Shown: piece after piece, positions 1-33,955 of the stretch
How positions within the stretch are numbered: the first letter of the stretch is position 1
How the letters are laid out: each line of letters begins with the position of its first letter
DNA from: a virus
Lineage: Duplodnaviria; Heunggongvirae; Uroviricota; Caudoviricetes
Virus record (IMG/VR): IMGVR_UViG_2778261417_000008
Location: 1-33,955 of that record
Strand: one strand, 5' to 3'
Length of the DNA stretch: 33,955 nucleotides
Notes under the pieces: model-generated
Told to the model about the DNA's origin: nothing
Seen by the model: only the letters and a program-made list of their open reading frames with translations
Databases searched by the model: none
Program-made: the position numbers and the translations under genes

Positions 1-342
1 TATGCGCGAGGTTACCGACTGCGGCCTGAGTTTTTTAAGTGACGTAAAATCGTGTTGAGGCCAACGCCCATAATGCGTGCAGTTGCCCGGCATCCAACGC
101 CATTCATGGCCATATCAATGATTTTCTGGTGCGTACCGGGCTGAGAGGCGGTGTAAGTGAACTGTAGTTGCCATGTTTTACGGCAGTGAGAGCAGAGATA
201 GCGCTGATGTCCGGCAGTGCTTTTGCCGTTACGCACCACGCCTTCAGTAGCGGAGCAGGAAGGACATCTGATGGAAATGGAAGCCACGCAAGCACCTTAA
301 AATCACCATCATACACTAAATCAGTAAGTTGGCAGCATTACC
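1..342 (-). mobile_element. IS1, partial (runs off the left edge of the window); terminal inverted repeat ends at about 342
   Basis: InsA ORF at 12-287 plus an IS1-type terminus (ggtaatgctgccaacttactgatttagtgtatgatggtg on the minus strand, 304-342). Recognised from memory of IS1. Confidence 0.9.
12..287 (-). CDS. insA: IS1 InsA transposition protein
   Basis: 91-aa translation matches IS1 InsA almost residue for residue (…[41 protein letters not shown]…). Confidence 0.95.
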
Positions 343-1707
343 CGGAGTCTGGATATAGTCTTCGGCTGGCTGGAAGAAATCCTTCGGCAACTGTTTGAAG
401 AAAGATGCTGCATCAGCACCAGCAAACATCCCCATCGCACCAGAAGATTTAACGCGCTCAATAATGTCGCGATATACAGTCTGGAATTTGCCACGAATGA
501 TGGTTGCCCATACATCAAAGGACTGGTTAACCGGCAGAGCGATGTCAAAGGTGTCGGTCGCAAGAGTACGCCAGATCATGATGCGAAGACGCAGCATATC
601 CTGTTCATGAGACAGGTATTCCTTCAGGGTGCGGAACTGTAGGGAACCCAGGTCCAGACCAAATTCACGCTGTGCTTCATACGCCGCCTGTACCGTGTGC
701 TCAGCCGCGATAACGAACTGGCTTGGGAACAGGGTGTATTTCTTCATTTCGTGGTTGATCAGCGGGATCAGCTCAGGAGCGGCTTCAATATTGATTTCCG
801 TCTCAATTGCGATCTCAGTGCCTTTATCCGGCGCTTTGGAGAACGACAGGGCAATCTGACCAATGTTGTAGTTCAGAGAGCAGGTAACAGTGATTTGCTC
901 ACCAGCAGCATTAGTAAACGAGTGAAGTAGGCTGCCGGAACCGTTATCAACAACAGACTTAATACGGTTAACGTAGATGTTAGTGCGACCTTTTCGGATT
1001 GGTACATTCTGGCCTTCGAAGTCTTCCATCTTGAAGGTTGCGGTTTTGCTAGTGCCATCGGAGCTTGCCACCAGCACATAGCGGCGACGTAACTGGCTGT
1101 ACACACCGACGGATTGCATGTCCAGAACATCACCAGCAGCATAAGAACCAAAAGAGGAACCTGCCACGTTAAAGACTTCATAGATGTCGGACTGGTCACG
1201 CGTAACCGGAATGAAGGTACACGCATCAGCGGTAGCTGCCCCCAACTGAACAGGCAGGATCATCGCGAGGAATAAAGGCAGACGCATAACACCGTCAGAA
1301 ACGCTCATCATCTCTGCTGCGACGGATTCCAGCATCGCTTTATTAGTGGCATCCATGCTATTGCGGGTAGACTCAATCAGGCAGTTTTCCAGCGTCTGGT
1401 GGCAGGAGGCCAGAATTTCCGGACGCGGCATAGATTTATGTGCTGCGGCGTAGTCAGCCAGTGCACTTGCCCACGCTGTAGCGATTTGAGCGGTGGCATT
1501 ATCAGAGATACCCGCAAAAATTGGGTCCTTACGTGCAGCTTCAAGGATAGATGCGGCACGCGCGGCATCATCTTTAATGAATTGGTTATCAGTACCGAAC
1601 TGCGCAGTGCTTGCCCAGCCAAGCACTGCTTTAGAGCGTTTTGCGATATCTGCAATACGATTCTGGTATTCGCGTAAGTTACTCAAGTTACTCTTCCTTA
1701 AACACAA
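316..1707 (-). CDS. Hypothetical phage protein, 3' end truncated by the IS1 insertion (last ~8 codons and the stop are read from IS1 sequence); candidate P1 gene-23-like head protein by position only
   Basis: Long ORF whose reading frame crosses the IS1 terminus at 342. Position next to parS only loosely suggests a virion gene. There is no in-frame ATG near the 5' end; a likely start is TTG at about 1686 preceded by AGGAAG. Confidence 0.45.
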   Translation of the reverse strand: MCLRKSNLSNLREYQNRIADIAKRSKAVLGWASTAQFGTDNQFIKDDAARAASILEAARKDPIFAGISDNATAQIATAWASALADYAAAHKSMPRPEILASCHQTLENCLIESTRNSMDATNKAMLESVAAEMMSVSDGVMRLPLFLAMILPVQLGAATADACTFIPVTRDQSDIYEVFNVAGSSFGSYAAGDVLDMQSVGVYSQLRRRYVLVASSDGTSKTATFKMEDFEGQNVPIRKGRTNIYVNRIKSVVDNGSGSLLHSFTNAAGEQITVTCSLNYNIGQIALSFSKAPDKGTEIAIETEINIEAAPELIPLINHEMKKYTLFPSQFVIAAEHTVQAAYEAQREFGLDLGSLQFRTLKEYLSHEQDMLRLRIMIWRTLATDTFDIALPVNQSFDVWATIIRGKFQTVYRDIIERVKSSGAMGMFAGADAASFFKQLPKDFFQPAEDYIQTPGNAANLLI

Positions 1708-1821
1708 GGCACTTGTGTGAATCCCTTTTCGGAAGAGATTTTATTGAAAGTCACTTGTTGACTTTCTCGTGACAAGCAATTTTTTTATTTTTTTCGGGAG
1801 TAGGGGAGGAAGGTAAAATCC

Positions 1822-1910
1822 AAGGTGAAATCGTGGCGATTTCACCTTGAAATTTTAGAGTGATTTACTTTAAAAACAGTAGGTTAATAGTGAAATTTGA
1901 ATGGCGAAAG
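1822..1910 (-). promoter_or_regulatory. parS: parS partition site (centromere): heptamer box A and hexamer box B motifs on two arms around an A/T-rich, IHF-like core
   Basis: GTGAAAT/ATTTCAC heptamers at 1826-1832, 1840-1846, 1891-1897 and TGGCGA (=TCGCCA) hexamers at 1835-1840, 1903-1908, immediately downstream of parB. Confidence 0.8.
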
Positions 1911-1911
1911 T

Positions 1912-2913
1912 TTAAGGCTTCGGCTTTTTATCGAGGCTCTTTCTAAGGATATGCCCAATCATCCTGTCGAGTTCTTCCTGTAGCTCTTTTGAAAGTCGAT
2001 TAAACTCATAAGAAAATGCACGGCCTTTCACGCGCTTCCTTGCAAAGCGATCCTTGTCCTCAAATTTCCATAATTCAGTAACTACGGACTTATCTTTAGA
2101 ACCTTTATCCGTGAGTAGTGAGGCTTCCTTTGTTATCAAGCGCAGGATTTTATTTTTAACTTCATCTTCGGCCATTTCTTCAATGGATAAGATGTCGTTT
2201 ATTTCCGGGGATATGTTTTGAATAAGCTGATCAAACTCTAAATTCTTGTTCCCCATTTCGTCGCCAACAGCACAAAGCGTTTTGTAGTCCGAAAAGGTTA
2301 ATTCCGACTGCACAGGGAAAAGGGCGACTAATTCTTCCGGAGCACTCGCTGCCTGGAGAGCACGCGTGACCTTCGCCTGAGACAGCCCTTCTTTGGCTGC
2401 AATATCCTTCTGACTCATCCCATCATTTTTCATTCGCATCAAACGCAGACCTATTTCTCGAATGCTGTGCTGCAATGCTGTCTGAACGTCTTTCGCTAAA
2501 TTTTGCGCTTCCTGAACGCTGATCTCCTGGTCCGTGACTAAAACCCGCAACCCTACGTTCTCTAAGATGGCAGAAGCTCGACGCCGGGAACCATCCAAAA
2601 TTTCAATTTTCCCTGTAGCCCGTCTAACACCTATTGCAGGGTAAAATTGCTGATGCTTAATAGTGCTTCGGATACTTTTTAATGATTTTGGCGTAAGAGA
2701 TGCCTGGTCACGCCCGTTGTTATGCTGATCAACAAAGGTATCGCTTTCTACCTGGTTTGGAGGTATTACCTCTTCAATAAATGTGGCCTGGCGACCAGTT
2801 GATAACTTGAATACCTGCTCGACTCGATCGCCAGAGGCTGAAGAACTATCAAATCCGCTTAATATTGAAGGATTAAGGGTTCGCCCAATTGTTGGTCTGT
2901 TTTTCTTTGACAT
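1912..2913 (-). CDS. parB: ParB partition protein (P1 type, 333 aa)
   Basis: Length and sequence match P1 ParB as I recall it; sits between parA and parS. Confidence 0.93.
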   Translation of the reverse strand: MSKKNRPTIGRTLNPSILSGFDSSSASGDRVEQVFKLSTGRQATFIEEVIPPNQVESDTFVDQHNNGRDQASLTPKSLKSIRSTIKHQQFYPAIGVRRATGKIEILDGSRRRASAILENVGLRVLVTDQEISVQEAQNLAKDVQTALQHSIREIGLRLMRMKNDGMSQKDIAAKEGLSQAKVTRALQAASAPEELVALFPVQSELTFSDYKTLCAVGDEMGNKNLEFDQLIQNISPEINDILSIEEMAEDEVKNKILRLITKEASLLTDKGSKDKSVVTELWKFEDKDRFARKRVKGRAFSYEFNRLSKELQEELDRMIGHILRKSLDKKPKP

Positions 2914-2929
2914 GGGGGTTTCTTACTCC

Positions 2930-4126
2930 TCAGTTAGATCTGATAAATTCAATACGGTCAAAAACTGCTTTAGCAAAATCTTCCGCGGCAATTCGCGCGT
3001 TCTTCAATGCATCAGCACTACCAACATACGTTGCCGGGTTAGCTGAAATAACAGTGTCAAAAGACTCGCCGCAGCGTTCAAAACCGTCAAGGCGAGGGAG
3101 GACGACATCAAGCATATCCCCACCGAACACTTCTTTAGCCAGGCTATGGCAATACTTATGGTCTGCCTTGTTACTCAACTTGGACATAAAACCAATGTTA
3201 GTCGCAAGCTGGCACTCGCAGCCTTCATCCGAAATGAGTTTCACCAACTCAGGAAGGCGGGCAACGTATTTAAGCGATGAGTGGAAATCAACCGTTGCAG
3301 GCGGCAGAGGTGTAAACAGTATATTGGCCGAGGCCAAAGCATTTTTCAGGAAGGCGTCAAGGTGAGGACCACTATCAACGAGGATAAAGTCATAATCGCT
3401 CTTCAGCTTATCAATCACATTTTCTTTCAGGACTGCATGGATGTTCTGACCCGGTAGATGCTCATTGCACAGCTCTCTCCAATCGGATGCAATAAAGGCA
3501 TCGTCAATCGACGCAGGCATAACGTCAACCCCAGGTACAACAGAAGGAACAATAAACTCCTCTAACAGCTCTTCACGGCTTACATTCTGCAACATAGCCT
3601 GTGCAGATGTTGCGTTTACGATACCAATAGAGTGTTTATGGCTTAAAAACATCGTTGCTGAAGATTGCGGATCAAGGTCAATAACCAGAATCCTTAAATC
3701 TTCCATCAGAAGATGAGGGTGAGCACGCATTGCATGCGCCAGAGAAACCGTCGATACAGTTTTTGACACACCGCCTTTAAGATTGGAGATGAAAATCACA
3801 TACGCTTCGCTGTAGCGATCCCGGTATTTTGGCACTCCGCGATGTTCATATATGTCAATGATGTTCTGAATTGACATCGCATATTTCATTGAAGAGCCAG
3901 CAGGGCGTTTATCGAAAACATAACCCTTTTCTTCCATTTCACTCACGGCATAGTCAACGTTCGCTCGAGTCAGTAGAGGCAATTTTGCCAGTGCCGCTTT
4001 CGCATAGACCTGGTAAAACTCGTTCGCGTGTAGCTCATCCTTTTGCAACTGTACTTGTTCAGTCAGAACATTGAGCATTCTGTTTGCTCTTTGAGCAACC
4101 TTGTGAAGCTGGCTGGAATCACTCAT
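2930..4126 (-). CDS. parA: ParA partition ATPase (P1 type, 398 aa)
   Basis: Deviant Walker A motif (NLKGGVSKT); N-terminal extension typical of type Ia ParA; length 398 aa as in P1. Confidence 0.93.
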   Translation of the reverse strand: MSDSSQLHKVAQRANRMLNVLTEQVQLQKDELHANEFYQVYAKAALAKLPLLTRANVDYAVSEMEEKGYVFDKRPAGSSMKYAMSIQNIIDIYEHRGVPKYRDRYSEAYVIFISNLKGGVSKTVSTVSLAHAMRAHPHLLMEDLRILVIDLDPQSSATMFLSHKHSIGIVNATSAQAMLQNVSREELLEEFIVPSVVPGVDVMPASIDDAFIASDWRELCNEHLPGQNIHAVLKENVIDKLKSDYDFILVDSGPHLDAFLKNALASANILFTPLPPATVDFHSSLKYVARLPELVKLISDEGCECQLATNIGFMSKLSNKADHKYCHSLAKEVFGGDMLDVVLPRLDGFERCGESFDTVISANPATYVGSADALKNARIAAEDFAKAVFDRIEFIRSN

Positions 4127-4141
4127 CGAAAGTCATCCTTT

Positions 4142-4176
4142 ATGCTGTATTTTTGAATTTAATTAAAAATGCTGCA
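4142..4176. promoter_or_regulatory. par operon operator: imperfect inverted repeat upstream of parA
   Basis: atgctgtattttt…aaaaatgctgcat palindrome directly upstream of the parA start. Confidence 0.55.
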
Positions 4177-4264
4177 TAAAATAATAATGTATGCGTAGAT
4201 GCTTGTACATAGCATTCTCTGCATGTTTGGTTCATTTTGCACGATTGAGAGTTACAAGGAGGGC

Positions 4265-4287
4265 ACAAAAAAGCCCCGTTCAGGGGC
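4265..4287 (-). terminator. Rho-independent terminator for the gene at 4295-5104
   Basis: Minus strand reads GCCCC-tgaac-GGGGC followed by TTTTTTGT. Confidence 0.7.
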
Positions 4288-4294
4288 ATCAGTG

Positions 4295-5104
4295 TTATTT
4301 GCTAAGAGCAGCGAATAATCGTTCGAAATCGATAGTATCTATAGCACGCGTAAGCGCCGGAAGTTCAGCCTCAAAGTACCCGTGTCGATCGTAAAAGAAG
4401 GGACCGAAGAGCGAGGCATGTTGGATTCTACTTCGCCCCAGCCCGGACACACAGTTAAGCCCATTACCGGCTAAAAGGCTAAAAAACTTCTCTGGATTAT
4501 CGTGGTAAAGCTGGGAATCAATGGTGGCGGTTAACTCTTCCATAGGGAAGCACACCCGCCCTGTATCCCAGGGATATTTAGTCCGAAGCATAAACATTGC
4601 TTTCAGCAATTCACATTGAGCGCGGATCGCGTCCGGTTCATAGCCAGATATGGAGACATAAGCCACGTCCCTCATTCCTGCGTCATCTTTGAAAGTCACG
4701 ATAGAAGTAACATCCAGCTCTTTTTCGAAAGAGCAAGCAGCATCTACTGGACGCTGAAGTAAATCATTCGACTTAATGCGCTCGAGAATCCCTCCCCACA
4801 TATCATTTAGATATTCGATATGAGCCAAAACCTTATCAAGACACTCTCGTGTAAACCATTCAGTATGCCCGCCACCGGCGCTTTTCTCCCACGGCGCATT
4901 CCAGGGGAAAAAGGTTGCGTGTAAAGCCCGCTCAAGATTAACCATTGCCAAACGCGTACCACGATAGACCCGTGAAAGCGCAAAATCGGGACTCACTTGT
5001 AGCCCTTTAAACCGTGCCAATGGACCACATGAAATGCCGATTTTAAAAGTATCTCCGTTCTCTGGCACCAGAACGTAGAGGTAGTGTTGTTTCTCTTCTT
5101 GCAT
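4295..5104 (-). CDS. T5orf172 / GIY-YIG-like domain protein (N-terminal about 100 aa) with an uncharacterised C-terminal domain
   Basis: N-terminus YLYVL…FKIGIS…GHTEWF resembles the T5orf172 family. Standalone gene with its own terminator, between the incA-like iterons and the par operator. Confidence 0.5.
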   Translation of the reverse strand: MQEEKQHYLYVLVPENGDTFKIGISCGPLARFKGLQVSPDFALSRVYRGTRLAMVNLERALHATFFPWNAPWEKSAGGGHTEWFTRECLDKVLAHIEYLNDMWGGILERIKSNDLLQRPVDAACSFEKELDVTSIVTFKDDAGMRDVAYVSISGYEPDAIRAQCELLKAMFMLRTKYPWDTGRVCFPMEELTATIDSQLYHDNPEKFFSLLAGNGLNCVSGLGRSRIQHASLFGPFFYDRHGYFEAELPALTRAIDTIDFERLFAALSK

Positions 5105-5134
5105 ATCAATACCACTGCTTGATGAGAACCGCGC

Positions 5135-5365
5135 AAATGTTGACTATGCGCGATGTGACTACAGTCAAAAGTTGACTGTAGTCGATTTAACTCCACCAAA
5201 GATCGACTATGTAAGATATTGTCGGGAGAAACGTTGACTATACGCGATGAAATGCCCCTAAAAGCCATCCCAATAGCGACTTGCAGAATATTGACGCCAG
5301 CAAAAATCCACCAGCGTCAACGAATGTCGCCTATAGTCAACTTCTCGCTATCGCATATAGTCAAT
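5135..5365. repeat. incA-like iteron array downstream of repA (about 7-9 copies, both orientations)
   Basis: Repeated GTTGACTAT(A/G)CGCGAT-like units at 5139-5155, 5171-5187, 5201-5217, 5233-5249 and inverted copies near 5305-5360. Confidence 0.75.
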
Positions 5366-5366
5366 A

Positions 5367-6251
5367 TTATGGATTGCGCTTATGGATCTGGAAGCCGATT
5401 TTCCTGCCGTTTTTTATCTCTGAAAATTTAAGATATTCAATAGCTTCCAAATCTTTCATGGCTTTTCTGATAACGCTATTTTGCACGCTAACGGATGATT
5501 TGAGATTAAGCCTCGCTCTAAGGCGCTCAATGCTGACAGGTGCCGGGTTGGCGGGTAGAGCCTCAAAGAATGTATACAGTACCTTGGCCGTCTCTTTGCG
5601 CCCTAGTTTATCCAGCATCTTCAGCTTCAGGATTCGCTTATAGTCAACATAGTAAAGTTCAGATAGCTGTTTCTGCGGCTGGATCTCGATAACATCAAGC
5701 TCGGTATTCAGGCTGCTATATGCCAACAAGTTGACGTTAATGTTATTGAGATGACCTTTTGCCGCCGGGAAGCGGAATTTGACAACTGTCTGCTGAATGC
5801 GTGTCAGAGAGTCATCAATACTTTTACGGAACGCCTTTGAAAGGCGCTTACGTGGATAGCCGCATCGATCGGCAAACTCGGAGAATGGCAGGGTGATTAT
5901 GCCGTCATCATCAGGTGCGTAGTCAAACAACGCGGAGGTTATGCCCACCCACACCTTAAAATCAGTATCCATATCCAGGCGTGGACCATGAATTTCAATT
6001 CCCTCATAGCCTTCCTGCTCAACAATTTTGAGGCTTGATAGTTCTTCGGTTGCGTTCGTTGTGTTTGTAGTAACTGACGATCCGCGACGTAGCGCCACAT
6101 TGGTAGATTTTAAGGTTGGCACAAACACACCTAAGCGCAACAAAGCGATGGGTTGTATAGTGCTGTTGTTATTGGGCTTCAGGCTGTGGATTTCTCCTGT
6201 ATTTCCTGCAACTTCTTCAACGCTAAGGAAGCCTTTACTTTCTTCCGGCAT
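5367..6251 (-). CDS. repA: RepA iteron-binding replication initiator (P1 RepA family, divergent)
   Basis: Shares blocks with P1 RepA (…QPIALLRLGVFVP…, …GPRLDMDTDFKVWVGI…). Likely start is the ATG at 6251 (GGAG 7 nt upstream); the ORF track extends to 6287. Confidence 0.85.
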   Translation of the reverse strand: MPEESKGFLSVEEVAGNTGEIHSLKPNNNSTIQPIALLRLGVFVPTLKSTNVALRRGSSVTTNTTNATEELSSLKIVEQEGYEGIEIHGPRLDMDTDFKVWVGITSALFDYAPDDDGIITLPFSEFADRCGYPRKRLSKAFRKSIDDSLTRIQQTVVKFRFPAAKGHLNNINVNLLAYSSLNTELDVIEIQPQKQLSELYYVDYKRILKLKMLDKLGRKETAKVLYTFFEALPANPAPVSIERLRARLNLKSSVSVQNSVIRKAMKDLEAIEYLKFSEIKNGRKIGFQIHKRNP

Positions 6252-6330
6252 CGCGGTTTCTCCATGTGTGGCGCGGCCTGACGTCAATTTGGATGGCTGT
6301 TATCAACAGCTGTGAATATTCAGACTCTAA

Positions 6331-6433
6331 AATCGCTTACAGTCAATGTTTCTGTCGCGTATAGTCAACAATAAATCGCGTGCAGTCAACAATAAATCGT
6401 GCACAGTCAACATAAAATCGCGTATAGTCAATG
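6331..6433. repeat. incC-like origin iterons: five direct repeats at about 21-bp spacing upstream of repA
   Basis: AATCGCGTATAGTCAAC-like units at 6331-6348, 6354-6371, 6374-6392, 6395-6413, 6416-6433. Confidence 0.85.
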
Positions 6434-6545
6434 TTGATCCCATTTCAGGCCAGAAATGGCGCGGCTTACAGCGATCCGGGATCTTCTTTGGATCTTCCTA
6501 GGTTCTCTTTAGGATCTGTTTATTGGATCTATGCTGTGGATAAGT
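6434..6545. promoter_or_regulatory. Origin-associated GATC cluster (six or more Dam sites) and DnaA box (TTATCCACA, minus orientation, 6533-6541)
   Basis: Dense GATC repeats (tgatccc, cgatccggg, ggatcttc x2, aggatctg, ggatctat) and a consensus DnaA box next to the iterons. Confidence 0.7.
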
Positions 6546-6585
6546 TGAATAAACCGGCCAACATAGCCGGTTGGAAGGAAGGGTA

Positions 6586-6978
6586 TTATTCTACGCTTTC
6601 GATAAGAAGACCATGTTCATAACATTTAAGCTCATCGCCTTCGTACAGGAATTGGTATCCAATACCACCATTTTCATGGACATTAGGGAATAACTCATAA
6701 CTCACTGAAGAGCAAATCACACCAATGCAGCGATCAACGCCTTCTCGTTCTTCAGTGCTGAAAAAATCCTCTTCGGTAAGAACATGAGTACATTGCTCAT
6801 CAGCATAGGTCGGAAATACATGCTCGATGCAATCCGGGTGTTTTAAACCAAGCTGATCGGCAAGCTCGAAAGCATGACGGTATTGTTCAGATCCTGGCTT
6901 GCCAACAGTGATGTGCTCAATTTTGTAGATTGAAGTCGCTTTGTTGATAGTTTGCTTTACTGTTACTTTATCAGACAT
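6586..6978 (-). CDS. Hypothetical Cys-rich protein (130 aa)
   Basis: Clean ORF adjacent to the origin; no family recognised. Confidence 0.45.
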   Translation of the reverse strand: MSDKVTVKQTINKATSIYKIEHITVGKPGSEQYRHAFELADQLGLKHPDCIEHVFPTYADEQCTHVLTEEDFFSTEEREGVDRCIGVICSSVSYELFPNVHENGGIGYQFLYEGDELKCYEHGLLIESVE

Positions 6979-7106
6979 AAAAATCCCTTTTAGTTACCGC
7001 TGATAGCGCGGTTGTAATCATTAACGTTGCGATTCTTCCTGTTAATCCCCATCAGCATCGTTTCTGAACCGCCCCGGGTTTCCTGGAGAGTGTTTTATCT
7101 GTGAAC

Positions 7107-9849
<2,743 letters not shown>

Positions 9850-10267
9850 CGTAAGTAAAATCAGCCACCCACAGCTGGTCAGGTCGTTCTGCCACGAACT
9901 GACGGTTTACGCGGTCGCCTGCGGCAACGGCTTTCCGGCTGATGGTCGTACGGACCTTTTTACCCCGGAGAACACCGGCAAGTCCCATAACCGCCATGAG
10001 ACGTGCCACAGTGCATCTGGCCACTCTGATACCTTCCCGTAACAACTGACGCCAGACTTTACGCACACCGTATACCTTGTGATTTTCATCGTATACGCGC
10101 TGTATCTCTTTCTTCAGCCAGTCATTGCGCTGCGCACGGGCACTGCGTTTATCCGGATGATGTCGCTGTTGCTGACAGTGGTAATACGTTGACGGGGCAA
10201 TATGTAGTTCACTGCATACCGGTCCGACCCCGTACAGCTTACGCAGCTTATCCAGCAGTGGCATCAC
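9850..10267 (-). CDS. IS3-family transposase OrfB, N-terminal exon (upstream of the intron)
   Basis: …QLWVADFTY is the first D of the DDE motif; the ORF-track frame then reads on into intron sequence. Confidence 0.8.
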
Positions 10268-10590
10268 TTTTTCCAGAGGCGGTCGAACTCCGCCTTCGCA
10301 AAATAAGCGGAAGCCTGGCGAAGGATATCGTTACTGCGGCGCAGTTCACGATTTTCACGTTCCAGCTCTTTCAGACGCTGACGTTCAGCGGTGGTGAGCC
10401 CTCCATCACCGCCCCCGGTATCCCGCTCATGCTGGCGAACCCAGACACGCAGAGTCTCCGGCGTACAGCCAATCTTTGGAGCAATGGAACAAATTGTCGC
10501 CCATTGTGAGTCATATTCGCTCTGACTTTCCAGAACCATACGGACTGCCCGTTGACGGACTTCGGGGGAAAAACGAGTATTTTTAGTCAT
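10264..10590 (-). CDS. IS3-family OrfA (HTH/leucine-zipper transposase subunit), IS629-like
   Basis: 108-aa translation [22 protein letters not shown]…[33 protein letters not shown] matches IS629/IS1203 OrfA from memory. Confidence 0.85.
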
Positions 10591-10644
10591 CCTGTTTACC
10601 TCTTTCTCAGGAAGTTTAGTCTCCAGGATTCCCGGGGCGGTTCA

Positions 10645-11002
10645 CTATTACCTGGCCGTCGTATTGGAAATGGCGAATCATTTCGCGGATCCAGGTGGCA
10701 GGTGGGAGTTTTAATTTTTTGCCAACAGTCATACCCTGAGACTCATCCTCAAGCCCGGCGGCGAGCGTCACAACCCAGCGTAGCTCTGCTATGCCCCACA
10801 TACGGTAAGCCAGCAAATCCGGGCGATATTGCTCATCGGGAAGAACGTAATAAATCGTCAGATTCTTGTCGTTCGATTCACACATAAGCATCACCTCTTT
10901 GCGTAGCTCTGCCCTGAGTATTGGATCGGCTATGTTGCGGTCGTCATACCGCGACAGAGGATATTGCCGGGTGCTTTGGGTTGTAGTGATTGATGTAGCC
11001 AT
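10645..11002 (-). pseudogene. Hypothetical protein, 3' end truncated by the IS629-like insertion
   Basis: ORF 10616-11002 reads through the IS terminus at 10644; its C-terminal residues are IS-encoded. Confidence 0.5.
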
Positions 11003-11074
11003 AGTCAGCCTGCCAGAAATAGATGATGGTGATTCTACTGCTAGTCATTTGTTGATTATTTAACTCAATAAAAG

Positions 11075-11094
11075 AAAATTATTAGTGCAATTTT
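11075..11094 (-). promoter_or_regulatory. C1 repressor operator-like site (ATTGCACTAATAATTTT) upstream of the 11149 operon
   Basis: Close match to the P1 C1 operator consensus ATTGCTCTAATAAATTT. Confidence 0.6.
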
Positions 11095-11148
11095 GATTGT
11101 GAAATGTATCATTCTGCCCTTAAGTAGGTTCTTCACGAGGAAACAAAA

Positions 11149-11394
11149 TTGGCAGAACGTGTTGATGATGCAGAGCTGAGCATGAATCAGTTAGAAGCTC
11201 TCAAAGACATGGCCATCGATAACATCAGAAAGCAGGCACAGGTCGTGAGCCAGGTATTTACAGGGAAGTGTCGTTACTGCAATGAATCGATTGAATCAGG
11301 CATTTATTGTGACGCTGAATGTGCGCAATGGCACAGGGAAGAGCAGGCTGCAAAACAGCGTAAATATGGCATGCGACCGGCAGGATTTGACTGA
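11149..11394 (+). CDS. Small C4 zinc-ribbon protein (81 aa); possible DksA/TraR-like or Ogr-like transcription factor
   Basis: CRYC…x9…CDAEC motif; first gene after the operator-like site. Confidence 0.45.
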   Translation: MAERVDDAELSMNQLEALKDMAIDNIRKQAQVVSQVFTGKCRYCNESIESGIYCDAECAQWHREEQAAKQRKYGMRPAGFD

Positions 11395-11396
11395 TT

Positions 11397-11975
11397 ATGT
11401 TGCGCTTTACTGAGGAAGAGTTTCAGGCTTTTAGTGAGCGTCGAAATAAGGGGCGGTCCAGGCCAAAAACCAAAAAGGATCCATTCTTATCGCTTGCGCC
11501 GGTAAAAGAAGTTTCTCCACATGCGAAGGCACTTGCAGCACTGGCAAAGAACCCCGACCTGCGCGACGGAAATTGCGAGCACTTCGAGCAGGTTTTCATT
11601 TTTGATTACTTCGAACGCAAGCACCCTGACATCTATGAGCTGTTGCATGCAACGCCTAACGGAGGGAAACGTTCAAAAGCAACCGCCGGGAAAATGAAGG
11701 CTGAAGGGCAGAAAAAAGGTTATCCGGACATGAGTCTCGATAAAGCATGCGGTATTTATCACGGCATGCGAATTGAGCTTAAAGAACCAAATGGTAAAGC
11801 CCCGACGAAAGAGCAGATCGCCTGGATGCGCAGGCTTAGAGAGGAAGGTTACTACGTCGTTCTTGCGTATGGTGCAGAACAAGCGATAACCGCCATCCTG
11901 GAATACATGAGCCTTAAAAAGGGTGAGGCTATTGAGCATGTATTGAACGGTGACAAGTGGTTGTACGCTACGTGA
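11397..11975 (+). CDS. VRR-NUC-like nuclease domain protein (192 aa)
   Basis: …GYPDMSL…IELKEPNGKAPTKEQIAWMRRL…GYYVVLAYG… resembles the VRR-NUC / PD-(D/E)XK fold; start is 2 nt after the preceding stop. Confidence 0.55.
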   Translation: MLRFTEEEFQAFSERRNKGRSRPKTKKDPFLSLAPVKEVSPHAKALAALAKNPDLRDGNCEHFEQVFIFDYFERKHPDIYELLHATPNGGKRSKATAGKMKAEGQKKGYPDMSLDKACGIYHGMRIELKEPNGKAPTKEQIAWMRRLREEGYYVVLAYGAEQAITAILEYMSLKKGEAIEHVLNGDKWLYAT

Positions 11976-12171
11976 AATAATAAATTAATTAGTGCATATG
12001 TGCTCTTTGATATAGCGCACATTAACATCGGGAGAATAATCGTGTCATCCAAGGCTAATTATGAATCGCTGGCATCGATCATGCCGCGTAATGAACAGGA
12101 AGCAGATGCTGTAGTGGACCCGGTAATCGCTGAAATGAATGCTCGCCTGGAGGCTGAATTTGCAGCTGAGA

Positions 12172-12801
12172 ATGAACATACCACCCAGGGCGACTAGGAC
12201 TGTTTTTTGTGTCGGTAGCGGTCCGTCACTCACTCGTGAGGACTGTGCTGCTATAGAAAAAACTGGCTGTTCAATCATCGCGGTTAACAATTCCTGGCAG
12301 ATGTTCGATGACATTTATGCCTTATACGCCGGTGATTTGTCATGGTGGAAGCAATACGGATCCACCATACCGGGAGGGAGATTCCGCAAAGTGACAGCCA
12401 ACCTGGCGGCGGCGAAATCATTTTCGTTGGAGTACAGGCGATATTGTGGACCGGCTGAAGGGGTTAATAGCGGCGCGCAGGCTATCAGTCTGGCGGCTGA
12501 ATCAGGGGCTGAAGTAGTTGTATTAGTCGGCTATGACTGTTCTCTGCAAAACGGCCTTCATTGGCATGGAGCACACCCTCAAGCCCTACGGAATCCAACG
12601 CAGGTGTCTATTTCAAAATGGCAACAGCAGTTCCTGGATACCCGCAAAAAACACGCAGATTTACATATTTTGAATGCAAGTAGGAGCAGTGCAATTCAAT
12701 GTTTCCCAAGAATAAATTTAGAGGCAGTGATCGCGTTATTATCGTCGGCAGTGGCCCAAGCGCCGCAAACTTTGTTGCGCCGCGCGGAGTGCCGATTATA
12801 G
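12172..12801 (+). CDS. Hypothetical Rossmann-like protein (paralogue 1), GSGPS…IAVN motif
   Basis: Start inferred at the ATG at 12172 (the ORF track begins at 12139). Shares a VGSGPS…IIAVN…core with the next ORF. Confidence 0.5.
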   Translation: MNIPPRATRTVFCVGSGPSLTREDCAAIEKTGCSIIAVNNSWQMFDDIYALYAGDLSWWKQYGSTIPGGRFRKVTANLAAAKSFSLEYRRYCGPAEGVNSGAQAISLAAESGAEVVVLVGYDCSLQNGLHWHGAHPQALRNPTQVSISKWQQQFLDTRKKHADLHILNASRSSAIQCFPRINLEAVIALLSSAVAQAPQTLLRRAECRL

Positions 12802-13325
12802 CGGTCAATGGGGCCATCGACTGGCTGAACCGCGCTTCTTATTTTTTCACACTTGATCCATCGCCAGACAATATGCGGCGCGTTGGTCGTGGCCGCCGTC
12901 GCCGTGGTGTTTGTTATTGCATGGCACTACCCGATGTTAAAGAACGTGAAGTCAGAGACGGCGTTCTGTGCTTCCGTCGTGTGGCTGAACGTGGCATGGA
13001 GCCAAAAAATACGAATTCTCCCGAGTGGTGGGCGTGGCGCTGGTCCGCACATTTCGGACTTTGCGAAGATGAGAATGAAATTGCCAGCGGCAATAGTGCA
13101 TATGGCGCTCTGAACCTGGCTTTCCATATCGGATTCAAACATGTCGCCCTGGTGGGCGTTGACGCTACACAAGAACCACGCGTTCACTCCGACGGCACGC
13201 CAAAAAATCTAAGTCACCTGCCTTTGTTATTCCAGTCTGCGCGTGAACAGATTGACGTTGTTTCATGCGGGAAAATGGGAGGTATTCCGCAGATGACTCT
13301 TAAAGAATGGCTGAAGAATACATGA
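12699..13325 (+). CDS. Hypothetical Rossmann-like protein (paralogue 2), GSGPS…IAVN motif
   Basis: [29 protein letters not shown]; overlaps paralogue 1 by about 100 nt in another frame. Confidence 0.5.
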
Positions 13326-13999
13326 TGGCACCCACAATTTATCACCGTATCGACGGTACCAAATACAGGAATGTCTGGGTTGTTGGTGATCTGCATGGTT
13401 GCTACACCAGACTGATGTCCGAACTCCATCGTGTGGATTTTGACCCGGCGCAGGATTTACTGATATCGGTCGGCGACCTTATCGATCGCGGTACTGAAAA
13501 TGTCGAATGTCTGGAACTATTGCAGATGCCCTGGTTCAGAGCGGTCATGGGTAACCATGAGCGGCTGATGATTGATGCGTTAAGTCCAGATGGCAACGTG
13601 AATAACTGGCTAATGAATGGCGGACAATGGTTCTTCATGCTGGACACTGATCAGGAAATATTAGCCTGGGCGCTGGTGGAGTTGGTAAGACGACTGCCCT
13701 ATATCATTGAGTTGAACACCGGGCAAGAAACTATCGTTATAGCCCATGCCGACTATCCGGATAATGAATACCAATTCGGTAAGGAGGTGCCGCTTTTCAA
13801 CGTTGTCTGGGCGCGCGAGCGTATCAGTGATTCGATGGATGATATTGGTGGCGAAATTTCGGGCGCAGATCGTTTTATCTTTGGTCACACTCCGGTGAAA
13901 AGCCCGAAGACATTCTGGAATCAGCAGTATATCGACACTGGTGCCGTATTTTGCGGAAACCTGACATTGATGAAAGTGAAAGGTGATGGTGCAGCATGA
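13322..13999 (+). CDS. ppp: Ser/Thr protein phosphatase, lambda PPase-like metallophosphoesterase
   Basis: GDLHGC…GDLIDRG…GNHE motifs. P1 carries a gene called ppp; equivalence is inferred. Start is ambiguous (13307, 13322 or 13325). Confidence 0.75.
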
Positions 14000-14997
14000 A
14001 GATTGCTTTAGTTTTTCGCTCTGGTGGTGACTATAACGCTTCCGATGTGCAGTGGCTGGTTAATCAACTGCCAAAAGGCTATGAAATTATTTGCCTGACA
14101 GACCTGAAGCGTTTACATGTACCTGGCGTCAAAGTTGTCCCATTGATCAACCAGTGGCAAAAGTGCCGTGGCTGGTGGGCGAAAATAGAGTTGTTCCGAC
14201 CGGATATAACAGATGATCTGTTCTATCTGGATTTGGACACAGTTATTGCCGGTGATATACGCCCAATCCTTGAGAATCCACCAACCAGCTTCACCATGCT
14301 TAGGGATTTTTACCATCCACAATATCGTGGTAGCGGTGCCCTGTGGATACCAAATAGTGTAAAAGCGCATATCTGGAGTGCATTCTGGCAAGATCCGGAA
14401 GGTTGGGTTGCTCGTTGTGTTACTACTGAATGCTGGGGTGATCAGGGGTTTTTGCGGAAGGTTATGGGTGATGATACACCAGCATTTCAGGATCTGTATC
14501 CGGGATGGTTTGTAAGTTACAAGGCCGATGTTGTGGAACCTGGTTCGAAATATGCGAGCGCGCGTTACTCCAAGGGGAATGGGGCATTACCAAAAGACTG
14601 CCGAATAATCTTTTTCCACGGCAAACCGCGACCTCGCGAAGTGTCAGAGGATTGGCTTCCCCTTATCAGCTCGTTTTTTGAGCGAGAATCAGAATTATAT
14701 TGCTCTAATAATTCCATATTTTTAAAGCGTGATGTACACTCATCACGTTTTTTATTAGAGCAATCTACAGGGTGCACTATGTGGCCATTCCGACGGAAAT
14801 ATCACTACTGGCTGATCGCCTTTGTTACGCCGACCGGCGGTATCAGGCATGTCATCACCAGGTATCGCAACAAGAGACTCACCTTAGCCAGAATTTTACA
14901 GGCTGCCATAGGTGAGGGACTGGATACAAATTGCGTAGTCCTTCCTCCTTCATACTTAGGAAAAATGACCGAAGCACAAGCTAATACGGAACTTTGA
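13996..14997 (+). CDS. Hypothetical protein with a DxD (YLDLDTV) motif; possible glycosyltransferase
   Basis: 333-aa ORF, start overlaps the previous stop. DxD motif only; weak assignment. Confidence 0.4.
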
Positions 14998-14998
14998 A

Positions 14999-16261
14999 AT
15001 GAGCACTTCAGCACAAAACCAATCAATCGAAAATGTATCTATCCCTGATGTCCTGAATGCCGGTATCCCGGCCATTATCCAGAACATCCGGGCCGCGCAA
15101 CGCCGCGTTAGTTGTGATGACCTCACAGCACGTTTTTTTGATAATGCGGTTCAGTCAGCGGAGATGCTTCACGCACAGCTTATTGATGTTTATAACGCAG
15201 AAGCTGATAGCCATAACTCCCTGGTAGATGCAGCTGAAAATATGCAGTTGGATCTCGGTCTGAAGGGTAAAGAAATTGAAGAGCTTCAGCTGCAAATTGA
15301 ACATTTGAAACGCCAGCAACAGGACGCGATCGACGATGCGACGCATGACGCCAACCAGCGTGCTGATAATGCCGAACGTATAAGCATTGAGCTGGAAACA
15401 AAACTCAATGAAGTGACCGCGATGGTTGAACTGCGGAACTCACAGATTTCAACGCTAAAATCTCAATATAAAGAGATCATGAAACTTGATCCTTTTAACC
15501 TTGAGAAACGCTATAACAAAGCCAAAAGTGAGCGACAGGAACTGCGTAAGCAGGTCGCCGACCTTAACCAACAGCTCAAAAAGACTATTAAAGATGCAAG
15601 TGAGGCGCGCGTGGCATTTGCTAATAAAAAAGCAGAGGTTACCGCGCTGGTTAATGAGAATGCCAAATTTGCGACGCTCAAGAAGGAAATGTATGGCATT
15701 ACTGAGCGACGTTTCCCTGCAAGCAAACTTCATCCGACGTTAGGGCAAATCTCCTTCTTCCCGCGCCTCCTGGCTTATGGGATCTCATCGCCTAAAGAGT
15801 TCAATAACGAGCGTCCTTATATCGTTTCTAAGCTGGACTTTGCTTATCAGTTCTGCTGCGACATGGGCTATGCCATTGATATCCGAATCAACGAATGGTT
15901 GATGCCAAACTTCCAGCCGTTGGCCATTTTCCGCGAGTTCCAGCCGGAAGGTTGGGTAGAGTTCTTCCATGAATTGATCTGTAAAGAGATGGAAAGCCGC
16001 CGCCCGGAACTGGTCCGTCGAGTTGAGTGGGCGCAAGAGGTTATGTTGGCAGAGGCAGAGCTGCCGTTCGAACCGGAATTTATTGATGATCTGGCAGCTA
16101 AAGGGCTGCATACCCTGTTTGATGTGGTTACCCGCCGTCATGAGCAGTTGGTTGTCGAATTGGGTTTAGAGGAAACAGCGGCAAGAAGACTTCTCGATGT
16201 TTGCTATGCACGTAGCGATGCATGGGAAAAAGAGAACGGCGGCACTATTTACGTTCGCTGA
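14999..16261 (+). CDS. Hypothetical protein with an N-terminal coiled-coil (420 aa)
   Basis: Heptad-rich Q/E/K/L segment at residues about 60-220; C-terminal domain unrecognised. Confidence 0.45.
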   Translation: MSTSAQNQSIENVSIPDVLNAGIPAIIQNIRAAQRRVSCDDLTARFFDNAVQSAEMLHAQLIDVYNAEADSHNSLVDAAENMQLDLGLKGKEIEELQLQIEHLKRQQQDAIDDATHDANQRADNAERISIELETKLNEVTAMVELRNSQISTLKSQYKEIMKLDPFNLEKRYNKAKSERQELRKQVADLNQQLKKTIKDASEARVAFANKKAEVTALVNENAKFATLKKEMYGITERRFPASKLHPTLGQISFFPRLLAYGISSPKEFNNERPYIVSKLDFAYQFCCDMGYAIDIRINEWLMPNFQPLAIFREFQPEGWVEFFHELICKEMESRRPELVRRVEWAQEVMLAEAELPFEPEFIDDLAAKGLHTLFDVVTRRHEQLVVELGLEETAARRLLDVCYARSDAWEKENGGTIYVR

Positions 16262-16333
16262 AAGTTACAGTGTCACTTTTGATGCTGGTGGAGTGCGCCC
16301 ACCAGCATTTTTTTCGTCCAATGAGGAGGGCAT

Positions 16334-16840
16334 TTGAGTATTTTCAATAAACACGCACACCAGGAACGTCCGTATATCGTCATAGTTGATATTGATGGAA
16401 CAATATCAGAGGCAACTGAAGACAGACTGCATTTGCTTCCGCCACCAGGTAAAGGTGCATTAACAAAGGACTGGAACGAGTTTAATCTCGCCTGTGACAC
16501 TGATACTCCCATAACTCCAGTTATTGATATTGTGCGCCAGTTATTTAACGTTTACACGGTCTGGTTTGTAACCGGACGCTGTGAGATCGCAAGGGATAAA
16601 ACACGAGCCTGGCTGCGGAAGTACGTAACAAACGGGGCTGAGCCTTTGCTATCTATGCGTCCTGCCACCGATGACAGAAATGACGGCCCAGCAAAGATTG
16701 ATCTCCTTAAGAAAATTGGTCTAAGTAAAATCGCGTTCGCGCTGGAAGATAAGATTGAAGTGGCGCGTGTTTTCAGGAGGCACGGCGTGCTTACGTTAAT
16801 GGTCAGGGAGTATGAAAACGCGCTTCTCCATCAACAATAA
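16334..16840 (+). CDS. HAD-superfamily phosphatase-like protein (168 aa)
   Basis: VIVDIDGTIS (DxDGT) motif I near the N-terminus; possibly the P1 pap-like gene. Confidence 0.55.
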   Translation: MSIFNKHAHQERPYIVIVDIDGTISEATEDRLHLLPPPGKGALTKDWNEFNLACDTDTPITPVIDIVRQLFNVYTVWFVTGRCEIARDKTRAWLRKYVTNGAEPLLSMRPATDDRNDGPAKIDLLKKIGLSKIAFALEDKIEVARVFRRHGVLTLMVREYENALLHQQ

Positions 16841-16856
16841 TTGCTCTAATAAATAT
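16840..16856 (+). promoter_or_regulatory. C1 operator (ATTGCTCTAATAAATAT)
   Basis: Near-perfect match to the P1 C1 operator consensus. Confidence 0.7.
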
Positions 16857-16938
16857 TTATTTTTAAAACAGAGAAAGTGAAAATAAAAACATGCCGCAAG
16901 GCGCGGCATGTATCCAATCAATCACAGGAGCTGAAAAT

Positions 16939-17025
16939 ATGAACACGGCATTCAAAATCATTATGGCCGCGATCTATTTCTGGCTGTTCTCTATCACTTT
17001 TGGCGATATCGTCGCACATGGGTAA
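16939..17025 (+). CDS. Possible small hydrophobic peptide (28 aa, MNTAFKIIMAAIYFWLFSITFGDIVAHG)
   Basis: AGGAG 8 nt upstream of the ATG; flanked by hairpins at 16891-16911 and 17063-17090. Speculative. Confidence 0.25.
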   Translation: MNTAFKIIMAAIYFWLFSITFGDIVAHG

Positions 17026-17104
17026 GGGGAGTATATTAGCCATTTGGAACCCCACGGTCTCTTGCGGGTTTAATTAAGAACCCGCAAGAAAAACACGAAT
17101 TGGG

Positions 17105-20100
17105 CTATATTTTTCCGCCTACGCCTTTAAACTTCTCAATAAACGAGACGATTTTCTGGAAAACTGCCTGTTTTTTCGTTTTATATTGCGGATTTAACGG
17201 ACTAAGTTTTGGTAATGTTTCGTTTAATTCTGTGCCATTTTCGGTGGCATATTCGCGTTTTAAAGACGTGCGAATATAGCGTTTTGCTGCATCTTCATTG
17301 AGATTTTCTTCTTTTATCAATGCTTCTGCTTCACGTTGCTGTTCGCGTTGAGCAAACGTAAAGAATGCGTCAATGATGCTGGCTTTGTCCGGTAAATCAT
17401 CCAGGTTCGTTTGCTGAATAAAATCGACCACCAGGCCCTCTTTAGCACGGTTTCCCAGGCTTGAACGAATTAAGCGTTTGACCTCTTCGATCATTTCGCC
17501 CTTGCCTTTATTTTGTCTGTTGTGTTCGAAAATCAGTCCAAGGATATAATCCAGGTTTATTTCCTGAGACTTCAGCAAATCGACCTCAAAAACTACGTCA
17601 TCCCAGTCAGTGGTTGATTTCTCTTTTTTCTCAGCTTCTTTCTCACGGCGCTGCCAGTCGCGAATATCGTTATAGGCAGAACGATAATCCTGAATCTTGC
17701 GATCAGCAGGGAGACGAATTGTTTGCAATTCAGCGAACTTTTCATCATCCACATAATGTTCTGCTTTGAATTTTTCTACCGCAACAGGATCGCTAAGATC
17801 GATTTGTTGCAGGGCTTTTAGCGTGGCAAATTCATCATAGTTTTGCAGGATGTTCTCGGCACGCAGGTATTCGCCAAACAGTTTAACGAAGTCTTTCTTC
17901 TCTTTTTCACTTTCAATACTGGTAGGGTCAGGGAACCGTTGTTCCAGTTCTGAAACTACTGTCATGAAGCCGCGTTTAGCTTCACCTGTAGCAGCATCAG
18001 TAAAGCCTTCCATATACTCTGTATAACTCTTTTCTAACACCACATTTTTGGTGTTTTTGTCACCAAACAGCGTTATGGCATCAATAGTTGAGCGTTCCAG
18101 ATCCCGGAAAGTGACGATATTACCGAAGGTTTTAGTGGCGTCATAAATGCGGTTGGTGCGGGAAAATGCCTGCATCAGGCCGTGATAACGTAAGTTTTTA
18201 TCGACGAATAGCGTGTTCAATGTTGGAGCATCGAAGCCGGTTAAGAACATCCCCACGACAATTAGCAGATCGATATCCTGATTTTTAACCCGCTGGGCTA
18301 AATCACGATAGTAGTTCTGAAAACCGTTACTGTCGGTGCTAAAGTTAGTTTTAAAATGGCTGTTATATTCACGAATTGCAGCGTCCAGAAACTCTTTAGC
18401 ACTGCTGTCCATTGCGCTGGTATCAAAAGTTTCATCGGAAATTTCACCAATGGCATTTTGTTCTTCATTGGCGGCAAAGGAGAAGATTGTCGCAATACGC
18501 AGCGGTTTATAGGTAGCCGATTTATTAGCGGCTTCTTCTTGTAACCGTTTAAACGTCGCATAATAGGCTTTCGCGGCATCCACGCTGCTCACTGCCAACA
18601 TAGCATTAAAACCTTTTGAGCCAGGGAAGGTACGGTGGGTTTTCTGGCGGAAATTATTCAGAATATATTGCGTGATTTCCTGAATACGCATGGGATGAAG
18701 AAACGCCTGCTGATTTTCAGCCGCACTCAGTTTTTTCTCGTCAGTTTCTGTCTCTAAAGACTTAAACTGTGGCCGCACATCGTTGTAGTCCACCTTGAAT
18801 TTGAGCACTTTTTCGTCACGAATCGCATCGGTAATTACATACGAATGCAATTCACGACCAAATACGCTGGCGGTTGTTTCTGAGCCTAAGGCGTTTTCCG
18901 GGAAAATAGGGGTGCCGGTAAAACCAAACTGATAATAGCGTTTGAATTTCTTCTTCAGGTTTTTCTGCGCTTCTCCAAACTGGCTGCGGTGGCATTCATC
19001 AAATATAAACACCACTTGCTGATTATATACAGGCAGATCGCTTTCTGCTTTCATCAGGTTATTGAGTTTCTGAATAGTAGTGACGATAATTTTGTTATCG
19101 TCCTTATCCAGATTTCGTTTAAGGCCTGCGGTATTTTCCGAGCCGTTGACGCTGTCTGGCGAAAAACGCTGATATTCCTTCATGGTCTGGTAATCGAGGT
19201 CTTTCCTGTCGACCACAAAGAAGACTTTATCAATAAAGTCCAGCTCTGTTGCCAGACGCGCGGCTTTAAAGCTGGTGAGGGTTTTACCAGAACCGGTAGT
19301 GTGCCAGATATACCCACCGCTTTCCGGTTTTGACCAGTTCTTCGCTGTAAAGGAACTCTTAATTTTCCACAGAATGCGCTCGGTGGCGGCAATCTGGTAC
19401 GGTCGCATTACCAGTAGTGTCTGACTGCTGTCAAAAACGCTGTAGTTCACCAGAACATTAAGCAGAGTATGTTTCTGGAAAAAGGTGGCGGTAAAGTCTT
19501 TGAGGTCTTTAATCAGCGTATTGTCTGATTTCGCCCAGTTCATGGTGAAGTCAAAACTGTTTTTATCGCGCTTTGTCGTGTTGGCAAAATAACGGGTATC
19601 AGTGCCGTTGGAAATGACGAACAGCTGCAGATACTTAAACAGGGAATTTTCGCTGTTAAAACTCTCTTTACTGTAACGATGTATCTGGTTGAAAGCCTCA
19701 CGAATCGCCACGCCGCGTTTTTTCAGTTCGATTTGTACCAGCGGTAAGCCATTAACCAGGATAGTTACGTCATAACGGTTAGCGTGAGAACCCGCCTGTT
19801 CAAACTGCTGGATAATCTGCACCTTATTGCGCATGAGATTCTTTTTATCTATCAAATAGATGTTCTCAAGACGCTCGTCATCAAAAATAAAGTCGCAAAT
19901 ATAGTCGATATGGATTTTACGGGTCTTATCCAGAATGCCATCGCTCGGGTTATCCAGATACTGCTCCGTGAAACGCCGCCACTCGCTGTCATTAAACACC
20001 ACACCATTGAGGTTCTGAAGCTGTTCCCGAACATTGGCCAGCATCGCCGACTGTGATTTTACGGATATAAATTCATAGCCCTGATTCCGTAGGTCCTGTA

Positions 20101-20221
20101 TCAGTTCGCGTTCCAGGTCCGATTCGCTCTGGTAGCTGTCGCCTGTTGGCTCAGCTTTGATGTACTTATCAAGAACGATAAAGTTATTGGATTCAGCAAT
20201 GGTGTGTGTCTGATGAGTCAT
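17105..20221 (-). CDS. hsdR: Type I restriction enzyme R subunit (HsdR), type IC / EcoR124-like
   Basis: 1038 aa; helicase motifs ([22 protein letters not shown]); length matches EcoR124 HsdR as I recall it. Confidence 0.9.
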
Positions 20222-20342
20222 AGCGCATCCTTTGTGCCGTCTGGCAAGGGCCGGAAGGGGGGTAATGGTGACTTCCGGCGCGTAAAAAATAGTCTATATA
20301 CTGACCGGGTGTTAAGGTGGTCCGATCGGTAGCAATGATCAA

Positions 20343-21557
20343 TTAATTACTGACAGTTTCAGGTTTCGGGAAACTGAACAGTAAATCACGATAGTACTCG
20401 TATTGTTTCTGGCGCAACTCGATTTCACGCGGAAGACCTTCGGTGATGGAGTTAGTCAGTGTGTCGAATTTGTCGAGTATTTCGACAATTCGTTGTTGTT
20501 CATTGATGTTAGGAACCGGAATTTTAAATGAAAATAATTTTTTACTGTCAATAGAAGCTACGGACCCTCCTGTCTTTTTCGCTGCTCGCAGAATATCACT
20601 CCCCCTAGACCCAATCATATGATAAATATATTTAACCAAGATGTTTTCATGAGGAATGACTGCTTTCATATCTTGATTGAGCGTAGCAGGTACTTTTATT
20701 AATGCACTTGGTAATACTTTATCCAATATGCTTGAGCGAACAACGATTGCAATCGAGTTTGCTGGAATCAGTTTTGTTGACGATTGTAGAACAGCCTCCT
20801 CAGTTATATAGTCTTCCGAAGAGTCTACAAGTGTTCGGCCCATATCTTTCGGGGAAATCCATGGAATGCTTCCATTTTCCCAAAATTCAATTTTATTTTT
20901 TGATGGTGTCCCTCCCCCATACCATTTTCCGATCTCTCCCAAAGTCTTCCACTCAACCTCACCCTCTTTAAAACTCAACAACTGGTCGCGATAGTAGTTG
21001 TACTGTTTTTTACGCATGTTAAGCTCAGCGGTAAGCTCAGCGGTAAGTGCAGTAAATTTATCCAGAATCCGAACGATTTCAGACTGGATGGCAAGGGATT
21101 TTTCCGGATTATCCGGGCAGGGGATTGGGATTTTTTTTTGAGAATAATTACTAATCCATTGGCGTTTATGGTCTCCCTCTGCGAATTCACTTGGTAATGT
21201 ATTGAGCCAATAGTAAACATATTTCAGTAAGGTTTTATTATCATCACATGATGTAACCATTTTCATGGCCGATGATTTTGCCTTAAAGTCAAAATCCACC
21301 CATTTATTAGCGGTGGTGAAATCATCAAAAATTATTACAGGTGCCTTTGATGCCTGATAAATACCATGAGTCTCATTTGTGTATCCAAGAATAAATGTTT
21401 TTCCGGCAGTAAGAACCGGTATGGTATATGTGTCGTGATAATCTTTTGCTTTTACCAAATACTTTGTTGGCTGTTCATATTTGGTTATTTCCCCCAATGG
21501 CAACCACTCAACTTCAACCCCATCCAGCAATTTTTCCAGATAACTCATCTCGCTCAT
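20343..21557 (-). CDS. hsdS: Type I restriction-modification specificity subunit (HsdS), EcoR124-like
   Basis: 404 aa with two target-recognition domains around a central conserved region containing TAELTAEL; 4-nt overlap with hsdM. Confidence 0.9.
21021..21044 (-). repeat. Tandem 12-bp repeat (2 copies, encoding TAEL-TAEL) in the hsdS central spacer region
   Basis: aagctcagcggt aagctcagcggt on the plus strand; the next 12 nt (21045-21056) are a degenerate third unit. Confidence 0.85.
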
Positions 21558-23116
21558 TTCTGCACCTCGCAGCCTTCAATTTCAGCCACAATCGCATCAA
21601 TATCTTTGCGCAACTGGTCGATTTTGCTGACCGTGGTTTTCAGCTCAGCATTCAGCTCAGCAATATCGATAATTTCGCGGTTATCTTTCGCTTCCACATA
21701 GCTGCTCACCGACAGGTTATAGTCATTAGCAACAACGGTCTCAAACGCGACAGATTTCGCCAGATGAGCAACATCTTCCTTGCTGGCAAATACCTGCATA
21801 ATCTGTTCGATATGGGCATCGGTCAGGATATTGTTGTTAGTCTCTTTTTTGAACAGTTCGCTGGCGTCAATAAACTGAACGTTGGTATCCGTTTTATGTT
21901 TGGACAGAACCAGAATGTTTACTGCAATGGTGGTGCCAAAGAACAGGTTCGGTGCCAGTGAAATTACGGTTTCGACATAGTTATTGTCAATCAGATACTG
22001 ACGGATTTTCTGCTCCGCGCCGCCACGGTAAAAAATACCCGGGAAGCAAACAATCGCAGCACGACCTTTGGCAGAAAGATAGTTCAGCGCATGTAATACA
22101 AACGCAAAGTCAGCTTTGGATTTGGGGGCCAGAACGCCAGCCGGGGCAAAACGTTCATCGTTAATCAGCGTCGGGTCATCGCTGCCAATCCATTTCACCG
22201 AATACGGCGGGTTAGAAACGATGGCATCAAACGGTTTTTCATCTCTGAAGTGTGGCTCAGTCAGTGTATTACCCAGCTTGATATCAAACTTGTCGTAGTT
22301 GATGTTGTGCAAAAACATGTTCATACGTGCCAGGTTATAGGTTGTATGGTTGATTTCCTGACCAAAAAAGCCTTCTTCGATGATATGGTCATCAAACTGT
22401 TTTTTAGCCTGCAACAACAGCGAACCGGATCCTGCTGCCGGGTCGTAGATTTTGTTAACGTGGGTCTGCCCGTGCATAGCCAGTTGTGCAATCAGCTTAG
22501 AGACGTGTTGCGGTGTAAAGAACTCGCCGCCTGACTTACCGGCATTCGCCGCATAGTTAGAAATCAGGAACTCATAGGCGTCACCGAACAGGTCAATCTG
22601 ATGTTCGTTGAAGTCACCAAGTTTTAACCCTTCAACCCCTTTCAGAACCGCAGCCAGGCGGGCATTTTTATCTTTAACGGTGTTACCCAGGCGGTTACTG
22701 GTGGTATCGAAATCAGCAAACAAACCTTTGATGTCAGCTTCTGAAGGATAACCGTAAGCAGAACTTTCGATAGCAACGAAGATGCTGTTTAAATCTGCAT
22801 TCAGTCTGTCATTAGTATTTGCTTTCGCAGCTACGTTGCAGAAAAGCTGACTGGGGTAGATGAAGTAGCCTTTAGTTTTGATGGCATCGTCTTTAATGTC
22901 ATCAGTAATTACGCTGTCATCCAGTTTCGCATAACAGATACTGTCATCACCGGCTTCAATATAACTGGAAAAATTTTCGCTGATAAAACGGTAGAAAAGT
23001 GCGCCCAGAACGTATTGCTTAAAATCCCATCCATCGACCGAACCCCTGACATCGTTAGCAATTTGCCAGATTTGACGATGAAGCTCTGCACGTTGTTGAA
23101 TACTTGTCATTTTCAT
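21554..23116 (-). CDS. hsdM: Type I restriction-modification methyltransferase subunit (HsdM), EcoR124-like
   Basis: 520 aa; N6-adenine methyltransferase NPPY-type motif (VSNPPYS) and AdoMet-binding region. Confidence 0.9.
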
Positions 23117-23249
23117 CCACTTATTTCAGGCTTATGTAATTGGATGTGATTCTACAGCAACTTGGATGCTTTAGCAGTTCGGACATTAGGCTACGAATGA
23201 CCTGCCTAGAGGTTTGTTAAGCCGCAAAGTGCTGGTGCTTTATGCCTGT

Positions 23250-23288
23250 GAAGTTTATAATTGTGTACACATAACGAGTACATGAGGT
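23250..23288 (+). promoter_or_regulatory. phd-doc promoter with palindromic operator sites
   Basis: TATAAT at 23256-23261 followed by tgtGTACAcataacgaGTACatg immediately upstream of phd. Confidence 0.6.
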
Positions 23289-23292
23289 ATTT

Positions 23293-23514
23293 ATGCAATC
23301 CATTAACTTCCGTACCGCGCGCGGCAACCTTTCTGAAGTGCTCAACAATGTTGAGGCCGGGGAAGAGGTTGAAATCACCCGCAGAGGCCGTGAGCCAGCA
23401 GTAATTGTCAGCAAGGCTACTTTCGAAGCCTACAAAAAAGCGGCGCTGGATGCTGAATTTGCATCCCTGTTTGACACCCTGGACTCCACCAACAAGGAAC
23501 TGGTTAACCGATAA
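23293..23514 (+). CDS. phd: Phd antitoxin
   Basis: 73-aa translation matches P1 Phd from memory (MQSINFRTARGNLSEVLNNVEAGEEVEITRRGREPAVIV…). Confidence 0.93.
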   Translation: MQSINFRTARGNLSEVLNNVEAGEEVEITRRGREPAVIVSKATFEAYKKAALDAEFASLFDTLDSTNKELVNR

Positions 23515-23894
23515 TGAGGCATATATCACCGGAAGAACTTATTGCGCTTCATGATGCGAATATAAACTGCTACGGCGGCTTGCCGGGAATGTCAGATCCG
23601 GGTAGGGCAGAGGCCATTATCGGGAGAGTTCAGGCCAGAGTTGCCTACGAAGAGATCACCGACCTTTTCGAAGTCTCCGCCACCTACCTGGTGGCTACAG
23701 CGAGAGGGCATATATTCAATGATGCCAATAAGCGTACCGCGCTAAACAGCGCGCTGCTATTTCTACGCCGTAACGGGGTGCAGGTATTTGATTCACCTGA
23801 ACTGGCAGACCTTACTGTAGGCGCTGCGACTGGCGAGATATCTGTATCTTCTGTCGCCGACACGTTACGTAGATTGTATGGTTCTGCGGAGTAG
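23514..23894 (+). CDS. doc: Doc toxin (Fic-fold kinase)
   Basis: 126 aa; overlaps the phd stop; matches P1 Doc from memory. Confidence 0.93.
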
Positions 23895-23898
23895 ATTA

Positions 23899-24078
23899 AT
23901 GGCACGCAAATACAACAAATTGTACCGTGAAGCGTTAAAGATGCTTCTTGATGGCGTGAGTCGCCGCGAGGTAAAGCAATACCTGGTTGGTAAGCAAATT
24001 GGAGCCAGGACTGCTATTGCTGTGTTATGCCGTCAGGAAATGGTTGTGCTTAAACAGAGAATGCCGGGCAGCAGATAA
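23899..24078 (+). CDS. Small hypothetical protein after doc (about 59 aa), possible DNA-binding protein
   Basis: ATG at 23899 just after the doc stop; basic, helix-rich. Confidence 0.4.
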   Translation: MARKYNKLYREALKMLLDGVSRREVKQYLVGKQIGARTAIAVLCRQEMVVLKQRMPGSR

Positions 24079-24105
24079 AGCCCAATCAGTGATGAAAGGT
24101 GTGAT

Positions 24106-25149
24106 GTGAAAGCCGTAATTACTCCCTTTGTACAAAAAGAGCTTGGCGTCGCCACATTCAAAGTGGATCAGGAAGTCAGAAAGCTGGTGGAGGCTGGCCG
24201 TAAATTTATTATGGAGCCGGTGCCGCGTGAGTTAATCGAGCACATGGACGACGGCCTCGTTGTTTCCGAGCAAACTATGGCAACAAATGAGGCGTTGCAG
24301 CCGTTTTTTAACAGCGATGAACTGTTTCGCCGTATTGGTGGAATTGACGCGCTGGTGGCGTGGTTGCGCAGGAAAGAGGGGCAATGCCAGGCCGCAGATC
24401 GTAGCTGGTGTGACAACCATATTGTCCACGCAGAACGAGACAATAGCGCGGTGTTGTTGTGCTGGCATCACGATAACCATTACCGGATGCGTGGTTTTAA
24501 TGAGCTGAAAGAAACGCTGCATAATAATCGCGTTAACTGGATACTGGATGTCGCCCGTCAGGAAATGGGGCTTTCAGATGGCCATGATTTAAGTATTCAG
24601 GAACTGTGCTGGTGGGCTTTCATGCGCAACATGATGCACCTGATGCCGGAAGAAGTTTGCCGTATATCAATAAATAAGATGAAAGCCGCAACGCAGGATA
24701 GCGGACCTCTGAAAGAGGCGGATATTCGCCCGTATGACGATCGCGCTACAGCATATGTTCAGATGATGGAAGAACGCGCCGCGCCGATGCGTGCAAAAGT
24801 ATGCCCTGTGGATGTTGACTCCGACCCTGGCATGGCGCATTTCAAAATACCAAAACTGCAATCGCTAAAATTACCTGAGTACATGGACTTTGTTGCTTCC
24901 CGTCCATGCTGTGGGTGTGGAGCGGCGGGAGCTGGCGCTCACATTACGCCTTATATCGTTCGTCATAGTCGATTATGCGCGCATGACATTTACGCAATTC
25001 CTCTGTGCCAGTCATGCCAGCGTGATATTGAGCGTGACCGCGATAATTGGGAGAAGACGCACGGTAGGCTGGCGATGCATCAACGATTGTTCTTTGATTA
25101 CGCGCTTGGAGTCGGCGCTATCACAAGTCACTCGTCGAGCGTTAGATAA
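24106..25149 (+). CDS. Hypothetical phage protein with Cys/His-rich C-terminal motif (possible zinc-binding or HNH-like)
   Basis: 347 aa; CWHHDNHY and [12 protein letters not shown]…C.H…CQSCQ clusters. Confidence 0.5.
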
Positions 25150-25150
25150 A

Positions 25151-25167
25151 ATTGCTCTAATGTATTG
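25151..25167 (+). promoter_or_regulatory. C1 operator-like site (ATTGCTCTAATGTATTG)
   Basis: Matches the C1 operator consensus in 13 of 17 positions; lies between the 347-aa ORF and the packaging genes. Confidence 0.55.
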
Positions 25168-25237
25168 CCATTTCTTTAATCGAGGGTATTATATTCCACG
25201 TTGATTAGTTGACATGGGCTAATCAGTAGGTGACAGG

Positions 25238-25435
25238 ATGTTACTTAACTGGCAGGGACGCCACTTCATGGAAATAAATCACTCACGAATAACATCGTAC
25301 GAGATTGCGGATTACATGATCCGCACTAAATCTCTTCTATCAGCGAAAGAACTCGCAGCAATTCTTGAAAAGGAATACCCGCATCTGGATGTCGATAAGC
25401 GCGATGTTTATCTGCGCTTACGAACGAAAGCGTGA
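25238..25435 (+). CDS. Putative terminase small-subunit-like N-terminal segment (65-aa ORF)
   Basis: Helix-turn-helix-like small ORF upstream of the large terminase; overlaps the next ORF in a different frame. Confidence 0.35.
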
Positions 25436-25820
25436 AAATAACTGGTCAGTGCTGGAAGCAGCTGAATTCATCGAGGCGCATGGCGGAAAAGTGCCGCCCC
25501 TGATGCTGGAGCAAATCAAAGCCGATCTGCGTGCTCCTAAGACCAATACCGATGATGAGGAAAGGCAAACAGCCGTCGGTGGCCCTTCTCTTGAAGATCT
25601 GGACAAAGTTGCGCGAGAACGGGCCGCCAACCGCCGCGCCGATGCCGCATTGTGGATTGAGCAGCGTAGGGAAGAAATCGCCGATATCGTTGATACAGGC
25701 GGTTATGGAGATGTTGATACTGAAGGTGTATCAAACGACCCATGGCTGGAACAAGACCTGGACGAAGACGAGGAGGAAGACGAAGAAGTTACCCGCAAGC
25801 TATACGGGGATGATGATTAA
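25365..25820 (+). CDS. Putative terminase small-subunit-like C-terminal segment with acidic tail
   Basis: Acidic tail (…[11 protein letters not shown]…); stop overlaps the start of the large terminase (ATGATTAATGG). True start may be the GTG at 25458. Confidence 0.4.
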
Positions 25821-27304
25821 TGGCCAGAAGTTGCGTAACGGATCCACGTTGGCGCGAGCTGGTGGCGCTATATCGTTATGACTGGATTGCTGCCGCTGAT
25901 GTTTTGTTCGGCAAAACACCTACCTGGCAGCAGGATCTGATTATTGAGTCTGTGCAGGAACAGGGTAGCAAGACATCTGTTTCGTCTGGTCACGGTACCG
26001 GGAAATCAGACATGACTTCTATCATGATCATGTTGTTCATAATCATGTATCCCGGTGCCCGCGCCATTATCGTTGCGAACAAAATTCAGCAGGTAATGAC
26101 CGGTATATTCAAGTACATCAAGATAAACTGGGCTACTGCCACCAGCCGTTTTCCATGGCTTGCTGATTATTTTGTTCTGACAGAAACCGCTTTCTATGAG
26201 GTTACTGGTAAAGGTGTATGGACTGTAGTACCGAAGGGCTTTCGTCTGGGAAGTGAAGAAGCTCTCGCCGGTGAACACGCAGATCATCTTCTGTATATTA
26301 TCGATGAAGCCTCCGGTGTCAGTGATAGAGCTTTCGGTATCATCACCGGTGCTCTTACCGGACAGGATAACCGCATCTTATTGCTGTCACAGCCTACACG
26401 CCCAAGCGGCTATTTCTACGATACACACCATAAACTGGCCAAGCGTCCTGGTAACCCTGATGGCGTTTATACGGCGATCACGCTTAACAGTGAGGAATCA
26501 CCGTTGGTAACGCCAGCATTTATCAAAATGAAGCTGGCGGAGTACGGCGGGCGTGATAACCCTATGTACATGATTAAGGTACGCGGCCTATTCCCTAAAT
26601 CACAGGATGGCTTCCTTCTTGGACGTGATGAGGTTGAACGTGCAACGCGGCGGAAAGTCAAGATTGCCAAAGGATGGGGCTGGCTTGCATGTGTGGACGT
26701 TGCTGGTGGTACGGGACGGGATAAGTCCGTTATCAATATCATGATGGTGTCCGGCCAGCGAAATAAACGCCGTGTAATCAACTATCGAATGCTGGAATAC
26801 ACAGACGTTACAGAAACGCAGCTTGCCGCCAAAATTTTCGCAGAATGTAATCCTGAGCGATTCCCAAATATCACCATAGCGATAGACGGCGATGGCCTGG
26901 GTAAAGCAACGGCGGATCTGATGTACGAGTATTATGGTATTACCGTACAGCGTATACGCTGGGGTAAAAAGATGCATAGCCGTGAAGATAAGAGCCTGTA
27001 CTTTGATAAACGTGCTTATGCCAACGTTCAAGCCGCAGAGGCCGTAAAATCTGGTCGTATGAGACTGGATAAGGGTAATGAAACTATTGAGGAAGCGTCG
27101 AAAATCCCTGTAGGGATTAACTCCGCAGGTCAATGGAAGGTGATGAGTAAGGAGGATATGAAGAAAAAACTCAACCTGCACTCACCAGACCATTGGGATA
27201 CATATTGTTTCGCTATGCTGGCGGATTATGTTCCCCAGGATGAAGTGCTTAGCGTCGAAGACGAAGCGCAGGTTGATGAAGCTCTGGCATGGCTTAATGA
27301 ATGA
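25820..27304 (+). CDS. Terminase large subunit (PacB-like), 494 aa
   Basis: Walker A SGHGTGKS and Walker [12 protein letters not shown]; position just upstream of the immunity regions as for P1 pacB. Confidence 0.7.
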
Positions 27305-27307
27305 ATA

Positions 27308-27324
27308 TTTGCTCTAATAAATTG
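27308..27324 (+). promoter_or_regulatory. C1 operator (Op51-like) in front of the c4-icd-ant operon
   Basis: TTTGCTCTAATAAATTG. Confidence 0.65.
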
Positions 27325-27504
27325 TGTTTTTTAACTACCGATGTTACATTGAGCCTGACCTCTTGCGCCTTGAGGCATTTTCGGTTTATGCTTATCAGGC
27401 ACCTCATTAAAACGGGTGCCGGGATTGGCCTCCCGCTTAAGTCTAAGGCGATACAGACGCCGCTCGCGTCTTTTTTTTGTATCGGCGTACACGCACACCT
27501 CTAC

Positions 27505-27580
27505 AATGGTGGGCTGTATGGGGCTACCTTCGGGTAGGCTGGTTACCTTGGACGCCAGTAAGGCCAACTCCGTACAGTCC
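27505..27580 (+). ncRNA. c4: Candidate c4 antisense RNA (immI repressor RNA); boundaries approximate
   Basis: tRNA-like closing stem (ggctgtatgg / ccgtacagtcc) followed by ACCGCC. Internal CCUUGGACG (27545-27553) is complementary, with one G-U, to CGUCUAAGG at the icd ribosome-binding site (27624-27632) and to an upstream copy at 27441-27449. Confidence 0.45.
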
Positions 27581-27643
27581 ACCGCCAGCAAGATTGGTCT
27601 CTTCTGCGGTGGTTACATACCAACGTCTAAGGAGGCTGCCAAT

Positions 27644-27865
27644 ATGGCTACTATCCCTACCCCAACTCATCCTGAATTTATCTGGCGCTTTTACTCCTGC
27701 CAAAAACGTCACTATCACTTCGTTATTGCACCGACAGAAGATGAGGCCCGCTCTCAGCTTCCTGACGCCCCATGTATTTTCTCTGCCCGTTTTTCCACTG
27801 ATTCACGCAATTCTCTCAGTTACTGGTGCCTCCCTGTTAACGCTTCTGCTCAGGAGGGACTATGA
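27644..27865 (+). CDS. icd: Icd (interference with cell division), 73 aa, translationally coupled to ant
   Basis: ATG at 27644 with AAGGAGG upstream; stop overlaps the ant start (ATGA). Confidence 0.6.
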   Translation: MATIPTPTHPEFIWRFYSCQKRHYHFVIAPTEDEARSQLPDAPCIFSARFSTDSRNSLSYWCLPVNASAQEGL

Positions 27866-28980
27866 GAACGTCATTAGTCACCCGTGAAGAGATGATCGAG
27901 GCAATTGAACAGCACACTGCCTGTATCAGTACCAGGGATATACCAGGCGTTATTGCCAACTACTTCATGATCACCAAACAACTTTACCGGAGAAAGGACA
28001 AGAACGCGGTTCACCGTATCCTGTTGTCTGATATCCGCGAATACCTGCTCGAACAGGGTCATCTGAATTACGCAACCGCCGCAGCCGAAGCACGCAAGGA
28101 GGCACACAGAATGAAAGCAACTAACGTTAAATCAGAAAAAATTCATGCACCTTCAGTTCAAGAATCGGAGCTGGTGGTTGTTCAGAATCAGTCTGATGAA
28201 ATTCCCGTTCTGGAATGGCAGGGAGTGCGTGTAGTGACAACCGAGACTCTTGCTAGAGGGTATGGGACAGAAACAATCCGTATTCGCCAAAATCATCATG
28301 AGAACAAAGTACGCTTTGTTGAAGGGAAGCACTTTTTCAAAGTTGAAGGAGAATCATTGCGCGAGTTGAAGCACAGAGTAGCTTTAAACTACTCTGTAAA
28401 AATTGCTCGCAATGTTCGCTCACTCACCCTCTGGACAGAACGCGGCGCAGCCCGCCACGCTAAAATGCTCGAAACCGATCAGGCATGGGCATTCTTTGAA
28501 AAACTGGAAGACAGCTACTTCCGACAAAAAGAACAGCAACCGATCGCAATCCCCCAGACGCTTCCTGAAGCCCTACGCCTGGCTGCCGAACTGGCTGAAC
28601 AAAAGCAACTTCTGGAACAGAAAGCCCACCAGCTAAATCAGCAGCTGGTGGCCGCCGCTCCTAAAGTCGATTTTGCCGACCGGGTATCAGTAGCTAAAGG
28701 GATCCTGATTGGGAATTTTGCAAAGGTTGTTGGACTTAAACAAAACGCGCTGTTTGTCTGGTTACGGGAGAACGGCATCCTGATAGCGTCCGGTGGACGT
28801 AAAAATGTGCCGTTCCAGCAGTACATCAACGCGGGGTATTTCACGGTGAAAGAAGTGGTGCTGGATGATGAAGATGGCTACCAGATACGGTTGACGCCTC
28901 AATTAACGGGTAAAGGCCAGCAGTGGTTGACGCGTAAACTGCTCGATGCTGGCTTGTTAAAACCGGTGGCGGCTGAATAA
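27862..28980 (+). CDS. ant: Antirepressor Ant (Ant1, 372 aa; an in-frame internal start near codon 84 would give Ant2)
   Basis: ORF6N/Bro-N-like N-terminal region and KilA-C/ANT-type C-terminal domain; sizes fit the reported 42 and 32 kDa P1 Ant1/Ant2. Confidence 0.7.
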   Translation: MRTSLVTREEMIEAIEQHTACISTRDIPGVIANYFMITKQLYRRKDKNAVHRILLSDIREYLLEQGHLNYATAAAEARKEAHRMKATNVKSEKIHAPSVQESELVVVQNQSDEIPVLEWQGVRVVTTETLARGYGTETIRIRQNHHENKVRFVEGKHFFKVEGESLRELKHRVALNYSVKIARNVRSLTLWTERGAARHAKMLETDQAWAFFEKLEDSYFRQKEQQPIAIPQTLPEALRLAAELAEQKQLLEQKAHQLNQQLVAAAPKVDFADRVSVAKGILIGNFAKVVGLKQNALFVWLRENGILIASGGRKNVPFQQYINAGYFTVKEVVLDDEDGYQIRLTPQLTGKGQQWLTRKLLDAGLLKPVAAE

Positions 28981-28987
28981 TGGAAGA

Positions 28988-29009
28988 ATGCCCGGTTGAT
29001 GCCGGGCAT
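28988..29009. terminator. Bidirectional hairpin terminator between convergent ant and c1
   Basis: ATGCCCGG-ttgatg-CCGGGCAT. Confidence 0.6.
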
Positions 29010-29012
29010 AAT

Positions 29013-29864
29013 TTATTGCGCGCTTTCGGGGTTGTCGTTTACTGGCTGCCCCTTCTTGGTTTTACGGCTGCGCGTAACTGATGCGGCTGACTTAACCTTT
29101 TTCTCTTCGCGAGTGATGGCAATTTGTTTTTTTACATTTTCAATATCTGCCAGGCGATATATTTTTGCTTGCGGCCAGCGGTCGCAGATGATCGGTTCTA
29201 TGGAGTCATAAAGGCTAAATTTTGCTTTTTCGAATTCACCGTTGATGATAATTCCATCACGGAGAGTTTCATCGCAGATAAACACGCCACACAGTGGCAC
29301 ATGGTAACTAACTGATTTACCATCATTGTAGTTAGGGCTACTGGAAATGTAGTGGACGCGCAGCATTGTTTCGCTAAAGCCGTGTACGCGCATACGGAAT
29401 TTTTCATCCTCCGGGTACTGCTTCATTAGCTCTTTTGTTGCTTCCAGGTTCTCTATGTATTTCGCACTGTGCTCATTGATCCCCGCGCTTTTTTGGATGC
29501 GAATGTCCTTATCAATCAGATGAATAATGCGGCCAGCGGTCATGTTGACGCTGTTCACAGCTTCTGTCTGATAAGTTGTAACCTTACGCACACCGCGAAG
29601 GATGTTAGGCACTGGATATAAAATAGTCTTTGGGATATTGAGGTCTGGGTACTGTTCCAGTTCCCGCGCCATTAAAGTCCATTTATCAATTTCAGCCTGA
29701 ATGCTGTCAGTTTCTTTGAACGGTAGAACGACAACCGGGCGTACAGGACGACCGTCGCTGGCTGTATCAACGTGTTGGGCGCGTGCAACAGCTTTTTTTA
29801 GAAAGAGATCCCTGAAGCTGACGAACTCCTGGTACAGTTGTTCGCCGTAGACATAATTTATCAT
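29013..29864 (-). CDS. c1: C1 repressor of lysogeny (283 aa)
   Basis: Translation MINYVYGEQLYQEFVSFRDLFLKKAVARAQHVD… matches P1 C1 from memory. Confidence 0.95.
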   Translation of the reverse strand: MINYVYGEQLYQEFVSFRDLFLKKAVARAQHVDTASDGRPVRPVVVLPFKETDSIQAEIDKWTLMARELEQYPDLNIPKTILYPVPNILRGVRKVTTYQTEAVNSVNMTAGRIIHLIDKDIRIQKSAGINEHSAKYIENLEATKELMKQYPEDEKFRMRVHGFSETMLRVHYISSSPNYNDGKSVSYHVPLCGVFICDETLRDGIIINGEFEKAKFSLYDSIEPIICDRWPQAKIYRLADIENVKKQIAITREEKKVKSAASVTRSRKTKKGQPVNDNPESAQ

Positions 29865-29957
29865 TGATCCTCCTCCAGAATTGACATGGTCAATAACGCC
29901 CGGCTGAGAAAACCGGTCATTACTGACCTATATTATAGAGGGATCAAACAAAAATAA

Positions 29958-29976
29958 TAGATTTATTAGTGCATTT
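29958..29976 (-). promoter_or_regulatory. C1 operator (Op99-type) between coi and c1
   Basis: Reverse complement reads ATGCACTAATAAAT. Confidence 0.55.
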
Positions 29977-30184
29977 ATTGTGAGTCTAACTGGTTAGTTG
30001 CCATGAGATATTCGATTGTGTCAGTGAGGTCATCCAGGTCGTCTTGGGTGATGCGGTACTCCTGATTGGATATCTTTGAGTAGTGTTCAGCAATGGCGCG
30101 GGCAGCGTCGGTTTCGGCAGGGTCTACAGATAAAGCGTTAGAGCAATGTCTAACGTCGTCGATGGTTGGTGGAATGAAAGCCAT
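29975..30184 (-). CDS. coi: Coi (C1 inactivator), 69 aa
   Basis: 69-aa ORF immediately upstream of c1 on the same strand, as in P1 immC. Confidence 0.8.
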   Translation of the reverse strand: MAFIPPTIDDVRHCSNALSVDPAETDAARAIAEHYSKISNQEYRITQDDLDDLTDTIEYLMATNQLDSQ

Positions 30185-30423
30185 AATTATGCCTCACTGT
30201 ATTGACAACACAGAGCCTGAAGCTCTGACCTACTGTTTCACCCATGATCCATGCTGGGGTAATCTAACAACATTGCGCTGTGTGTAAGATGAGCAATGCA
30301 TAGCTGTAATGCCGTTGTATAAGGTTTCCCTGTTTGCTCATTTCCTTCTGAGCCGCTCTACAACGCTGAAGACACATTAAATAGTGAATCCAAAGTCGTA
30401 TTACGAAACGGCGGCAAAACTAT

Positions 30424-30439
30424 AATTTATTAGAGCAAT
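30424..30439 (-). promoter_or_regulatory. C1 operator (reverse complement ATTGCTCTAATAAATT)
   Basis: Consensus match. Confidence 0.65.
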
Positions 30440-30505
30440 TGTCAAACAACTATGAAAAACAATCCAGTTTTTGGCTGGTGGAGTGGGATTTTTTTCTCAA
30501 AATTT

Positions 30506-30522
30506 ATTGCTCTAATAATTCT
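30506..30522 (+). promoter_or_regulatory. C1 operator (ATTGCTCTAATAATTCT)
   Basis: Consensus match. Confidence 0.65.
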
Positions 30523-30565
30523 TGATTTTTATGCGCAGCTGGACGTAAACTCCTCTTCGGACCTA

Positions 30566-30599
30566 ATAACTTCGTATAGCATACATTATACGAAGTTAT
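30566..30599 (-). other. loxP: loxP site (34 bp): 13-bp inverted repeats around an 8-bp spacer (GCATACAT on the plus strand, canonical ATGTATGC on the minus)
   Basis: Exact ATAACTTCGTATA-GCATACAT-TATACGAAGTTAT. Confidence 0.97.
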
Positions 30600-30614
30600 C
30601 TTAAGGGTTATTGA

Positions 30615-30695
30615 ACATGATCAATTTACCTGTAAATCCATACAGTTCAATACCTTATCAGGTCAAATAGTGATCACTTGATCATTTGATCAAGG
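30615..30695. promoter_or_regulatory. GATC (Dam) cluster in the cre upstream region: four GATC sites, three of them TGATCA
   Basis: GATC at 30619, 30672, 30680 and 30688. Lies between loxP and cre, not inside a packaging gene. Confidence 0.5.
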
Positions 30696-30788
30696 TTGCG
30701 CTACGTAAAATCTGCGAAATGTTGGCAGTGTTAGTGCTCCAGATTTCGCGTAGCGCACTTAGCACCACCAATCAATCAGAGGTGAAAA

Positions 30789-31010
30789 ATGGGATATTCA
30801 GCTGCTAAAGTGTCCACTCATATTGAGCTTGAGAAAAACCGTGGTTACTGGCGGGCAAAAGGGTTTGATCGTGATAGTTGTCAACTGTCATTATCGCGCG
30901 GTGAAGAGAAAATAGAACGCACGCGTGGTCGCTGGCGTTTCTATGACGAGAACCATAAACAGGTAAAGGCAGAGCCGATCCTGTACACTTTACTTAAAAC
31001 CATTATCTGA
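30789..31010 (+). CDS. Possible small ORF upstream of cre (73 aa)
   Basis: GAGGTGA 5 nt upstream of the ATG; no family recognised; may be a non-coding cre leader. Confidence 0.3.
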   Translation: MGYSAAKVSTHIELEKNRGYWRAKGFDRDSCQLSLSRGEEKIERTRGRWRFYDENHKQVKAEPILYTLLKTII

Positions 31011-31017
31011 GTGTTAA

Positions 31018-32049
31018 ATGTCCAATTTACTGACCGTACACCAAAATTTGCCTGCATTACCGGTCGATGCAACGAGTGATGAGGTTCGCAAGAACCTGAT
31101 GGACATGTTCAGGGATCGCCAGGCGTTTTCTGAGCATACCTGGAAAATGCTTCTGTCCGTTTGCCGGTCGTGGGCGGCATGGTGCAAGTTGAATAACCGG
31201 AAATGGTTTCCCGCAGAACCTGAAGATGTTCGCGATTATCTTCTATATCTTCAGGCGCGCGGTCTGGCAGTAAAAACTATCCAGCAACATTTGGGCCAGC
31301 TAAACATGCTTCATCGTCGGTCCGGGCTGCCACGACCAAGTGACAGCAATGCTGTTTCACTGGTCATGCGACGGATCCGAAAAGAAAACGTTGATGCCGG
31401 TGAGCGTGCAAAACAGGCGCTGGCGTTCGAACGCACTGATTTCGACCTGGTTCGTTCACTCATGGAAAATAGTGAGCGCTGCCAGGATATACGTAATCTG
31501 GCATTTCTGGGGATTGCTTATAACACCCTGTTACGTATAGCCGAAATTTCCAGGATCAGGGTTAAAGATATCTCACGTACTGACGGTGGGAGAATGTTAA
31601 TCCATATTGGCAGAACGAAAACGCTGGTTAGCACCGCTGGTGTAGAGAAGGCACTTAGCCTAGGGGTAACTAAACTGGTTGAGCGATGGATTTCTGTCTC
31701 TGGTGTAGCTGATGATCCGAATAACTACCTGTTTTGCCGCGTCAGAAAAAATGGTGTTGCCGCGCCATCATCCACCAGCCAGCTATCAACTCGCGCCCTG
31801 GAAGGGATTTTTGAAGCAACTCATCGATTGATTTACGGCGCTAAGGATGACTCTGGTCAGAGATACCTGGCCTGGTCTGGACACAGTGCCCGTGTCGGAG
31901 CCGCGCGAGATATGGCCCGCGCCGGAGTTTCAATACCGGAGATCATGCAAGCTGGTGGCTGGACCAACGTAAATATTGTCATGAACTATATCCGTAACCT
32001 GGATAGTGAAACAGGGGCAATGGTGCGCCTGCTGGAAGATGGCGATTAG
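31018..32049 (+). CDS. cre: Cre tyrosine site-specific recombinase (343 aa)
   Basis: Translation matches Cre (MSNLLTVHQNLPALPVDATSDEVRKNLMDMFRDRQAFSEHTWKMLLSVCRSWAAWCKL…), with catalytic R-H-R-Y region at the C-terminus. Confidence 0.98.
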   Translation: MSNLLTVHQNLPALPVDATSDEVRKNLMDMFRDRQAFSEHTWKMLLSVCRSWAAWCKLNNRKWFPAEPEDVRDYLLYLQARGLAVKTIQQHLGQLNMLHRRSGLPRPSDSNAVSLVMRRIRKENVDAGERAKQALAFERTDFDLVRSLMENSERCQDIRNLAFLGIAYNTLLRIAEISRIRVKDISRTDGGRMLIHIGRTKTLVSTAGVEKALSLGVTKLVERWISVSGVADDPNNYLFCRVRKNGVAAPSSTSQLSTRALEGIFEATHRLIYGAKDDSGQRYLAWSGHSARVGAARDMARAGVSIPEIMQAGGWTNVNIVMNYIRNLDSETGAMVRLLEDGD

Positions 32050-32066
32050 CCATTAACGCGTAAATT

Positions 32067-32083
32067 ATTGCTCTAATTCTTTG
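32067..32083 (+). promoter_or_regulatory. C1 operator (ATTGCTCTAATTCTTTG)
   Basis: Consensus-like site downstream of cre. Confidence 0.55.
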
Positions 32084-32099
32084 ATATTTATGGTGACAT

Positions 32100-32411
32100 A
32101 TGAGAAAGGATTTCAACATCGACGGAAAATATGTAGTGCTGTCTGTAAGCACTAATATTCAGTCGCCAGCCGTCATTGTCACCGTAAAGTTGAGCGATAG
32201 GATGCCTGATATCGACTCGATATCTGTTGCGTTCCCCGTTAAAAGCATGCGGAGTGCTGAACATTTTGTGATGAATGCAACGGAGGAGGAAGCGCGGCGC
32301 GGGCTTACTAGAGTGATGGCGGAATTTGGCGAACTCCTGGGTAAGGTAAACAATGCCCTTTCAATCAGTTCAGCAAGGTCCAAAGCGTTAACAGCTTCCA
32401 TGATGAAATAA
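32100..32411 (+). CDS. Small cre-adjacent protein (103 aa); P1 cra/c8-region equivalent
   Basis: ORF with an upstream operator; assignment by position only. Confidence 0.45.
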   Translation: MRKDFNIDGKYVVLSVSTNIQSPAVIVTVKLSDRMPDIDSISVAFPVKSMRSAEHFVMNATEEEARRGLTRVMAEFGELLGKVNNALSISSARSKALTASMMK

Positions 32412-32437
32412 AAAAAAAGCCTGGCAAGGAGCCAGGC
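32409..32437 (-). terminator. Rho-independent terminator oriented for minus-strand transcription
   Basis: Minus strand reads GCCTGGC-tcctt-GCCAGGC followed by T9. Confidence 0.5.
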
Positions 32438-32543
32438 TGCACAAAAGAGCGGGTTTGTATTCCGCATCCAATCAATCAAGAAGGAGTATAGCACACAGGT
32501 ACTGAAGTAAAAAAATGTGATTCGCGATAAAAAAATACCTACC

Positions 32544-32560
32544 ATTGCTCTAATTGATTG
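32544..32560 (+). promoter_or_regulatory. C1 operator (Op2-like) upstream of ref
   Basis: ATTGCTCTAATTGATTG. Confidence 0.65.
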
Positions 32561-32657
32561 ATATAATTTAACCGCAGTTTTTGTCAACTACGAAGACGTT
32601 GCTATTACTACACTCCTTGACATCATTGGCGGCCATTAGGCCGCTTTTTTTTGCCAT

Positions 32658-33218
32658 ATGAAAACAATCGAACAAAAACTTGAACAGCGCCGCGAGTGGC
32701 AGAAGGCAGCCAGAGAACGAGCGATCGCTCGGCAACGGGAAAAGTTGGCTGACCCCGCCTGGCGAGAATCGCAATATCAGAAAATGCGGGATTCTATCGA
32801 CCGCCGTATCGCTAAACAGAAAGAGCGCCCACCAGCCAGCAAAACGCGGAAAAGTGCGGTAAAAATAAAATCTCGTGGCTTGAAGGGGCGAACACCGACG
32901 GCGGAGGAACGGACCATCGCCAATGCTCTTGGCACTCTCCCCTGCATTGCCTGCTACATGCATGGAGTAATATCTGAAGAGGTGTCTCTGCACCATATCT
33001 CCGGTCGTACCGCGCAGGGTTGTCACAAAAAGCAATTGCCCCTTTGTAGATGGCACCACCAGCATGCAGCACCGGCTGAAGTAAGAGAAAAATACCCCTG
33101 GCTGGTCCCCGTTCATGCCGATGGTGTGGTTGGAGGCAAGAAAGAATTCACCTTGCTGAACAAGTCAGAGATGGAATTGCTGGCTGACGCCTATGAGATG
33201 GCAAACATCATGCACTAA
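32658..33218 (+). CDS. ref: Ref (recombination enhancement function), HNH-type endonuclease, 186 aa
   Basis: Length 186 aa and an HNH-like cluster (…CIACYMHGV…LHHISG…CRWHHQH…); position after cre as in P1. Confidence 0.88.
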   Translation: MKTIEQKLEQRREWQKAARERAIARQREKLADPAWRESQYQKMRDSIDRRIAKQKERPPASKTRKSAVKIKSRGLKGRTPTAEERTIANALGTLPCIACYMHGVISEEVSLHHISGRTAQGCHKKQLPLCRWHHQHAAPAEVREKYPWLVPVHADGVVGGKKEFTLLNKSEMELLADAYEMANIMH

Positions 33219-33406
33219 TAAATATATTATTTTTAATCTGAAATAATTGACAACTGACAAGTGACTTCAGTCAGAATCATCACATGCCCGGTACGGATGG
33301 ATCCCTTTTCAAATATTCCATGGACGGCACAGTCTGAGTACCGGGCGCTACCTTCAGTTGTATTGCTAAGCCGCCGCTGGTGGCTTTTCTTTTTGTAGGG
33401 GGAGCT

Positions 33407-33928
33407 ATGGATAAGAAAATATGCGTTGTTTCGATGAACGTCGGCAAACCGGCGTCAATGACTGCTGCATGGATCAACAACGAGCTGATAATGGCTGAGC
33501 GGACCAGATACCCTGAACGCCGCCGCGACATGGAACTCCAGCTGCTGCGCGAATTGCGAGAAAAAGAGGAAAAGGGTTTTATCGTGCTGGTGGAAGAGGA
33601 AAACAGCTTTATTACTGGTCGAGTTGGCCAGCGTGTAAGGTTGCGCGATCCCTTCATGAACGGCAGGCCGGTACTAATTGAAGCAATGCAGATTTACAAG
33701 GAGTTGGAACGCCAGAAAGCGATCAAGTTACCGCGCAAGGAATCCGGCAAATACATCCTCCACCAAAGCATCTTCGATTCCGAACACGATAAAAAAGGCG
33801 ATGAGTTTTTCAACATCAACTGGAGCGAAATAACGACAGAGCATGTTCTGACGTTGTTATGCTGCTTCGCAACAGAATTAGACTGGCCCCCTGAATCTCC
33901 AGACAACCAATATCACTTAAATAAGTGA
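33407..33928 (+). CDS. mat: Mat-like protein (particle maturation); start assumed at the ATG at 33407
   Basis: ORF following ref as in P1; GGGGGAG 4 nt upstream of the 33407 ATG; family assigned by position. Confidence 0.5.
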   Translation: MDKKICVVSMNVGKPASMTAAWINNELIMAERTRYPERRRDMELQLLRELREKEEKGFIVLVEEENSFITGRVGQRVRLRDPFMNGRPVLIEAMQIYKELERQKAIKLPRKESGKYILHQSIFDSEHDKKGDEFFNINWSEITTEHVLTLLCCFATELDWPPESPDNQYHLNK

Positions 33929-33955
33929 TAGTCTTAATACTAGTTTTTAGACTAG

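Follow-up and report, generated by a model that had tools for sequence, protein, structure and literature searches.

What is a single nuclease gene doing in the replication and partition region of a P1-like phage-plasmid, between the iterons downstream of repA and the promoter of the par operon? The question is raised by a stretch of 33,955 nucleotides (IMG/VR record IMGVR_UViG_2778261417_000008, here called the window), which is part of such an element: positions 343 to 7066 are 98.6% identical to phage RCS47. Resistance genes are often borne by P1-like phage-plasmids, and the nuclease gene sits in the replication-partition region that decides which plasmids can coexist. One or the other of two P1-like repA types is present in about 14% of complete E. 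coli genomes, and roughly half of those carry the nuclease.

Every gene of the stretch from parB to upfA (1912-6978) is carried on the minus strand, and the features of a P1-type iteron replicon are present: a Rep_3 initiator, five iterons upstream and six downstream of its gene, and an adjoining P1-type parAB. Behind upfA (6586-6978, minus strand, taken from the list of open reading frames) come a GATC-rich origin part (6440..6585) and five origin iterons with a spacing of 21 bp (6333..6431, minus strand), which are incC-like and probably contain PrepA. The repA gene, of the 'p0111' type and the Rep_3 family, occupies 5367..6251 on the minus strand and encodes 294 aa from its ATG, with Rep3_N and Rep3_C domains; the open reading frame extends to 6287 from a TTG, and the annotated length in relatives is 885 nt. 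Downstream of repA lie six incA-like iterons in both orientations (5140..5364). The window contains 12 copies of the iteron motif, TTGACTRTASKCGA, where chance would give 1.0; the only copy outside the two arrays is within repA. The par promoter and operator (4127..4226, minus strand, following the P1 annotation of the ParA operator and Ppar) are identical to those of phage P1, and the products of parA (2930-4126) and parB (1912-2913), both on the minus strand, are 99.7% and 100% identical to P1 ParA and ParB, respectively. No RNA family was recovered from 4100-6600 with Rfam. Defence genes, for example a type I restriction-modification system, are also borne by the element.

The nuclease gene lies between the incA-like iterons and this P1-identical Ppar/operator, where a preliminary description made from the letters of the window had placed it. 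That description gave 4265-5125 for a reading frame of 269 aa; the frame is real, but is found on the minus strand at 4295..5104, with an ATG start, and the earlier limits bracket it together with its terminator. The terminator, also part of the earlier claim, begins 7 nt past the stop codon with the hairpin GCCCC-TGAAC-GGGGC followed by TTTTTTGTGC (4287-4273, minus strand), and the whole intrinsic-terminator-like hairpin and T-run covers 4263..4287 on that strand. At the other end, some 35 nt separate the last incA-like iteron from the ATG. The GC content of the gene is not distinct from that of its flanks.

Pfam assigns the product to the T5orf172/GIY-YIG superfamily. The nuclease domain comprises aa 1-105 (4790..5104, minus strand), within which PF10544 (T5orf172) matches aa 8-85 (4850-5083) with E=4.7e-6 and 27.5 bits over profile positions 2-87 of 101; the gathering score of this profile is 20, and the T5orf172-like N-terminal domain of the preliminary description is thus borne out. 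The motifs quoted there align with residues Y8, Y10, K21, G23, R31 and E82, all of which are invariant in an alignment with the one divergent homologue, encoded on contig L004 (30.8 bits against PF10544, likewise above the threshold), and two T5orf172 endonucleases of Vibrio phages. The core motifs of the domain are all there, namely Y-x-Y, K-x-G and the putative catalytic Arg and Glu, whose roles in T5orf172 domains have been described (PMC8263062). Among phage proteins, the Vibrio-phage enzymes come closest to the nuclease domain, at 33-35% identity; they are proteins of 413-430 aa in which the T5orf172 domain is C-terminal, whereas it is N-terminal in the window protein. A search of PDB sequences with a two-sequence profile returned only a marginal match to a GIY-YIG protein (1ywl), and the protein matches no NCBIfam model and, at E up to 1, no defence model of PADLOC-DB v2. 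PHROG 2876 matches it from end to end, so the family has already been catalogued from P1-like phages. The window carries an intact allele that is 100% identical to P0001, the commonest variant, whose cluster has 1241 members. The product is most likely an active but dispensable T5orf172 (GIY-YIG superfamily) DNA endonuclease, its activity being predicted from the sequence.

Comparison with P1 shows where the two replicons differ. The P1 replicon (oriR/incC - repA - incA - Ppar parA parB parS) has the same gene order and iteron logic; its RepA is homologous (42% identity, with the same iteron layout), the par operator is identical, parAB is near-identical, and the GATC-rich origin part is partly conserved. 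Unlike the replicon in the window, it has no gene between incA and Ppar: the interval from the Ppar -35 element to the first incA iteron measures 190 bp in P1, and here it holds the 810-bp nuclease gene and its terminator. Nucleotide identity to P1 stops at about 4226, just past the -35 element, and resumes in oriR at about 6440-6470. The left boundary of the exchanged cassette is therefore at about 4226/4227, with the nuclease gene 47 bp from the breakpoint, and the right boundary falls in the GATC-rich part. The nuclease gene is a fixed part of a 'p0111'-type replicon cassette, consisting of oriR iterons, repA, incA-like iterons, nuclease and terminator, that replaces the IncY repA-incA of P1 between upfA/oriR and Ppar. 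A recent insertion into the P1 replicon was also considered, and is ruled out by the difference of the whole cassette and by the homologue in the same slot of L004.

The linkage to this cassette is close to perfect. In 5,426 complete E. coli genomes, the nuclease gene was found in 412 (~8%), p0111 repA in 415 and IncY repA in 359; among PLSDB plasmids, 401 records carry the nuclease gene and 408 the p0111 rep module (396 of them at >=95% identity). All 48 loci fetched with their flanks have p0111 repA next to the nuclease gene, and no nuclease gene was seen with IncY repA in the loci and collections searched. It is absent from IncY P1 elements, whether their par region is of the P1 or the P7 type; a comparison of the repA-parA interval across P1-like elements, which the preliminary description had called for, thus finds a gene that is not universal. 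It is also lacking, together with the par operon, from a phage-plasmid not of the P1 group (NZ_CP085065) whose RepA is 85% identical and which has the same downstream iterons. These absences make the gene an accessory of the replicon type and no intrinsic part of the replicon family. Its description as acquired cargo holds to this extent, but the gene is no recent or sporadic insertion, given the numbers above and the L004 homologue. The flanks of p0111-type and IncY-type P1 elements are more than 99% identical, but presence of the nuclease is confounded with exchange of the whole replicon, and no clean empty site was found.

Across the plasmid, phage, genome, IMG/VR and protein collections searched, the gene was found at one locus only, in P1-like elements only, and had no paralogues. 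Single-sequence and profile searches of 5.8 billion proteins gave five entries, all from the same family and only one of them informative; a scan of the GTDB genome collection gave only one near-identical locus, and tblastn against plasmids gave no mid-range homologues. The informative entry (P0004) is the sole such relative outside the lineage in the protein collections searched. It is encoded on L004, a P1-like contig of 95.7 kb, in the same slot between repA and parA, and this allele type was not found in PLSDB. Overall it is 44% identical to the window protein, with about 62% in the nuclease domain (counted from invariant alignment columns) and about 33% in the C-terminal part, and the neighbours of the two genes are 84% (RepA), 89% (ParA) and 80% (capsid protein) identical. 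In both lineages the last iteron is conserved, as is the short leader ahead of the ATG. The L004 homologue keeps a full-length frame and all the putative catalytic residues at this distance, which argues for long-term selection on the nuclease. The gene is therefore an old, fixed and fast-evolving component of the cassette in P1-like elements.

At the level of populations, our sample of 46 gap-free copies contained 31 nucleotide alleles and 26 protein variants. The nuclease gene has 41 nonsynonymous and 32 synonymous changes (pN/pS 0.37), compared with 1 and 74 in parA (0.004), 4 and 49 in repA (0.024), and 23 and 85 in parB (0.077); the difference from each neighbour is significant (Fisher p, 3e-6 to 3e-15). 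Synonymous diversity of the gene is not elevated, so the excess is confined to amino-acid replacements. In pairwise comparisons dN/dS is about 0.29, with one pair of alleles differing at 9 nonsynonymous and 0 synonymous positions. Three of the 41 nonsynonymous changes are nonsense, and none of the 38 missense variants affects Y8, Y10, K21, G23, R31 or E82. The gene is disrupted in 9 of 48 loci (about one in five), by at least five independent events: the stop codons Q228* (in SJ46), S112* and W68*, a frameshift of 2 bp in a plasmid of E. albertii, and an insertion of 1.8 kb accompanied by a deletion. Protein clusters contain many further truncated forms on long contigs. The gene is thus under weak constraint, and weak constraint together with independent knock-outs shows that it is dispensable for plasmid maintenance.

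These data suggest a dispensable gene of a conflict type or a selfish gene rather than a maintenance function. They also bear on the idea that the gene is a passenger in decay, which once served in homing or defence, has lost its function and is now carried along by a successful replicon cassette. The high pN/pS, the many independent nonsense, frameshift and insertion alleles and the want of a recognisable promoter of its own are what such an origin would produce; on the other hand, about 80% of the sampled copies are intact, a pN/pS of 0.37 is still below 1, and the full-length frame and catalytic residues of the L004 homologue require long-term purifying selection on the nuclease domain. We consider a mere passenger very unlikely.

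No convincing sigma-70 promoter was found between the iterons and the ATG of the nuclease gene. The nuclease gene and repA share a strand; a terminator follows the nuclease gene but none is predicted between the two, so that the gene called "standalone" in the preliminary description may be the second one of a repA transcript. Read-through from the promoter autoregulated by RepA is the simplest explanation, and would keep expression low in the plasmid state. No operator of the C1 repressor was found within 6 kb of the gene; the ten operator-like sites of the window all lie farther away.

Probable co-transcription with repA, the position next to the final incA-like iteron, which is the same in L004, and the perfect linkage to p0111 repA in P1-like elements might point to a DNA- or protein-binding accessory of the replicon that modulates copy number, RepA handcuffing at the incA-like iterons or par expression and is no weapon. 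There is a precedent for a domesticated T5orf172 protein in CapR of PLE (PMC8096241, PMC10448857). The catalytic residues are nevertheless retained in the window protein, and between the two lineages RepA is 84% identical and the iterons are well conserved, whereas the nuclease has fallen to 44% and its C-terminal part to 33%. Moreover, plasmids persist although about one in five copies of the gene is inactivated, and a related replicon works without the gene. Domestication of this kind is the least probable of the readings weighed here.

The remainder of the protein comprises aa 106-269 (4298..4789, minus strand). The preliminary description had called it an unrecognised domain of 170 aa, which holds except for the length, here 164 aa: it has no Pfam match even at E=10, and neither has the C-terminal half of the L004 homologue. 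In a phmmer search of 1.84 billion representative proteins, this domain matched only the one related phage-plasmid protein (that of L004) and its own fragments. It is acidic, with a pI of 5.1 in both homologues, and a reading of its sequence finds no CxxC zinc-finger motif. AlphaFold2, run on the two-sequence alignment, modelled the full protein at a pLDDT of 53.6 and the C-terminal part at 52.2 (pTM 0.54), both low values. The structure prediction that had been suggested for this domain gave a winged-helix-like core, but only at a pLDDT of 52-54. Foldseek searches of PDB and BFVD with these low-confidence models placed Rep-type proteins among the top matches, none of them significant. As a lead only, the fold may be a winged helix, possibly Rep-like. 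To judge from the sequence, the third helix of the modelled core, itself of low confidence, is poor in basic residues.

A Rep-like fold would be of interest since ICP1 encodes Odn (Gp88), an origin-directed nuclease that acts on the origin of PLE and is 42% identical to the RepA of its target (PMC8263062, PMC10448857). By analogy, a diverged iteron-binding domain of Rep type might guide the window nuclease to the origin of a rival plasmid or satellite. That the C-terminal domain might duplicate the neighbouring RepA or P1 RepA was rejected at the sequence level, hhalign against the RepA family giving a probability of 0.1%, and no Rep protein is among the phmmer matches to the domain in the 1.84 billion proteins. 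This dissimilarity tells against an Odn-like function, as do the low confidence of the models, the very common occurrence of winged helices, the acidic character of the domain and a domain order opposite to that of Odn; we regard such a function as quite unlikely.

A defence, exclusion or competition function is no more than plausible for the gene. Our best guess, which is a tentative one, is a homing-endonuclease-like competitive nuclease that favours its own cassette. A homing or competitive role is ranked first because of the T5orf172 relatives, the slot between essential genes at the edge of a module, the variable presence and the frequent decay. T5orf172 endonucleases of Vibrio phages belong to a class regarded as putative homing enzymes, and location between essential genes and at boundaries of genetic exchange, variable presence and decay are signatures of T5orf172 homing endonuclease genes and of 'HEG islands' (PMC10448857). 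The nuclease would be produced in the plasmid state, probably by way of repA mRNA, and would cut related P1-like elements with the IncY cassette at a site that its own cassette lacks. Repair of the break might then draw on the conserved flanks, parA to the left and oriR/upfA to the right, which would copy the whole p0111 cassette, or the rival might simply be lost; either outcome would favour inheritance of the cassette that bears the nuclease.

Several observations weigh against homing. The gene has no independent mobility, and what stands for its 'empty' allele is another replicon. Classical GIY-YIG homing enzymes have basic domains for DNA binding, whereas the C-terminal part here is acidic and the third helix of its modelled core has few basic residues; the domain order is the reverse of that in the enzymes of PMC10448857, and the models of the protein are of low confidence. 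No target site can be derived from the sequence, and IncY has not been swept away. The stronger proposal that the nuclease is a drive element for the whole replication cassette, converting or destroying a rival P1-like element with the IncY cassette, either co-resident or incoming, is rather improbable. If it were true, the nuclease would maintain the ~53:47 replicon polymorphism of P1-like phage-plasmids, and nuclease-based incompatibility or replicon replacement would be a mechanism not described for plasmids.

Anti-phage defence by a single gene is the main alternative to competition between replicons, and it too is on balance unlikely. Here the C-terminal domain would sense a phage component and free the nuclease, leading to abortive infection or degradation of phage DNA, and cells with the phage-plasmid would be protected. 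A C-terminal domain unlike a basic DNA-binding module would suit a sensor or regulatory role, and the fast divergence, raised pN/pS and frequent loss are common for defence genes. Expression is probable in the plasmid or lysogenic state, with no C1 operator nearby, and the type I restriction-modification system gives the element company of this sort. Yet no PADLOC model matches even at E=1, the gene lies outside defence islands and the known variable cargo regions while being strictly tied to one replicon cassette, and the family is confined to P1-like phage-plasmids, whereas a defence gene is usually met with in many types of element.

The existence of the gene is already known from RefSeq annotation, where it is named 'GIY-YIG nuclease family protein', and from mentions as an unknown open reading frame. 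Phages JL22, SJ46 and RCS47 match the region in the window at 98.7-99.0%. The 'gp57 / unknown protein' of JL22 is the same gene (PMC9603915, PMC6906374), and the '2 orfs inserted between repA and parA' of pSvP1 (PMC6906374) probably include it, judged by position only; both papers record only its presence with p0111 repA (PMC9603915, PMC6906374). Our literature search found no functional work on the gene. Relative to the literature found, four points are apparently new: the gene is strictly tied to one replicon cassette, a divergent lineage has a homologue in the corresponding slot, the gene shows a pattern of weak constraint and pseudogenes, and its product has a reversed architecture with an orphan, possibly winged-helix, domain. 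If the nuclease does attack rival replicons or drive conversion, it would represent a new kind of plasmid competition and would explain the coexistence of two replicon types on one phage backbone; should it instead serve in defence, it would constitute a new single-protein system whose sensor domain is an orphan. The locus is a tractable target, comprising one gene with one catalytic glutamate, and natural knock-out alleles are to hand.

Among known systems, the Seg proteins of T4 and I-TevI are free-standing GIY-YIG homing endonucleases of phages. The window protein presumably resembles them in its size and in the layout with an N-terminal nuclease. With free-standing GIY-YIG/T5orf172 homing endonucleases in general it shares a nuclease domain with conserved catalytic residues, and its gene shares with theirs an intergenic slot by essential genes, a location at an exchange boundary, a presence that varies among close relatives (here confounded with the replicon exchange) and frequent frameshift and nonsense alleles. 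It differs from them in being confined to a single locus, with no paralogues and no sign of movement, and in an acidic orphan C-terminus without zinc-finger or known DNA-binding motifs. T5orf172 homing endonucleases of the ICP1 type have a C-terminal nuclease and zinc-finger DNA-binding modules (PMC10448857), in contrast to the N-terminal nuclease here, and homing endonucleases of phages lie in clusters of lytic-phage genes, whereas the window gene lies in a plasmid maintenance region. Compared with Odn, the window protein has no sequence similarity to Rep proteins and the reverse domain order, and it is encoded inside a replicon, not by a lytic phage. Both nonetheless join a T5orf172 nuclease to a second domain, which in the window protein resembles the winged helices of initiators in a low-confidence model. 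Both are accessory and of a conflict type, and gp5, a relative of Odn, is frameshifted in many isolates (PMC8263062, PMC10448857), much as the gene described here is in the P1-like elements that carry it.

The element in the window has probably lost its ability to function as a phage and persists only as a plasmid. At the left end of the window, the ORF of the major capsid gene 23 (316-1707, minus strand) is missing approximately its last 119 codons and is adjoined by an IS1 element, the InsA of which is encoded at 12-287. Identity with RCS47, a P1-like phage, starts only at position 343 of the window.

The mlp/ppfA/upfB neighbourhood, which adjoins upfA, has been replaced by an IS3/intron insertion (7107-10309). 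Here, a group II intron interrupts an element of the IS3 family: the IS3 part comprises an rve domain (7107-7553), an HTH_21 domain (9785-10267) and an ALIL frameshift pseudoknot (10193-10309), while the intron is represented by a match to the Rfam family Intron_gpII (7580-7666) and an ORF for a reverse transcriptase/maturase (7670-9193). The element carries as cargo a complete type I restriction-modification system (hsdR, hsdS and hsdM; 17105-23116, minus strand), with an HsdR of the EcoR124 type. The immI region of P1 is found at 27399-28980 and includes an isrK-like RNA (27399-27476), the C4 antisense RNA (27502-27589) and ant (27862-28980). A Cre-like tyrosine recombinase is encoded at 31018-32049, and 10 C1-operator-like sites are scattered through the window from 11 kb on.

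Between the terminator of the p0111-type replicon cassette and the par promoter, right at the point where homology to P1 breaks off, lies a stretch of 31 nt (4223-4253) with 71% complementarity to positions 6388-6418, in the iteron region of the origin. This stretch may be a degenerate remnant of an iteron, or the match may be due to chance.

An annotated truncated copy of the nuclease (184 aa, P0022) is found on a 173 kb plasmid of Edwardsiella ictaluri, which suggests that the cassette is present beyond Escherichia, Salmonella, Shigella and Klebsiella. A non-P1 phage-plasmid (NZ_CP085065, 4560-5950), which is without the par operon and without the nuclease gene, encodes a RepA that is 85% identical to that of the window, and the two-orientation iteron array of the window is found there as well. 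These similarities show that the replicon cassette has moved between unrelated phage-plasmid backbones.

In IncY elements with P7-type parAB, the spacing between parA and incA is only about 115 bp (approximately 3885-4001 in the P1-like plasmids L054 and L055). In both of these plasmids the match to P1 ends exactly at the edge of incA, which shows that rep and par modules reassort at the parA-incA junction, independently of the nuclease gene.

Follow-up and report, generated by a model that had tools for sequence, protein, structure and literature searches.

A probable P1-like phage-plasmid maintenance module with a p0111-type replicon beside P1-type partition genes

We have analysed a maintenance locus in a 33,955-nucleotide stretch of viral DNA (the window), in which a partition operon, a gene for a GIY-YIG-like protein, an iteron-bearing replicon and upfA follow one another (Table 1). 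This gene order is common to the window, RCS47 and NZ_CP027133.1, and the window is collinear with both relatives at 97.5-98.6% identity over positions 343-7066.

Table 1. Features of the maintenance locus, in window coordinates.
Feature	Position	Strand	Basis or remark
parS centromere, P1 type	1825..1907	-	80/83 bases identical to annotated P1 parS
parB, P1 specificity type	1912..2913	-	333/333 aa identical to P1 ParB; Pfam PF08775
parA, type Ia with N-terminal HTH domain	2930..4126	-	397/398 aa identical to P1 ParA; Pfam HTH_54 and AAA_31
par promoter, TGTACA-N17-TATTAT	4181..4228	-	Scan site 4209..4181; corresponds to annotated P1 Ppar
Terminator-like hairpin GCCCCTGAACGGGGC then TTTTTTG, 3' of the GIY-YIG gene	4273..4287	-	Putative terminator
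T5orf172/GIY-YIG-like protein, 269 aa ('gp57' in JL22)	4295..5104	-	Pfam; part of the replaced block
Control iteron array 3' of repA, counterpart of P1 incA	5136..5368	.	16-mer search and weight matrix
repA, p0111-type iteron-binding initiator, 294 aa	5367..6251	-	Homology, Pfam, predicted fold
Iteron copy within the repA coding sequence, TTCGCTTATAGTCAAC	5633..5648	+	2 mismatches to consensus
DnaA-box-like 9-mer TTATCAACA between origin iterons and repA	6300..6308	+	One mismatch to TTATCCACA
Origin iterons: five direct repeats spaced 21-22 bp, counterpart of P1 incC	6332..6432	+	16-mer search
Six GATC (Dam) sites	6436..6529	.	6436, 6473, 6480, 6491, 6513, 6526; 0.4 expected
Tandem DnaA boxes TTATCCACA (perfect, 6535-6543) and TTATTCAAC (6544-6552)	6535..6552	-	Read from sequence
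upfA, right flank	6586..6978	-	125/130 aa identical to P1 UpfA

The partition genes belong to the P1-type, not the P7-type, of type Ia systems. ParB is 100% and ParA 99.7% identical to the P1 proteins, against 39.9% and 57.1% for those of P7. All box A and box B ParB sites of parS are identical to P1, and its three differences fall in the annotated IHF site (two) and in a spacer (one). The initial annotation had described ParA, ParB and parS as essentially P1-like, and the alignments bear this out for each of them. A passage in PMC5241659 gives the par type of RCS47 as identical to that of P7; this statement appears to be reversed, as the alignments give identity to P1.

On the par side the window is 99.3% identical to P1 in nucleotides up to position 4228, where the BLAST identity ends at a sharp junction (4228/4229), about 19 bp upstream of the -35 element of the par promoter. 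The block beyond it, of about 2.2 kb (4229 to ~6445), has no nucleotide similarity to P1 or P7, and occupies the exact position of incA-repA-incC in P1. On the right, P1 identity returns gradually through the GATC- and DnaA-bearing half of the origin and upfA, climbing away from the iterons from 81% to 95.6% and then 98%. That half of the origin is not foreign: it is homologous to P1 at ~80%. A mosaic region had been proposed at 5110-6545; it is present there, but the replaced block is larger, extending left to 4229 and taking in an extra gene. The accompanying suggestion, that the replicon had been swapped and the partition system kept, agrees with what we find: P1 par, a dissimilar stretch, then P1 homology again. 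These comparisons support an allelic replacement of the replicon cassette. Cointegration of a second replicon is ruled out, as no P1 repA or P1 iterons are left and the cassette lies exactly at the P1 position.

RepA is identical to RCS47 RepA in all 294 residues and shares 42.3% amino-acid identity with the RepA proteins of both P1 and P7 (BLASTP against P1 RepA, E = 9e-71), as anticipated by its earlier description as a P1 RepA family member that differs at many positions. RepA is thus far from near-identical to the P1 and P7 proteins, and nucleotide similarity is lacking across 4229-6448. RepFIB-type initiators, found on IncFIB plasmids and SSU5-like phage-plasmids, belong to the same family and are slightly closer than P1 RepA (44-49% identity; 45.7% for SSU5 RepA). 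The plasmid records of E. coli and Klebsiella that contain them number many thousands, an O157:H7 plasmid among them. They form a separate cluster, with nothing lying between ~53% (a Proteus relative) and 85% identity.

Pfam and the predicted model together identify the WH1 and WH2 domains of a Rep_3 winged-helix initiator: Rep3_C scores 27.3 bits (cut-off 21.1), Rep3_N falls just below its threshold (22.0 against 22.4), and the AlphaFold model has a pLDDT of 76.9. A sequence search of the PDB with RepA gave no significant match, and a fold search was used instead. Foldseek matched RctB, RepE, pi and pPS10 RepA at probability 1.00, the tandem winged-helix fold being that of F RepE, R6K pi, pPS10 RepA and domains 2-3 of Vibrio RctB (E from 3e-7 to 3e-4). 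Sequence identity to these solved iteron initiators is 10-14%. The WH1 domain alone reaches a target-normalised TM-score of ~0.6; the global TM-score stays low (0.28-0.36), which probably reflects how the two domains are oriented to each other. NCBIfam searches with RepA, P1 RepA and the GIY-YIG protein returned no matches. Two diverged lineages, L011 (89.6% nucleotide and 98.3% amino-acid identity) and L006 (75% and 85%), keep the same replicon architecture, which indicates purifying selection on a working replicon. A consensus scan of the repA strand over 6251-6432 found no convincing sigma-70 site, and an alignment of four lineages contained no conserved -35/-10 pair for a repA promoter.

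The iterons share a 16-mer core, ATCGCGTATAGTCAAC, the reverse complement of the GTTGACTATACGCGAT of the initial annotation. Allowing up to three mismatches, this core occurs 11 times in the window, always within 5139-6432, where 0.26 matches would be expected by chance. The P1 19-mer taken from the P1 record, GATGTGTGCTGGAGGGAAA, has no match anywhere in the window at the same tolerance; the two are unrelated, and the impression that the iterons differ from those of P1 was thus correct. Judged by its iterons and initiator, the replicon is not IncY. The control array starts one base past the repA stop codon, as read from the sequence, and runs in both orientations: three strong iterons are inverted relative to the origin set (5139-5154, 5171-5186 and 5233-5248) and two share its orientation (5326-5341 and 5350-5365), and a weight-matrix scan adds two degenerate copies (windows 5199-5220 and 5303-5324). 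One 30-bp unit of this array is absent from the window and present in both relatives aligned, RCS47 and NZ_CP027133.1 (L001 and L002); the same short array is found in 4 of 60 sampled E. coli records. The P1-like architecture described earlier therefore holds for the five origin iterons, the DnaA box and the GATC cluster, but not for a longer control array: owing to the missing unit, its five strong and two degenerate copies are not clearly more than the five at the origin.

An iteron copy also lies inside repA, with no equivalent in P1 repA. L006, with a repA of 75% nucleotide identity, carries the same copy unchanged, in a gene whose third codon positions are 48% identical. As a conserved regulatory site it makes a weak candidate, since the identical run of 17 nt is accompanied by five other runs of 14-32 nt in repA.

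In the half of the origin that would receive host factors, the GATC stretch can be aligned with the five Dam sites annotated in P1 oriR, and the tandem DnaA boxes with the annotated tandem boxes of P1. The box on the repA side of the iterons is perfect in L006 and conserved in L011 and RCS47. In the window, five direct origin iterons are flanked by DnaA boxes and a GATC cluster in the P1 manner. More widely, the window shares its order with P1 and P7: tandem DnaA boxes come first, then the cluster of Dam sites, the five iterons spaced 21-22 bp and repA, and last a second array, which in P1 and P7 likewise begins at the stop codon and runs in two orientations; the initiators are homologous (42%), and the element lies at the same genomic position. 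It differs from them in its unrelated iteron sequence, in having 5-7 control iterons where they have nine (annotated in P7 as three plus six), in the iteron inside repA, and in the extra 269-aa gene with its own terminator-like hairpin.

This anatomy and the established P1 model, from which the mode of working is drawn, suggest how the module would operate. RepA would act as a tandem winged-helix initiator whose monomers bind the five directly repeated origin iterons and, together with host DnaA at the boxes on both sides of the iterons, may open the adjacent GATC-rich stretch. This stretch is predicted to be Dam-methylated and sequestered after replication. The second array, past the repA stop codon, would limit copy number in two ways, through titration of RepA and through 'handcuffing', in which it pairs with the origin; RepA probably represses its own gene. 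ParA, ParB and parS, unchanged from P1, would segregate the copies. The presumed cassette (origin iterons, repA, control iterons, GIY-YIG/T5orf172 gene and terminator) stands where P1 has incC-repA-incA. The unit exchanged is exactly the part that sets replicon specificity, namely iterons, initiator and control iterons, whereas the partition system and the host-factor half of the origin are left in place, and the region is useful as an illustration of how phage-plasmids exchange modules.

We conclude that the locus as a whole is best explained as a module that maintains a P1-like phage-plasmid of p0111 replicon type at low copy number, working in the P1 fashion (probability about 0.9). Its lineage is that of RCS47, SJ46 and JL22. 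RepA and the replicon DNA are near-identical to the p0111/RCS47 reference, and the replicon lies between a P1-type par operon and upfA together with the GIY-YIG/T5orf172 gene, the same neighbours as in other p0111-type replicons (RCS47, SJ46, JL22 and phi456; PlasmidFinder reference AP010962). The DNA of 5105-6560 (1,456 bases) recurs at 98.0-99.7% identity in 12 phage records and in 399 plasmids of PLSDB, and the p0111 replicon is found in 415 of 5,426 complete E. coli genomes (~8%). At this frequency the arrangement of P1 par and p0111 is ordinary, and a p0111 cassette beside P1 par is what a very common lineage normally carries rather than a special mosaic of the window.

Both the p0111 replicon and its replacement of the IncY repA have already been described, p0111 and IncY being the two replicon types of P1-like phage-plasmids (PMC9603915, PMC11165635, PMC10879196); PMC9603915 reports 'repA' (p0111) and gp57 in place of repA (IncY). 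This dichotomy is a routine typing tool, and we give it little weight as a discovery. Added here are the missing control iteron, the linkage of p0111 to P1 par, the rarity of p0111 and IncY in one genome, and an IS-bracketed, degraded copy of the module.

That last observation bears on whether this particular copy works. Unlike its p0111 relatives, the window lacks a 30-bp control-iteron unit and the backbone beyond upfA, and its module is bracketed by insertion sequences in an IS-ridden, partly deleted element: the major head gene is cut short at 343 by an IS1 end, positions 7065-10645 on the other side are taken up by an IS3-family element with a group II intron in it, and the stretch from upfA to window position 10646 lacks ~15 kb of the backbone of an intact p0111 plasmid. 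The replicon might on these grounds, and given its deleted control iteron, be an inactive relic on a molecule kept by another replicon outside the window, and half of the P1-derived plasmids of one study were typed with additional Inc types (PMC10879196). We find this improbable. The repA gene is intact, and its product matches RepA of RCS47, an inducible phage, at 100% identity; the five origin iterons, DnaA boxes, GATC sites and whole par operon are all intact as well; and the recurrence of the short array in other E. coli records marks it as a circulating allele, not private damage.

Counts across the same E. coli genomes describe how replicon and partition types are combined. The commonest configuration is p0111 with P1-par (~411 records), compared with 153 records of IncY with P1-par and ~209 other IncY records without an adjacent P1-type par. 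These remaining IncY records appear to carry P7-type par, which is present in a similar number of records (~217).

Nothing here polarises the exchange. The left junction, at which identity falls from 99% to none within a few bases, and the extra cassette gene, which is absent from the diverged lineage L011 and looks like a derived state, speak for the window as a derived mosaic. They sit less well with a reading in which p0111 and IncY are two old homologous alleles of one locus maintained among P1-like elements, exchanged in the reverse direction or in no single one. Reference P1 might then be the swapped element, and the window would be no derived mosaic. We do not favour this second reading but consider it a real possibility, as the cassettes are distant homologues of the same architecture, the host-factor half of the origin (~80% identical) recovers its identity gradually without a sharp break, p0111 with P1-par predominates in the counts above, and about 17 switches of replicon type have been inferred on a Salmonella phage-plasmid tree (PMC11165635).

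The extra gene is almost as frequent as the replicon itself (412 of 5,426 E. coli genomes against 415), directly adjoins it in the records common to both listings, and is absent from P1 and P7. Its product belongs to PHROG 2876 (function unknown; E = 1.6e-194), and its match to a nuclease-family domain is marginal (Pfam T5orf172 at 27.5 bits, where the cut-off is 20). It has no PADLOC match, and we therefore claim no defence role for it. Highly speculatively, the protein might act as a homing-type nuclease, cutting the IncY allele of a co-infecting P1-like element, with repair through par and upfA homology converting IncY to p0111. Such conversion, which we rate as very improbable, would explain why the left junction beside the gene is abrupt, why replicon switches are reported repeatedly on phage-plasmid trees, why the gene is linked almost exclusively with the main p0111 lineage and why genomes with both replicon types are nearly absent.

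The exchange has predictable consequences for incompatibility. Because the iterons are unrelated and the initiator is 42% identical to that of P1, the replicon should no longer be incompatible with IncY elements through replication (incA/incC); because ParB is identical and parS of the P1 type, partition-based (incB) incompatibility with P1-par elements should remain. PMC11165635 goes no further than to say that the p0111 and IncY types 'can theoretically be compatible'. However, p0111 and IncY are together in only ~2 of the 5,426 E. coli genomes, where 27.6 would be expected under independence (Poisson P ~4e-10), a count in which any effect of rep is mixed with those of par and immunity. This low co-residence fits immunity, superinfection exclusion or a shared par, and does not demonstrate compatibility.

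The same depletion might suggest that the swap leaves incompatibility unchanged in practice and that p0111 and IncY elements still exclude each other, all the more as ParB and parS are identical to those of P1 (for parS, in its ParB sites) and the DnaA/GATC halves of the two origins are homologous. We think this unlikely, since replication incompatibility of this class needs shared iterons and a cognate initiator, neither of which is shared, and since phage immunity, superinfection exclusion, par incompatibility or host population structure would explain the depletion equally well. Moreover, the IncY elements without an adjacent P1-type par would have neither determinant in common with p0111 elements. 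That genomes with both types are so rare nevertheless calls for caution in arguments about 'escape from incompatibility'. A similar caution applies to typing: p0111 nearly always comes with an adjoining P1-type par, and P7-type par appears to be restricted almost entirely to IncY.

Alignment with the annotated P1 and P7 regions, which served as the reference, confirms that the maintenance region joins a P1 partition system to a replicon of another type, p0111 (the PlasmidFinder type of P1-like phage-plasmids; IncY is that of P1 and P7), an arrangement already known and very common. The window is 99.3% identical to P1 from 343 to 4228. Within that stretch ParB matches P1 at 333 of 333 residues (39.9% identity to P7), ParA at 397 of 398 (57.1% to P7) and parS at 80 of 83 bases. 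No ParB box is altered, and of the three changes two lie inside the annotated IHF site; the initial annotation was right to call this system essentially P1-like. P1 identity then breaks off sharply at 4228, some 19 bp upstream of the Ppar -35, and the stretch from 4229 to about 6445 resembles neither P1 nor P7 at the nucleotide level. RepA, first read as a diverged member of the P1 family, shares 42% identity with P1 RepA (E = 9e-71), a value already published (PMC5241659), and the iterons do differ from the P1 19-mer, which, taken from the P1 record and allowing up to three mismatches, is absent from the window.

On the right side, P1 homology returns about 15-20 bp from the outermost iterons in gradual steps: about 81% identity in the GATC/DnaA stretch, 95.6% in upfA and 98-100% further out. 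This gradual return, together with the abrupt stop at 4228, indicates that the replaced unit is the specificity part of the replicon (origin iterons, repA and control iterons) plus an extra ORF and a terminator, spanning 2.2 kb as against 1.5 kb in P1. As judged by alignment, the origin's host-factor half is homologous to its P1 counterpart but diverged from it. The proposed replicon swap with retention of the partition system is thus supported by P1 par being kept beside a rep block that has no P1 nucleotide similarity.

Features of the maintenance module and of the neighbouring insertion element, ordered along the minus strand of the window
Feature	Position	Strand
IS3-family element, orfA	10264-10590	
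IS3-family element, frameshift pseudoknot	10193-10309	
Group II intron, reverse transcriptase/maturase	7670-9193	
Group II intron, Rfam intron match	7580-7666	
upfA	6586-6978	-
DnaA boxes	6535-6552	
GATC-rich stretch	6436-6529	
Five tandem repeats (origin iterons)	6332-6432	
repA	5367-6251	-
Repeat set 3' of repA (control iterons)	5136-5368	
269-aa ORF, T5orf172/GIY-YIG-like	4295-5104	-
Hairpin terminator	4273-4287	-
par promoter	~4181-4209	-
parA	2930-4126	-
parB	1912-2913	-
parS	1825-1907	-

The layout, which had been described as otherwise P1-like, agrees point for point with the annotated P1 and P7 features. P1 and the window share tandem DnaA boxes, a Dam-site cluster, five iterons spaced 21-22 bp apart, another DnaA box, then repA, and a second iteron array that starts at the repA stop codon and has two orientations; they differ in the iteron sequence, which is unrelated, in the number of control iterons (5-7 in the window, 9 in P1) and in the 269-aa gene, which P1 lacks. 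The repeat ATCGCGTATAGTCAAC, the reverse complement of the GTTGACTATACGCGAT reported initially, has 11 matches at up to three mismatches in a scan of the window, all within 5139-6432, against 0.26 expected. The origin iterons are direct repeats, while the control array comprises five iterons directly beyond the stop codon of repA (three pointing one way, two the other) and two degenerate copies found with a weight matrix. One iteron lies within the repA coding sequence (5633-5648), has no counterpart in P1 repA, and is identical in a diverged p0111-like lineage whose repA has 75% nucleotide identity; it is weak evidence of a function, because repA contains other identical runs of similar length. 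The GATC-rich stretch holds six GATC sites where 0.4 are expected, the perfect DnaA box TTATCCACA at 6535-6543 adjoins a copy with two mismatches, and a DnaA-like box with one mismatch lies between the iterons and repA (6300-6308).

By analogy with the P1 model, RepA monomers would bind the five origin iterons and, with DnaA, open the adjoining GATC-rich region, whose methylation state would coordinate initiation with the cell cycle. Copy number would be restrained by the downstream array, through RepA titration and pairing with the origin, and ParA, ParB and parS would segregate the copies. A scan for a repA promoter gave no candidate on the strand that encodes repA, and an alignment of four lineages showed no -35/-10 pair common to them; autorepression by RepA is therefore an assumption. 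It is reasonable to infer that incompatibility would be changed for the replicon alone, the shared partition system being excepted. The two replicon types have been said to be such that they 'can theoretically be compatible' (PMC11165635), and we came across no incompatibility experiment in the accessible literature on this replicon.

RepA has a Pfam Rep3_C match over the cut-off and a Rep3_N match slightly under it. In Foldseek its AlphaFold model (22 homologues as input, mean pLDDT 76.9) has matches to initiators that bind iterons, namely RctB (domains 2-3), F RepE, R6K pi and pPS10 RepA, with probability 1.00 and E of 3e-7 to 3e-4 at low global TM-scores; a sequence search of the PDB returned no match. 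In protein searches the p0111 sequences form a tight cluster, followed by a variant at 85% identity, a single Proteus relative (53%) and a large RepFIB/SSU5 group (44-49%), with P1 RepA slightly more distant.

Across 5,426 complete E. coli genomes, the p0111 replicon query matched 415 genomes (415 records), the P1 (IncY) query 361 (362 records) and the two joined 774 (777 records). Arithmetic on these match counts, used rather than direct intersections, places both types in about 2 genomes, against 27.6 under independence (Poisson P ~4e-10, population structure ignored), and in no single record. A native P1 parS-to-iterons query matched 773 records, 153 of them at 80% coverage or more, and a synthetic P7-par plus p0111 query matched 631, none at that coverage. 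IncY with P1-par accordingly accounts for about 153 records and P1-par without IncY for about 411, in agreement with the 415 p0111 records. P7-like par and p0111 occur together in one record only, a chromosomal remnant, which therefore puts P7-type par in about 217 records, near the 209 IncY records without adjoining P1-par. By these record counts, the most frequent configuration overall is p0111 with P1-par; nearly every p0111 replicon adjoins a P1-type par, and P7-type par seems to be nearly restricted to IncY.

A 1,456-base region occurs at 98-99.7% identity in 12 phage records (phi456, RCS47, SJ46, JL22 and others) and 399 PLSDB plasmids. RepA and its RCS47 counterpart are 100% identical, and the window, RCS47 and plasmid NZ_CP027133.1 share one gene order. 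That plasmid, which is p0111-type and P1-like, carries an 'IncHI1B' label from PLSDB MOB-suite typing that looks like a typing-database artefact. Phage JL22 was described as having 'repA' (p0111) and gene gp57, of function not known, in place of 'repA (IncY)', and p0111 was assigned to 24 of 55 P1-like phage-plasmids (PMC9603915); another survey gives 63 of 119, and 28 of 38 derived plasmids (PMC10879196). Salmonella yielded 132 p0111 and 94 IncY, with about 17 switches inferred on the tree (PMC11165635). PMC5241659, citing the RCS47 paper, describes ParA and ParB of RCS47 as the same as those of P7 and far removed from those of P1. Our alignments of RCS47 (2808-5022) give the opposite assignment, P1 and not P7, with ParB and ParA at 100% and 99.7% identity to P1 versus 39.9% and 57.1% to P7.

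Two diverged p0111-like lineages have the same replicon architecture as the window. The first (L011; NZ_CP148493.1, 1019564-1023331) is the chromosomally integrated remnant, flanked by a upfA pseudogene and IS elements; its RepA is p0111-type (98.3% amino-acid identity, DNA just 89.6%) and its replicon adjoins a P7-like par (91.8% to P7). The second (L006; DABKFZ010000018.1, 37713-50597) is a distinct, P1-related 91-kb contig, phage-plasmid-like, whose tail and head genes are related to those of P1; its RepA has 85% amino-acid identity and the repA gene 75% nucleotide identity. Its replicon lies elsewhere than in the P1-like layout, between pmgB and the tail-tube gene, with no parA adjoining. 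It has five iterons at the origin and an inner DnaA box that is perfect, retains the GATC/DnaA stretch seen in the window and carries an array downstream. Conservation that is high in amino acids yet low in nucleotides points to a functional replicon under selection in these lineages. The T5orf172/GIY-YIG-like gene is absent from both, which shows, at the level of gene content, that it is separable from the replicon. This gene was found in 412 E. coli genomes, against 415 for the p0111 replicon; it directly adjoins the replicon among records common to both match listings, and its protein has no defence-system match.

This copy has a 30-bp gap at 5139 relative to NZ_CP027133.1 and RCS47, exactly one control iteron, which fits recombination of neighbouring repeats; an array 30 bp shorter also occurs in 4 of 60 sampled E. 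coli records. Left of the module, an IS1 end (1-342) adjoins gene 23, the P1 major head gene, and cuts it short at 343, and the element is probably incapable of capsid production. To the right lies an IS3-family (IS629-like) element (7065-10645), its transposase orfB split by a group II intron. Its flanks, TTC and CTA, form no target-site duplication, which suggests IS-mediated deletion or rearrangement. About 15 kb of intact NZ_CP027133.1 is missing between 7064 and 10646, including counterparts of mlp and ppfA, rdgC, dmt (dam-family methylase), a tellurite/colicin resistance gene, the dnaB-like ban and unnamed neighbours; these genes may lie elsewhere in the element, beyond the window. Thus, bracketed by IS elements and lacking this backbone, the element looks like a degraded P1-derived plasmid, of a kind described previously (PMC10879196). 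The window also encodes a type I restriction-modification system at 17105-23116 (hsdR 17105-20221, hsdS 20343-21557, hsdM 21554-23116). Over the Rfam gathering score are an adjoining C4 antisense RNA (27502-27589) and isrK-like RNA (27399-27476); C4 RNA is part of the P1 ImmI immunity region.

Follow-up and report, generated by a model that had tools for sequence, protein, structure and literature searches.

The window analyzed here, a 33,955-nt stretch of viral DNA, carries scattered copies of a 17-bp asymmetric sequence, and raises the question of whether these copies are operators of the C1 repressor and whether their sequence variants mark functionally different sites. The DNA represents a P1-like plasmid prophage whose phage parts are 92–98% identical to P1, P7, and RCS47. 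It encodes the repressor corresponding to these operators (c1, 29013..29864, minus strand; 283 aa), identical in 100% to C1 of RCS47 and in 99.3% to C1.100 of P1, as well as the C1 inactivator of the immC switch (coi, 29975..30184, minus strand). The operators catalogued in P1/P7 (AF234172, AF503408) comprise Op2a/b, 21, 51, 53, 55, 68, 72a/b, 82, 83, 86a/b, 88, 94, and 99a-e, and 22 dispersed C1 operators with the same consensus were described in the literature (PMC8546580).

The original prediction listed 11 sites. All of them were found, displaced by 0–3 nt, and matched the 17-bp C1 operator; the C1 identity of the sites and their dispersal over a P1-type genome were upheld by orthology and enrichment, but the list was incomplete, lacking four sites. 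The consensus with up to three mismatches occurred 10 times in the window (0.19 expected), and the exact 10-mer TTGCTCTAAT nine times (0.13 expected). An independent matrix, comprising only seven P1 operators, all outside the span homologous to the window, gave 13 matches of at least 14 bits versus 0.48 expected, with a maximum of four in 300 dinucleotide shuffles. Nothing above noise was detected by the matrix scan in 1–11000 (rep/par region, IS) or 17000–25000 (hsd genes). The core TGCTCTAAT was present in nine copies (0.38 expected) and the variant core TGCACTAAT in four (0.32 expected); hence, the variant family, for which a matrix scan had been suggested, does not occur at background frequency. 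When a sequence-only profile of 20 P1 operators was run on the 94.8-kb P1 genome, it retrieved 18 annotated operators and only one extra match, a degenerate site preceding c8, so its false-positive rate is close to zero. The A/T-rich 3′ half of the motif is low in information, as would suit chance similarities in A/T-rich intergenic DNA. Such an origin is extremely improbable in view of the excesses given above, the orthology of the sites to annotated operators, and the persistence of the operator core as a conserved island within a cre-c8 spacer that has otherwise diverged among three lineages; it was ruled out by the shuffle controls. Altogether, sequence match, enrichment, orthology to annotated P1 operators, presence of the c1 gene, and conservation in the sister lineages make it very likely that the dispersed sites are C1 operators of a P1-like plasmid prophage, and C1 may be expected to bind them in this element.

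The full set consists of 15 sites, 13 of them orthologous in position to annotated P1 operators (Op82, 83, 86a/b, 88, 94, 99a-e, 2a, and 2b) and coinciding with the protein_bind features "phage repressor C1" of AF234172 or AF503408, both halves of Oc1ab being counted. The C1 operator system is therefore already well known, only two of the 15 sites being absent from the published phage P1 catalogue. The operator ATTGCACTAATAATTTT (11075..11091, minus strand; 19.8 bits), an orthologue of P1 O26/Op82, lies in the divergent gene 26/pmgL control region and has A at position 6 with no 3′ extension. The orthologue of Oppp/Op83, TATGCACTAATTAATTT (11982–11998, minus strand), is an A-type site with the 3′ extension ATTATTT; it starts 7 nt past the pmgM stop codon, upstream of pmgN, and has T at position 1 in place of C in P1. 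Two sites missed originally, ATTGCTCTAATAATTCC (14699..14715, plus strand) and ATTGCTCTAATAAAAAA (14748..14764, minus strand), correspond to OpmgRa/Op86a and OpmgRb/Op86b of P1, named Op(sht a) and Op(sht b) in P7. The OpmgT/Op88 orthologue, ATTGCTCTAATAAATAT (16840..16856, plus strand), begins on the final base of the pap stop codon; TTGCTC of the P1 Op88 serves as the −35 motif of P2pmgT, and downstream of the operator the convergent hsdR replaces pmgT in the window. The orthologue of Olpa/Op94, ATTGCTCTAATGTATTG (25151..25167, plus strand), starts 2 nt past the pdcB stop codon, overlaps with its 3′ end the −35 motif of Plpa (TTGCCA-16-TATTAT, 25165–25192), and, unlike in P1, precedes a truncated lpa. 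The truncation of lpa and the absence of pac imply that part of the C1 circuit is vestigial in this element.

At the c1 promoter, the bivalent operator Oc1ab/Op99ab of P1 has its orthologue at 29948..29975 (minus strand), composed of the strong A-type half Oc1a, AATGCACTAATAAATCT (29959–29975, minus strand), extended by ATTATTT, and the weak inverted half Oc1b, ACAAAAATAATAGATTT (29948–29964, plus strand), the latter not listed originally. The fourth missed site, ATTGCTCTAACGCTTTA (30131..30147, minus strand), is a weak match (14.5 bits with the 20-site matrix) located inside coi and orthologous to Oc1c/Op99c. The orthologues of Oc1d/Op99d, ATTGCTCTAATAAATTA (30423..30439, minus strand), and Oc1e/Op99e, ATTGCTCTAATAATTCT (30506..30522, plus strand), are situated at the P1coi promoter and directly before P4cre and lox, respectively. 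Further downstream, the Oref/Op2a orthologue ATTGCTCTAATTGATTG (32544..32560, plus strand) occupies the spacer of the P2ref promoter, and the Omat/Op2b orthologue CATGCACTAATAAATAT (33209–33225, plus strand), an A-type site extended by ATTATTT, includes the ref stop codon and lies upstream of mat. The sites at 25151, 32067, and 32544, grouped originally as "ATTGCTCTAATAAAT-type", have just the 11-nt core ATTGCTCTAAT in common.

The original prediction set sites following gene ends (16840, 25151, and 33210) against sites at promoters. This contrast was false: each such site also precedes the next gene in the same orientation by 40–115 nt, and the P1 counterparts overlap or adjoin the annotated P2pmgT, Plpa, or Pmat. 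The genome is tightly packed and promoter-operators begin a few bases past the previous stop codon, which accounts for the gene-end placement. Plpa was re-found in the window by a promoter scan, overlapping the 25151 site; most promoters here fell below the consensus threshold of the scan, so the promoter overlap predicted for most sites relies on homology to P1 predictions. Bound C1 might alternatively act at stop codons mainly as a roadblock or insulator halting upstream read-through. In eight cases out of 15, the site begins no more than 20 nt from an upstream stop codon or includes one (11982, 14699 when measured from the stop codon in P1/P7, 16840, 25151, 27308, 29959, 32067, and 33209), and the pre-c8 site lacks a convincing promoter, the predicted Pc8 being located upstream of it. 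We consider this role very unlikely as the main one, since each P1 counterpart overlaps or adjoins an annotated promoter of the downstream operon and Plpa was recovered at 25151; both roles could coexist. The gene-end sites, judged by their positions at operon boundaries, are promoter operators.

The second question concerned the A-type sites. Two sequence types can indeed be distinguished, but the second family is not a new class: its members are orthologues of Op82, Op83, Op99a, and Op2b, whose position 6 is likewise A in the GenBank record of P1, where they are annotated as C1-controlled operators. P1 contains five A-type sites (Op2b, Op72b, Op82, Op83, and Op99a). Two functionally distinct classes, with the A-type sites differing in C1 affinity or marking separate promoters and the difference kept by selection, would fit several observations. 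In three of the four window sites (the Op83, Op99a, and Op2b orthologues) A at position 6 is accompanied by A at position 2 and the 3′ ATTATTT; the A-type 24-mer of Op99a is exact in 118 of 119 IMG/VR loci, and position 6 of Op2b is A in 43 of 44 loci; A-type sites make up five among 19–20 in P1-lineage genomes versus none of about 23 in two sister lineages, phage JK004 and Salmonella plasmid pCVMN1543, which use the same motif. C1 of these lineages is ~77% identical, and in both of them the orthologous Op99a site has T at position 6. Near-fixation is expected from shared ancestry alone among sequences more than 95% identical, Op82 has the A and lacks the extension, and the controlled genes (c1, pmgN-ppp, mat, and pmgL) have no obvious regulatory theme in common. 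Moreover, all of these sites appear as ordinary C1 operators in the P1 record, which describes Lxc as an enhancer of C1 binding at every C1 operator. Two functional classes are therefore unlikely, and the different affinity or distinct promoter set proposed originally for the second family found no support, the split amounting to one degenerate position. In our sequence comparison, T-type and A-type sites are versions of a single degenerate motif in which position 6 is either T or A, the A being a derived state almost fixed in the P1/P7 lineage.

The longer motif NATGCACTAATWAATNTATTATTT, common to the Op83, Op99a, and Op2b orthologues, is similar to Op99ab, which is annotated as bivalent. The ATTATTT extension was found at all three xATGCAC sites and at none of the 19 others (Fisher p=6.5e-4). 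In pCVMN1543, the Op83 orthologue kept the ATTATTTT extension with T at position 6, and the pre-c8 site also combines ATTATTT with T; hence, the link between A and the extension is not general. It is conceivable, if somewhat less probable than the opposite, that all three sites are bivalent in the manner of Op99ab, a strong half sharing 6 bp with a degenerate inverted half, and that, binding two C1 molecules (or C1 and Lxc), they behave unlike a monovalent site. Through the extension, an inverted, overlapping partner half would acquire the invariant operator core TAAT at its positions 8–11, exactly as in the annotated bivalent Oc1ab and Obanab. Among P1 sites, ATTA follows five of six with A at position 6 (Oc1b counted) versus one of 14 T-type sites (p=0.002), and retention of the extension at the pCVMN1543 Op83 orthologue points the same way. 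Against this, the P1 annotation treats Oppp and Omat as monovalent, the GC(T/A)C core is missing from the partner halves, the extension is A/T-rich within A/T-rich intergenic DNA, and the Op99a orthologues of the sister lineages have ATTT instead of ATTA. The candidate degenerate partner halves of Op83 (11971–11987, plus strand; whole element 11971..11998) and Op2b (33220–33236, minus strand; whole element 33209..33236) also weigh against it, matching at only 11 of 17 positions, mostly the self-complementary center and TAAT. Op83 and Op2b may be pseudo-bivalent. Of the P1 bivalent operators Op99ab (Oc1ab) and Op72ab (Obanab), the former has its orthologue in the window, and Op83 and Op2b share its arrangement, in which an ATTA... 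extension comes after a strong A-type half; they differ from both in being annotated as monovalent in P1, with putative second halves as degenerate as Op99b.

The first site outside the P1 catalogue, TTTGCTCTAATAAATTG (27308..27324, plus strand; 21.5 bits), is a paralogue of Oc4/Op51 with no P1 counterpart at the same position. It starts 4 nt past the pacB stop codon, overlaps the −35 motif of a promoter (TTGTGT-17-TACATT) resembling P2c4 (former P51a) of P1, and is also present in the complete relative NZ_CP027133.1. The operator probably heads and controls a second immI-type c4-icd-ant antirepressor cassette, which extends over 27305–28980 (plus strand) with the operator-promoter included. 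Its parts, all on the plus strand, are an isrK-like RNA (27399–27476) and a C4 antisense RNA (27502–27589; Rfam RF01695), with Rfam matches of 75.9 and 60.8 bits, icd (27644–27865; product 80% identical to the P1 protein), and ant (27862–28980; product 56% identical to the P1 protein, with Pfam ANT and ORF6N domains). The icd ribosome-binding site is complementary to a loop of the C4 RNA and pairs with it. The P1 immI (Op51 - c4 RNA - icd - ant1/2) shows the same order of parts (a C1 operator that overlaps the first promoter, then a C4 RNA, icd, and a translationally coupled ant) but is located between sim and kilA instead of pacB and c1. The cassette also differs in its C4 recognition loop (both from P1 and from the canonical copy carried by the same family of plasmids), in the replacement of the upstream a1/b1 element by the isrK-like element, and in the swap of the middle of Ant for an ORF6N domain. 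The gene insertion as such was noted before (PMC6906374), with neither the operator nor the RNA being reported.

The second site, the candidate operator ATTGCTCTAATTCTTTG (32067..32083, plus strand; 15.5 to 18.7 bits), lies 18 nt past the cre stop codon and 17 nt ahead of the start of c8. The site is unannotated in P1 and P7, where a C-to-A change at position 7 gives TGCTATAAT and converts the site to an extended −10 motif; it is intact in most natural relatives. These data suggest that c8 may be under C1 control in this element.

We propose that C1 would bind the asymmetric 17-bp sequence with the consensus ATTGCTCTAATAAATTT at or beside the sigma-70 promoters of early and lytic operons. The operators sit at many separate operons, so one repressor could silence the whole lytic program from dispersed single sites: pmgL, pmgN-ppp, pmgR-pmgS, the Op88 promoter, lpa, coi/c1 itself, cre, ref, and mat, with the extra c4-icd-ant cassette and c8 as two further putative targets.

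The system shares with P1/P7 the 17-bp asymmetric motif, a 99.3% identical repressor, 13 of 15 operator positions, and the A-for-T variants at Op82, Op83, Op99a, and Op2b; it differs in the two extra sites, one heading the added immI-type cassette (27308) and the other degenerate in P1 and P7 (32067). As in lambda-type immunity (CI, OL/OR), a single repressor occludes early promoters, keeps lysogeny, and regulates its own synthesis. The lambda operators are symmetric, dimer-bound, and clustered at two loci, whereas the C1 operators are asymmetric, mostly single, and distributed over about 20 promoters.

Megablast placed the window within Punavirus, the P1 family of plasmid prophages. Four blocks aligned with P1 at identities ranging from 83 to 98% (window 10642–17029 with P1 78095–84482, 23217–25420 with 87970–90173, 25405–27302 with 91308–93204, and 29014–30582 with 93232–94800), and beyond 30582 the window crosses the lox origin and takes in cra, cre, c8, ref, and mat. 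The c1 gene (29013–29864, minus strand) encodes a product with 99.3% identity to P1 C1.100 and 100% to the C1 of phage RCS47; the cognate repressor is encoded by the same element as the operators.

The C1 operator is an asymmetric 17-bp motif with the consensus ATTGCTCTAATAAATTT, in which T8, A9, and A10 are invariant and G4, C5, C7, and T11 near-invariant. CTAAT was kept in fourteen sites, Oc1c reads CTAAC, and Oc1b is degenerate, both of the latter as in P1. A scan of the window with the consensus at up to three mismatches returned 10 matches vs 0.19 expected. Because circularity was to be avoided, a weight matrix was built from the seven P1 operators lying outside the P1 span covered by the window (Op21, 51, 53, 55, 68, 72a, and 72b). 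It gave 13 sites scoring at least 14 bits vs 0.48 expected (maximum of 4 in 300 dinucleotide shuffles), and a wide score gap divided these from all other window positions; neither the rep/par/IS portion nor the hsd genes contained any site above noise. A sequence-only Infernal profile (R1), derived from the 20 annotated P1 operators and used together with pattern counts to scan other loci, recovered the same sites in the window. Applied to the complete P1 genome, it found 18 annotated operators and only one extra match, a site preceding c8, and its false-positive rate is therefore near zero. The stretch 16715–16731 inside pap was regarded as noise, scoring 13.9 bits with the seven-site matrix and 9.2 bits with a 20-site matrix and being missed by the Infernal profile.

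All sites named in the original prediction are present; calling them C1 operators was correct and is not new. Both position and sequence equate the sites starting at 11075 with O26/Op82, 11982 with Oppp/Op83, 16840 with OpmgT/Op88, 25151 with Olpa/Op94, 30423 with Oc1d, 30506 with Oc1e, 32544 with Oref/Op2a, and 33209 with Omat/Op2b, and the pair at 29948–29975 with the bivalent Oc1ab/Op99ab. To these we added 14699 and 14748 (OpmgRa,b/Op86a,b) and 30131 (Oc1c). Thirteen of the 15 sites share their position with an annotated P1 or P7 operator, the exceptions being 27308 and 32067. The P1 GenBank record carries 20 monovalent C1 operator features, and P7 annotates the same sites under different names. 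C1 is described as binding 22 operators widely dispersed on P1 with the same asymmetric consensus (PMC8546580), so a dispersed C1 network is textbook P1 biology. Our statements on in vitro binding rest on the GenBank annotations and on that paper; a literature text search for operator names (Op72, Op99a, and others) returned unrelated papers only.

The surroundings of some operators deserve a record. The weak operator Oc1c, inside coi, lies in a perfect 7-bp inverted repeat (30136–30155, CGTTAGAcattgcTCTAACG). The pmgQ (hdmD) stop, found just before Op86a in P1 and P7, is missing at 13996–14997 of the window, and a 333-codon ORF therefore crosses Op86a and Op86b in an in-frame fusion to pmgR. 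Downstream of Op88, a strong hairpin (16889–16911) is followed by a 28-codon hydrophobic ORF (16939–17025, MNTAFKIIMAAIYFWLFSITFGDIVAHG) that has AGGAG as its ribosome-binding site. The hairpin–ORF stretch (16889–17025) faces hsdR (stop at 17105) in convergent orientation; it also occurs, unannotated, in P1 and, as notes to the P1 record state, downstream of hsdR in the R124/3 and EcoDXXI plasmids.

An insert composed of an IS and a group II intron (7065–10645) joins the repA/parAB region (1–7066) straight to a 3′-truncated gene 26, so that, compared with P1, the backbone is rearranged. Within the insert, a group II intron domain (RF00029, 7580–7666) and an IS3-type ALIL frameshift pseudoknot (RF01497, 10193–10309) were found, both on the minus strand. 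A type I restriction-modification operon, hsdR, hsdS, hsdM (17105–23116, minus strand), replaces P1 pmgT to humD; it sits between Op88 and phd/doc, an arrangement shared with vB_EcoM-673R5 and NZ_CP027133.1. Relative to P1, the window also lacks 1.13 kb (P1 90173 to 91308), with the junction at 25405–25420, 16 bp that can be aligned with either side. The deletion cuts lpa short after about 61 codons, strips pacA of its first ~260 codons, and takes away both the pac cleavage site and the late promoter LPpac; its junction is almost unique among 668 matching plasmids. With lpa truncated, Op94 precedes a defunct gene in this element, and the late-gene cascade should not proceed. The element should be incapable of late-gene activation and DNA packaging. 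The operator set is inherited, and not every operator is necessarily in use.

The placement of the sites at gene ends, which had been contrasted with placement at promoters, was confirmed as an observation: 8 of the 15 start no more than 20 nt after the preceding stop codon or span the stop. The contrast itself did not hold, as all eight also lie 17–115 nt upstream of the next same-strand gene. The P1 annotation gives TTGCTC of Op88 as the P2pmgT −35; in the same genome Op94 reaches with its 3′ end into the −35 of Plpa, and Op2b lies 21 nt upstream of Pmat. A strict consensus promoter scan of the window recovered Plpa alone (TTGCCA-16-TATTAT, 25165–25192), overlapping the operator at 25151, with the other operator-linked promoters below threshold; for the remaining sites, overlap with sigma-70 promoters was taken over from the P1 annotation. 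It is conceivable, though unlikely as their main role, that gene-end operators act as roadblocks against read-through. The gene-end sites are most probably promoter operators at operon boundaries, a placement that the compactness of the genome would explain.

The proposed division of the sites into two families was upheld in part. Operators carrying A at position 6 (A-type) are a real sequence variant next to those carrying T (T-type), and they do not occur at background frequency: the A-type core TGCACTAAT was found 4 times in the window vs 0.32 expected, and the T-type core TGCTCTAAT 9 times vs 0.38. They form no new class, the second family being the four annotated P1 A-type operators that fall in the window. 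P1 has five operators with A6, Op2b (CATGCACTAATAAATAT), Op72b (ATTACACTAATAAATTT), Op82 (ATTGCACTAATAATTTT), Op83 (CATGCACTAATTAATTT), and Op99a (AATGCACTAATAAATCT), and a complete natural relative has the identical set of five. The exact Op99a 24-mer occurred in 118 of the 119 IMG/VR contigs matching the site with position 6 left free (T in just one), and Op2b had A6 in 43 of 44 loci, although such near-fixation is weak evidence because sequences of the P1 lineage are all >95% identical. The rare alleles (loci L018:8049–8070 and L119:392–411; one IMG/VR contig without A at Op2b and one with T at Op99a) are possible natural controls for the A/T question. A search for related loci with the C1 protein returned identical relatives only; divergent lineages were reached by tblastn in phage and plasmid collections. 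These are Cronobacter phage JK004 (C1 77% identical) and the Salmonella plasmid pCVMN1543 (C1 86% identical to that of JK004). Both sister lineages, which tell more on this question than near-fixation does, use the same operator motif as the window, but none of their ~23 sites is A-type.

A further feature accompanies three of the A-type sites. Op83 (TATGCACTAATTAATTTattatttcacg with flanks), Op99a (AATGCACTAATAAATCTattatttttgt), and Op2b (CATGCACTAATAAATATattatttttaa) have in common A2, A6, and a 3′ extension ATTATTT, which was present in 3/3 sites with A2 and A6 vs 0/19 other non-orthologous sites (Fisher p = 6.5e-4); Op82 has A6 without it. The first four bases of the extension, ATTA, are the reverse complement of the invariant operator core TAAT and lie exactly where the TAAT core of an inverted half-site overlapping by 6 bp would be placed. 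The annotated bivalent operators of P1, Op99ab and Op72ab, have the same inverted layout with a 6-bp overlap as the extension suggests for Op83 and Op2b. By orthology to Op99ab, 29948–29975 consists of two such inverted 17-bp sites; the partner halves of Op83 and Op2b match at only 11 of 17 positions, those of the TAAT core and of the centre. We tentatively read Op83 and Op2b as Op99ab-like pseudo-bivalent operators. Other origins of the extension were considered. The −22 boxes of Lpa-dependent late promoters read TAGTCATTT, AAGTTACTT, and ATGTGACTT, which excludes the extension as such a box; compared by eye, it gave no match to the IHF consensus WATCAANNNNTTR; and the flanks of the three extended sites are unrelated beyond about 25 nt, which speaks against recent duplications.

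Evidence from the sister lineages bears on whether A6 and the extension belong together. The Op99a orthologues of JK004 and pCVMN1543, AATGCTCTAATAAATCT and AGTGCTCTAATAAATCT, are followed by ATTT, not ATTA, and two pCVMN1543 sites, the Op83 orthologue (ATTATTCTAATAAATATattatttt) and the pre-c8 one (ATTGCTCTAATAATTTTattattttt), combine the extension with T6. The simplest reading takes position 6 as degenerate and tolerated, with the A state derived in the P1/P7 lineage, and the extension as a separate, recurrent feature of some operators. A different affinity of A-type sites for C1 is possible but rather unlikely. The architecture NATGCACTAATWAATNTATTATTT at c1, pmgN, and mat may be a lineage-specific sub-architecture and a candidate for bivalent C1 binding; if these sites are bivalent, they would respond differently to the levels of C1, Lxc, or Coi. 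The two families reduce to known operator variants and one interesting sub-architecture.

The first of the two sites lacking an annotated counterpart, 27308–27324 (TTTGCTCTAATAAATTG), starts 4 nt past the pacB stop, at the very point where homology to P1 is lost. It aligns with Oc4/Op51 of P1, scores 21.5 bits, overlaps the −35 of a P2c4-like promoter (P2c4 was formerly named P51a), and heads a 1.7-kb insert (27305–28980) paralogous to the P1 immI operon. The cassette comprises, in order, the C1 operator, an isrK-like RNA (Rfam 60.8 bits), a C4 antisense RNA upstream of icd (RF01695, 27502–27589, 75.9 bits vs a gathering score of 45), icd, and ant. Its Icd is 80% identical to P1 Icd and its Ant, with an ORF6N middle, 56% identical to Ant1; the icd stop and ant start overlap as ATGA (27862–27865), an arrangement of translational coupling. 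The C4 loop CCTTGGACG (27546–27554) is complementary to the icd ribosome-binding region CGTCTAAGG (27624–27632) over 9 bp, including one G-U. Whereas P1 immI lies between sim and kilA, the cassette occupies the interval from pacB to c1. In the complete relative NZ_CP027133.1 it occurs together with canonical immI (L136:26528–28199 and L137:24540–26130), which makes the cassette an additional paralogous copy. Each copy there has its own C1 operator, and the recognition loops of the two C4 RNAs differ; the loop of the cassette is distinct from the P1 loop and from that of the canonical copy carried by this family of plasmids. The cassette was present in 290 of ~720 P1-like plasmids (about 40%). 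This insertion in the pacB–c1 interval was noted earlier as two short orfs and ant, without the operator or RNA (PMC6906374). The cassette may constitute a second C1-gated antirepressor operon beside c1, with a C4 RNA of its own specificity.

The other site, 32067–32083 (ATTGCTCTAATTCTTTG), lies 18 nt past the cre stop and 17 nt ahead of the c8 start codon, and it corresponds to the sole extra match of the Infernal profile in P1. The P1 and P7 equivalent is ATTGCTATAATTATTTG (P1 locus L002:1486–1502; P7 locus L135:186–202), with no operator annotated there. A single substitution separates the operator core TGCTCTAAT from an extended −10 (TGnTATAAT), and in P1 and P7 the replacement of the near-invariant C7 by A gives a perfect extended −10, TGCTATAAT. 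Most IMG/VR contigs keep the intact core (56 vs 5, i.e., 56/61). JK004 and pCVMN1543 have strong operators at this position, the core forming a conserved island amid an otherwise diverged spacer. Taken together, the site is probably a C1 operator controlling c8 in natural P1 relatives, and a single C-to-A change may convert it into a strong promoter. If so, c8 would be C1-controlled in nature and C1-independent in P1 and P7.

P1-like phage-plasmids commonly carry resistance and defence genes in Enterobacteriaceae. For their annotation, the complete C1 regulon can be recovered with a simple operator profile, at the cost of hardly any false positives. The likely pre-c8 operator, lost in laboratory strains, and the second cassette bear on lysogeny control in natural P1 relatives and could alter induction, mutual exclusion, or coexistence of P1-like elements. 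That the natural P1-like C1 regulon differs from that of textbook P1 by a pre-c8 operator, a second antirepressor operon, and the NATGCACTAATWAATNTATTATTT architecture is an idea that we put forward tentatively and consider rather unlikely to hold in full. Neither the pre-c8 operator nor the cassette changes the known principle; the putative operators at 27308 and 32067 and the extended motif are modest additions to the known system.

Follow-up and report, generated by a model that had tools for sequence, protein, structure and literature searches.

The pmgO and pmgP genes of phage P1 (AAQ14058, AAQ14059) and their P7 counterparts, hdmB and hdmC, have been annotated since 2004. The roles behind these names, "putative morphogenetic function" and "head morphogenesis", were guessed from gene position. 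For plaques to form on laboratory E. coli, pmgO, pmgP, and pmgQ are not needed, as knockouts and CRISPRi gave no plaque phenotype, and PmgO, PmgP, and PmgQ were undetected in virions (PMC10695390, PMC9024508). No functional study was found in the literature on pmgO/pmgP, phage MptE-like proteins, or prophage Kdo glycosyltransferases, and no report of glycan changes in P1 virions or LPS was found in the searchable literature.

E. coli WaaZ (GT73) is linked to addition of the third Kdo to the LPS inner core. Other systems relevant to this pair are the Maf flagellin glycosyltransferases (PDB 5mu5), the Cst-I/Cst-II α-2,3-sialyltransferases (GT42, PDB 2p56), the archaeal MptE 6-hydroxymethyl-dihydropterin pyrophosphokinase (8sd5), and the thiamin pyrophosphokinases. 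Among phages, virion glycosylation clusters are described for mycobacteriophages (Freeman et al. 2023, as cited in PMC12801897), and in DNA-glycosylating clusters the sugar placed on 5hmC is Kdo or heptose (bioRxiv 10.1101/2023.12.21.572611). The locus analyzed here resembles these clusters in being a small phage-encoded set of transferases that would take LPS-type sugar nucleotides from the host in the lytic cycle. It differs in that their enzymes are GT-A/GT-B transferases of other families, with no MptE-like enzymes among them, and in that the DNA-glycosylating clusters need a methyltransferase and a TET-like oxidase, neither of which was seen in the operon examined here.

The pmgO–pmgP locus and its operon

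The window, which is the whole 33,955-nt stretch of DNA that was analyzed, comes from a P1-like phage; it had 98% DNA identity to P1, P7, RCS47, and SJ46, with the same gene order. An initial annotation had described two adjacent open reading frames of about 210 aa that overlap out of frame by about 100 nt. Both reading frames and the long overlap are real, and they correspond to pmgO and pmgP (Table 1). Position 12172, where that annotation began the first gene, is the in-frame Met12 codon of PmgO, and a start there would give a protein of 209 aa. The pair was 98–99% identical to that of P1 and P7, shared with them the operon and the C1 operator, and showed no substantive difference; both the P1 record (AF234172) and P7 annotate the identical 103-nt overlap. 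Downstream, the window differs in having lost the pmgQ stop codon: the stop at 14695–14697 is mutated from TAA to TTA, and pmgQ therefore reads through into pmgR.

The pair sits inside the C1-repressed operon pmgN-pmgO-pmgP-ppp-pmgQ. In the window the operator Oppp differs from that of P1 at 1 of 17 positions, and the hexamers of the PpmgN promoter are kept at 11943–11969. No internal sigma-70-like promoter was found in 11900–13400, and a PADLOC search with PmgN, PmgO, PmgP, PmgQ, Ppp, and Pap gave no match to a defense system.

Table 1 Features of the pmgO–pmgP region, in window coordinates
Feature	Position	Strand	Remarks
Oppp, C1 repressor operator	11982–11998	−	Upstream of the pmgN-pmgO-pmgP-ppp-pmgQ operon; homologous position annotated in P1 AF234172
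pmgN, 65 aa	12000–12197	+	Overlaps the pmgO start by 59 nt; from ORF list and P1/P7 annotation
pmgO (P7 hdmB), 220 aa, predicted MptE-like/sialyltransferase-like enzyme	12139–12801	+	Alternative ATG at 12172
Invariant stretch	12640–12760	+	Covers the ribosome-binding region and start codon of pmgP and extends 62 nt into the overlap
Shine-Dalgarno AGGAG for pmgP	12682–12686	+	12 nt upstream of the ATG; PmgO codons R182–S183 (AGG AGC)
pmgP (P7 hdmC), 208 aa, MptE-like paralogue	12699–13325	+	
Dual-coding overlap	12699–12801	+	PmgO residues 188–220; PmgP residues 1–34
A_AAT_TTA heptamer in the pmgO frame	12714–12720	+	With T_TTC_CCA (12702–12708), a frameshift candidate; judged incidental
ppp, lambda NinI-like Ser/Thr phosphatase	13307–13999	+	19-nt overlap with pmgP; Pfam Metallophos 1e-15, phrog_246
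pmgQ, predicted GT8-like DxD glycosyltransferase	13996–14997	+	Third module member; phrog_1962 "glycosyltransferase" 8e-127

Fold and paralogy of PmgO and PmgP

Structure models predict that PmgO and PmgP are soluble single-domain proteins of ~200 aa with an MptE-like, or "sialyltransferase-like GT-A variant", fold. Residues 1–16 of PmgO were disordered, and no transmembrane segment was predicted. The initial annotation had likened the shared motif to Rossmann-like families that use nucleotides or sugar nucleotides, and the models agreed with it: the fold was MptE-like/GT42-like, and the top structural matches were Maf, MptE, and Cst-I. The best match of both proteins was the Maf glycosyltransferase, and the GT42 and GT29 sialyltransferases were matched as well. 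A structure search of BFVD returned only uncharacterized MptE-like phage proteins.

Both proteins had the three-dimensional fold of MptE and Maf, which are grouped in PF01973 (MptE-like, DUF115/Maf). The P1-type sequences themselves scored 23.4 (PmgO) and 20.9 bits (PmgP), below the gathering threshold of 34.6; at E ≤ 0.1, 20/21 and 27/28 family members matched, and P0171, an in-frame PmgO–PmgP fusion, exceeded the threshold with 44.6 bits. The Maf proteins are about 600–630 aa long, with extra N- and C-terminal domains, and lie in flagellar or nonulosonic-acid gene neighborhoods; PmgO and PmgP are bare domains of catalytic size, share only 16–17% identity with Maf, and have phage genes as neighbors, with no flagellar or pseudaminic-acid context. 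The resemblance to Cst-I/Cst-II was likewise structural: neither protein had detectable sequence homology to any PDB chain, a PDB sequence search with the PmgO profile gave nothing meaningful, and no sequence homology to GT42 members was detected.

The motif shared by the two proteins was found in both. PmgO has V25-G-S-G-P-S30 (12211–12228) and I46-I-A-V-N50 (12274–12288), and PmgP has I14-I-V-G-S-G-P-S21 (12738–12761) and I33-I-A-V-N-G-A-I-D-W42 (12795–12824). Their similarity was above chance. Pairwise BLASTP covered only the N-terminal 36 aa (E 0.003). Family profiles, compared by hhalign with the O–P fusion protein excluded from the PmgO alignment, aligned over the full length (probability 97.4%, E 1.4e-11, 162 columns, PmgO 17–199 against PmgP 8–206). 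Each protein matched the PHROG family of the other (1.8e-5 and 6e-4), and the top three PDB neighbors of the two AlphaFold models were identical.

Thus the homology behind the "internal duplication" of the initial annotation stood, whereas a recent event did not: profile-level identity was ~25%, the two families are separately conserved, and their active-site motifs differ. By these comparisons PmgO and PmgP are ancient paralogues with different motifs in the catalytic region, GYDCS..G.HWHG.H in PmgO vs. GVDAT..R.EGG....LSHLP in PmgP. Positions common to both are the GPS loop, AVN, D, NS, and GxD. The PmgP family has invariant polar residues of its own (N37, D53, N132-S133, D155, and H173).

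Structure and conservation of the 103-nt overlap

In the overlap, pmgP is read in the −1 frame of pmgO. All 84 of the 84 P1-like loci examined kept the 103-nt length. The pmgP ATG (12699–12701) consists of the last base of the Gln187 codon and the TG of the Cys188 codon of pmgO, and this ATG-in-Cys-codon junction, with the −1 frame, was found in six lineages (P1-like, L086, L170, L164/phiNP, L119, and EP_H11) with overlaps of 37–133 nt. To judge by this recurrence, the junction is inherited and ancestral, not accidental. The codon for Arg182 of PmgO, which forms part of the pmgP Shine-Dalgarno sequence, specifies an invariant residue, and L086 and L170 have a purine-rich motif at the equivalent place. 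The start codon and Shine-Dalgarno sequence of pmgP are both part of the conserved pmgO sequence that encodes the C-terminus. Because pmgP starts within this conserved region, ~37–45 nt of dual coding are forced, and P1 stretches this to 103 nt by means of a nonconserved PmgO tail. Within the overlap, the conserved C-F-P-R-x-x-L-E helix of PmgO lies over the variable N-terminus of PmgP, and the invariant strand 1 and GSGPS loop of PmgP, followed by the beginning of IIAVN, lie over the variable PmgO tail.

Polymorphism was determined among 56 haplotypes from 81 P1-like loci; the loci came from a scan of viral contigs with the PmgO alignment, which returned only near-identical P1-like loci. The invariant stretch at the junction contained no variable sites and was the longest such run in both genes (gap of 122; permutation P about 5e-5). 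The second longest, 12139–12194, lies in the pmgN/pmgO overlap. Variable sites were fewer in the pmgO/pmgP overlap (4/103 nt) than elsewhere (114/1084; Fisher p 0.037).

These results bear on whether the overlap might be an annotation artefact, with genes that really abut and no translation in two frames. The last 18–20 residues of P1 PmgO are nonconserved and modeled with low confidence, and the length of the overlap differs between lineages, as an artefact would allow. Against this, no in-frame start codon (ATG, GTG, or TTG) lies between 12699 and the region encoding PmgP strand 1 and the GSGPS loop, the C-F-P-R-x-x-L-E motif of PmgO lies downstream of 12699 and is present also in homologues without PmgP, and polymorphism in both genes is lowest at the junction, with the overlap length constant among P1-like loci. 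With no alternative start and a conserved PmgO motif beyond 12699, at least ~37–45 nt would be read in both frames, and we consider an artefact extremely improbable.

The initial annotation had also raised the possibility of translational coupling. Coupling of the stop-start type was not supported: the pmgP ATG precedes the pmgO stop codon by 100 nt and has its own Shine-Dalgarno sequence, and there is no ATGA, TAATG, or other stop-start arrangement within a few nt. Jumbo phage XacN1 has such an arrangement, a 4-nt stop-start overlap, in place of the long one. The RNA around the pmgP initiation region was no more structured than shuffled controls (z +1.18), and sequestration of the ribosome-binding site was thus rejected.

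Alternatively, ribosomes might shift by −1 within the overlap, for example at A_AAT_TTA, to make a PmgO–PmgP fusion protein mimicking the natural one. The existence of that natural fusion, the −1 frame in 6/6 overlapping lineages, and the presence of in-frame X_XXY_YYZ heptamers (two in P1, one or two in L086, L170, and L119) are all consistent with a shift. However, the overlaps of phiNP (L164) and EP_H11 (L171) contain no heptamer, and elsewhere the place and sequence of the heptamers vary. The RNA downstream of them was not significantly structured (z −0.59), so a frameshift stimulator was rejected along with the sequestered ribosome-binding site, and no Rfam match was found in 11900–13500. 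A conserved slippery heptamer followed by a stimulatory structure, as expected for programmed −1 frameshifting, was therefore not found. In addition, pmgP is equipped with a conserved ATG and a Shine-Dalgarno sequence of its own. The natural fusion keeps the terminal helix of PmgO and strand 1 of PmgP in series; in the overlap the two share nucleotides, so that any shifted product would be without one of them. The constant −1 frame is explained by the building of the ATG on the A|TG(Y) of the conserved Cys codon. We regard frameshifting as very unlikely.

Translation of pmgP would instead begin by independent internal initiation on the shared mRNA, in which case the overlap would guarantee cotranscription of the two genes and keep the pair from being separated. 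The overlap also affects how such loci are annotated. No pmgP homologue is recorded at all in the GenBank entry for phage EP_H11, and one annotation of the Citrobacter rodentium prophage shortens the homologue to 176 aa, with loss of the GSGPS loop.

The O-P-Q module and its proposed function

Genes for PmgO, PmgP, and PmgQ co-occurred in eight lineages. The trio was found in P1-like phages, L086, L170, Citrobacter phage phiNP (L164/165), L083 (as an O–P fusion followed by Q), L156 (in the order O-Q-P), L166, L169, E. coli phage EP_H11, and jumbo phage XacN1. The gene ppp lies outside this conserved set, as L170, phiNP, and L083 have no ppp between P and Q. The profile of the PmgQ family matched GT8 structures (Skp1 α-galactosyltransferase 6mw5, 3.3e-5; glycogenin, 2e-4; 5gvv, 9e-3), and its D79-x-D81 motif is invariant, giving PmgQ both the similarity and the DxD motif of GT8 enzymes; the Pfam GT8 match of the family was weak (best 0.042, 4/11 members). 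Nucleotid_trans proteins are partners in L083 and L169.

Fused homologues were also found. P0171 joins PmgO to PmgP in frame, and P0189 and P0277 join PmgP to PmgQ, so that both O–P and P–Q are separate genes in some genomes and fused in others (the Rosetta-stone pattern). The O–P fusion was a single cluster among 1.84 billion representatives. Such fusions support a functional, possibly physical, partnership. This distribution marks pmgO, pmgP, and the GT8-like pmgQ as a module carried by unrelated phages, with its members sometimes fused. A second type of module, with a weakly GT9-like partner, was also observed. In Burkholderiales prophages a C-terminal domain fused to PmgO looked GT9-like by eye and matched WaaF weakly (E 0.033); neither Pfam nor hhalign against WaaU found anything in this domain.

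E. coli K-12 is not known to make CMP-sialic acid, and it is therefore very unlikely that the sialyltransferase label names the true donor. No sialic-acid synthesis gene was present in any locus examined; the sole donor-pathway gene was kdsB (CMP-Kdo synthetase), which lies within the O-P-Q-S operon of L170, a distant relative of P1 (TIGR00466, 270 bits against a cutoff of 155). Among ~90 loci examined, only L170 had kdsB near O, P, or Q, and the gene is rare in phages (6 records). WaaZ matched PF01973, the family common to PmgO and PmgP, over residues 1–195 (E 6.9e-7). It differs from them in being a chromosomal 283-aa protein of the waa cluster, as opposed to a phage-borne one of ~200 aa. 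P0171 had a faint precomputed match to PF27901 (WaaZ_KDO_III), and the match of the PmgP profile to WaaZ by hhalign was weak (probability 15%). Family hosts are almost all from LPS-bearing phyla, and the WaaZ donor, CMP-Kdo, is available in all of them. A role of Pap as a KdsC-like Kdo-8-P phosphatase was considered and dropped, as its homologue in L170 matched no NCBIfam entry.

With moderate confidence, we propose that the three genes specify a glycosylation module of three enzymes in which PmgO and PmgP use a CMP-ulosonate donor and pmgP is initiated independently from an inherited overlap. Because pmgO and pmgP travel with a third transferase gene through many unrelated phages, their products and PmgQ are likely to link a small sugar chain to some target. 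The three would cooperate as glycosyltransferases, sequentially or as a complex, to build a short glycan during lytic growth. The donor of PmgO and PmgP would be a CMP-activated ulosonic acid, in enterobacterial hosts most plausibly CMP-Kdo, as for WaaZ, and PmgQ may add a hexose from a UDP-sugar. Candidate acceptors are the inner core of LPS and proteins of the phage or the host.

Alternatively, PmgO and PmgP could be small-molecule pyrophosphokinases or kinases of the MptE/thiamin-pyrophosphokinase type, acting in infected cells on, for example, a cofactor, nucleotide, or signaling molecule. We consider this decidedly unlikely. The top match of both proteins was a glycosyltransferase, with sialyltransferases matched too; their conserved partners are glycosyltransferase-like, namely the GT8-like PmgQ, the Nucleotid_trans proteins, and the weakly GT9-like partner; kdsB lies in the L170 operon; pterin, folate, and thiamin gene context is absent; and Ppp is missing from the module in other lineages.

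A different division of labor would make one paralogue catalytic and the other a degenerate scaffold or specificity subunit of a heterodimer. The HWHGxH histidines of PmgO are not kept in PmgP, where the position aligned with H163 is mostly Glu, and the fusions indicate a tight partnership. In addition, most PmgO-family genes in prophages have no adjacent pmgP, so PmgO can presumably work alone. On the other hand, the PmgP family was the larger in a word-indexed search (328 vs. 51 matches), PmgP is also fused to PmgQ without PmgO, and its invariant polar residues at positions shared with PmgO form a pattern typical of active enzymes. We therefore think a single catalytic paralogue unlikely, and favor a module in which both are transferases.

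We also suggest, very tentatively and as a rather improbable extension, that this mobile phage-borne system draws on host CMP-Kdo in lytic growth and modifies an acceptor other than LPS with a Kdo-containing glycan. Such an acceptor might be proteins of the virion or host, as in Maf-like protein O-glycosylation, or conceivably nucleic acid. If true, this would be a previously unrecognized phage-directed modification, in P1 itself.

The genes themselves were already known; the reading of them as a module appears to be new. P1 is among the phages most used in genetics, and this operon has carried a placeholder name for twenty years. The analysis yields a hypothesis on three of its genes that is concrete and can be tested, in which they are a conserved, horizontally mobile, transferase-like trio whose partnership is supported by fusions and which is connected to Kdo metabolism. 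Glycosylation of virions or remodeling of LPS by the module, if it occurs, would bear on immune recognition of phage, receptor masking, and host range, which would be relevant to the P1-like phage-plasmids that spread resistance genes such as CTX-M and mcr-1.

The pmgO and pmgP genes and the relationship of their products

Over 6 kb around pmgO and pmgP, the window is 97.6–98.6% identical to P1, P7, RCS47, SJ46 and other Punavirus genomes. The same 103-nt overlap within a pmgN-pmgO-pmgP-ppp-pmgQ operon is found in the GenBank records of P1 (AF234172) and P7 (AF503408, where the two genes are called hdmB and hdmC); both the gene pair and its overlap have been annotated before. The labels "putative morphogenetic function" and "head morphogenesis" were guessed from gene position. 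In P1 and P7, Oppp (an operator of the C1 repressor) and PpmgN (a predicted promoter) are annotated upstream of the operon; the window keeps both.

Features of the pmgO-pmgP region in the window and pmgO/pmgP junctions compared across lineages
Feature or lineage	Window position	Junction	Overlap (nt)	Remark
pmgO (ORF A)	12139..12801			220 aa; start given initially, 12172, is Met12
pmgP (ORF B)	12699..13325			208 aa
pmgO/pmgP overlap	12699-12801			pmgP in -1 frame
pmgN/pmgO overlap	12139-12197		59	
pmgQ stop codon position	14695-14697			TTA here; TAA in P1 and P7
pmgR start codon	14779			ATG
pmgS	14999-16258			
C1-operator consensus matches	11075, 14699, 14748, 16840, 25151, 27308, 29959, 30423, 30506, 32544			3 or fewer mismatches
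P1		caATGTttccc	103	
Pantoea phage-plasmid (L086)		gcAATGTTTCCC	49	
Distant P1 relative (L170)		gaAATGTTACCC	109	
Citrobacter rodentium phage phiNP (L164/165)		gaAATGCTTTCA	94	
Microbulbifer contig (L119)		caCGTGTTTTAT	133	
E. coli phage EP_H11 (L171)		acATGCttcgag	37	

Overlaps run serially along the operon (N/O 59 nt, O/P 103 nt, P/ppp 19 nt, ppp/Q 4 nt). The first four of the ten window matches to the P1 C1-operator consensus, ATTGCTCTAATAAATTT, fall where the P1 annotation places C1 operators. The pmgQ stop could be located in 23 P1-like loci and is TAA in every one; with TTA in the window, the ORF therefore reads in frame through C1 operators and the PpmgR promoter region into pmgR, ending at 14997 with 333 aa versus 233. 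The pmgR gene, reported as essential, retains its own ATG. PmgS gave weak PADLOC matches (E 2e-4) to the SMC-like Lamassu component LmuB, which probably reflect coiled-coil similarity only.

The initial annotation described the two ORFs as an internal duplication sharing GSGPS and IIAVN motifs. Both motifs are present in PmgO and PmgP alike. Pairwise BLASTP detected similarity only in the N-terminal 36 residues (E 0.003), whereas family profiles built from 20 PmgO and 28 PmgP sequences, with the fusion protein left out, aligned over the full length of both (PmgO 17-199, PmgP 8-206; hhalign probability 97.4%, E 1.4e-11, 162 columns). Each protein matched the PHROG family of the other, and PmgP-family queries matched PmgO-family genes of distant prophages over their full length (L148, 3e-7; L152, 5e-6). 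From these results we conclude that the paralogy is real but old. The two families are conserved separately, and beyond the G-x-D strand common to both their motifs differ (GYDCS..G.HWHG.H in PmgO versus GVDAT..R.EGG....LSHLP in PmgP); homology thus stands, but a recent duplication does not.

AlphaFold models of both proteins had the same three closest PDB neighbours, listed with paired values: the Maf flagellin glycosyltransferase 5mu5 (14.0, 13.4), the archaeal MptE pyrophosphokinase 8sd5 (11.0, 12.8) and the Cst-I alpha-2,3-sialyltransferase 2p56 (10.4, 10.8), followed by SteA, thiamin pyrophosphokinases and eukaryotic GT29 sialyltransferases. Nearly all family members matched PF01973 (MptE-like), the P1 proteins below threshold. 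Sequence search detected no solved structure for the family, and no transmembrane segments were predicted. Because of these neighbours and the PF01973 matches, the earlier guess of a Rossmann-like, nucleotide- or sugar-nucleotide-utilising protein was right in kind; PmgO and PmgP form a branch, new and uncharacterised, within a known enzyme superfamily.

The overlapping junction

The junction was compared in every lineage with a PmgP gene after a PmgO gene. In all six, PmgP is in the −1 frame and its start codon is formed by the last base of one PmgO codon and the TG of a conserved Cys codon, which belongs to the PmgO C-terminal motif C-F-P-R-x-x-L-E. This Cys is kept in most sequences of the PmgO-family alignment (A1), including those without a downstream PmgP, and the pmgP start codon is therefore "free". 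The P1 Shine-Dalgarno sequence of pmgP, AGGAG (12682-12686), coincides with PmgO codons R182-S183, of which R182 is invariant, and P1 has no alternative ATG, GTG or TTG between 12699 and PmgP strand 1. The two frames make few conflicting demands on each other, because the conserved PmgO terminal helix lies over the variable 11-residue PmgP N-terminus, and the invariant PmgP strand 1 and GSGPS loop over the non-conserved PmgO tail. Judging from these sequences, reading in both frames is required for at least about 37–45 nt; the remainder of the P1 overlap reflects a late stop codon. On this comparison, the overlap is inherited and constrained.

The PmgP homologue of the cultured phage EP_H11 (OP688485, 6001-6609) is unannotated in GenBank, where a gap between CDSs extends from 6037 to 6602; it was probably missed because its start sits inside the upstream gene. 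The C. rodentium prophage homologue has 176 aa in one, shortened, annotation (L164) and 206 aa in the other (L165).

The 81 P1-like loci analysed gave 56 haplotypes, with no variable sites from 12640 to 12760, the longest invariant run in pmgO and pmgP (permutation P about 5e-5). Variable sites numbered 4 in the 103 nt of the overlap versus 114 in 1084 nt elsewhere (Fisher p 0.037), three of the four being non-synonymous in the PmgO tail, and the exact 103-nt overlap was kept in 84 of 84 P1-like loci. This pattern supports constraint on the overlap. Next in length is the invariant run 12139-12194, which falls on the pmgN/pmgO overlap and favours ATG 12139 over 12172 for the pmgO start.

Translational coupling had been suggested from the overlap; the termination-reinitiation kind does not apply, because pmgP starts 100 nt upstream of the pmgO stop. 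Folding gave the RNA around the pmgP start no more structure than shuffled sequences have (z +1.18), so upstream ribosomes need not unmask it. P1 contains two in-frame slippery heptamers, T_TTC_CCA at 12702 and A_AAT_TTA at 12714; ribosomal frameshifting is nevertheless very improbable, because the heptamers are absent from phiNP and EP_H11 and not conserved in position, there is no significant downstream fold (z −0.59) and no Rfam match, and a shifted product would lack either the PmgO terminal helix or the PmgP first strand, both being encoded by the same nucleotides. Most plausibly, the overlap would just lock pmgO and pmgP into one transcript, with independent initiation.

Gene fusions and associated modules

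Homologues fused into one gene were found: P0171, a 376-aa protein encoded on a podovirus-like contig (L083), joins PmgO and PmgP in frame, with the PmgO helix and PmgP start in series. An exhaustive search of 1.84 billion representatives gave 2133 matches, and the 150 best held no second O-P fusion cluster. The search did turn up PmgP fused to PmgQ in two proteins (P0189 and P0277), and PmgO-like domains in tandem in two others (P0247 and P0249). In P1, the PmgQ gene directly follows ppp, which is outside the module in other lineages. The PmgQ family has an invariant DxD motif, and its profile matched GT8 retaining glycosyltransferases (Skp1 alpha-galactosyltransferase, 3e-5; glycogenin, 2e-4; 5gvv, 9e-3).

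Eight phage lineages carry PmgO, PmgP and PmgQ together (P1-like phages, among them L086; L170; phiNP, with the module between the lysis cassette and terminase gene; L083, L156, L166 and L169; EP_H11; jumbo phage XacN1). In L169, a 247-kb jumbo-phage-like JGI contig, the PmgO and PmgP homologues (7001-10438) are split by a gene on the other strand that resembles GIY-YIG homing endonucleases. The PmgP homologue there is extended by about 100 aa at its C-terminus, and between P and Q lies a Nucleotid_trans gene.

Most prophage PmgO-family genes have no PmgP. At about 40 loci (L088, L089, L092, L094-L113, L120-L131, L141, L146, L157, L159, L168), a second module consists of a PmgO-like gene followed by, or fused to (L104, L111, L112, L117, L123, L124, L131, L159), a conserved ~280-aa protein, plus a SAM methyltransferase (Methyltransf_23, about 205 aa). 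The ~280-aa partner, with an invariant GLGD motif and a CxC..HxC motif, has a weak best PDB match to the GT9 heptosyltransferase WaaF (E 0.033). A Hafnia prophage carries this module between its holin and terminase genes.

The 556-aa PmgO-family protein P0197 carries an Ig-like (Big_1-type) region fused at its C-terminus, and in Serratia plymuthica (L166, 9616-11442) a PmgO-like gene precedes two Big_1 proteins, with a second PmgO-like copy at 16216-16731. These associations may point to a connection with surface or structural proteins.

Candidate donor and acceptor

E. coli WaaZ, an LPS-core protein associated with the third Kdo, matches the same Pfam family as PmgO and PmgP (residues 1-195, E 6.9e-7), and P0171 has a faint precomputed WaaZ_KDO_III match. 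In L170, the gene order is PmgM, PmgO, PmgP, PmgQ, PmgS-like, two unknown genes, and KdsB adjoining a Pap homologue. This KdsB is a bona fide CMP-Kdo synthetase (TIGR00466, 270 bits versus cutoff 155); kdsB is rare in phages (six INPHARED records), and its presence in the L170 operon is meaningful, yet a single case. To our knowledge, CMP-Kdo is the sole CMP-ulosonate made by all these Gram-negative hosts. PmgO and PmgP probably carry out glycosyl transfer of some kind; CMP-Kdo as their donor is proposed tentatively, at somewhat below even chances.

Three acceptors were considered. Protein can be argued from the nearest structures, which are protein-glycosylating enzymes (Maf for PmgO and PmgP, glycogenin and Skp1 transferase for PmgQ), and from the solubility of all three proteins. 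LPS can be argued from the relationship with WaaZ, from the partner with weak GT9 resemblance and from the P1 receptor, which is the LPS core. Formally, DNA is a third candidate, as some phage transferases add Kdo or heptose to 5hmC (bioRxiv 10.1101/2023.12.21.572611). No TET-like oxidase was seen in the operon examined. P1 DNA behaves as ordinary DNA.

No plaque defect resulted when 24 pmg/upf genes were knocked out or when pmgO, pmgP, ppp and pmgQ were targeted by CRISPRi, and PmgO, PmgP and PmgQ are absent from the reported virion-associated proteins (PMC10695390, PMC9024508). The full-length PmgO/PmgP paralogy, the inherited placement of the pmgP ATG on a Cys codon, the O-P-Q module together with its fusions, and the kdsB link of that module are apparently absent from the literature searched. 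The finding would gain interest if the module were indeed a Kdo-based protein or virion glycosylation system.

Follow-up and report, generated by a model that had tools for sequence, protein, structure and literature searches.

Our analysis of a 33,955-nucleotide stretch of viral DNA (Caudoviricetes; IMG/VR record IMGVR_UViG_2778261417_000008), referred to here as the window, revealed three hsd genes of a restriction-modification system lying between two segments of a P1-type backbone. The features of the locus and its immediate neighbours are as follows.

16334-16840, plus strand: pap (phosphatase), the last P1 backbone gene to the left of the cassette (alignment to P1 83787-84293; Pfam HAD_PNKP)
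16840-16856, plus strand: C1 operator OpmgT (Op88), from the pmgT promoter region of P1, an exact ATTGCTCTAATAAAT match
16889-16911, minus strand: hairpin with a trailing T run, resembling an intrinsic terminator, in P1-homologous DNA (terminator scan and fold)
17030-17104, no strand assigned: cassette-specific tail 3' of hsdR; P1 homology stops at 17029
about 17060-17087, no strand assigned: hairpin with a 10-bp stem in the hsdR tail (fold and sequence)
17105-20221, minus strand: hsdR, 1038 aa, EcoR124I motor and nuclease subunit (ORF list)
20315-20286, minus strand: promoter-like site TTAACA-18-TATTTT in the hsdS-hsdR gap (consensus scan, 9/12 match)
20343-21557, minus strand: hsdS, 404 aa, specificity subunit, EcoR124I allele (ORF list)
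21021-21044, minus strand: tandem pair of 12-bp repeats that encode TAEL-TAEL at residues 172-179 of HsdS (sequence and alignment)
21554-23116, minus strand: hsdM, 520 aa, N6-adenine methyltransferase subunit (ORF list)
23117-23216, minus strand: cassette-specific leader 5' of hsdM, back to back with Pphd and without P1 homology
23293-23514, plus strand: phd (NCBIfam/Pfam phd_fam)
23514-23894, plus strand: doc (NCBIfam/Pfam DOC_P1)
23293-23894, plus strand: the phd-doc addiction (toxin-antitoxin) operon, with which the P1 backbone genes resume to the right of the cassette
23878-25149, plus strand: pdcA and pdcB (DUF968/HNH), P1 backbone (ORF, Pfam and P1 alignment)

All three hsd reading frames are full length and lie on the minus strand in the order hsdM-hsdS-hsdR, with the hsdM stop and hsdS start overlapping by 4 bp and hsdR set apart by 121 bp (20222-20342). 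This coupled M/S pair with a separate R gene is the type IC layout; in types IA and IB, hsdR comes first. A preliminary description, made from the sequence alone, had reported a complete EcoR124-like type IC system with subunits of 520, 404 and 1038 aa, M and S overlapping and R following, and these sizes, positions and organisation were borne out. Its family assignment can be sharpened. End-to-end alignments with the EcoR124I subunits scored 2309.5 bits for HsdR, 911 for HsdS and 1164 for HsdM, versus just 67 bits for the HsdM of the type IA enzyme EcoKI. Because the subunits are near-identical to the solved EcoR124I structures, we identify the locus by sequence comparison as EcoR124I itself, not merely EcoR124-like; given the full-length alignments, assignment to type IA, IB or ID, the outcome that the preliminary description had held up as a refutation, did not emerge. 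Pfam and NCBIfam searches back all hsd, Phd and Doc assignments, far above chance. Type I families have historically been defined by subunit complementation, the outcome of which, for the EcoR124I family, is predictable from the near-identity.

HsdR residues 1-1038 align over their full length with PDB 2w00, with C247F the one substitution visible in the alignment as displayed for residues 1-968. The protein contains HSDR_N, SWI2_SNF2/ResIII, T1R_D3-like and EcoR124_C domains (Pfam), scores 775 bits on TIGR00348, and retains the catalytic motifs D151/E165/K167, GSGKT at 310 and DECH at 408. HsdM is identical to PDB 7bst_D at 518 of 520 residues, differing by N243D and V376I; it scores 648 bits on TIGR00497 and carries DPAAGSG at 225 and NPPY at 302. 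HsdS, with two Methylase_S domains (Pfam), matches PDB 7bst_A at 403 of 404 residues, and its single difference, H258Q, falls within the second recognition domain. The same residue, Q258, is found in a related allele and on 108 publicly available contigs. All four substitutions lie outside the catalytic motifs.

The HsdS of type IC enzymes has conserved stretches at both termini and in the centre, where the number of TAEL repeats sets the length of the spacer in the recognition site. In EcoR124I, an HsdM2-HsdS1 complex methylates GAA(N6)RTCG at adenines in both strands. The two TAEL repeats found here therefore lead to the same predicted specificity, GAAN6RTCG. Nine such sites occur in the window against 9.2 expected by chance, so that the test for avoidance or enrichment of EcoR124I sites in the window gave no selection signature in either direction. 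Allele comparison indicates that the conserved regions of HsdS are common to its relatives while the recognition domains have been exchanged, and such swaps of target-recognition domains occur among the hsdS alleles found in P1 contexts.

Where does the system sit relative to P1? The comparison proposed in the preliminary description for defining the insertion boundaries places them at window 17029/17030 (P1 84482) and 23216/23217 (P1 87970), and the cassette, window 17030-23216, stands in place of P1 84483-87969 (pmgT to humD). Since it replaces this segment, the locus is not part of the conserved P1 backbone, which had been named as the other ground for rejecting the original reading. The right flank, from phd-doc onwards, is 97.6% identical to P1 87970-90173, and the adjacency to phd-doc is confirmed, with 176 bp and divergent transcription between the hsdM start and the addiction operon. 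The reference annotation of P1 has noted the association of such genes with P1 since 2004; RefSeq misc_features record that P1 84399-84482 matches sequence downstream of R124/3 hsdR and that 84263-84482 and 87969-88647 match the flanks of EcoDXXI hsd. Of the genes in the displaced segment, pmgT, pmgU, pmgV, upfN, upfO, hot, lxr and humD are non-essential in a CRISPRi map of P1, upfM having been outside the test set (PMC10695390). A search of the cassette borders found no terminal direct or inverted repeats, flanking IS elements or target-site duplication, and the junctions are base-identical across every P1-context copy examined. The G+C content of the cassette is 43.4%, versus 47.6% and 49.1% in the flanks, with hsdS lowest at 39%; this lower value only hints that hsd may be the incomer at the locus.

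Type IC systems drive hsdR from its own promoter, and the TTAACA-18-TATTTT site could be a separate hsdR promoter, albeit a weak candidate. The consensus scan of the cassette detected no strong promoter and returned 9 sites, compared with 12.9 in shuffled sequences. The hsdM-hsdS promoter is presumed to lie in the leader at 23117-23216, which is identical in the IncF copies of the cassette. Downstream of hsdR, the terminator-like hairpin at 16889-16911 appears positioned to end the hsdR transcript. The operator OpmgT, aligned to P1 84293-84309, now faces the 3' end of hsdR, and no canonical plus-strand terminator was found between the two. One might imagine that, in intact hsd-bearing P1-type phages, C1 derepression at induction drives transcription antisense to hsdR and lowers restriction during lytic growth. 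We regard this as a long shot; if true, antisense transcription from the pmgT promoter would couple type I defence to the prophage switch.

The hallmark set of P1-like elements (Punavirus) consists of parS-parB-parA, the rep region, phd-doc, c1 and cre. P1-type maintenance and immunity genes are present in the window, in which 343-4228 is 99.3% identical to P1 57430-61315 and further P1 matches span the interval from phd to lpa as well as pacB, c1 and cre. The end of the window falls inside mat. Gene 23 is interrupted by an IS1 fragment at window 342/343, and an IS3-family element with a group II intron also lies in the backbone. P1 63431-78094 (mlp to gene 25; 14.7 kb) is absent from its usual place in the window and may lie elsewhere in the replicon. 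Deletion of P1 90174-91307 has removed the pac site, the 3' portion of lpa and the 5' portion of pacA. Both of these genes are essential to P1 (PMC10695390), and the deletion cannot be made good by a block located elsewhere in the replicon. A complete virion, late-activation and packaging set was not encountered within the window, and the element, judged from its gene content, is probably no longer a phage. What the preliminary description called a phage-plasmid is, in this window, visibly defective.

How common is this arrangement? With a junction-spanning probe, the pap-hsdR junction was found in 245 PLSDB plasmids, against 634 that contain the pmgS-pap backbone (~39%), in 204 of 5,426 complete E. 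coli genomes (~3.8%), and in two P1-like phage records, phi456 (OR339795) and vB_EcoM-673R5 (ON470615). We discarded an earlier estimate of 222 plasmids, those with 80% or more of window 16000-24500, as IncF copies can also reach this threshold. The full P1-type allele (at least 80% of P1 84483-87969) is present in only 4 PLSDB plasmids, whereas parts of that segment occur in 723. The hsd genes, termed cargo in the preliminary description, form a common alternative allele of this locus (245 of the 634 P1-backbone plasmids) and are no unusual insertion. The whole 8.5-kb query occurs unbroken in no phage, PLSDB or complete E. coli genome record. An exact look-up of HsdS recovered the identical protein on 108 contigs and showed that draft assemblies and metagenomes share the arrangement, among them a 320-kb contig that is 99.9% identical over window 12343-29557. 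IncF plasmids carry the same cassette at 99.2% identity. In these copies just 84 bp of P1 DNA is left on the hsdR side before an IS element, and on the other side phd-doc-pdcA and the 5' part of pdcB (~1.17 kb of P1) are followed by an IS element. Klebsiella plasmids contain type IC systems outside a P1 context, at about 80% identity.

Based on these observations, we propose that the intact EcoR124I cassette is, very probably, an alternative allele of the pap/phd-doc interval in a P1-derived replicon, exchanged by homologous recombination through the conserved flanks. An HsdM2-HsdS1 complex would methylate the adenines of GAAN6RTCG on both strands, with the two TAEL repeats of HsdS fixing the 6-bp spacer. 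On meeting an unmethylated site, the complex would recruit HsdR, leading to ATP-driven pulling of DNA and distant cleavage that would destroy incoming phage or plasmid DNA. The cassette would move among P1-type elements by recombination in the flanks, and its specificity would be reshuffled as the two hsdS target-recognition domains are exchanged. IncF plasmids, from which EcoR124I was historically obtained, would have acquired the cassette together with short P1 stubs. Because the adjoining phd-doc operon stabilises the replicon, the defence genes would be kept in the lineage.

The cassette might instead be an intact-looking but silent or inactive relic, unexpressed or disabled by C247F, N243D, V376I or H258Q. 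Such decay would be in keeping with a backbone disrupted by IS1 in gene 23, by the IS3-family element with its group II intron and by the lpa-pacA deletion, and with a promoter scan that yielded no strong promoter. We nevertheless judge it improbable, given three full-length ORFs with every catalytic motif intact, substitutions away from those motifs, and cassette-specific upstream and intergenic DNA that is shared unchanged with the IncF copies; moreover, the identical HsdS protein is so widespread, on 108 contigs, that it argues for maintained function. Delivery by a transposon or integron-like mobile element, instead of homologous exchange, could be entertained given that the IncF copies are bordered by IS elements. 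These elements, however, cut into the P1 flank, away from the cassette edge, and the P1-context borders lack IS elements, inverted ends and target duplications, with junctions that are base-identical in all such copies examined. We have rejected this reading because no terminal repeats or IS ends occur at the borders, and its likelihood is negligible.

A less remote alternative, which we still consider unlikely, concerns the direction of the exchange: hsd may be the older occupant of the locus, with the pmgT-humD segment of P1 a later arrival, or two or more alleles may be equally old. The rarity of the full P1-type allele (4 PLSDB plasmids) relative to the hsd allele (245), and the failure to find insertion scars at the borders, would accord with this possibility. 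Against it stand a cassette G+C below that of both flanks, down to 39% in hsdS, and the type IC systems of Klebsiella plasmids outside P1 contexts (~80% identity). This is a question of polarity alone, and neither the identity of the locus nor its role would be affected.

As a discovery the locus carries little weight, since it encodes a textbook type IC enzyme in an ordinary arrangement, and the linkage of type IC hsd genes to phd-doc and P1 DNA is already known, having been published in 1997 (type IC hsd flanked by P1 DNA: Tyndall et al. 1997, Mol Microbiol 23:729, as cited in PMC12707154 and PMC2853133). The quantitative by-products are the frequencies among PLSDB P1-backbone plasmids (~39%) and complete E. 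coli genomes (~3.8%), together with the shuffling of hsdS domains. The IncF copies, from which the field obtained EcoR124I, appear to have been captured secondarily from a P1-type element. The data support the view of P1-type phage-plasmids as a main reservoir and exchange platform for the type IC restriction family.

Compared with known systems, the closest is EcoR124I, the type IC archetype from the IncF plasmid R124 (PDB 2w00, 7bst), which matches the present locus in its M-S-R order and differs from it by one residue in HsdS, two in HsdM and one visible in HsdR; in IncF plasmids it is flanked by short P1 stubs bounded by IS elements, whereas here a long P1-type backbone surrounds the cassette. 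EcoR124II (R124/3) and EcoDXXI (pDXX1) are likewise plasmid-borne type IC systems with P1-derived flanks and the same breakpoints. EcoR124II has three TAEL repeats and an N7 spacer, in contrast to the two-repeat allele in the window, and EcoDXXI has other recognition domains. EcoP1I, the type III res-mod system of P1, also resides on a P1-type element but is an unrelated type of enzyme at another locus, beside mat. Unlike the chromosomal type IC system EcoprrI (cited in PMC3874165), which has the prrC anticodon nuclease gene between its hsd genes, the locus described here has no prrC-like reading frame in the ORF list. In phi456, vB_EcoM-673R5 and the 245 PLSDB plasmids, the cassette occupies the same position between pap and phd, with ~97% nucleotide identity in hsdR and hsdM. 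Relative to the window, these elements differ in their hsdS recognition domains and in the number of TAEL repeats, the HsdS of vB_EcoM-673R5 being 39% identical to the one described here and having three TAEL repeats rather than two. The vB_EcoM-673R5 record annotates hsdR and hsdM as fragments, and both phage records lack the deletions found in the backbone of the window.

The restriction-modification genes and the adjoining addiction genes are arranged in the window as follows:

17105-20221, minus strand: hsdR, 1038 aa (ORF list)
20343-21557, minus strand: hsdS, 404 aa (ORF list)
21554-23116, minus strand: hsdM, 520 aa (ORF list)
23293-23514, plus strand: phd, divergent from hsdM (phd_fam match)
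23514-23894, plus strand: doc, divergent from hsdM (DOC_P1 match)

The ORF list reproduces exactly the coordinates (17105-23116) and sizes claimed in the preliminary description, with a 4-bp overlap between hsdM and hsdS and a 121-bp gap from hsdS to hsdR. Pfam and NCBIfam agree on every hsd and phd-doc assignment, place an EcoR124_C domain at the C-terminus of HsdR, and match curated hsdR and hsdM models. In a search of solved-structure sequences, EcoR124I HsdR (2w00) aligned to HsdR residues 1-1038 with 2309.5 bits, one substitution (C247F) being seen within alignment residues 1-968, while HsdS differs from 7bst_A by a single residue (H258Q) and HsdM from 7bst_D by two (N243D and V376I). The type IC assignment made earlier is upheld by this near-identity and by HsdM scores of 1164 bits against EcoR124 HsdM versus 67 against type IA EcoKI HsdM. 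Catalytic features are present in both HsdR (D151/E165/K167, GSGKT at 310, DECH at 408) and HsdM (DPAAGSG at 225, NPPY at 302), as judged by a motif check. Two TAEL repeats occupy HsdS residues 172-179 (window 21021-21044); in the type IC family, two repeats denote EcoR124I (GAAN6RTCG) and three EcoR124II (N7). By its sequence the system is EcoR124I, beyond merely EcoR124-like; the original observation is confirmed and its interpretation supported. Since a protein search found HsdS identical to the window's on 108 contigs, and Q258 recurs in a related allele that shares its second recognition domain, this residue is, judged by these alleles, the common natural form.

Given the identity with a solved, biochemically characterised enzyme, HsdM2-HsdS1 would methylate GAAN6RTCG and, joined by two HsdR subunits, would translocate and cut unmethylated DNA. 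Sites for this motif number 9 in the window, against 9.2 expected. A separate hsdR promoter is known for the type IC family, and a weak promoter-like site found by consensus scan within the 121-bp gap is in line with it. On the minus strand, a hairpin followed by a T run (16911-16889; terminator scan and fold) is a predicted terminator that could end the hsdR transcript. P1's C1 operator and pmgT promoter region are retained here (16840 onward); they face the hsdR 3' end and are unlikely to drive induction-dependent antisense transcription. Downstream of this C1-controlled region lies a small hydrophobic ORF of 28 codons (MNTAFKIIMAAIYFWLFSITFGDIVAHG; window 16939-17028), conserved without annotation in P1; the IncF hsd islands retain nothing of the P1 left flank except the 3' part of this ORF.

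How does the cassette sit in the P1 backbone? Comparison with P1 (NC_005856), proposed in the preliminary description as a way to define the insertion boundaries, sets the edges at window 17029/17030 and 23216/23217. Because P1 homology stops at window 17029 (P1 84482), immediately ahead of the start of pmgT, and restarts at 23217 (P1 87970), in the last bases of humD, 6,187 bp of cassette stand in place of 3,487 bp of P1 comprising pmgT, pmgU, pmgV, upfM, upfN, upfO, hot, lxr and humD. Those tested in a CRISPRi map of P1 are all non-essential, upfM being left out of the map (PMC10695390). G+C content is 43.4% in the cassette and higher on both sides of it (47.6% and 49.1%), and the cassette borders yielded neither terminal direct or inverted repeats nor IS ends.

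A junction probe (window 14999-18500, pmgS-pap plus the 3' 1.4 kb of hsdR) reached 80% coverage or more in 245 PLSDB plasmids and its pmgS-pap backbone part alone, at the same threshold, in 634; hsdR thus adjoins pap in ~39% of P1-backbone plasmids (245/634). The junction also occurs in 204 of 5,426 complete E. coli genomes, and the cassette lies at the same place in two deposited P1-like phage genomes, vB_EcoM-673R5 and phi456, the latter reported in a passage of PMC10967188 to be released spontaneously as particles. Since the hsd allele is frequent and the full reference-P1 allele rare (4 PLSDB plasmids at ≥80% coverage), sequence comparison marks the locus as a mosaic, variable region, not conserved backbone. 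Here the cassette replaces pmgT-humD, and the occupant of the locus varies among P1-type plasmids.

The label "phage-plasmid" needs refining, as the P1-derived backbone in the window is decayed. Gene 23 (major head protein) has lost its 3' end to an IS1-like fragment (window 1-342, edge ~343) that directly adjoins P1 57430 and shares 93-94% identity with the IS1 copies bordering the IncF hsd islands; the other end of the window falls within mat, next to which P1 carries its type III res-mod genes. Also missing from its place is P1 63431-78094, ~14.7 kb running from mlp to gene 25 with dmt, ban and tail genes among its contents; the site holds an IS3-family element that a group II intron interrupts (window 7067-10641):

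10264-10590: IS3 orfA
10193-10309: ALIL frameshift pseudoknot
9785-10267 and 7107-7553: IS3 orfB, in two pieces
7670-9193: group II intron RT/maturase
7580-7666: Intron_gpII (Rfam match)

Copies of this 3.6-kb unit, 99% identical, occur in many E. coli plasmids. A further deletion, of P1 90174-91307 (junction ~25405-25420, within window 25238-25820), removes the pac cleavage site (P1 ~90805) and the 5' part of pacA. It joins a 65-aa Lpa stub, covering just the first 49 of the 131 positions in the profile, to what remains of pacA at its 3' end; the leftover pacA/pacB shares only ~83% identity with P1. GCA_030002215.1 and a Logan contig have this deletion too, and in P1 both lpa and pacA are essential genes (PMC10695390). 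The element is best called a piece of P1-derived plasmid whose phage function has probably been lost, as PMC10879196 describes for this group.

Other parts of the window also diverge from P1. Between parA and oriR, the rep region (4229-6448) gave no alignment to reference P1 with sensitive local blastn and is a divergent replicon allele; its T5orf172 (GIY-YIG-like) ORF at 4295-5104 is one that RCS47 and related P1-like elements also have annotated. A TAA to TTA change at the pmgQ stop creates an in-frame 333-aa read-through (13996-14997) that runs from pmgQ through the intergenic C1 operators OpmgRa/b into pmgR, and this same product is also called in GCA_030002215.1. Whereas reference P1 has its c4-icd-ant module at ~48 kb, a second immunity-type module lies here between pacB and c1 (27399-28980):

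27399-27476: isrK-like RNA
27502-27589: C4 antisense RNA
27862-28980: ORF6N/ANT antirepressor ORF

Among P1-context cassettes, hsdR and hsdM share ~97% nucleotide identity, and hsdS is conserved only in its N-terminal, central and C-terminal segments. HsdS of vB_EcoM-673R5 differs from the window's in both recognition domains and has three TAEL repeats, whereas that of Salmonella pSZL38.1 has the second recognition domain alone in common with it; the protein search returned many further alleles, 381-426 aa long and 64-75% identical. By sequence, the alleles show the domain shuffling that is classic for type IC systems. An exact copy of the EcoR124I hsdS DNA occurs in two PLSDB plasmids, both IncF, whose cassettes are 99.2% identical over window 16946-24383. 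Unlike the window, they keep only 84 bp of P1 DNA on the hsdR side before an IS1, and phd-doc-pdcA with ~280 bp of pdcB on the other before another IS. Exact HsdS matches lie in both IncF and P1-type contexts. The P1-type ones include GCA_014329565.1, a pair of metagenome scaffolds, and GCA_030002215.1, in which a 320-kb contig matches window 12343-29557 at 99.9% identity. On the simplest reading, the IncF copies would be secondary captures and the P1-type element the context they came from. In the IncF plasmids (NZ_LR882053.1 and NZ_CP103563.1), the EcoR124I-phd-doc island belongs to a larger defence and addiction cluster, adjoining ccdAB and a CBASS-like pair of SMODS-like protein and S-4TM effector (loci 2721-4652 and 1488-2013).

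The cassette's breakpoints are shared by misc_features of the P1 RefSeq record. For the EcoDXXI hsd locus, these mark 84263-84482 as 96% identical to its downstream sequence and 87969-88647 (phd-doc) as 98% identical to the conjugative-plasmid sequence on its upstream side; for R124/3, they mark 84399-84482 as 98% identical to what follows hsdR. Tyndall et al. (1997) reportedly described P1 DNA flanking type IC hsd loci. Their work serves in a passage of PMC12707154 as an example of restriction systems linked to mobile elements, and is also cited in passages of PMC2853133, PMC519025 and PMC3205389. A type IC hsd cassette in a P1-type context is thus already known, and common.

Follow-up and report, generated by a model that had tools for sequence, protein, structure and literature searches.

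R124 is the conjugative plasmid of the classical EcoR124 work, and the enzymes that bear its name are the closest described relatives of the restriction-modification system reported here. EcoR124I and EcoR124II (formerly EcoR124/3) share the same subunits and half-sites and differ at a 12-bp unit of hsdS encoding the tetrapeptide TAEL: two units define EcoR124I, which recognizes GAA-N6-RTCG, and three define EcoR124II, which recognizes GAA-N7-RTCG (PMC3874165). EcoR124II derives from EcoR124I by a change at this repeat that is attributed to unequal crossing-over, and altering the number of units in hybrids changed specificity as predicted (PMC3874165). [quoted passage not shown] Reversible switching between EcoR124 and EcoR124/3 has been seen experimentally for the R124 hsdS, according to the primary papers as they are cited in PMC3874165.

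Further reports concur and extend the principle to the LEAT, SEAL and TSEL repeats of other type IC systems (PMC7383803, PMC10030836, PMC6789123), and the tetrapeptide repeat is named as a characteristic of type IC (PMC10030836). EcoDXXI, EcoPrrI, other type IC HsdS proteins and NgoAV have the same architecture, in which the spacer length is set by tandem tetrapeptides within the central conserved region. EcoDXXI and EcoPrrI have three TAEL units (PMC3874165), and NgoAV has LEAT units together with an additional frameshift. The locus described here belongs with these systems by its repeat; however, the target-recognition domains of EcoDXXI, EcoPrrI and NgoAV are unlike its own, and its closest counterpart is EcoR124I.

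The hsd Locus and Its Relation to EcoR124I

The window, i.e., the whole stretch of 33,955 bases that was analysed, carries three hsd genes:

17105-20221, minus strand: hsdR, 1038 aa, full-length match (residues 1-1038) to EcoR124I HsdR (PDB 2W00_A)
20343-21557, minus strand: hsdS, 404 aa, Pfam Methylase_S, 403/404 residues identical to EcoR124I HsdS (PDB 7BST_A)
21554-23116, minus strand: hsdM, 520 aa, 518/520 residues identical to EcoR124I HsdM (PDB 7BST_D)

The gene order is that of EcoR124I, in which hsdM overlaps hsdS and hsdR stands apart: hsdM lies upstream of hsdS and overlaps its start by 4 bp, and hsdR lies downstream of hsdS beyond a gap of 121 bp. Both the hsdM and hsdR reading frames are uninterrupted. 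EcoR124I (PDB 7BST, 2W00) also shares with the window the length of HsdS (404 aa), the two TAEL units and both target-recognition domains, the identity to 7BST_A extending over residues 1-404 with both domains included. The differences from the reference proteins amount to two in HsdM (D243N and I376V, against 7BST_D), one substitution in HsdR (F247C, in the ~970 residues compared with 2W00) and one in HsdS. The latter concerns residue 258 (window 20784-20786), which is Q here and H in both PDB 7BST and the UniRef EcoR124I/II entry (P0003), Q258H being the sole HsdS difference from either. Of 60 natural alleles with this target-recognition domain 2, 58 have Q258, and H258 is confined to the reference entry. 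Since Q258 is the natural majority, the window hsdS represents the natural consensus form; the H258 of the reference may be a variant that arose in a laboratory clone or an error of early sequencing.

Judged by its sequence, the hsdS gene is that of EcoR124I itself, beyond a merely EcoR124I-like gene. The near-identity of HsdS, the intact HsdM and HsdR, and a TAEL repeat of two units in the conserved region together assign the locus, at the level of sequence, to the type IC system EcoR124I.

A P1-like Phage-Plasmid as the Carrier

The classical carrier of EcoR124I is plasmid R124, whereas the window comes from a P1-like (Punavirus) phage-plasmid in which the hsd operon adjoins phd/doc. In addition to parA/parB and phd, the window carries the following features:

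5367-6287, minus strand: Rep3-type replication initiator gene
6355-6431: 21-bp tandem repeat, 3.7 copies of TCGCGTACAGTCAACAATAAA, just upstream of the Rep3-type initiator gene
23514-23894: doc
24106-25149: pdcB (DUF968)
25820-27304: pacB
27862-28980: ant (antirepressor)
29013-29864: c1
31018-32049: cre

The 21-bp array probably represents the iterons of the plasmid replicon. The closest phage, vB_EcoM-673R5, matches the window at 97.6% identity over 95% coverage and, together with many plasmids of ~95-150 kb, falls within a range of 95-97% coverage and ~97-98% identity. The hsdS gene of vB_EcoM-673R5 differs from that of the window in having three units and different domains, and its central region measures 208 bases against 196 in the window. 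At 25405-25420, where the junction shows an overlap of 16 bp, the window is without ~1.13 kb of vB_EcoM-673R5 (L005, 8955-10086). In that phage, this segment takes in the 3′ terminus of lpa along with most of pacA (annotated there as Pac1/Pac2). Both the P1 packaging site and PacA may accordingly be missing from the element, which, as far as the sequence tells, may be packaging-defective.

The Tandem Repeat in hsdS

The 12-bp sequence AAGCTCAGCGGT is present twice in identical form (21021-21032 and 21033-21044, read on the plus strand), in the plus-strand context CATGTT AAGCTCAGCGGT AAGCTCAGCGGT AAGTGCAGTAAA TTT. Two features are distinguished:

21021-21044, minus strand: two perfect 12-bp units, coding strand ACCGCTGAGCTT twice, encoding TAEL-TAEL (HsdS residues 172-179)
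21045-21056, minus strand: flanking 12 bp, AAGTGCAGTAAA, encoding FTAL, previously read as a "degenerate third unit"

Tandem Repeats Finder reports the repeat at 21020-21047, with a period of 12, 2.3 copies, 100% matches and a score of 56. This result and the translation (codons 172-179) agree with the sequence-only reading, which had described two perfect 12-bp copies encoding TAEL-TAEL. The degenerate third unit that had been added to them is poorly supported: the flanking 12 bp match the unit at just 6 of 12 bases, a level without significance by itself, and are not counted by the program. With FTAL as its product and a count of 2.3 copies for the array, this segment was dropped as a genuine third copy. 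The perfect run at lag 12 consists of 16 matches, for a chance expectation of ~8e-6 per 33,955 bases, and is the longest in the window at lags 4-60, tied only by the 21-bp putative iterons. Just two other runs of at least 12 matches occur at these lags in the window, namely these iterons and a duplication in hsdM.

The hsdM duplication, a second perfect 12-bp tandem duplication, lies in the C-terminal region of the gene (21639-21662, minus strand) and encodes AELN-AELK. Its coding strand reads GCTGAGCTGAAT GCTGAGCTGAAA, with a core, GCTGAGCT, that is common to the hsdS unit. It shows no length variation in 60 of 60 sampled E. coli records and, being constant in length there, was ruled out as a co-varying partner of the hsdS repeat, to whose variable copy number it provides a control.

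Position of the Repeat Within HsdS

For a conservation profile, the window HsdS was aligned with 119 full-length homologues, whose identity to it reaches 85-99% at residues ~141-205 and ~351-404 and falls to 52-77% in two intervening blocks, which correspond to the target-recognition domains. The resulting architecture is as follows:

20346-20507, minus strand: distal C-terminal conserved region, partner helix (aa ~351-404; 119-homologue profile)
20508-20942, minus strand: target-recognition domain 2 (aa ~206-350), RTCG half-site predicted by EcoR124I identity; carries Q258
20943-21137, minus strand: central conserved region of HsdS (aa ~141-205; 119-homologue profile)
21138-21497, minus strand: target-recognition domain 1 (aa ~21-140), GAA half-site predicted by EcoR124I identity and the literature (PMC3874165)

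The two domains reassort: domain 1 is common to 74 of the homologues and domain 2 to 59, frequently one without the other. [quoted passage not shown] A repeat lying outside the spacer-determining region would have spoken against its proposed role; it is found centrally in the conserved block. When the central block is aligned with the C-terminal block, they show 44% identity and a single 4-residue gap located exactly at the TAEL repeat, so that with two units the helix falls one unit short of its partner, in keeping with a comment that the "optimum" appears to be three units (PMC3874165).

Copy-Number Variation in E. coli Type IC Systems

The 144-bp central region was found in 1,368 records, from 1,277 of the 5,426 complete E. 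coli genomes (~24%). Units were counted in a systematic sample of 60 of these 1,368 records by comparing the subject span with the query span. Two-unit alleles (32 records) and three-unit alleles (24 records) make up most of the sample, which also includes one allele each with one, five and eight units and one interrupted allele. A synthetic three-unit query likewise returned many perfect three-unit matches in complete E. coli genomes. A protein-level tally, in which 116 of 120 sequences had two units, is biased because protein hits share words with the two-unit query; it was set aside, and the DNA span survey was used instead.

Some of these alleles differ by very little else than the repeat. 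An allele with one unit (P0084) and an allele with two (P0059) show no mismatch apart from one unit, as do an allele with three units (P0103) and an allele with two (P0074); a further pair (P0038 and P0033) differs by one unit and two substitutions. Such pairs indicate that the gain or loss of a unit is a recurrent and recent natural event. The counts of one, five and eight units were each borne out by the sequence of the locus itself. The one-unit form occurs in an otherwise intact system, that of E. coli HKUOPY1 (L004, 3383-4564), in which hsdM, hsdS and hsdR are all intact. The largest arrays are found in disrupted loci. Eight perfect TAEL units are present in E. coli 33-6 (L002, 4001-4216), whose hsdS and hsdM are both broken by IS1 and IS3. 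In E. coli 2018-02-2CC, which has five units (L003, 4001-4180), IS3 has truncated hsdS and hsdM is lost; five units are shared by ~15 related pig or pork isolates. These IS-disrupted loci suggest that the TAEL array expands once selection on the enzyme is lost.

As regards the allele of the window, the exact HsdS protein is present on 108 public contigs, and the identical 1215-bp hsdS is present in six complete E. coli records, i.e., three chromosomes of strain ST540 and three plasmids. Two units are found in all six of these records and in both PLSDB plasmids with this allele. A three-unit allele with the same domain pair was found neither in PLSDB nor in the complete E. coli genomes, and exact one-, three- and four-unit derivatives are absent from 15 billion proteins, in an exact look-up that misses alleles carrying further substitutions. 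Copy-number variation between otherwise identical alleles is thus seen at the level of the family, and the window allele has been sampled in its two-unit form only.

Spacer Length, Specificity Switching and Alternative Readings

Observed here are the repeat and its place in the conserved region, together with the near-identity to EcoR124I and the copy-number polymorphism of the family. We infer the N6 specificity and the switching ability of the element from the identity to EcoR124I and from the classical work on R124. In the proposed mechanism, TAEL-TAEL would sit within the first of the two antiparallel helices separating the target-recognition domains, and the length of this helix would determine how far apart the domains lie and how they are rotated against each other, and thereby how long the non-specific spacer is. 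The site predicted for the window enzyme, which has two units, is GAA-N6-RTCG. One further unit, acquired through unequal crossing-over or through replication slippage between identical units, would add about one helical turn and confer the EcoR124II specificity, GAA-N7-RTCG, while losing the extra unit would return the enzyme to N6. Very probably, then, the phage-plasmid carries the EcoR124I hsdS in its natural consensus form, with the TAEL units acting as a spacer ruler set at N6 and the gain of a unit leading to N7. The sequence-only reading had already taken two copies to predict an EcoR124I-like spacing, which the 403/404 identity of HsdS and the published experiments on the same gene corroborate, and had linked two versus three repeats to N6 versus N7 through unequal crossing-over. 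Since both the link between copy number and spacer and the crossing-over are already published (PMC3874165), this interpretation is supported, yet not new.

Other readings of the repeat differ in how much they would change. A coincidence of chance or composition, devoid of functional meaning, has the shortness of the array as its single argument and is vanishingly improbable: ~8e-6 perfect runs of this kind are expected per window, the TAEL repeat is kept in hundreds of homologues, and its units lie in frame within a conserved helix whose role is backed by experimental literature (PMC3874165). On the strength of the expectation, of the conservation among homologues and of this literature, a chance origin was ruled out. 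A fixed two-unit helix spacer, kept by selection, would imply that switching does not occur at a relevant rate in this lineage and that the differences within the family are rare and ancient. The exact domain pair is indeed always associated with two units, in the six complete records, the two plasmids and the 108 contigs; the search of 15 billion proteins returned no exact one-, three- or four-unit derivative; and two units offer a short substrate for mispairing (24 bp). However, reversible switching between EcoR124 and EcoR124/3 is reported for the same gene in the primary papers to which PMC3874165 refers, the allele pairs with no mismatch and one unit between them point to recent natural events, and the two- and three-copy forms are almost equally common across the family, which makes a fixed spacer unlikely.

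A different question is how units are gained or lost. RecA-independent slipped-strand mispairing during replication, in place of unequal crossing-over between sister or homologous molecules, deserves somewhat more credence than a fixed spacer, though we hold it to be the less probable route: slippage classically acts on perfect tandem repeats of short length, and the perfect five- and eight-unit expansions in IS-disrupted loci resemble a stepwise or runaway expansion after relaxed selection. Against this, the literature credits unequal crossing-over (PMC3874165), and a pair of 12-bp units is much less prone to slipping than tracts of mono- to tetranucleotides; the sequence itself favours neither process. 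The spacer-ruler reading accommodates either route. It could also be carried further, into the highly speculative proposal that the repeat serves P1-like phage-plasmids as a population-level generator of diversity, with subpopulations of lysogens flipping between N6 and N7, and perhaps N5 through the one-unit form. If this were true, such flipping would afford herd protection against phage, the phage-plasmid's own DNA would be modified differently among subpopulations, and the five- and eight-unit alleles would represent free expansion of the array once selection on the enzyme is lost.

Annotation and Significance

The repeat is a known device, found here in its archetypal gene. Spacer-length switching in type I enzymes has its classical example in the TAEL repeat, and the locus therefore adds nothing new on the mechanism. 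The new information is modest and concerns populations: E. coli type IC systems have two or three units at almost the same frequency, intact systems can have a one-unit allele, expansions to five and eight units are found where IS elements have inactivated the locus, and the exact EcoR124I enzyme is carried by P1-like phage-plasmids. In practical terms, the element can be annotated as an EcoR124I carrier with the predicted site given above, a label that helps to foresee barriers to DNA transfer and to select hosts for cloning or transformation.

Database names for this protein vary. UniProt names the HsdS protein "EcoR124I/EcoR124II specificity subunit", and the two-unit, 404-aa HsdS and its partners in PDB 7BST (chains A and D) and 4BE7 are labelled "EcoR124II" by the depositors or UniProt. 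Two units mean EcoR124I by the definition used in the literature, and the "EcoR124II" label attached to a two-unit HsdS could mislead automatic annotation.

Follow-up and report, generated by a model that had tools for sequence, protein, structure and literature searches.

How does a P1-like element package its DNA when its large terminase gene is intact, the gene before it seems broken and no pac site is in sight? The question is raised by an IMG/VR virus record (IMGVR_UViG_2778261417_000008) whose whole 33,955-nt stretch is referred to here as the window; it equals contig NOSH01000043.1 of NCBI assembly GCA_002521985.1 in full. The initial annotation described positions 24106–27304 as a packaging region in which a 494-aa large terminase with Walker A and B motifs follows a small-subunit gene split into two ORFs, and it proposed that small subunit and pac are of another kind in this element, that the gene is frameshifted or decayed, or that its expression needs a programmed frameshift. 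The terminase is indeed there, as pacB (25820–27304), and the two ORFs, 25238–25435 and 25365–25820, do exist and overlap in different frames. They are, however, the stumps of two genes, lpa and pacA, and not the halves of one; the supposed start of the packaging region at 24106 is that of pdcB, a DUF968 gene with no part in packaging. Judged by its gene content and order, the region is the lpa–pacA–pacB block of a P1-like (Punavirus) plasmid prophage. Almost certainly, this block carries a 1,147-bp deletion made by illegitimate recombination, and the element is an ordinary crippled prophage, not the bearer of a new packaging system. The features of the region and of the segment that follows it are:

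24106–25149, plus strand: pdcB (DUF968/HNH-like), intact; Pfam DUF968 E 3e-50, collinear with P1 pdcB
25151–25167, plus strand: C1 operator Olpa (Op94), ATTGCTCTAATGTATTG; three mismatches against the consensus
25165–25192, plus strand: C1-controlled sigma-70 promoter Plpa, TTGCCA-16-TATTAT; found by promoter scan, coincides with the P1 Plpa annotation
25238–25420, plus strand: lpa remnant, codons 1–61 of 150, with an out-of-frame tail RTKA* to 25435
25396–25420: DNA hairpin TAAGCGCGAT-GTTT-ATC(T)GCGCTTA, its 3′ foot being the left breakpoint of the deletion
25419–25422: junction left by the deletion, 25420/25421; TA microhomology (25419–25420); from alignment to L001, L002, L005 and L011
25422–25820, plus strand: pacA remnant, codons 266–397 and stop, without native start, promoter or pac site
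25820–27304, plus strand: pacB, terminase large (ATPase/nuclease) subunit, intact, 494 aa
27308–27324, plus strand: second C1 operator-like site, directly 3′ of pacB, opening an immI-like module
27399–27476: isrK of the immI-like module
27502–27589: C4 RNA of the immI-like module
27644–27865: icd-like gene of the immI-like module
27862–28980: ant of the immI-like module
29013–29864, minus strand: c1, after the immI-like module

The assignment to the P1-like group draws on a collinear P1 backbone, the C1 repressor and its operators, cre, phd-doc and repA/parAB. The C1 operator-like site reported at 25151 matches the consensus and occupies the position of the annotated Olpa of P1; ten C1-operator matches were found across the window against a chance expectation of 0.19. 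A scan for terminator-like sites between Plpa and pacB returned none.

Relative to P1, RCS47, SJ46 and more than 500 plasmids, 1,147 bp are absent at 25420/25421. When the region is used as a query, 16 phage and 535 plasmid records cover it in two pieces that span 4,343–4,348 bp, while the window has 3,199 bp. The absent segment equals 2816–3962 of L001 and 21224–22370 of L005, and about 2816–3964 of L002. Alignment places the breakpoints to the base, joining lpa codon 61 to pacA codon 266. The length of 1,147 bp is not divisible by 3, so the two stumps lie out of register and present themselves as two overlapping frames. Thus the suspicion of a decayed gene was sound, that of a frameshifted one was not, and since the lesion is a deletion of this size and not an indel, the proposed re-sequencing of 25230–25830 would yield no single ORF. 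Lost with the segment are lpa codons 62–150, the Lpa-dependent late promoter LPpac, pacA codons 1–265 and the entire pac site; the segment was not found elsewhere in the window, the best tblastn E-value for PacA 1–265 or Lpa 62–150 being 1.1. A 16-bp direct repeat at the breakpoints, suggested by a 16-nt overlap of the BLAST pieces, was reduced on inspection to the TA microhomology and a 13/17 imperfect similarity. Nor does the edge of the deletion mark a mosaic boundary between P1-type and RCS47-type DNA, as divergence from P1 sets in some 90 bp or more rightward of the breakpoint, with no connection to it. The 100% identity of pacB to that of intact relatives fits a recent deletion, and does not by itself prove loss of function.

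The 65-aa ORF 25238–25435 consists of 61 lpa codons and four out-of-frame ones; the stump is identical to P1 Lpa at 61/61 residues and covers positions 1–49 of 131 in PF25716 (BPP1_LPA), of which P1 Lpa covers 1–130, and 1–63 of 148 in phrog_1704. The 151-aa ORF 25365–25820 is genuine only from 25422: the opening 19 codons, with a mechanical TTG start, are an out-of-register reading of lpa, and the last 132 are PacA 266–397. This stump aligns to P1 PacA from residue 264 or 266 to 397 and to positions 278–402 of 417 in phrog_1711 (“terminase”), and the N-terminal HTH-like region (residues 7–44, weak Pfam HTH_23/HTH_28 matches in P1 PacA) is gone. PacB alone is full length, neither an Lpa of ~150 aa nor a PacA of 397 aa being present. 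It carries a Walker A-like GHGTGKS (aa 57–63) and a Walker B-like LYIIDE (aa 158–163), is identical to P1 PacB at 439 of 494 positions (89%) and matches phrog_2 (“terminase large subunit”, E 3e-40). No Pfam family was found for PacB (E ≤ 0.01) or the PacA stump, and the identification came from PHROGs.

The missing pac site is explained by the same deletion. P1 pac is a 161-bp element within pacA bearing seven TGATCA/G hexamers in two clusters of four and three, with Dam GATC sites (PMC10028697). Intact relatives hold eight TGATCR sites inside 200 bp; in the intact loci L001 and L002 these lie at 3364, 3371, 3383 and 3398 and at 3494, 3506, 3517 and 3545. Between the clusters come the IHF site and the cleavage points (L002 3426–3455), and according to the P1 annotation LPpac, the IHF site, the pac cleavage sites and the hexamers all belong to the absent interval. 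As had been noted by eye, 24106–27304 contains no hexamer cluster, only a single TGATCA at 26025, and alignment did not uncover an overlooked one, the cluster falling in the absent segment. The only small TGATCR cluster in the sequence of the window comprises four sites (30618–30690) upstream of cre. A relocation of pac within the window was considered and dropped, there being no cluster besides these four sites.

The destroyed late activator gene, which the initial annotation missed, is the more drastic defect. In P1, lpa, pacA and pacB all score as essential (PMC10695390). By P1 genetics, no late promoter would fire without Lpa, and packaging could not start without PacA and pac. The element should therefore be unable to make particles or package itself, Lpa, PacA and PacB being essential in P1, and late transcription would likewise be beyond it. 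A second lesion fits the picture of a defective element. The intact relative pB20105_2 has a stretch of about 14.7 kb that includes five tail/baseplate genes and dmt; in the window this stretch is missing from its expected place, which is taken by an IS3-family element with a group II intron inside it. Nor is the lytic gene set complete, insofar as this can be assessed on a contig that the element exceeds, lpa, pacA and pac being deleted. Rep/par, phd-doc, c1 and cre are intact, and through them the element should persist as a low-copy plasmid. In the window pacB is a stranded gene, as yet undegraded. All this concerns one 34-kb contig; the remainder of the genome and any co-resident P1-like element lie outside its view and could hold a second copy of lpa, pacA or pac.

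Among the alternatives, the one that survives best, though it is still very improbable, holds that packaging is functional, the retained PacB working with another DNA-recognition subunit at another pac or cos site. Its appeal lies in an intact pacB that does not differ from the gene in intact relatives, and in the part of the genome outside the contig. The window offers this idea no support, since it contains nothing resembling PacA 1–265 or Lpa 62–150, and its one hexamer cluster lies upstream of cre. The loss of lpa would silence the late genes anyway, and the tail/baseplate block is displaced as well. The fate of pacB in sister contigs with the same junction also counts against it: five of them (L013, L016, L017, L019 and L020) have lost pacB altogether (window 25792–27534 absent), L015 has an internal deletion (26136–26556), and in L021 an IS cuts the gene at 26296. 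It follows that pacB is not under selection; to judge by these contigs, it is dispensable once the junction has formed.

A sequencing or assembly artefact, in which a small indel or a collapsed assembly splits an intact small-subunit gene, is a slighter prospect still. The window is a draft-assembly contig, and many metagenome contigs stop exactly at the breakpoint (P0014), so assemblers do struggle there. However, intact relatives have 1,147 bp more, which is no indel, and flanking repeats of at most 2 nt leave nothing to collapse. The exact 37-nt junction recurs in the IMG/VR contig L004, which shares 99.87% identity over 10.5 kb (13 mismatches), and the exact 65-aa stump protein is encoded on about 18 contigs from NCBI and SRA assemblies of independent samples and has also been deposited under Salmonella enterica. 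These 18 contigs share the junction but differ by SNPs and secondary deletions, and comparable deletions stand in the complete plasmids CP010179 and CP061751 (a sister lineage) and AP025216.1 and CP145664.1 (the P0003 allele). On this distribution the junction is real and inherited and no artefact. The exact junction of the window itself had no match in complete plasmids, complete E. coli genomes, GTDB species representatives or JGI metagenomes.

A programmed +1 ribosomal frameshift within 25365–25435, yielding a functional Lpa(1–61)–PacA(266–397) fusion, can be given next to no credence. The two ORFs do share 71 nt, their frames being offset by one base, but this overlap is the product of the deletion: it occurs only in carriers of the window's deletion and is missing in more than 550 relatives, which have separate full-length genes. 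The fusion would also lack the N-terminal two-thirds of PacA, the C-terminal 89 residues of Lpa and the pac site, and in other alleles with the same left breakpoint lpa runs into unrelated frames or non-coding DNA. Equally negligible is an engineered P1 derivative such as a pac-deleted helper or vector: pac-disabled P1 lysogens have been made for phagemid work (PMC10028697), but the junction bears no marker, FRT/lox scar or vector sequence, the backbone belongs to a natural lineage of the RCS47/SJ46 type and has type I R-M and IS elements, many unrelated samples share the allele, and the breakpoint microhomology is typical of spontaneous events.

The spontaneous deletion can be placed among known relatives. 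P1 (AF234172/NC_005856) has the same order, phd-doc-pdcA-pdcB-Olpa/Plpa-lpa...pacA-pacB, and is 97.6% identical to the window in the left flank; in pacB, DNA identity is only ~83%, the window being a member of the RCS47/SJ46 sub-lineage. Unlike P1, the window has an isrK-C4-icd-ant module between pacB and c1. Elements of the RCS47/SJ46/vB_EcoM-673R5 type, pRHB28-C11_2 (CP057381.1) and pB20105_2 (NZ_CP142927.1) are 98–99.7% identical to the window in the DNA of this region; in the left flank the window departs from pRHB28-C11_2 at 1 of 1313 nt, and in the right flank (window 25423–27300) from L001 and L005 at none of 1878 nt. In contrast to the window, RCS47/SJ46-type relatives have an intact 453-nt lpa and a 1,194-nt pacA with pac hexamers. 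A sister lineage of E. coli plasmids (CP010179.1, CP061751.1, p22AR0118B) also has an lpa–pacA deletion, annotated by PGAP as two pseudogene fragments. Its right breakpoint lies within 1 bp of that in the window, but the left one is 50 bp deeper into lpa, the microhomology is TAC, and IS2 interrupts pacB. With 31/1313 differences in the left flank and 16 SNPs in the right, this deletion is an independent event. Nor did the window allele arise from the CP010179-type allele by a secondary loss of 49 bp, since the flanking SNPs put the two on different backgrounds. The sister junction had no match in IMG/VR or GTDB.

What might have brought the left breakpoint to its position is suggested by the hairpin, which spans lpa codons 53–61, has a 10-bp stem and is identical in P1. 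It has a dG of −8.8 kcal/mol (z −4.0), none of 200 shuffles folding equally well, and the last paired base at its 3′ foot is the left breakpoint. No fewer than five other deletion alleles, carried by different backbones, end at this same foot, six alleles with the window's own included, and four further alleles break within 50 nt of it. Some are very widespread: the P0003 allele, present in AP025216.1 and CP145664.1, is listed in 1,211 index blocks and P0004 in 322. The anatomy of the junction would accommodate a replication template switch or slipped mispairing: a nascent strand ending ...ATCTGCGCTTA could fold back, quit the template and re-prime downstream, where the right end shares the terminal TA and the 13/17 imperfect homology. 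An identical scar would result if a nuclease directed to the hairpin cut there and the ends were then joined. To us the odds seem evenly balanced that the hairpin truly acts as a structure-dependent hot spot of deletion, or as a nuclease target, at which the 3′ part of lpa has been removed repeatedly and independently together with pacA, pac and differing lengths of pacB, icd and ant. No description of an lpa deletion hot spot was found in the literature searched, and comparison by eye with lox, cix/gix, the integron attC core and IS200/IS605 target motifs gave no convincing match.

The deletion reveals no new terminase, pac site or frameshift, and in itself matters very little. Gene loss that converts P1-like phage-plasmids to plasmids has already been published (Pfeifer and Rocha 2024, PMC10879196), and the defective P1-like plasmids described in part of that study likewise keep rep/par, phd-doc and cre and lose key phage functions; loss is treated there by gene category (lysis, tail, regulators), with lpa, the terminase genes and a specific breakpoint unmentioned in that part. 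Annotation pipelines will go on calling pseudo-ORFs at the lpa–pacA scar, and elements that carry it should be left out of the tally of inducible or transducing phages in assessments of how phages spread plasmid cargo. The hairpin would be of wider consequence. [quoted passage not shown]

The packaging region of the window follows the P1 order phd-doc-pdcA-pdcB-lpa-pacA-pacB, as judged against the P1 annotation, where lpa is the late promoter activator gene and pacA and pacB are packaging genes. Its parts, taken from the ORF list except where stated, are as follows.

23293-23514, plus strand, phd
23514-23894, plus strand, doc
between doc and pdcB, plus strand, pdcA
24106-25149, plus strand, pdcB
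25165-25192, plus strand, promoter Plpa (P1 annotation and promoter scan)
25238-25435, plus strand, 65-aa ORF
25365-25820, plus strand, 151-aa ORF with a TTG start, in a frame different from that of the 65-aa ORF
25820-27304, plus strand, pacB, 494-aa ORF

The sequence observations of the initial annotation stand. Its large terminase with Walker motifs is an intact pacB (GHGTGKS and LYIIDE motifs, TerL PHROG match), and its two overlapping upstream frames are the two short ORFs. Its C1 operator-like site at 25151 is the match ATTGCTCTAATGTATTG at 25151-25167, one of 10 in the window versus 0.19 expected, which lies where P1 has Olpa and overlaps Plpa. The reported lack of a pac hexamer cluster also holds, as 24106-27304 carries a single TGATCA and no cluster of it.

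The region is P1's lpa-pacAB block, in the form found in the RCS47/SJ46 sub-lineage, and it bears a deletion. Megablast of 24106-27304 matched 22 phage and 1,150 plasmid records, and those covering the full query align in two pieces spanning 4,343-4,348 bp, versus 3,199 bp in the window. Base-by-base mapping against four intact references (vB_EcoM-673R5, ON470615.2, here L001; P1, L002; pB20105_2, L005; and pRHB28-C11_2, L011) showed that homology ends at 25420 and restarts at 25421, with 1,147 bp missing (L001 2816-3962; L005 21224-22370). The only exact microhomology at the junction is TA; the 16-nt overlap of the BLAST pieces was rejected as a true repeat, being an imperfect 13/17 similarity. 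The 65-aa ORF starts as Lpa residues 1-61, with no difference from P1 Lpa (150 aa), and ends in RTKA before its stop codon; it matches phrog_1704 and positions 1-49 of 131 in Pfam BPP1_LPA. The 151-aa ORF is PacA only from 25422 onward (residues 266-397; phrog_1711 positions 278-402 of 417), its first 19 codons being out-of-frame lpa. Thus, what had been read as one split small-subunit gene does consist of two ORFs, but these are the remnants of two separate genes, in different frames because 1,147 is no multiple of three. In the deposited vB_EcoM-673R5 genome, pacA is itself divided in the annotation into Pac1 and Pac2 (L001 3171-4362), and its translation has two frame shifts relative to P1 and pB20105_2, explained either by errors in sequencing or by a genuine frameshift in the gene.

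Lost with the segment are lpa codons 62-150, the late promoter LPpac, pacA codons 1-265, including a weak HTH-like region at residues 7-44, and the complete pac site. Alignment with pacA places the hexamers (L001/L002 3364-3398 and 3494-3545) within the missing DNA and exposes no overlooked cluster; the IHF site (3426-3438) and cleavage points (3446-3455; same coordinates, P1 annotation) are gone with them. Neither blastn nor tblastn found the segment elsewhere in the window. The region has no pac site and encodes neither PacA nor Lpa at full length; it retains PacB and a P1-like backbone. Four TGATCA/G-type Dam sites at 30618-30690, upstream of cre (31018-32049), make up the window's one small hexamer cluster; judged by its position, it is not favored as a relocated pac.

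In P1, Lpa activates 11 late promoters, and lpa, pacA and pacB score as essential (PMC10695390); pac is a 161-bp hexamer-bearing site inside pacA (PMC10028697). Given these genetics, the element should neither express its late genes nor start headful packaging. The predicted Plpa and its operator now lead straight into the stumps and pacB, and no terminator-like site was found between Plpa and pacB. The window's genes for plasmid and immunity functions look intact: rep/parA/parB, phd-doc, c1 (283 aa) and cre (343 aa). A second lesion fits a defective element: relative to pB20105_2, position 88,030 is joined to 6,402 by a foreign insert of 3.6 kb (7067-10641), an IS3-family element interrupted by a group II intron, and ~14.7 kb is skipped at that join in the window contig, with rdgC, dmt, tciA and five tail/baseplate genes among its contents.

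7107-7553, minus strand, rve ORF of the IS3-family element
7580-7666, intron domain, Rfam Intron_gpII
7670-9193, RT/maturase ORF of the group II intron
9785-10267, minus strand, HTH_21 ORF of the IS3-family element
10193-10309, minus strand, ALIL frameshift pseudoknot of the IS3-family element

Two other modules were observed. A type I restriction-modification system lies on the minus strand (hsdR 17105-20221, hsdS 20343-21557, hsdM 21554-23116), and the target-recognition variable regions of hsdS (20477-21504) diverge from the closest intact relative, with flanks 97.5-98% identical. Between pacB and c1 is an immI-like module (27308-28980), at a position where classic P1 has none; intact relatives of the same sub-lineage carry it too, besides a canonical immI elsewhere (~33130-34391 in the relative L007).

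27308-27324, C1 operator
27399-27476, isrK-like RNA
27502-27589, C4 antisense RNA
27644-27865, icd-like ORF
27862-28980, Ant/KilAC antirepressor, 372 aa

The window corresponds to contig NOSH01000043.1 of GCA_002521985.1 over its whole length. A search for its exact junction gave no match in PLSDB, complete E. coli genomes, GTDB representatives or JGI metagenomes, but did find it in an IMG/VR contig that has 13 mismatches and 1 gap to the window over 10.5 kb. The junction is genuine and has been inherited: the exact 65-aa stump is found on 18 contigs (NCBI and SRA assemblies), and the identical protein also has a Salmonella enterica entry. Among stump-bearing contigs, pacB is intact in three, the window's included, wholly deleted in five (window 25792-27534 missing), internally deleted in one (26136-26556) and cut by an IS in another (at 26296). 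Decay by three routes is expected if pacB is useless once lpa, pacA and pac are gone, and counts against an alternative functional packaging system. The different pac system or programmed frameshift entertained initially is absent; there is instead a deleted lpa-pacAB block. As at least 80% of the deleted segment is kept in 554 of 611 P1-like plasmids in PLSDB (~90%) and pacA is listed with the best-conserved genes in a set of 77 P1-like phage-plasmids (PMC9603915), the window belongs to a defective minority. Such a defective prophage-plasmid is an ordinary, known phenomenon, and PMC10879196 already describes P1-like phage-plasmids becoming plasmids by gene loss.

Position X (L005 21223, window 25420), the left end of the deletion, is a recurrent breakpoint. 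The 90%-identity cluster of the stump holds many further shortened Lpa proteins, in which divergence likewise begins after residue L61. With their DNA mapped onto L005, at least six alleles, the window's included, share X exactly as left end, and four more start within ~50 nt of it. Some are very widespread (P0003 and P0004).

Truncated-lpa alleles (L005 coordinates)
P0001 (window), left end X, right end 22371, pacA codon 266, microhomology TA, 18 contigs
P0006, left end X, right end 22753, last codons of pacA, TA, 8 contigs
P0004, left end X, right end 23433, inside pacB, CGCTTAA, 322 index blocks
P0015, left end X, right end 24022, near pacB end, TAA, 51 index blocks
P0013, left end X, right end 24610, beyond pacB, TA, 73 index blocks
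P0005, left end X, right end inside ant, 45 index blocks
P0003, left end 21201, compound deletion, 1,211 index blocks, also in complete-genome plasmid records AP025216.1 and CP145664.1
IMG/VR locus L073, left end 21238
CP010179 lineage, left end 21273, right end within 1 bp of the window's
P0012, 13-bp deletion across X, deduced from protein sequence

Loci related to this breakpoint are L003, L022-L035, L061, L071 and L073. A further stump, P0014, is carried in 93 index blocks by contigs that are nearly all <5 kb; the two inspected (metagenome scaffolds L036 and L037) end at X+2, 2 nt past the foot of a hairpin, which suggests assembly-graph branching where intact and deleted forms, or several deletion variants, share samples. 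By haplotype, the left flanks of the alleles sort into three or four backgrounds, 17-44 SNPs apart per 1.2 kb, and the window's flanks differ from intact plasmids at 1/1313 (left) and 0/1878 (right) positions, together arguing for repeated events rather than one ancestral scar. IMG/VR loci with an lpa start served as an unbiased sample, free of the bias by length that affects the protein cluster. Both lpa and pacA are intact in 86 of 119; deletions occur in 4 of 119, all with left ends at 21201-21238, and IS or cargo insertions in 5 of 119, scattered elsewhere.

In the hairpin TAAGCGCGAT-GTTT-ATC(T)GCGCTTA (window 25396-25420, L005 21199-21223), the last base to pair is X; lpa codon 61 lies at the 3′ foot and the P0003 left end, 21201, at the 5′ foot. 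The hairpin sequence is identical in P1, and its predicted stability (dG −8.8 kcal/mol, z −4.0) was equaled by 0 of 200 shuffles. In the mechanism that we prefer, a nascent strand ending ...ATCTGCGCTTA would fold back on itself, leave the template and re-prime downstream where its last 2-7 nt match. Several right-hand partners are imperfectly homologous to the hairpin 3′ arm, such as ATCACGCTTAA in pacB. The scars would look no different if a hairpin-directed nuclease had cut there and the ends had then been rejoined by microhomology end joining. On the right, the window's breakpoint is immediately next to a tandem direct repeat of 10 bp, AAGCTGGCAT-TGTT-AAGCTGGCAT, in the deleted part of pacA (L005 22345-22370), and the independent CP010179-type deletion uses the same point to within 1 bp; ~110 nt left of the repeat lies a perfect 10-nt inverted copy of the hairpin arm (GCGCAGATAA). 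A breakpoint at the hairpin foot was not found described in a literature search, and its recurrence is the sole feature of this element that merits specialist follow-up.

Follow-up and report, generated by a model that had tools for sequence, protein, structure and literature searches.

In E. coli and Salmonella, resistance and virulence genes are commonly carried by P1-like phage-plasmids, whose mutual coexistence, exclusion and induction depend on immunity specificity. In the phage DNA analysed here (a stretch of 33,955 nucleotides, hereafter the window), an operon resembling P1 immI stands between the terminase gene pacB and the repressor gene c1, which raises the question of whether it is the immI of this element in a new place or an additional one. 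The locus is optional, a second copy that has a recognition code of its own and is set between the genes for terminase and repressor in a plasmid-prophage of the P1 type. The switch to which it belongs, silencing of an antirepressor gene by a small antisense RNA (C4), is well known, and the locus is a genuine but ordinary example of it.

Extent and parts of the cassette

The cassette is 1.7 kb long (window 27303-29013) and occupies a spacer that measures 24 bp between pacB and c1 in P1. It reaches exactly from the pacB stop to that of c1, so that it abuts immC (c1-coi), as a sequence-only reading of the window had described. It contains a C1 operator, an isrK-type leader, an Rfam C4 RNA, an icd of 73 amino acids (aa) and an ant of 372 aa, within which an ant2 start is nested (Table 1). 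That reading had recognized an immI-type c4-icd-ant operon, and every element that it listed is found within 1-2 nt of where it was placed. The most probable interpretation is that a P1-like phage-plasmid carries here, inserted between convergent pacB and c1, an immI-type cassette that is self-contained and supernumerary, is silenced by C4 and works by the steps proposed below.

Table 1 Features of the cassette and its flank (window coordinates).
Feature	Position	Strand	Remarks
C1 operator (Op51/Oc4-like)	27308-27324	+	TTTGCTCTAATAAATTG; 2 mismatches to 17-bp consensus ATTGCTCTAATAAATTT
Upstream promoter candidate, operator-overlapped	27322-27350	+	-35 TTGTGT 27322-27327, 17 nt, -10 TACATT 27345-27350
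Second promoter candidate	27363-27392	+	-35 TTGCGC 27363-27368, 18 nt, -10 TATGCT 27387-27392
isrK-type leader RNA	27399-27479	+	5′ hairpin, a1, b1, intrinsic terminator; RF01394
a1 box UUGGCCU	27425-27431		in leader hairpin loop
b1 box GUCUAAGG	27441-27448		in leader
Leader intrinsic terminator	27455-27479		stem 27455-27471, U8 27472-27479; terminator scan, fold
Rfam C4 match (RF01695)	27502-27589	+	model positions 1-87 of 87
Predicted mature C4 RNA	27508-27586	+	ends placed from annotated P1 c4
b′ box CCUUGGACG	27546-27554	+	hairpin-2 loop of C4
a′ box AGGCCAA	27561-27567	+	single-stranded joint of C4
a2 target box UUGGUCU	27594-27600	+	7 bp with a′, one G-U
GCGGUGG	27606-27612	+	complement of c4 3′ stem strand CCACCGC (27579-27585); 15-locus pairing
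b2 target box CGUCUAAGG	27624-27632	+	9 bp with b′, including one G-U
icd Shine-Dalgarno AAGGAGG	27629-27635		overlapped by b2
icd, 73 aa	27644-27865	+	80% identity to P1 Icd; NCBIfam NF033153
ant1-like antirepressor, 372 aa	27862-28980	+	Pfam, PHROG 63, BLASTP, mosaic analysis
ant2-like nested in-frame ORF, 289 aa	28111-28980	+	own Shine-Dalgarno AAGGAGG 28096-28102
GC-rich hairpin between convergent ant and c1	28988-29009	.	9 bp; terminator-like on +, weaker U-tract on -
c1 repressor, 283 aa	29013-29864	-	99% identical to P1 C1

The operator, which had been noticed after the large terminase gene, lies directly 3′ of the pacB stop and matches the consensus at 15 of 17 positions; at three mismatches or fewer, the window holds 10 C1-operator matches, with 0.19 expected. 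The predicted site overlaps the upstream promoter candidate in the style of P1 immI, and this candidate is the positional equivalent of P1 P2c4/P51a in an alignment to the annotated P1 promoter. The second candidate, with a predicted +1 at about 27399, would drive the leader from that position, and its -35/-10 distance to the start of the isrK model is constant in all 16 isrK-type loci compared. A consensus promoter scan returned no plus-strand promoter at 27300-27400; the candidates are weak consensus matches, and both assignments are based on the P1 alignment and on positional conservation.

The leader matches the Rfam isrK family over the full model (positions 1-77 of 77; 60.8 bits, gathering score 50). 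The c4-a1b1 family RF03163, present in P1 and in the canonical immI of pMB9880_2, has no match in the window, and the leader is of the isrK type of Gifsy-1 and Stx phages, not of the P1 c4-a1b1 type. Its b1 box is the upstream copy of the target that the sequence-only reading had placed, one nucleotide longer, at 27441-27449.

C4 starts after a 25-nt spacer from the leader and scores 75.9 bits against the Rfam model (gathering score 45, E 2.5e-13). Its minimum free energy structure (-41.6 kcal/mol, z = -2.95) reproduces the consensus shape, a long closing stem around two hairpins, so that both the Rfam search and the folding suggested earlier for this candidate agree with a C4 RNA. The shape is supported by compensatory changes, with 99.8% of cells paired and 13 pairs carrying such changes across 15 loci. 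The same segment had been called tRNA-like, and the 3′ ACCGCC is indeed there (27581-27586), with a stem-N-CCA 3′ end (CCACC-G-CCA) readable in the sequence. A tRNA gene was rejected: ARAGORN detects neither a tRNA nor a tmRNA in this DNA, so ‘tRNA-like’ holds for the acceptor-stem-plus-CCA shape only, and Rfam identifies a C4 RNA instead. In P1, RNase P cuts a longer transcript to a stable C4 RNA of about 77 nt, and immI is subject to Rho-dependent polarity. By analogy, C4 of the cassette would likewise be processed to a mature RNA.

Both protein-coding genes proposed earlier, the 73-aa icd and the 372-aa antirepressor, are present and joined by an ATGA overlap. Alignment with P1 immI, which had been put forward as a check, sets the operator on Oc4, gives Icd 80% identity to its P1 counterpart from residue 8 onward, and sets Met84 of Ant on the conserved Ant2 start codon, whose Shine-Dalgarno is likewise conserved, predicting an ant2 in the cassette. 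NCBIfam and PHROGs name Icd and Ant (PHROG 63, ‘anti-repressor Ant’); Pfam finds ORF6N and ANT/KilAC domains in Ant and has no matches for Icd, C1 or Coi. The icd product is predicted to be an Icd-like cell division inhibitor and a translational coupler for ant. Ant is a mosaic relative to P1 Ant1, with about 59% identity at the N terminus and 87% in the KilAC C terminus, and its central ORF6N domain is unrelated to the central part of P1 Ant1, so binding of C1 by the cassette Ant is not certain; by analogy, C1 is its presumed target. Downstream of ant, the hairpin of a supposed bidirectional terminator is present. Its minus-strand side fails the criteria of the terminator scan and the plus-strand side passes, so ‘bidirectional’ is partly supported only.

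Pairing and specificity of the C4 boxes

The sequence-only reading had seen P1-style antisense architecture in the complementarity between c4 and the icd Shine-Dalgarno. This pairing, b′ with b2, is present and exceeds chance; a second pairing, a′ with a2, and the a1 box had been missed. The 8-mer of the b box occurs at two sites only within the window, and exactly two matches exist to the composite pattern TTGGYCT-N8-30-GTCTAAGG, versus none in 100 shuffles. Both the a′/a2 and the b′/b pairings contain a G-U pair, and each helix has just 7-9 bp. The GCGGUGG motif and its complement are 100% paired in 15 loci, with double changes in two pairs only; we tentatively suggest that the motif may form an alternative hairpin that presents a2 in the loop of the unprocessed transcript.

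The isrK-C4 tandem was found in 15 further loci. Across 15 related loci, 99.6% of cells pair in the contacts of C4 with a2/b2 and a1/b1, and 11 of 15 contact pairs have changes on both sides, the observed value being reached by none of 500 shuffles; in slid controls, pairing falls to 20-52%. The leader boxes a1/b1 thus co-vary with a′/b′ of c4 across the loci compared. P1, P7-type and yong2 loci, whose boxes misaligned, were kept out of the formal co-variation alignment and were handled by direct pairing.

Cognate pairing amounts to 15 bp, versus at most 11 bp with the target of any other locus, P1 and the P7 type included. The two c4 RNAs carried by each of JL22, RCS47 and pMB9880_2 mismatch each other's targets (10-12 bp, versus 15-16 bp for cognate pairs). 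The window has boxes UUGGYCU and GUCUAAGG, whereas P1 has UUGACAG and GUUAGUG and the P7 type has UUAGCAG and ACUUACG. Neither P1 nor P7 nor any other cassette allele has the a/b boxes of the window, and the cassette would therefore confer an immunity specificity of its own, on top of the canonical immI kept beside kilA-repL in close relatives. Such 7-9-nt boxes could be used to predict immunity groups from sequence.

Known systems and proposed working

The cassette shares with P1/P7 immI an operator over the upstream promoter, the C4 family and fold, two-box pairing, a1/b1 copies, and a 73-aa icd with an ATGA overlap to an ant1 in which ant2 is nested at codon 84. It differs in position, as P1/P7 immI lies between sim and kilA-repL; in its leader; and in the first seven Icd codons and the ORF6N centre of Ant, which are of other origin. 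The Gifsy-1 locus isrK-STnc1160(‘orf45’)-anrP and the Stx/lambdoid isrK-C4-antirepressor/Rha loci resemble it in a leader with a terminator, a C4 about 25 nt on, an equal promoter distance and a first ORF that starts MAT(I/V)P and is followed by an antirepressor-type gene. The spacer, c4 and a2 core of the window are 68-80% identical to the Stx-phage type. Whereas those loci have orf45/AnrP or Rha downstream, the window has P1-type icd and ant1/ant2, adds a P1 C1 operator and an extra promoter before the leader, resides in a plasmid-prophage and has distinct boxes.

Insertion of an ‘ant’ between pacB and c1 in RCS47 and pTZ20_1P was previously noted in one sentence, in an account that covers the ORFs and not an RNA circuit (Venturini et al. 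2019, PMC6906374). These two share the insertion site and the icd-ant backbone with the window at 92% identity overall, but RCS47 has another allele, in which identity falls to 71% over the leader-c4-target segment, with UUGAGAC as the a box and GUCAAAGG as the b box. The GUCAAAGG allele is set apart from that of the window by one central difference, G-U/U-A. A further parallel is the CI RNA immunity of P4, in which a processed C4-like RNA pairs with the seqA and seqC sequences that flank its gene and acts by transcription termination, with no antirepressor involved. The authors of the IsrK work likened that RNA to their system (PMC4825925).

By analogy with P1/P7 and Gifsy-1, the same steps would operate in the cassette. 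One transcript would arise from two promoters, the upstream one under the C1 operator and the downstream one starting at about 27399. Most transcripts would end at the leader's intrinsic terminator, giving an isrK-type RNA of roughly 80 nt with a1 and b1, and read-through transcripts would include C4, whose excision would give a stable species of about 79 nt. The loop (b′) and joint (a′) of C4 would then bind b2 and a2 just 5′ of icd and occlude its Shine-Dalgarno; with icd untranslated, the coupled ant1 and the nested ant2 would not be made and C1 would remain active. Should C4 be missing, be outnumbered or be sequestered by the leader RNA through a1 and b1, synthesis of Icd and Ant would follow, and Ant would inactivate C1.

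Experiments in P1 and P7 established C4 repression of icd/ant and the action of Ant1/2 on C1; there, c4 RNA represses Ant synthesis and Ant1/Ant2 is the antirepressor (PMC8546580). Termination and read-through at isrK, trans-activation and AUGA coupling are experimental in Gifsy-1, as are, for Gifsy-1 only, Hfq binding and accumulation of the short IsrK RNA (PMC4825925). IsrK supplied in trans raises the downstream ORF and the antirepressor about 140-fold, through the pairings G28-C162 and G31-C159 (PMC4825925), which by position in the homologous sal3 locus would map to a1 and a′. The cassette thereby links the Salmonella IsrK sRNA to the a1/b1 boxes of P1 and suggests an anti-antisense function, with the leader as a ‘sponge’ for C4. 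This is our own reinterpretation of the Gifsy-1 data, whose authors propose alternative mRNA structures and not a sponge (PMC4825925).

Distribution, role and alternatives

Of 709 P1-like plasmid records, about 290 (about 41%) carry the cassette, and the pacB/c1 site is empty in 322. The juxtaposition of the two immunity regions, pointed out in the sequence-only reading, is not unusual at this frequency, and it was mentioned earlier in the literature (PMC6906374). Modules of the c4-icd-ant type occur at three sites (pacB/c1, downstream of ref, and beside kilA), and the a/b combinations number five or more both at the pacB/c1 site and at the canonical one. The c4 layer of P1 immunity is thus modular and often duplicated, and its diversity goes far beyond the classical P1/P7 pair. 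Tentatively, and with the balance somewhat against it, we propose that RNA immunity in P1-family phage-plasmids is a combinatorial code spread over several loci, in place of a single P1-or-P7 immI, with up to three sites, independently reassorting a/b boxes, c4 cores swapped with lambdoid Stx prophages, modules orthogonal within a replicon and the leader as a C4 sponge. If so, each extra module would widen superinfection immunity and the power to break the C1 repression of a rival prophage. Such a code appears to be undescribed so far.

The molecular mechanism would be unchanged, and only the purpose different, if the main role of the cassette were warfare between phages and not control of its own lysis-lysogeny decision. 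On entry into a P1-like lysogen without the cognate c4, Ant would be made, the shared C1 inactivated and the resident induced; conversely, the extra c4 of a resident would silence incoming phages of the same allele. The contrast between a 99% conserved C1 and hypervariable, orthogonal c4 boxes fits this idea, as do the polymorphic presence of the cassette, the number of box combinations at one site and the use of three sites, and the P1/P7 heteroimmunity, which is due to c4 differences (PMC6906374, PMC12197685). Neutral recombination with lambdoid prophages could equally give the diversity, however, and we regard warfare as the main role as conceivable but rather unlikely.

It is improbable that the cassette is the only immI of its replicon, moved to immC from a former place near sim and kilA-repL, with fusion of the two immunity regions as the result. 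The 34-kb window does lack kilA, repL and a second icd/ant: tblastn of P1 KilA, RepL, SimC and RlfA against the whole window gave only a KilAC-domain cross-match inside ant, in agreement with the earlier observation that no kilA-repL follows ant. The replicon is rearranged: compared with pMB9880_2, its nearest relative, it has lost about 14 kb in an IS-associated deletion, and it might therefore lack a canonical immI; immI and repL have been lost in some P1-like plasmids, such as pJIE250-3 (PMC6906374). The exact replicon is absent from the collections examined, no record in PLSDB or among complete E. coli genomes covering its IS629/group II intron junction, so a canonical immI in it is predicted from relatives. 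However, the canonical immI position lies outside the window, about 5 kb beyond its edge. The search for kilA/repL elsewhere, suggested earlier and negative in the window, is positive in all four complete relatives: pMB9880_2, whose cassette is 100% identical, and the phages vB_EcoM-673R5, JL22 and RCS47, which carry allelic cassettes, each keep a canonical c4-icd-ant1/2-kilA-repL elsewhere. A second ant-matching place in 28 of the best 30 plasmid matches also counts against a sole immI. Moreover, the leader family, boxes and Ant central domain differ from those of canonical immI, so this is not the same DNA moved. The earlier claim of an immI relocated beside immC is therefore corrected to a discrete cassette, and a canonical immI is probably present elsewhere in this replicon.

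It is very unlikely that the cassette lacks a current function, as a decaying or inert leftover that recombination has carried along. Damaged copies do occur, with ant cut to 184 aa in p13C1065T-3, a partial insert in CP098963.1 and an IS interrupting the cassette in NZ_CP060066.1. In the window, by contrast, all parts are intact, with icd (dN/dS 0.02-0.07) and ant (0.21-0.36) under purifying selection, every RNA contact is maintained by compensatory changes, and about 80 plasmid records hold the cassette at 99% identity or more.

Finally, the idea that 27300-27640 encodes small proteins and not RNAs, prompted by a 78-aa ORF at 27301-27537, by database ORFs and by a published mention of ‘two short hypothetical orfs’ (PMC6906374), was rejected and retains next to no probability: two RNA covariance models match the region, and compensatory variation in helices and boxes together with 20-nt spacer indels is unlike protein conservation. 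Where annotations place an ‘ash family protein’ or a ‘hypothetical protein’ ORF in the leader-c4 region, what lies there is probably an RNA gene.

Elements of the cassette between pacB and c1

All elements that the sequence-only reading listed for this region are found in the window. The claimed C1 operator departs from the consensus at 2 positions and is one of 10 operator-like sites in the window, where 0.19 would be expected. The segment described as tRNA-like is an Rfam C4 antisense RNA with a structured fold (z = -2.95) and is not a tRNA. The icd and ant genes have the proposed sizes (73 and 372 aa) and share an ATGA overlap; both are under purifying selection (dN/dS 0.02-0.07 for icd, 0.21-0.36 for ant). 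Of the proposed bidirectional terminator, the GC-rich hairpin between the convergent ant and c1 stands, although the scan rates only its + strand as terminator-like.

The claimed pairing of the c4 RNA over the icd Shine-Dalgarno, CCUUGGACG with CGUCUAAGG, is present, and the same icd-side target 8-mer recurs upstream; the window contains it at these two sites only. A second C4 pairing had been overlooked, that of the a' box with a2 and with the upstream a1. The a-plus-b composite is present at exactly two places in the window and in none of 100 shuffles, and the layout a1/b1 ... c4 ... a2/b2 is that annotated in P1. In the window a1/b1 lie in an isrK leader, whereas the leader family is c4-a1b1 both in P1 and in the canonical immI of the E. 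coli plasmid pMB9880_2 (NZ_CP103764.1). The cassette shares most defining features of P1 immI but differs in map position and leader family, and shows the testable features of isrK-C4-antirepressor cassettes.

Features of the cassette, the surrounding window and compared loci (window positions unless an L-number, the handle of a compared locus, is given)
Feature	Position	Strand	Remarks
IS3-family element (IS629/IS1203-like)	7063-10644		split by group II intron
Group II intron domain RF00029	7580-7666	minus	ltrA in matching records
ALIL frameshift pseudoknot RF01497	10193-10309	minus	in IS3-family element
C1 operator	27308-27324
isrK leader	27399-27476		holds a1/b1; Rfam, 60.8 bits vs 50
a1 box	27425-27431		UUGGCCU; upstream of c4; pairs with a'
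Upstream copy of target 8-mer	27441-27448
Intrinsic terminator	27455-27471 plus U8		closes isrK leader
C4 antisense RNA	27502-27589		Rfam, 75.9 bits vs gathering score 45
CCUUGGACG in C4	27546-27554		pairs with CGUCUAAGG
a' box	27561-27567		AGGCCAA; in 8-nt single-stranded joint of C4; pairs with a2, a1
C4 closing stem, 3' strand	27579-27585		CCACCGC
a2 box	27594-27600		UUGGUCU; pairs with a'
Complement of closing stem	27606-27612		GCGGUGG
CGUCUAAGG	27624-27632		over icd Shine-Dalgarno
icd	27644-27865
ant	27862-28980
GC-rich hairpin	28988-29009
isrK-type c4-icd cassettes at other sites	L016 2202-2661, L019 2202-2682, L021 2204-3777
ORFs called over C4 RNA gene	L017-L021 (e.g. L017 2337-2456), L014 1279-1962

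Pairing and proposed control by the C4 RNA

Our comparison set comprised 15 isrK-type loci from P1-like plasmids and phages, Stx-converting phages, SfV, phiP27 and others, and all 15 have the isrK-then-C4 tandem. Between C4 a'/b' and a2/b2, 99.6% of cells pair (alignment A3), with both sides changed in 11 of 15 pairs; none of 500 shuffles reaches the observed value, and slid controls give 20-48%. The co-variation outcome is the same for a1/b1, and the C4 fold is 99.8% paired over the 15 loci, with 13 compensatory pairs. In a 13 x 13 c4/target matrix, each c4 has its own target as best or tied best; the window c4 forms 15 bp with its cognate target against at most 11 bp with others, P1 and P7 types included. 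By the standard comparative criterion, co-variation and matrix together argue that the b'/b pairing noticed from the sequence is functional and allele-specific.

Processing of c4 by RNase P and Rho-dependent polarity are features of P1/P7 immI. There, c4 RNA represses Ant synthesis and Ant1/Ant2 antagonise C1 (PMC8546580; P1 record notes); reference titles and reviews describe a processed c4 RNA of 77 nt and attribute P1/P7 heteroimmunity to c4 (PMC8546580, PMC12197685, PMC6906374). In Gifsy-1, transcription from the isrK promoter mostly ends at the isrK terminator, with a fraction of transcripts continuing past it; supplying short IsrK in trans boosts translation of the downstream ORF and antirepressor ~140-fold, G28/G31 pair with C162/C159, and a processed RNA from downstream, STnc1160, was likened by the authors to P4 CI RNA (PMC4825925). 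At the sal3 locus, homologous to Gifsy-1, the G28 and G31 positions fall inside a1 and their antiparallel partners, 3 nt apart, inside a' of C4, which suggests that IsrK may be the a1b1 leader, acting as a competitor for C4. Our literature search found no paper connecting IsrK with the P1 a1/b1 boxes. For the window cassette, we infer the specific steps of this mechanism.

Just 3' of a2 lies GCGGUGG, the complement of the 3' strand of the closing stem of C4; the two stay complementary in all 15 loci (CUACCGC/GCGGUAG in RCS47, CACCACC/GGUGGUG in SfV), with only two pairs co-varying. A hairpin between them would form at the expense of the C4 fold and show a2 in its loop; it may be the counterpart of the structure A/B alternatives of PMC4825925.

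A probable additional module in a P1-like backbone

The 34-kb window covers part of a P1-like phage-plasmid: pacA/pacB, c1, coi, cre and ref are ordered as in P1, its C1 is 99% identical to that of P1, and pMB9880_2 is collinear at 97-99% except for the IS/intron region, a ~14-kb deletion and part of hsdS. P1 homology ends at the pacB stop (27302) and restarts at the c1 stop (29014), so that 1.7 kb stands in place of P1's 24-bp spacer. These flanks occur in 709 PLSDB records; the junction is empty in 322 of them and holds the full cassette in ~290. The insertion is on record ('two short hypothetical orfs and ... ant ... between pacB and c1, as in ... RCS47'; PMC6906374) and is annotated as an Icd-like protein plus antirepressor in hundreds of records; the window cassette is therefore another allele of a known module type. 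Its complete RNA circuit, the orthogonality between it and a canonical immI in the same replicon, and the combinatorial diversity of the boxes appear to be undescribed so far.

The cassette of pMB9880_2 is 100% identical to the window's, and a second module in this plasmid, icd-ant-kilA-repL with a P7-type c4, lies at 53.1-56.2 kb. Both modules occur in phages vB_EcoM-673R5, JL22 and RCS47 as well, and 28 of the 30 best plasmid matches have a second ant-matching place. Within one replicon, neither c4 RNA fits the other's target (10-12 bp vs 15-16 bp for cognate pairing). The canonical immI position would fall ~5 kb outside the window's start, and the exact replicon had no match in the collections searched; in this molecule the cassette is probably supernumerary.

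P1's spacer, CTCATTAACCATGCCGGATGGAAAC (1908-1931 of P1 locus L006), contains a short hairpin that has ATGCCGG in common with the ant/c1 terminator hairpin of the window (28986-29012), a weak resemblance; the 'empty' state in P1 could have arisen by deletion instead of being ancestral. Either side of the cassette, DNA identity to P1 is only 83% in pacB (25405-27302) against 96% in c1-coi (29014-30400); the cassette sits at a border of backbone segments with different divergence.

The IS-plus-intron unit is common across E. coli, but with other flanks. Compared with pMB9880_2, the window has lost ~14 kb at ~7063-7066, from the repA side to the IS; in that plasmid, rdgC, a dam-type methylase, tciA-like genes and dnaB/ban lie in this stretch. 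The loss is an IS-associated deletion, and the window's replicon may therefore be a defective prophage. The sole other part lacking a pMB9880_2 match, 20477-21504, falls inside the type I restriction-modification specificity gene hsdS, and the specificities of the two plasmids probably differ.

Mosaic origin and diversity of specificities

The stretch holding the operator and first promoter aligns with P1 Oc4/P2c4, and the leader 5' hairpin is 100% identical to RCS47-type cassettes. The spacer, c4 and a2 core resembles the Stx-phage type (68-80% identity) more than RCS47 (33-60%). Icd opens with seven residues (MATIPTP) of the kind seen in lambdoid cassettes; the remainder is 80% P1 Icd. Ant joins an Ant1-like N-terminus (~59% to P1, 96-100% among cassettes) and a KilAC C-terminus (87% to P1, 99% among cassettes) to a central ORF6N domain that is unrelated to P1 Ant1, varies among alleles (71%) and is 62% identical to an antirepressor of Shigella phage Ss-VASD. 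The gene for that antirepressor, the second in Ss-VASD, directly follows sRNA-Xcc1 (RF02221, 79.6 bits; L008 3524-3607), and the two may form another RNA-controlled antirepressor unit (compare PMC7313666).

Five a/b combinations are found at the pacB/c1 site: UUGGYCU/GUCUAAGG in the window, UUGAGAC with GUCAAAGG or GCAAAAGG, and UUGGAAC with GUCAAAGG or GCAAAAGG. The isrK-type leader occurs in 442 PLSDB records, ~104 of them with the window allele at at least 95% identity. Two plasmids also have isrK-type cassettes downstream of ref, and pMS6198C has one at the canonical immI site next to kilA; leader type is therefore independent of site, and one replicon can hold modules at up to three sites. 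Canonical c4-a1b1-type immI likewise have specificities beyond the P1 and P7 types: JL22 (L023) and RCS47 (L024) share a new b box, GAUUGUG, joined to the P1 a box in JL22 and to the P7 a box in RCS47, and 673R5 (L022) has ACGAAUG with the P7 a box.

In many plasmids and phages the C4 RNA gene is overlaid by called ORFs, either a 39-aa 'ash family protein' or longer ones named 'hypothetical', 'Ash' or 'Rha', which are probably mis-annotations of the RNA gene.
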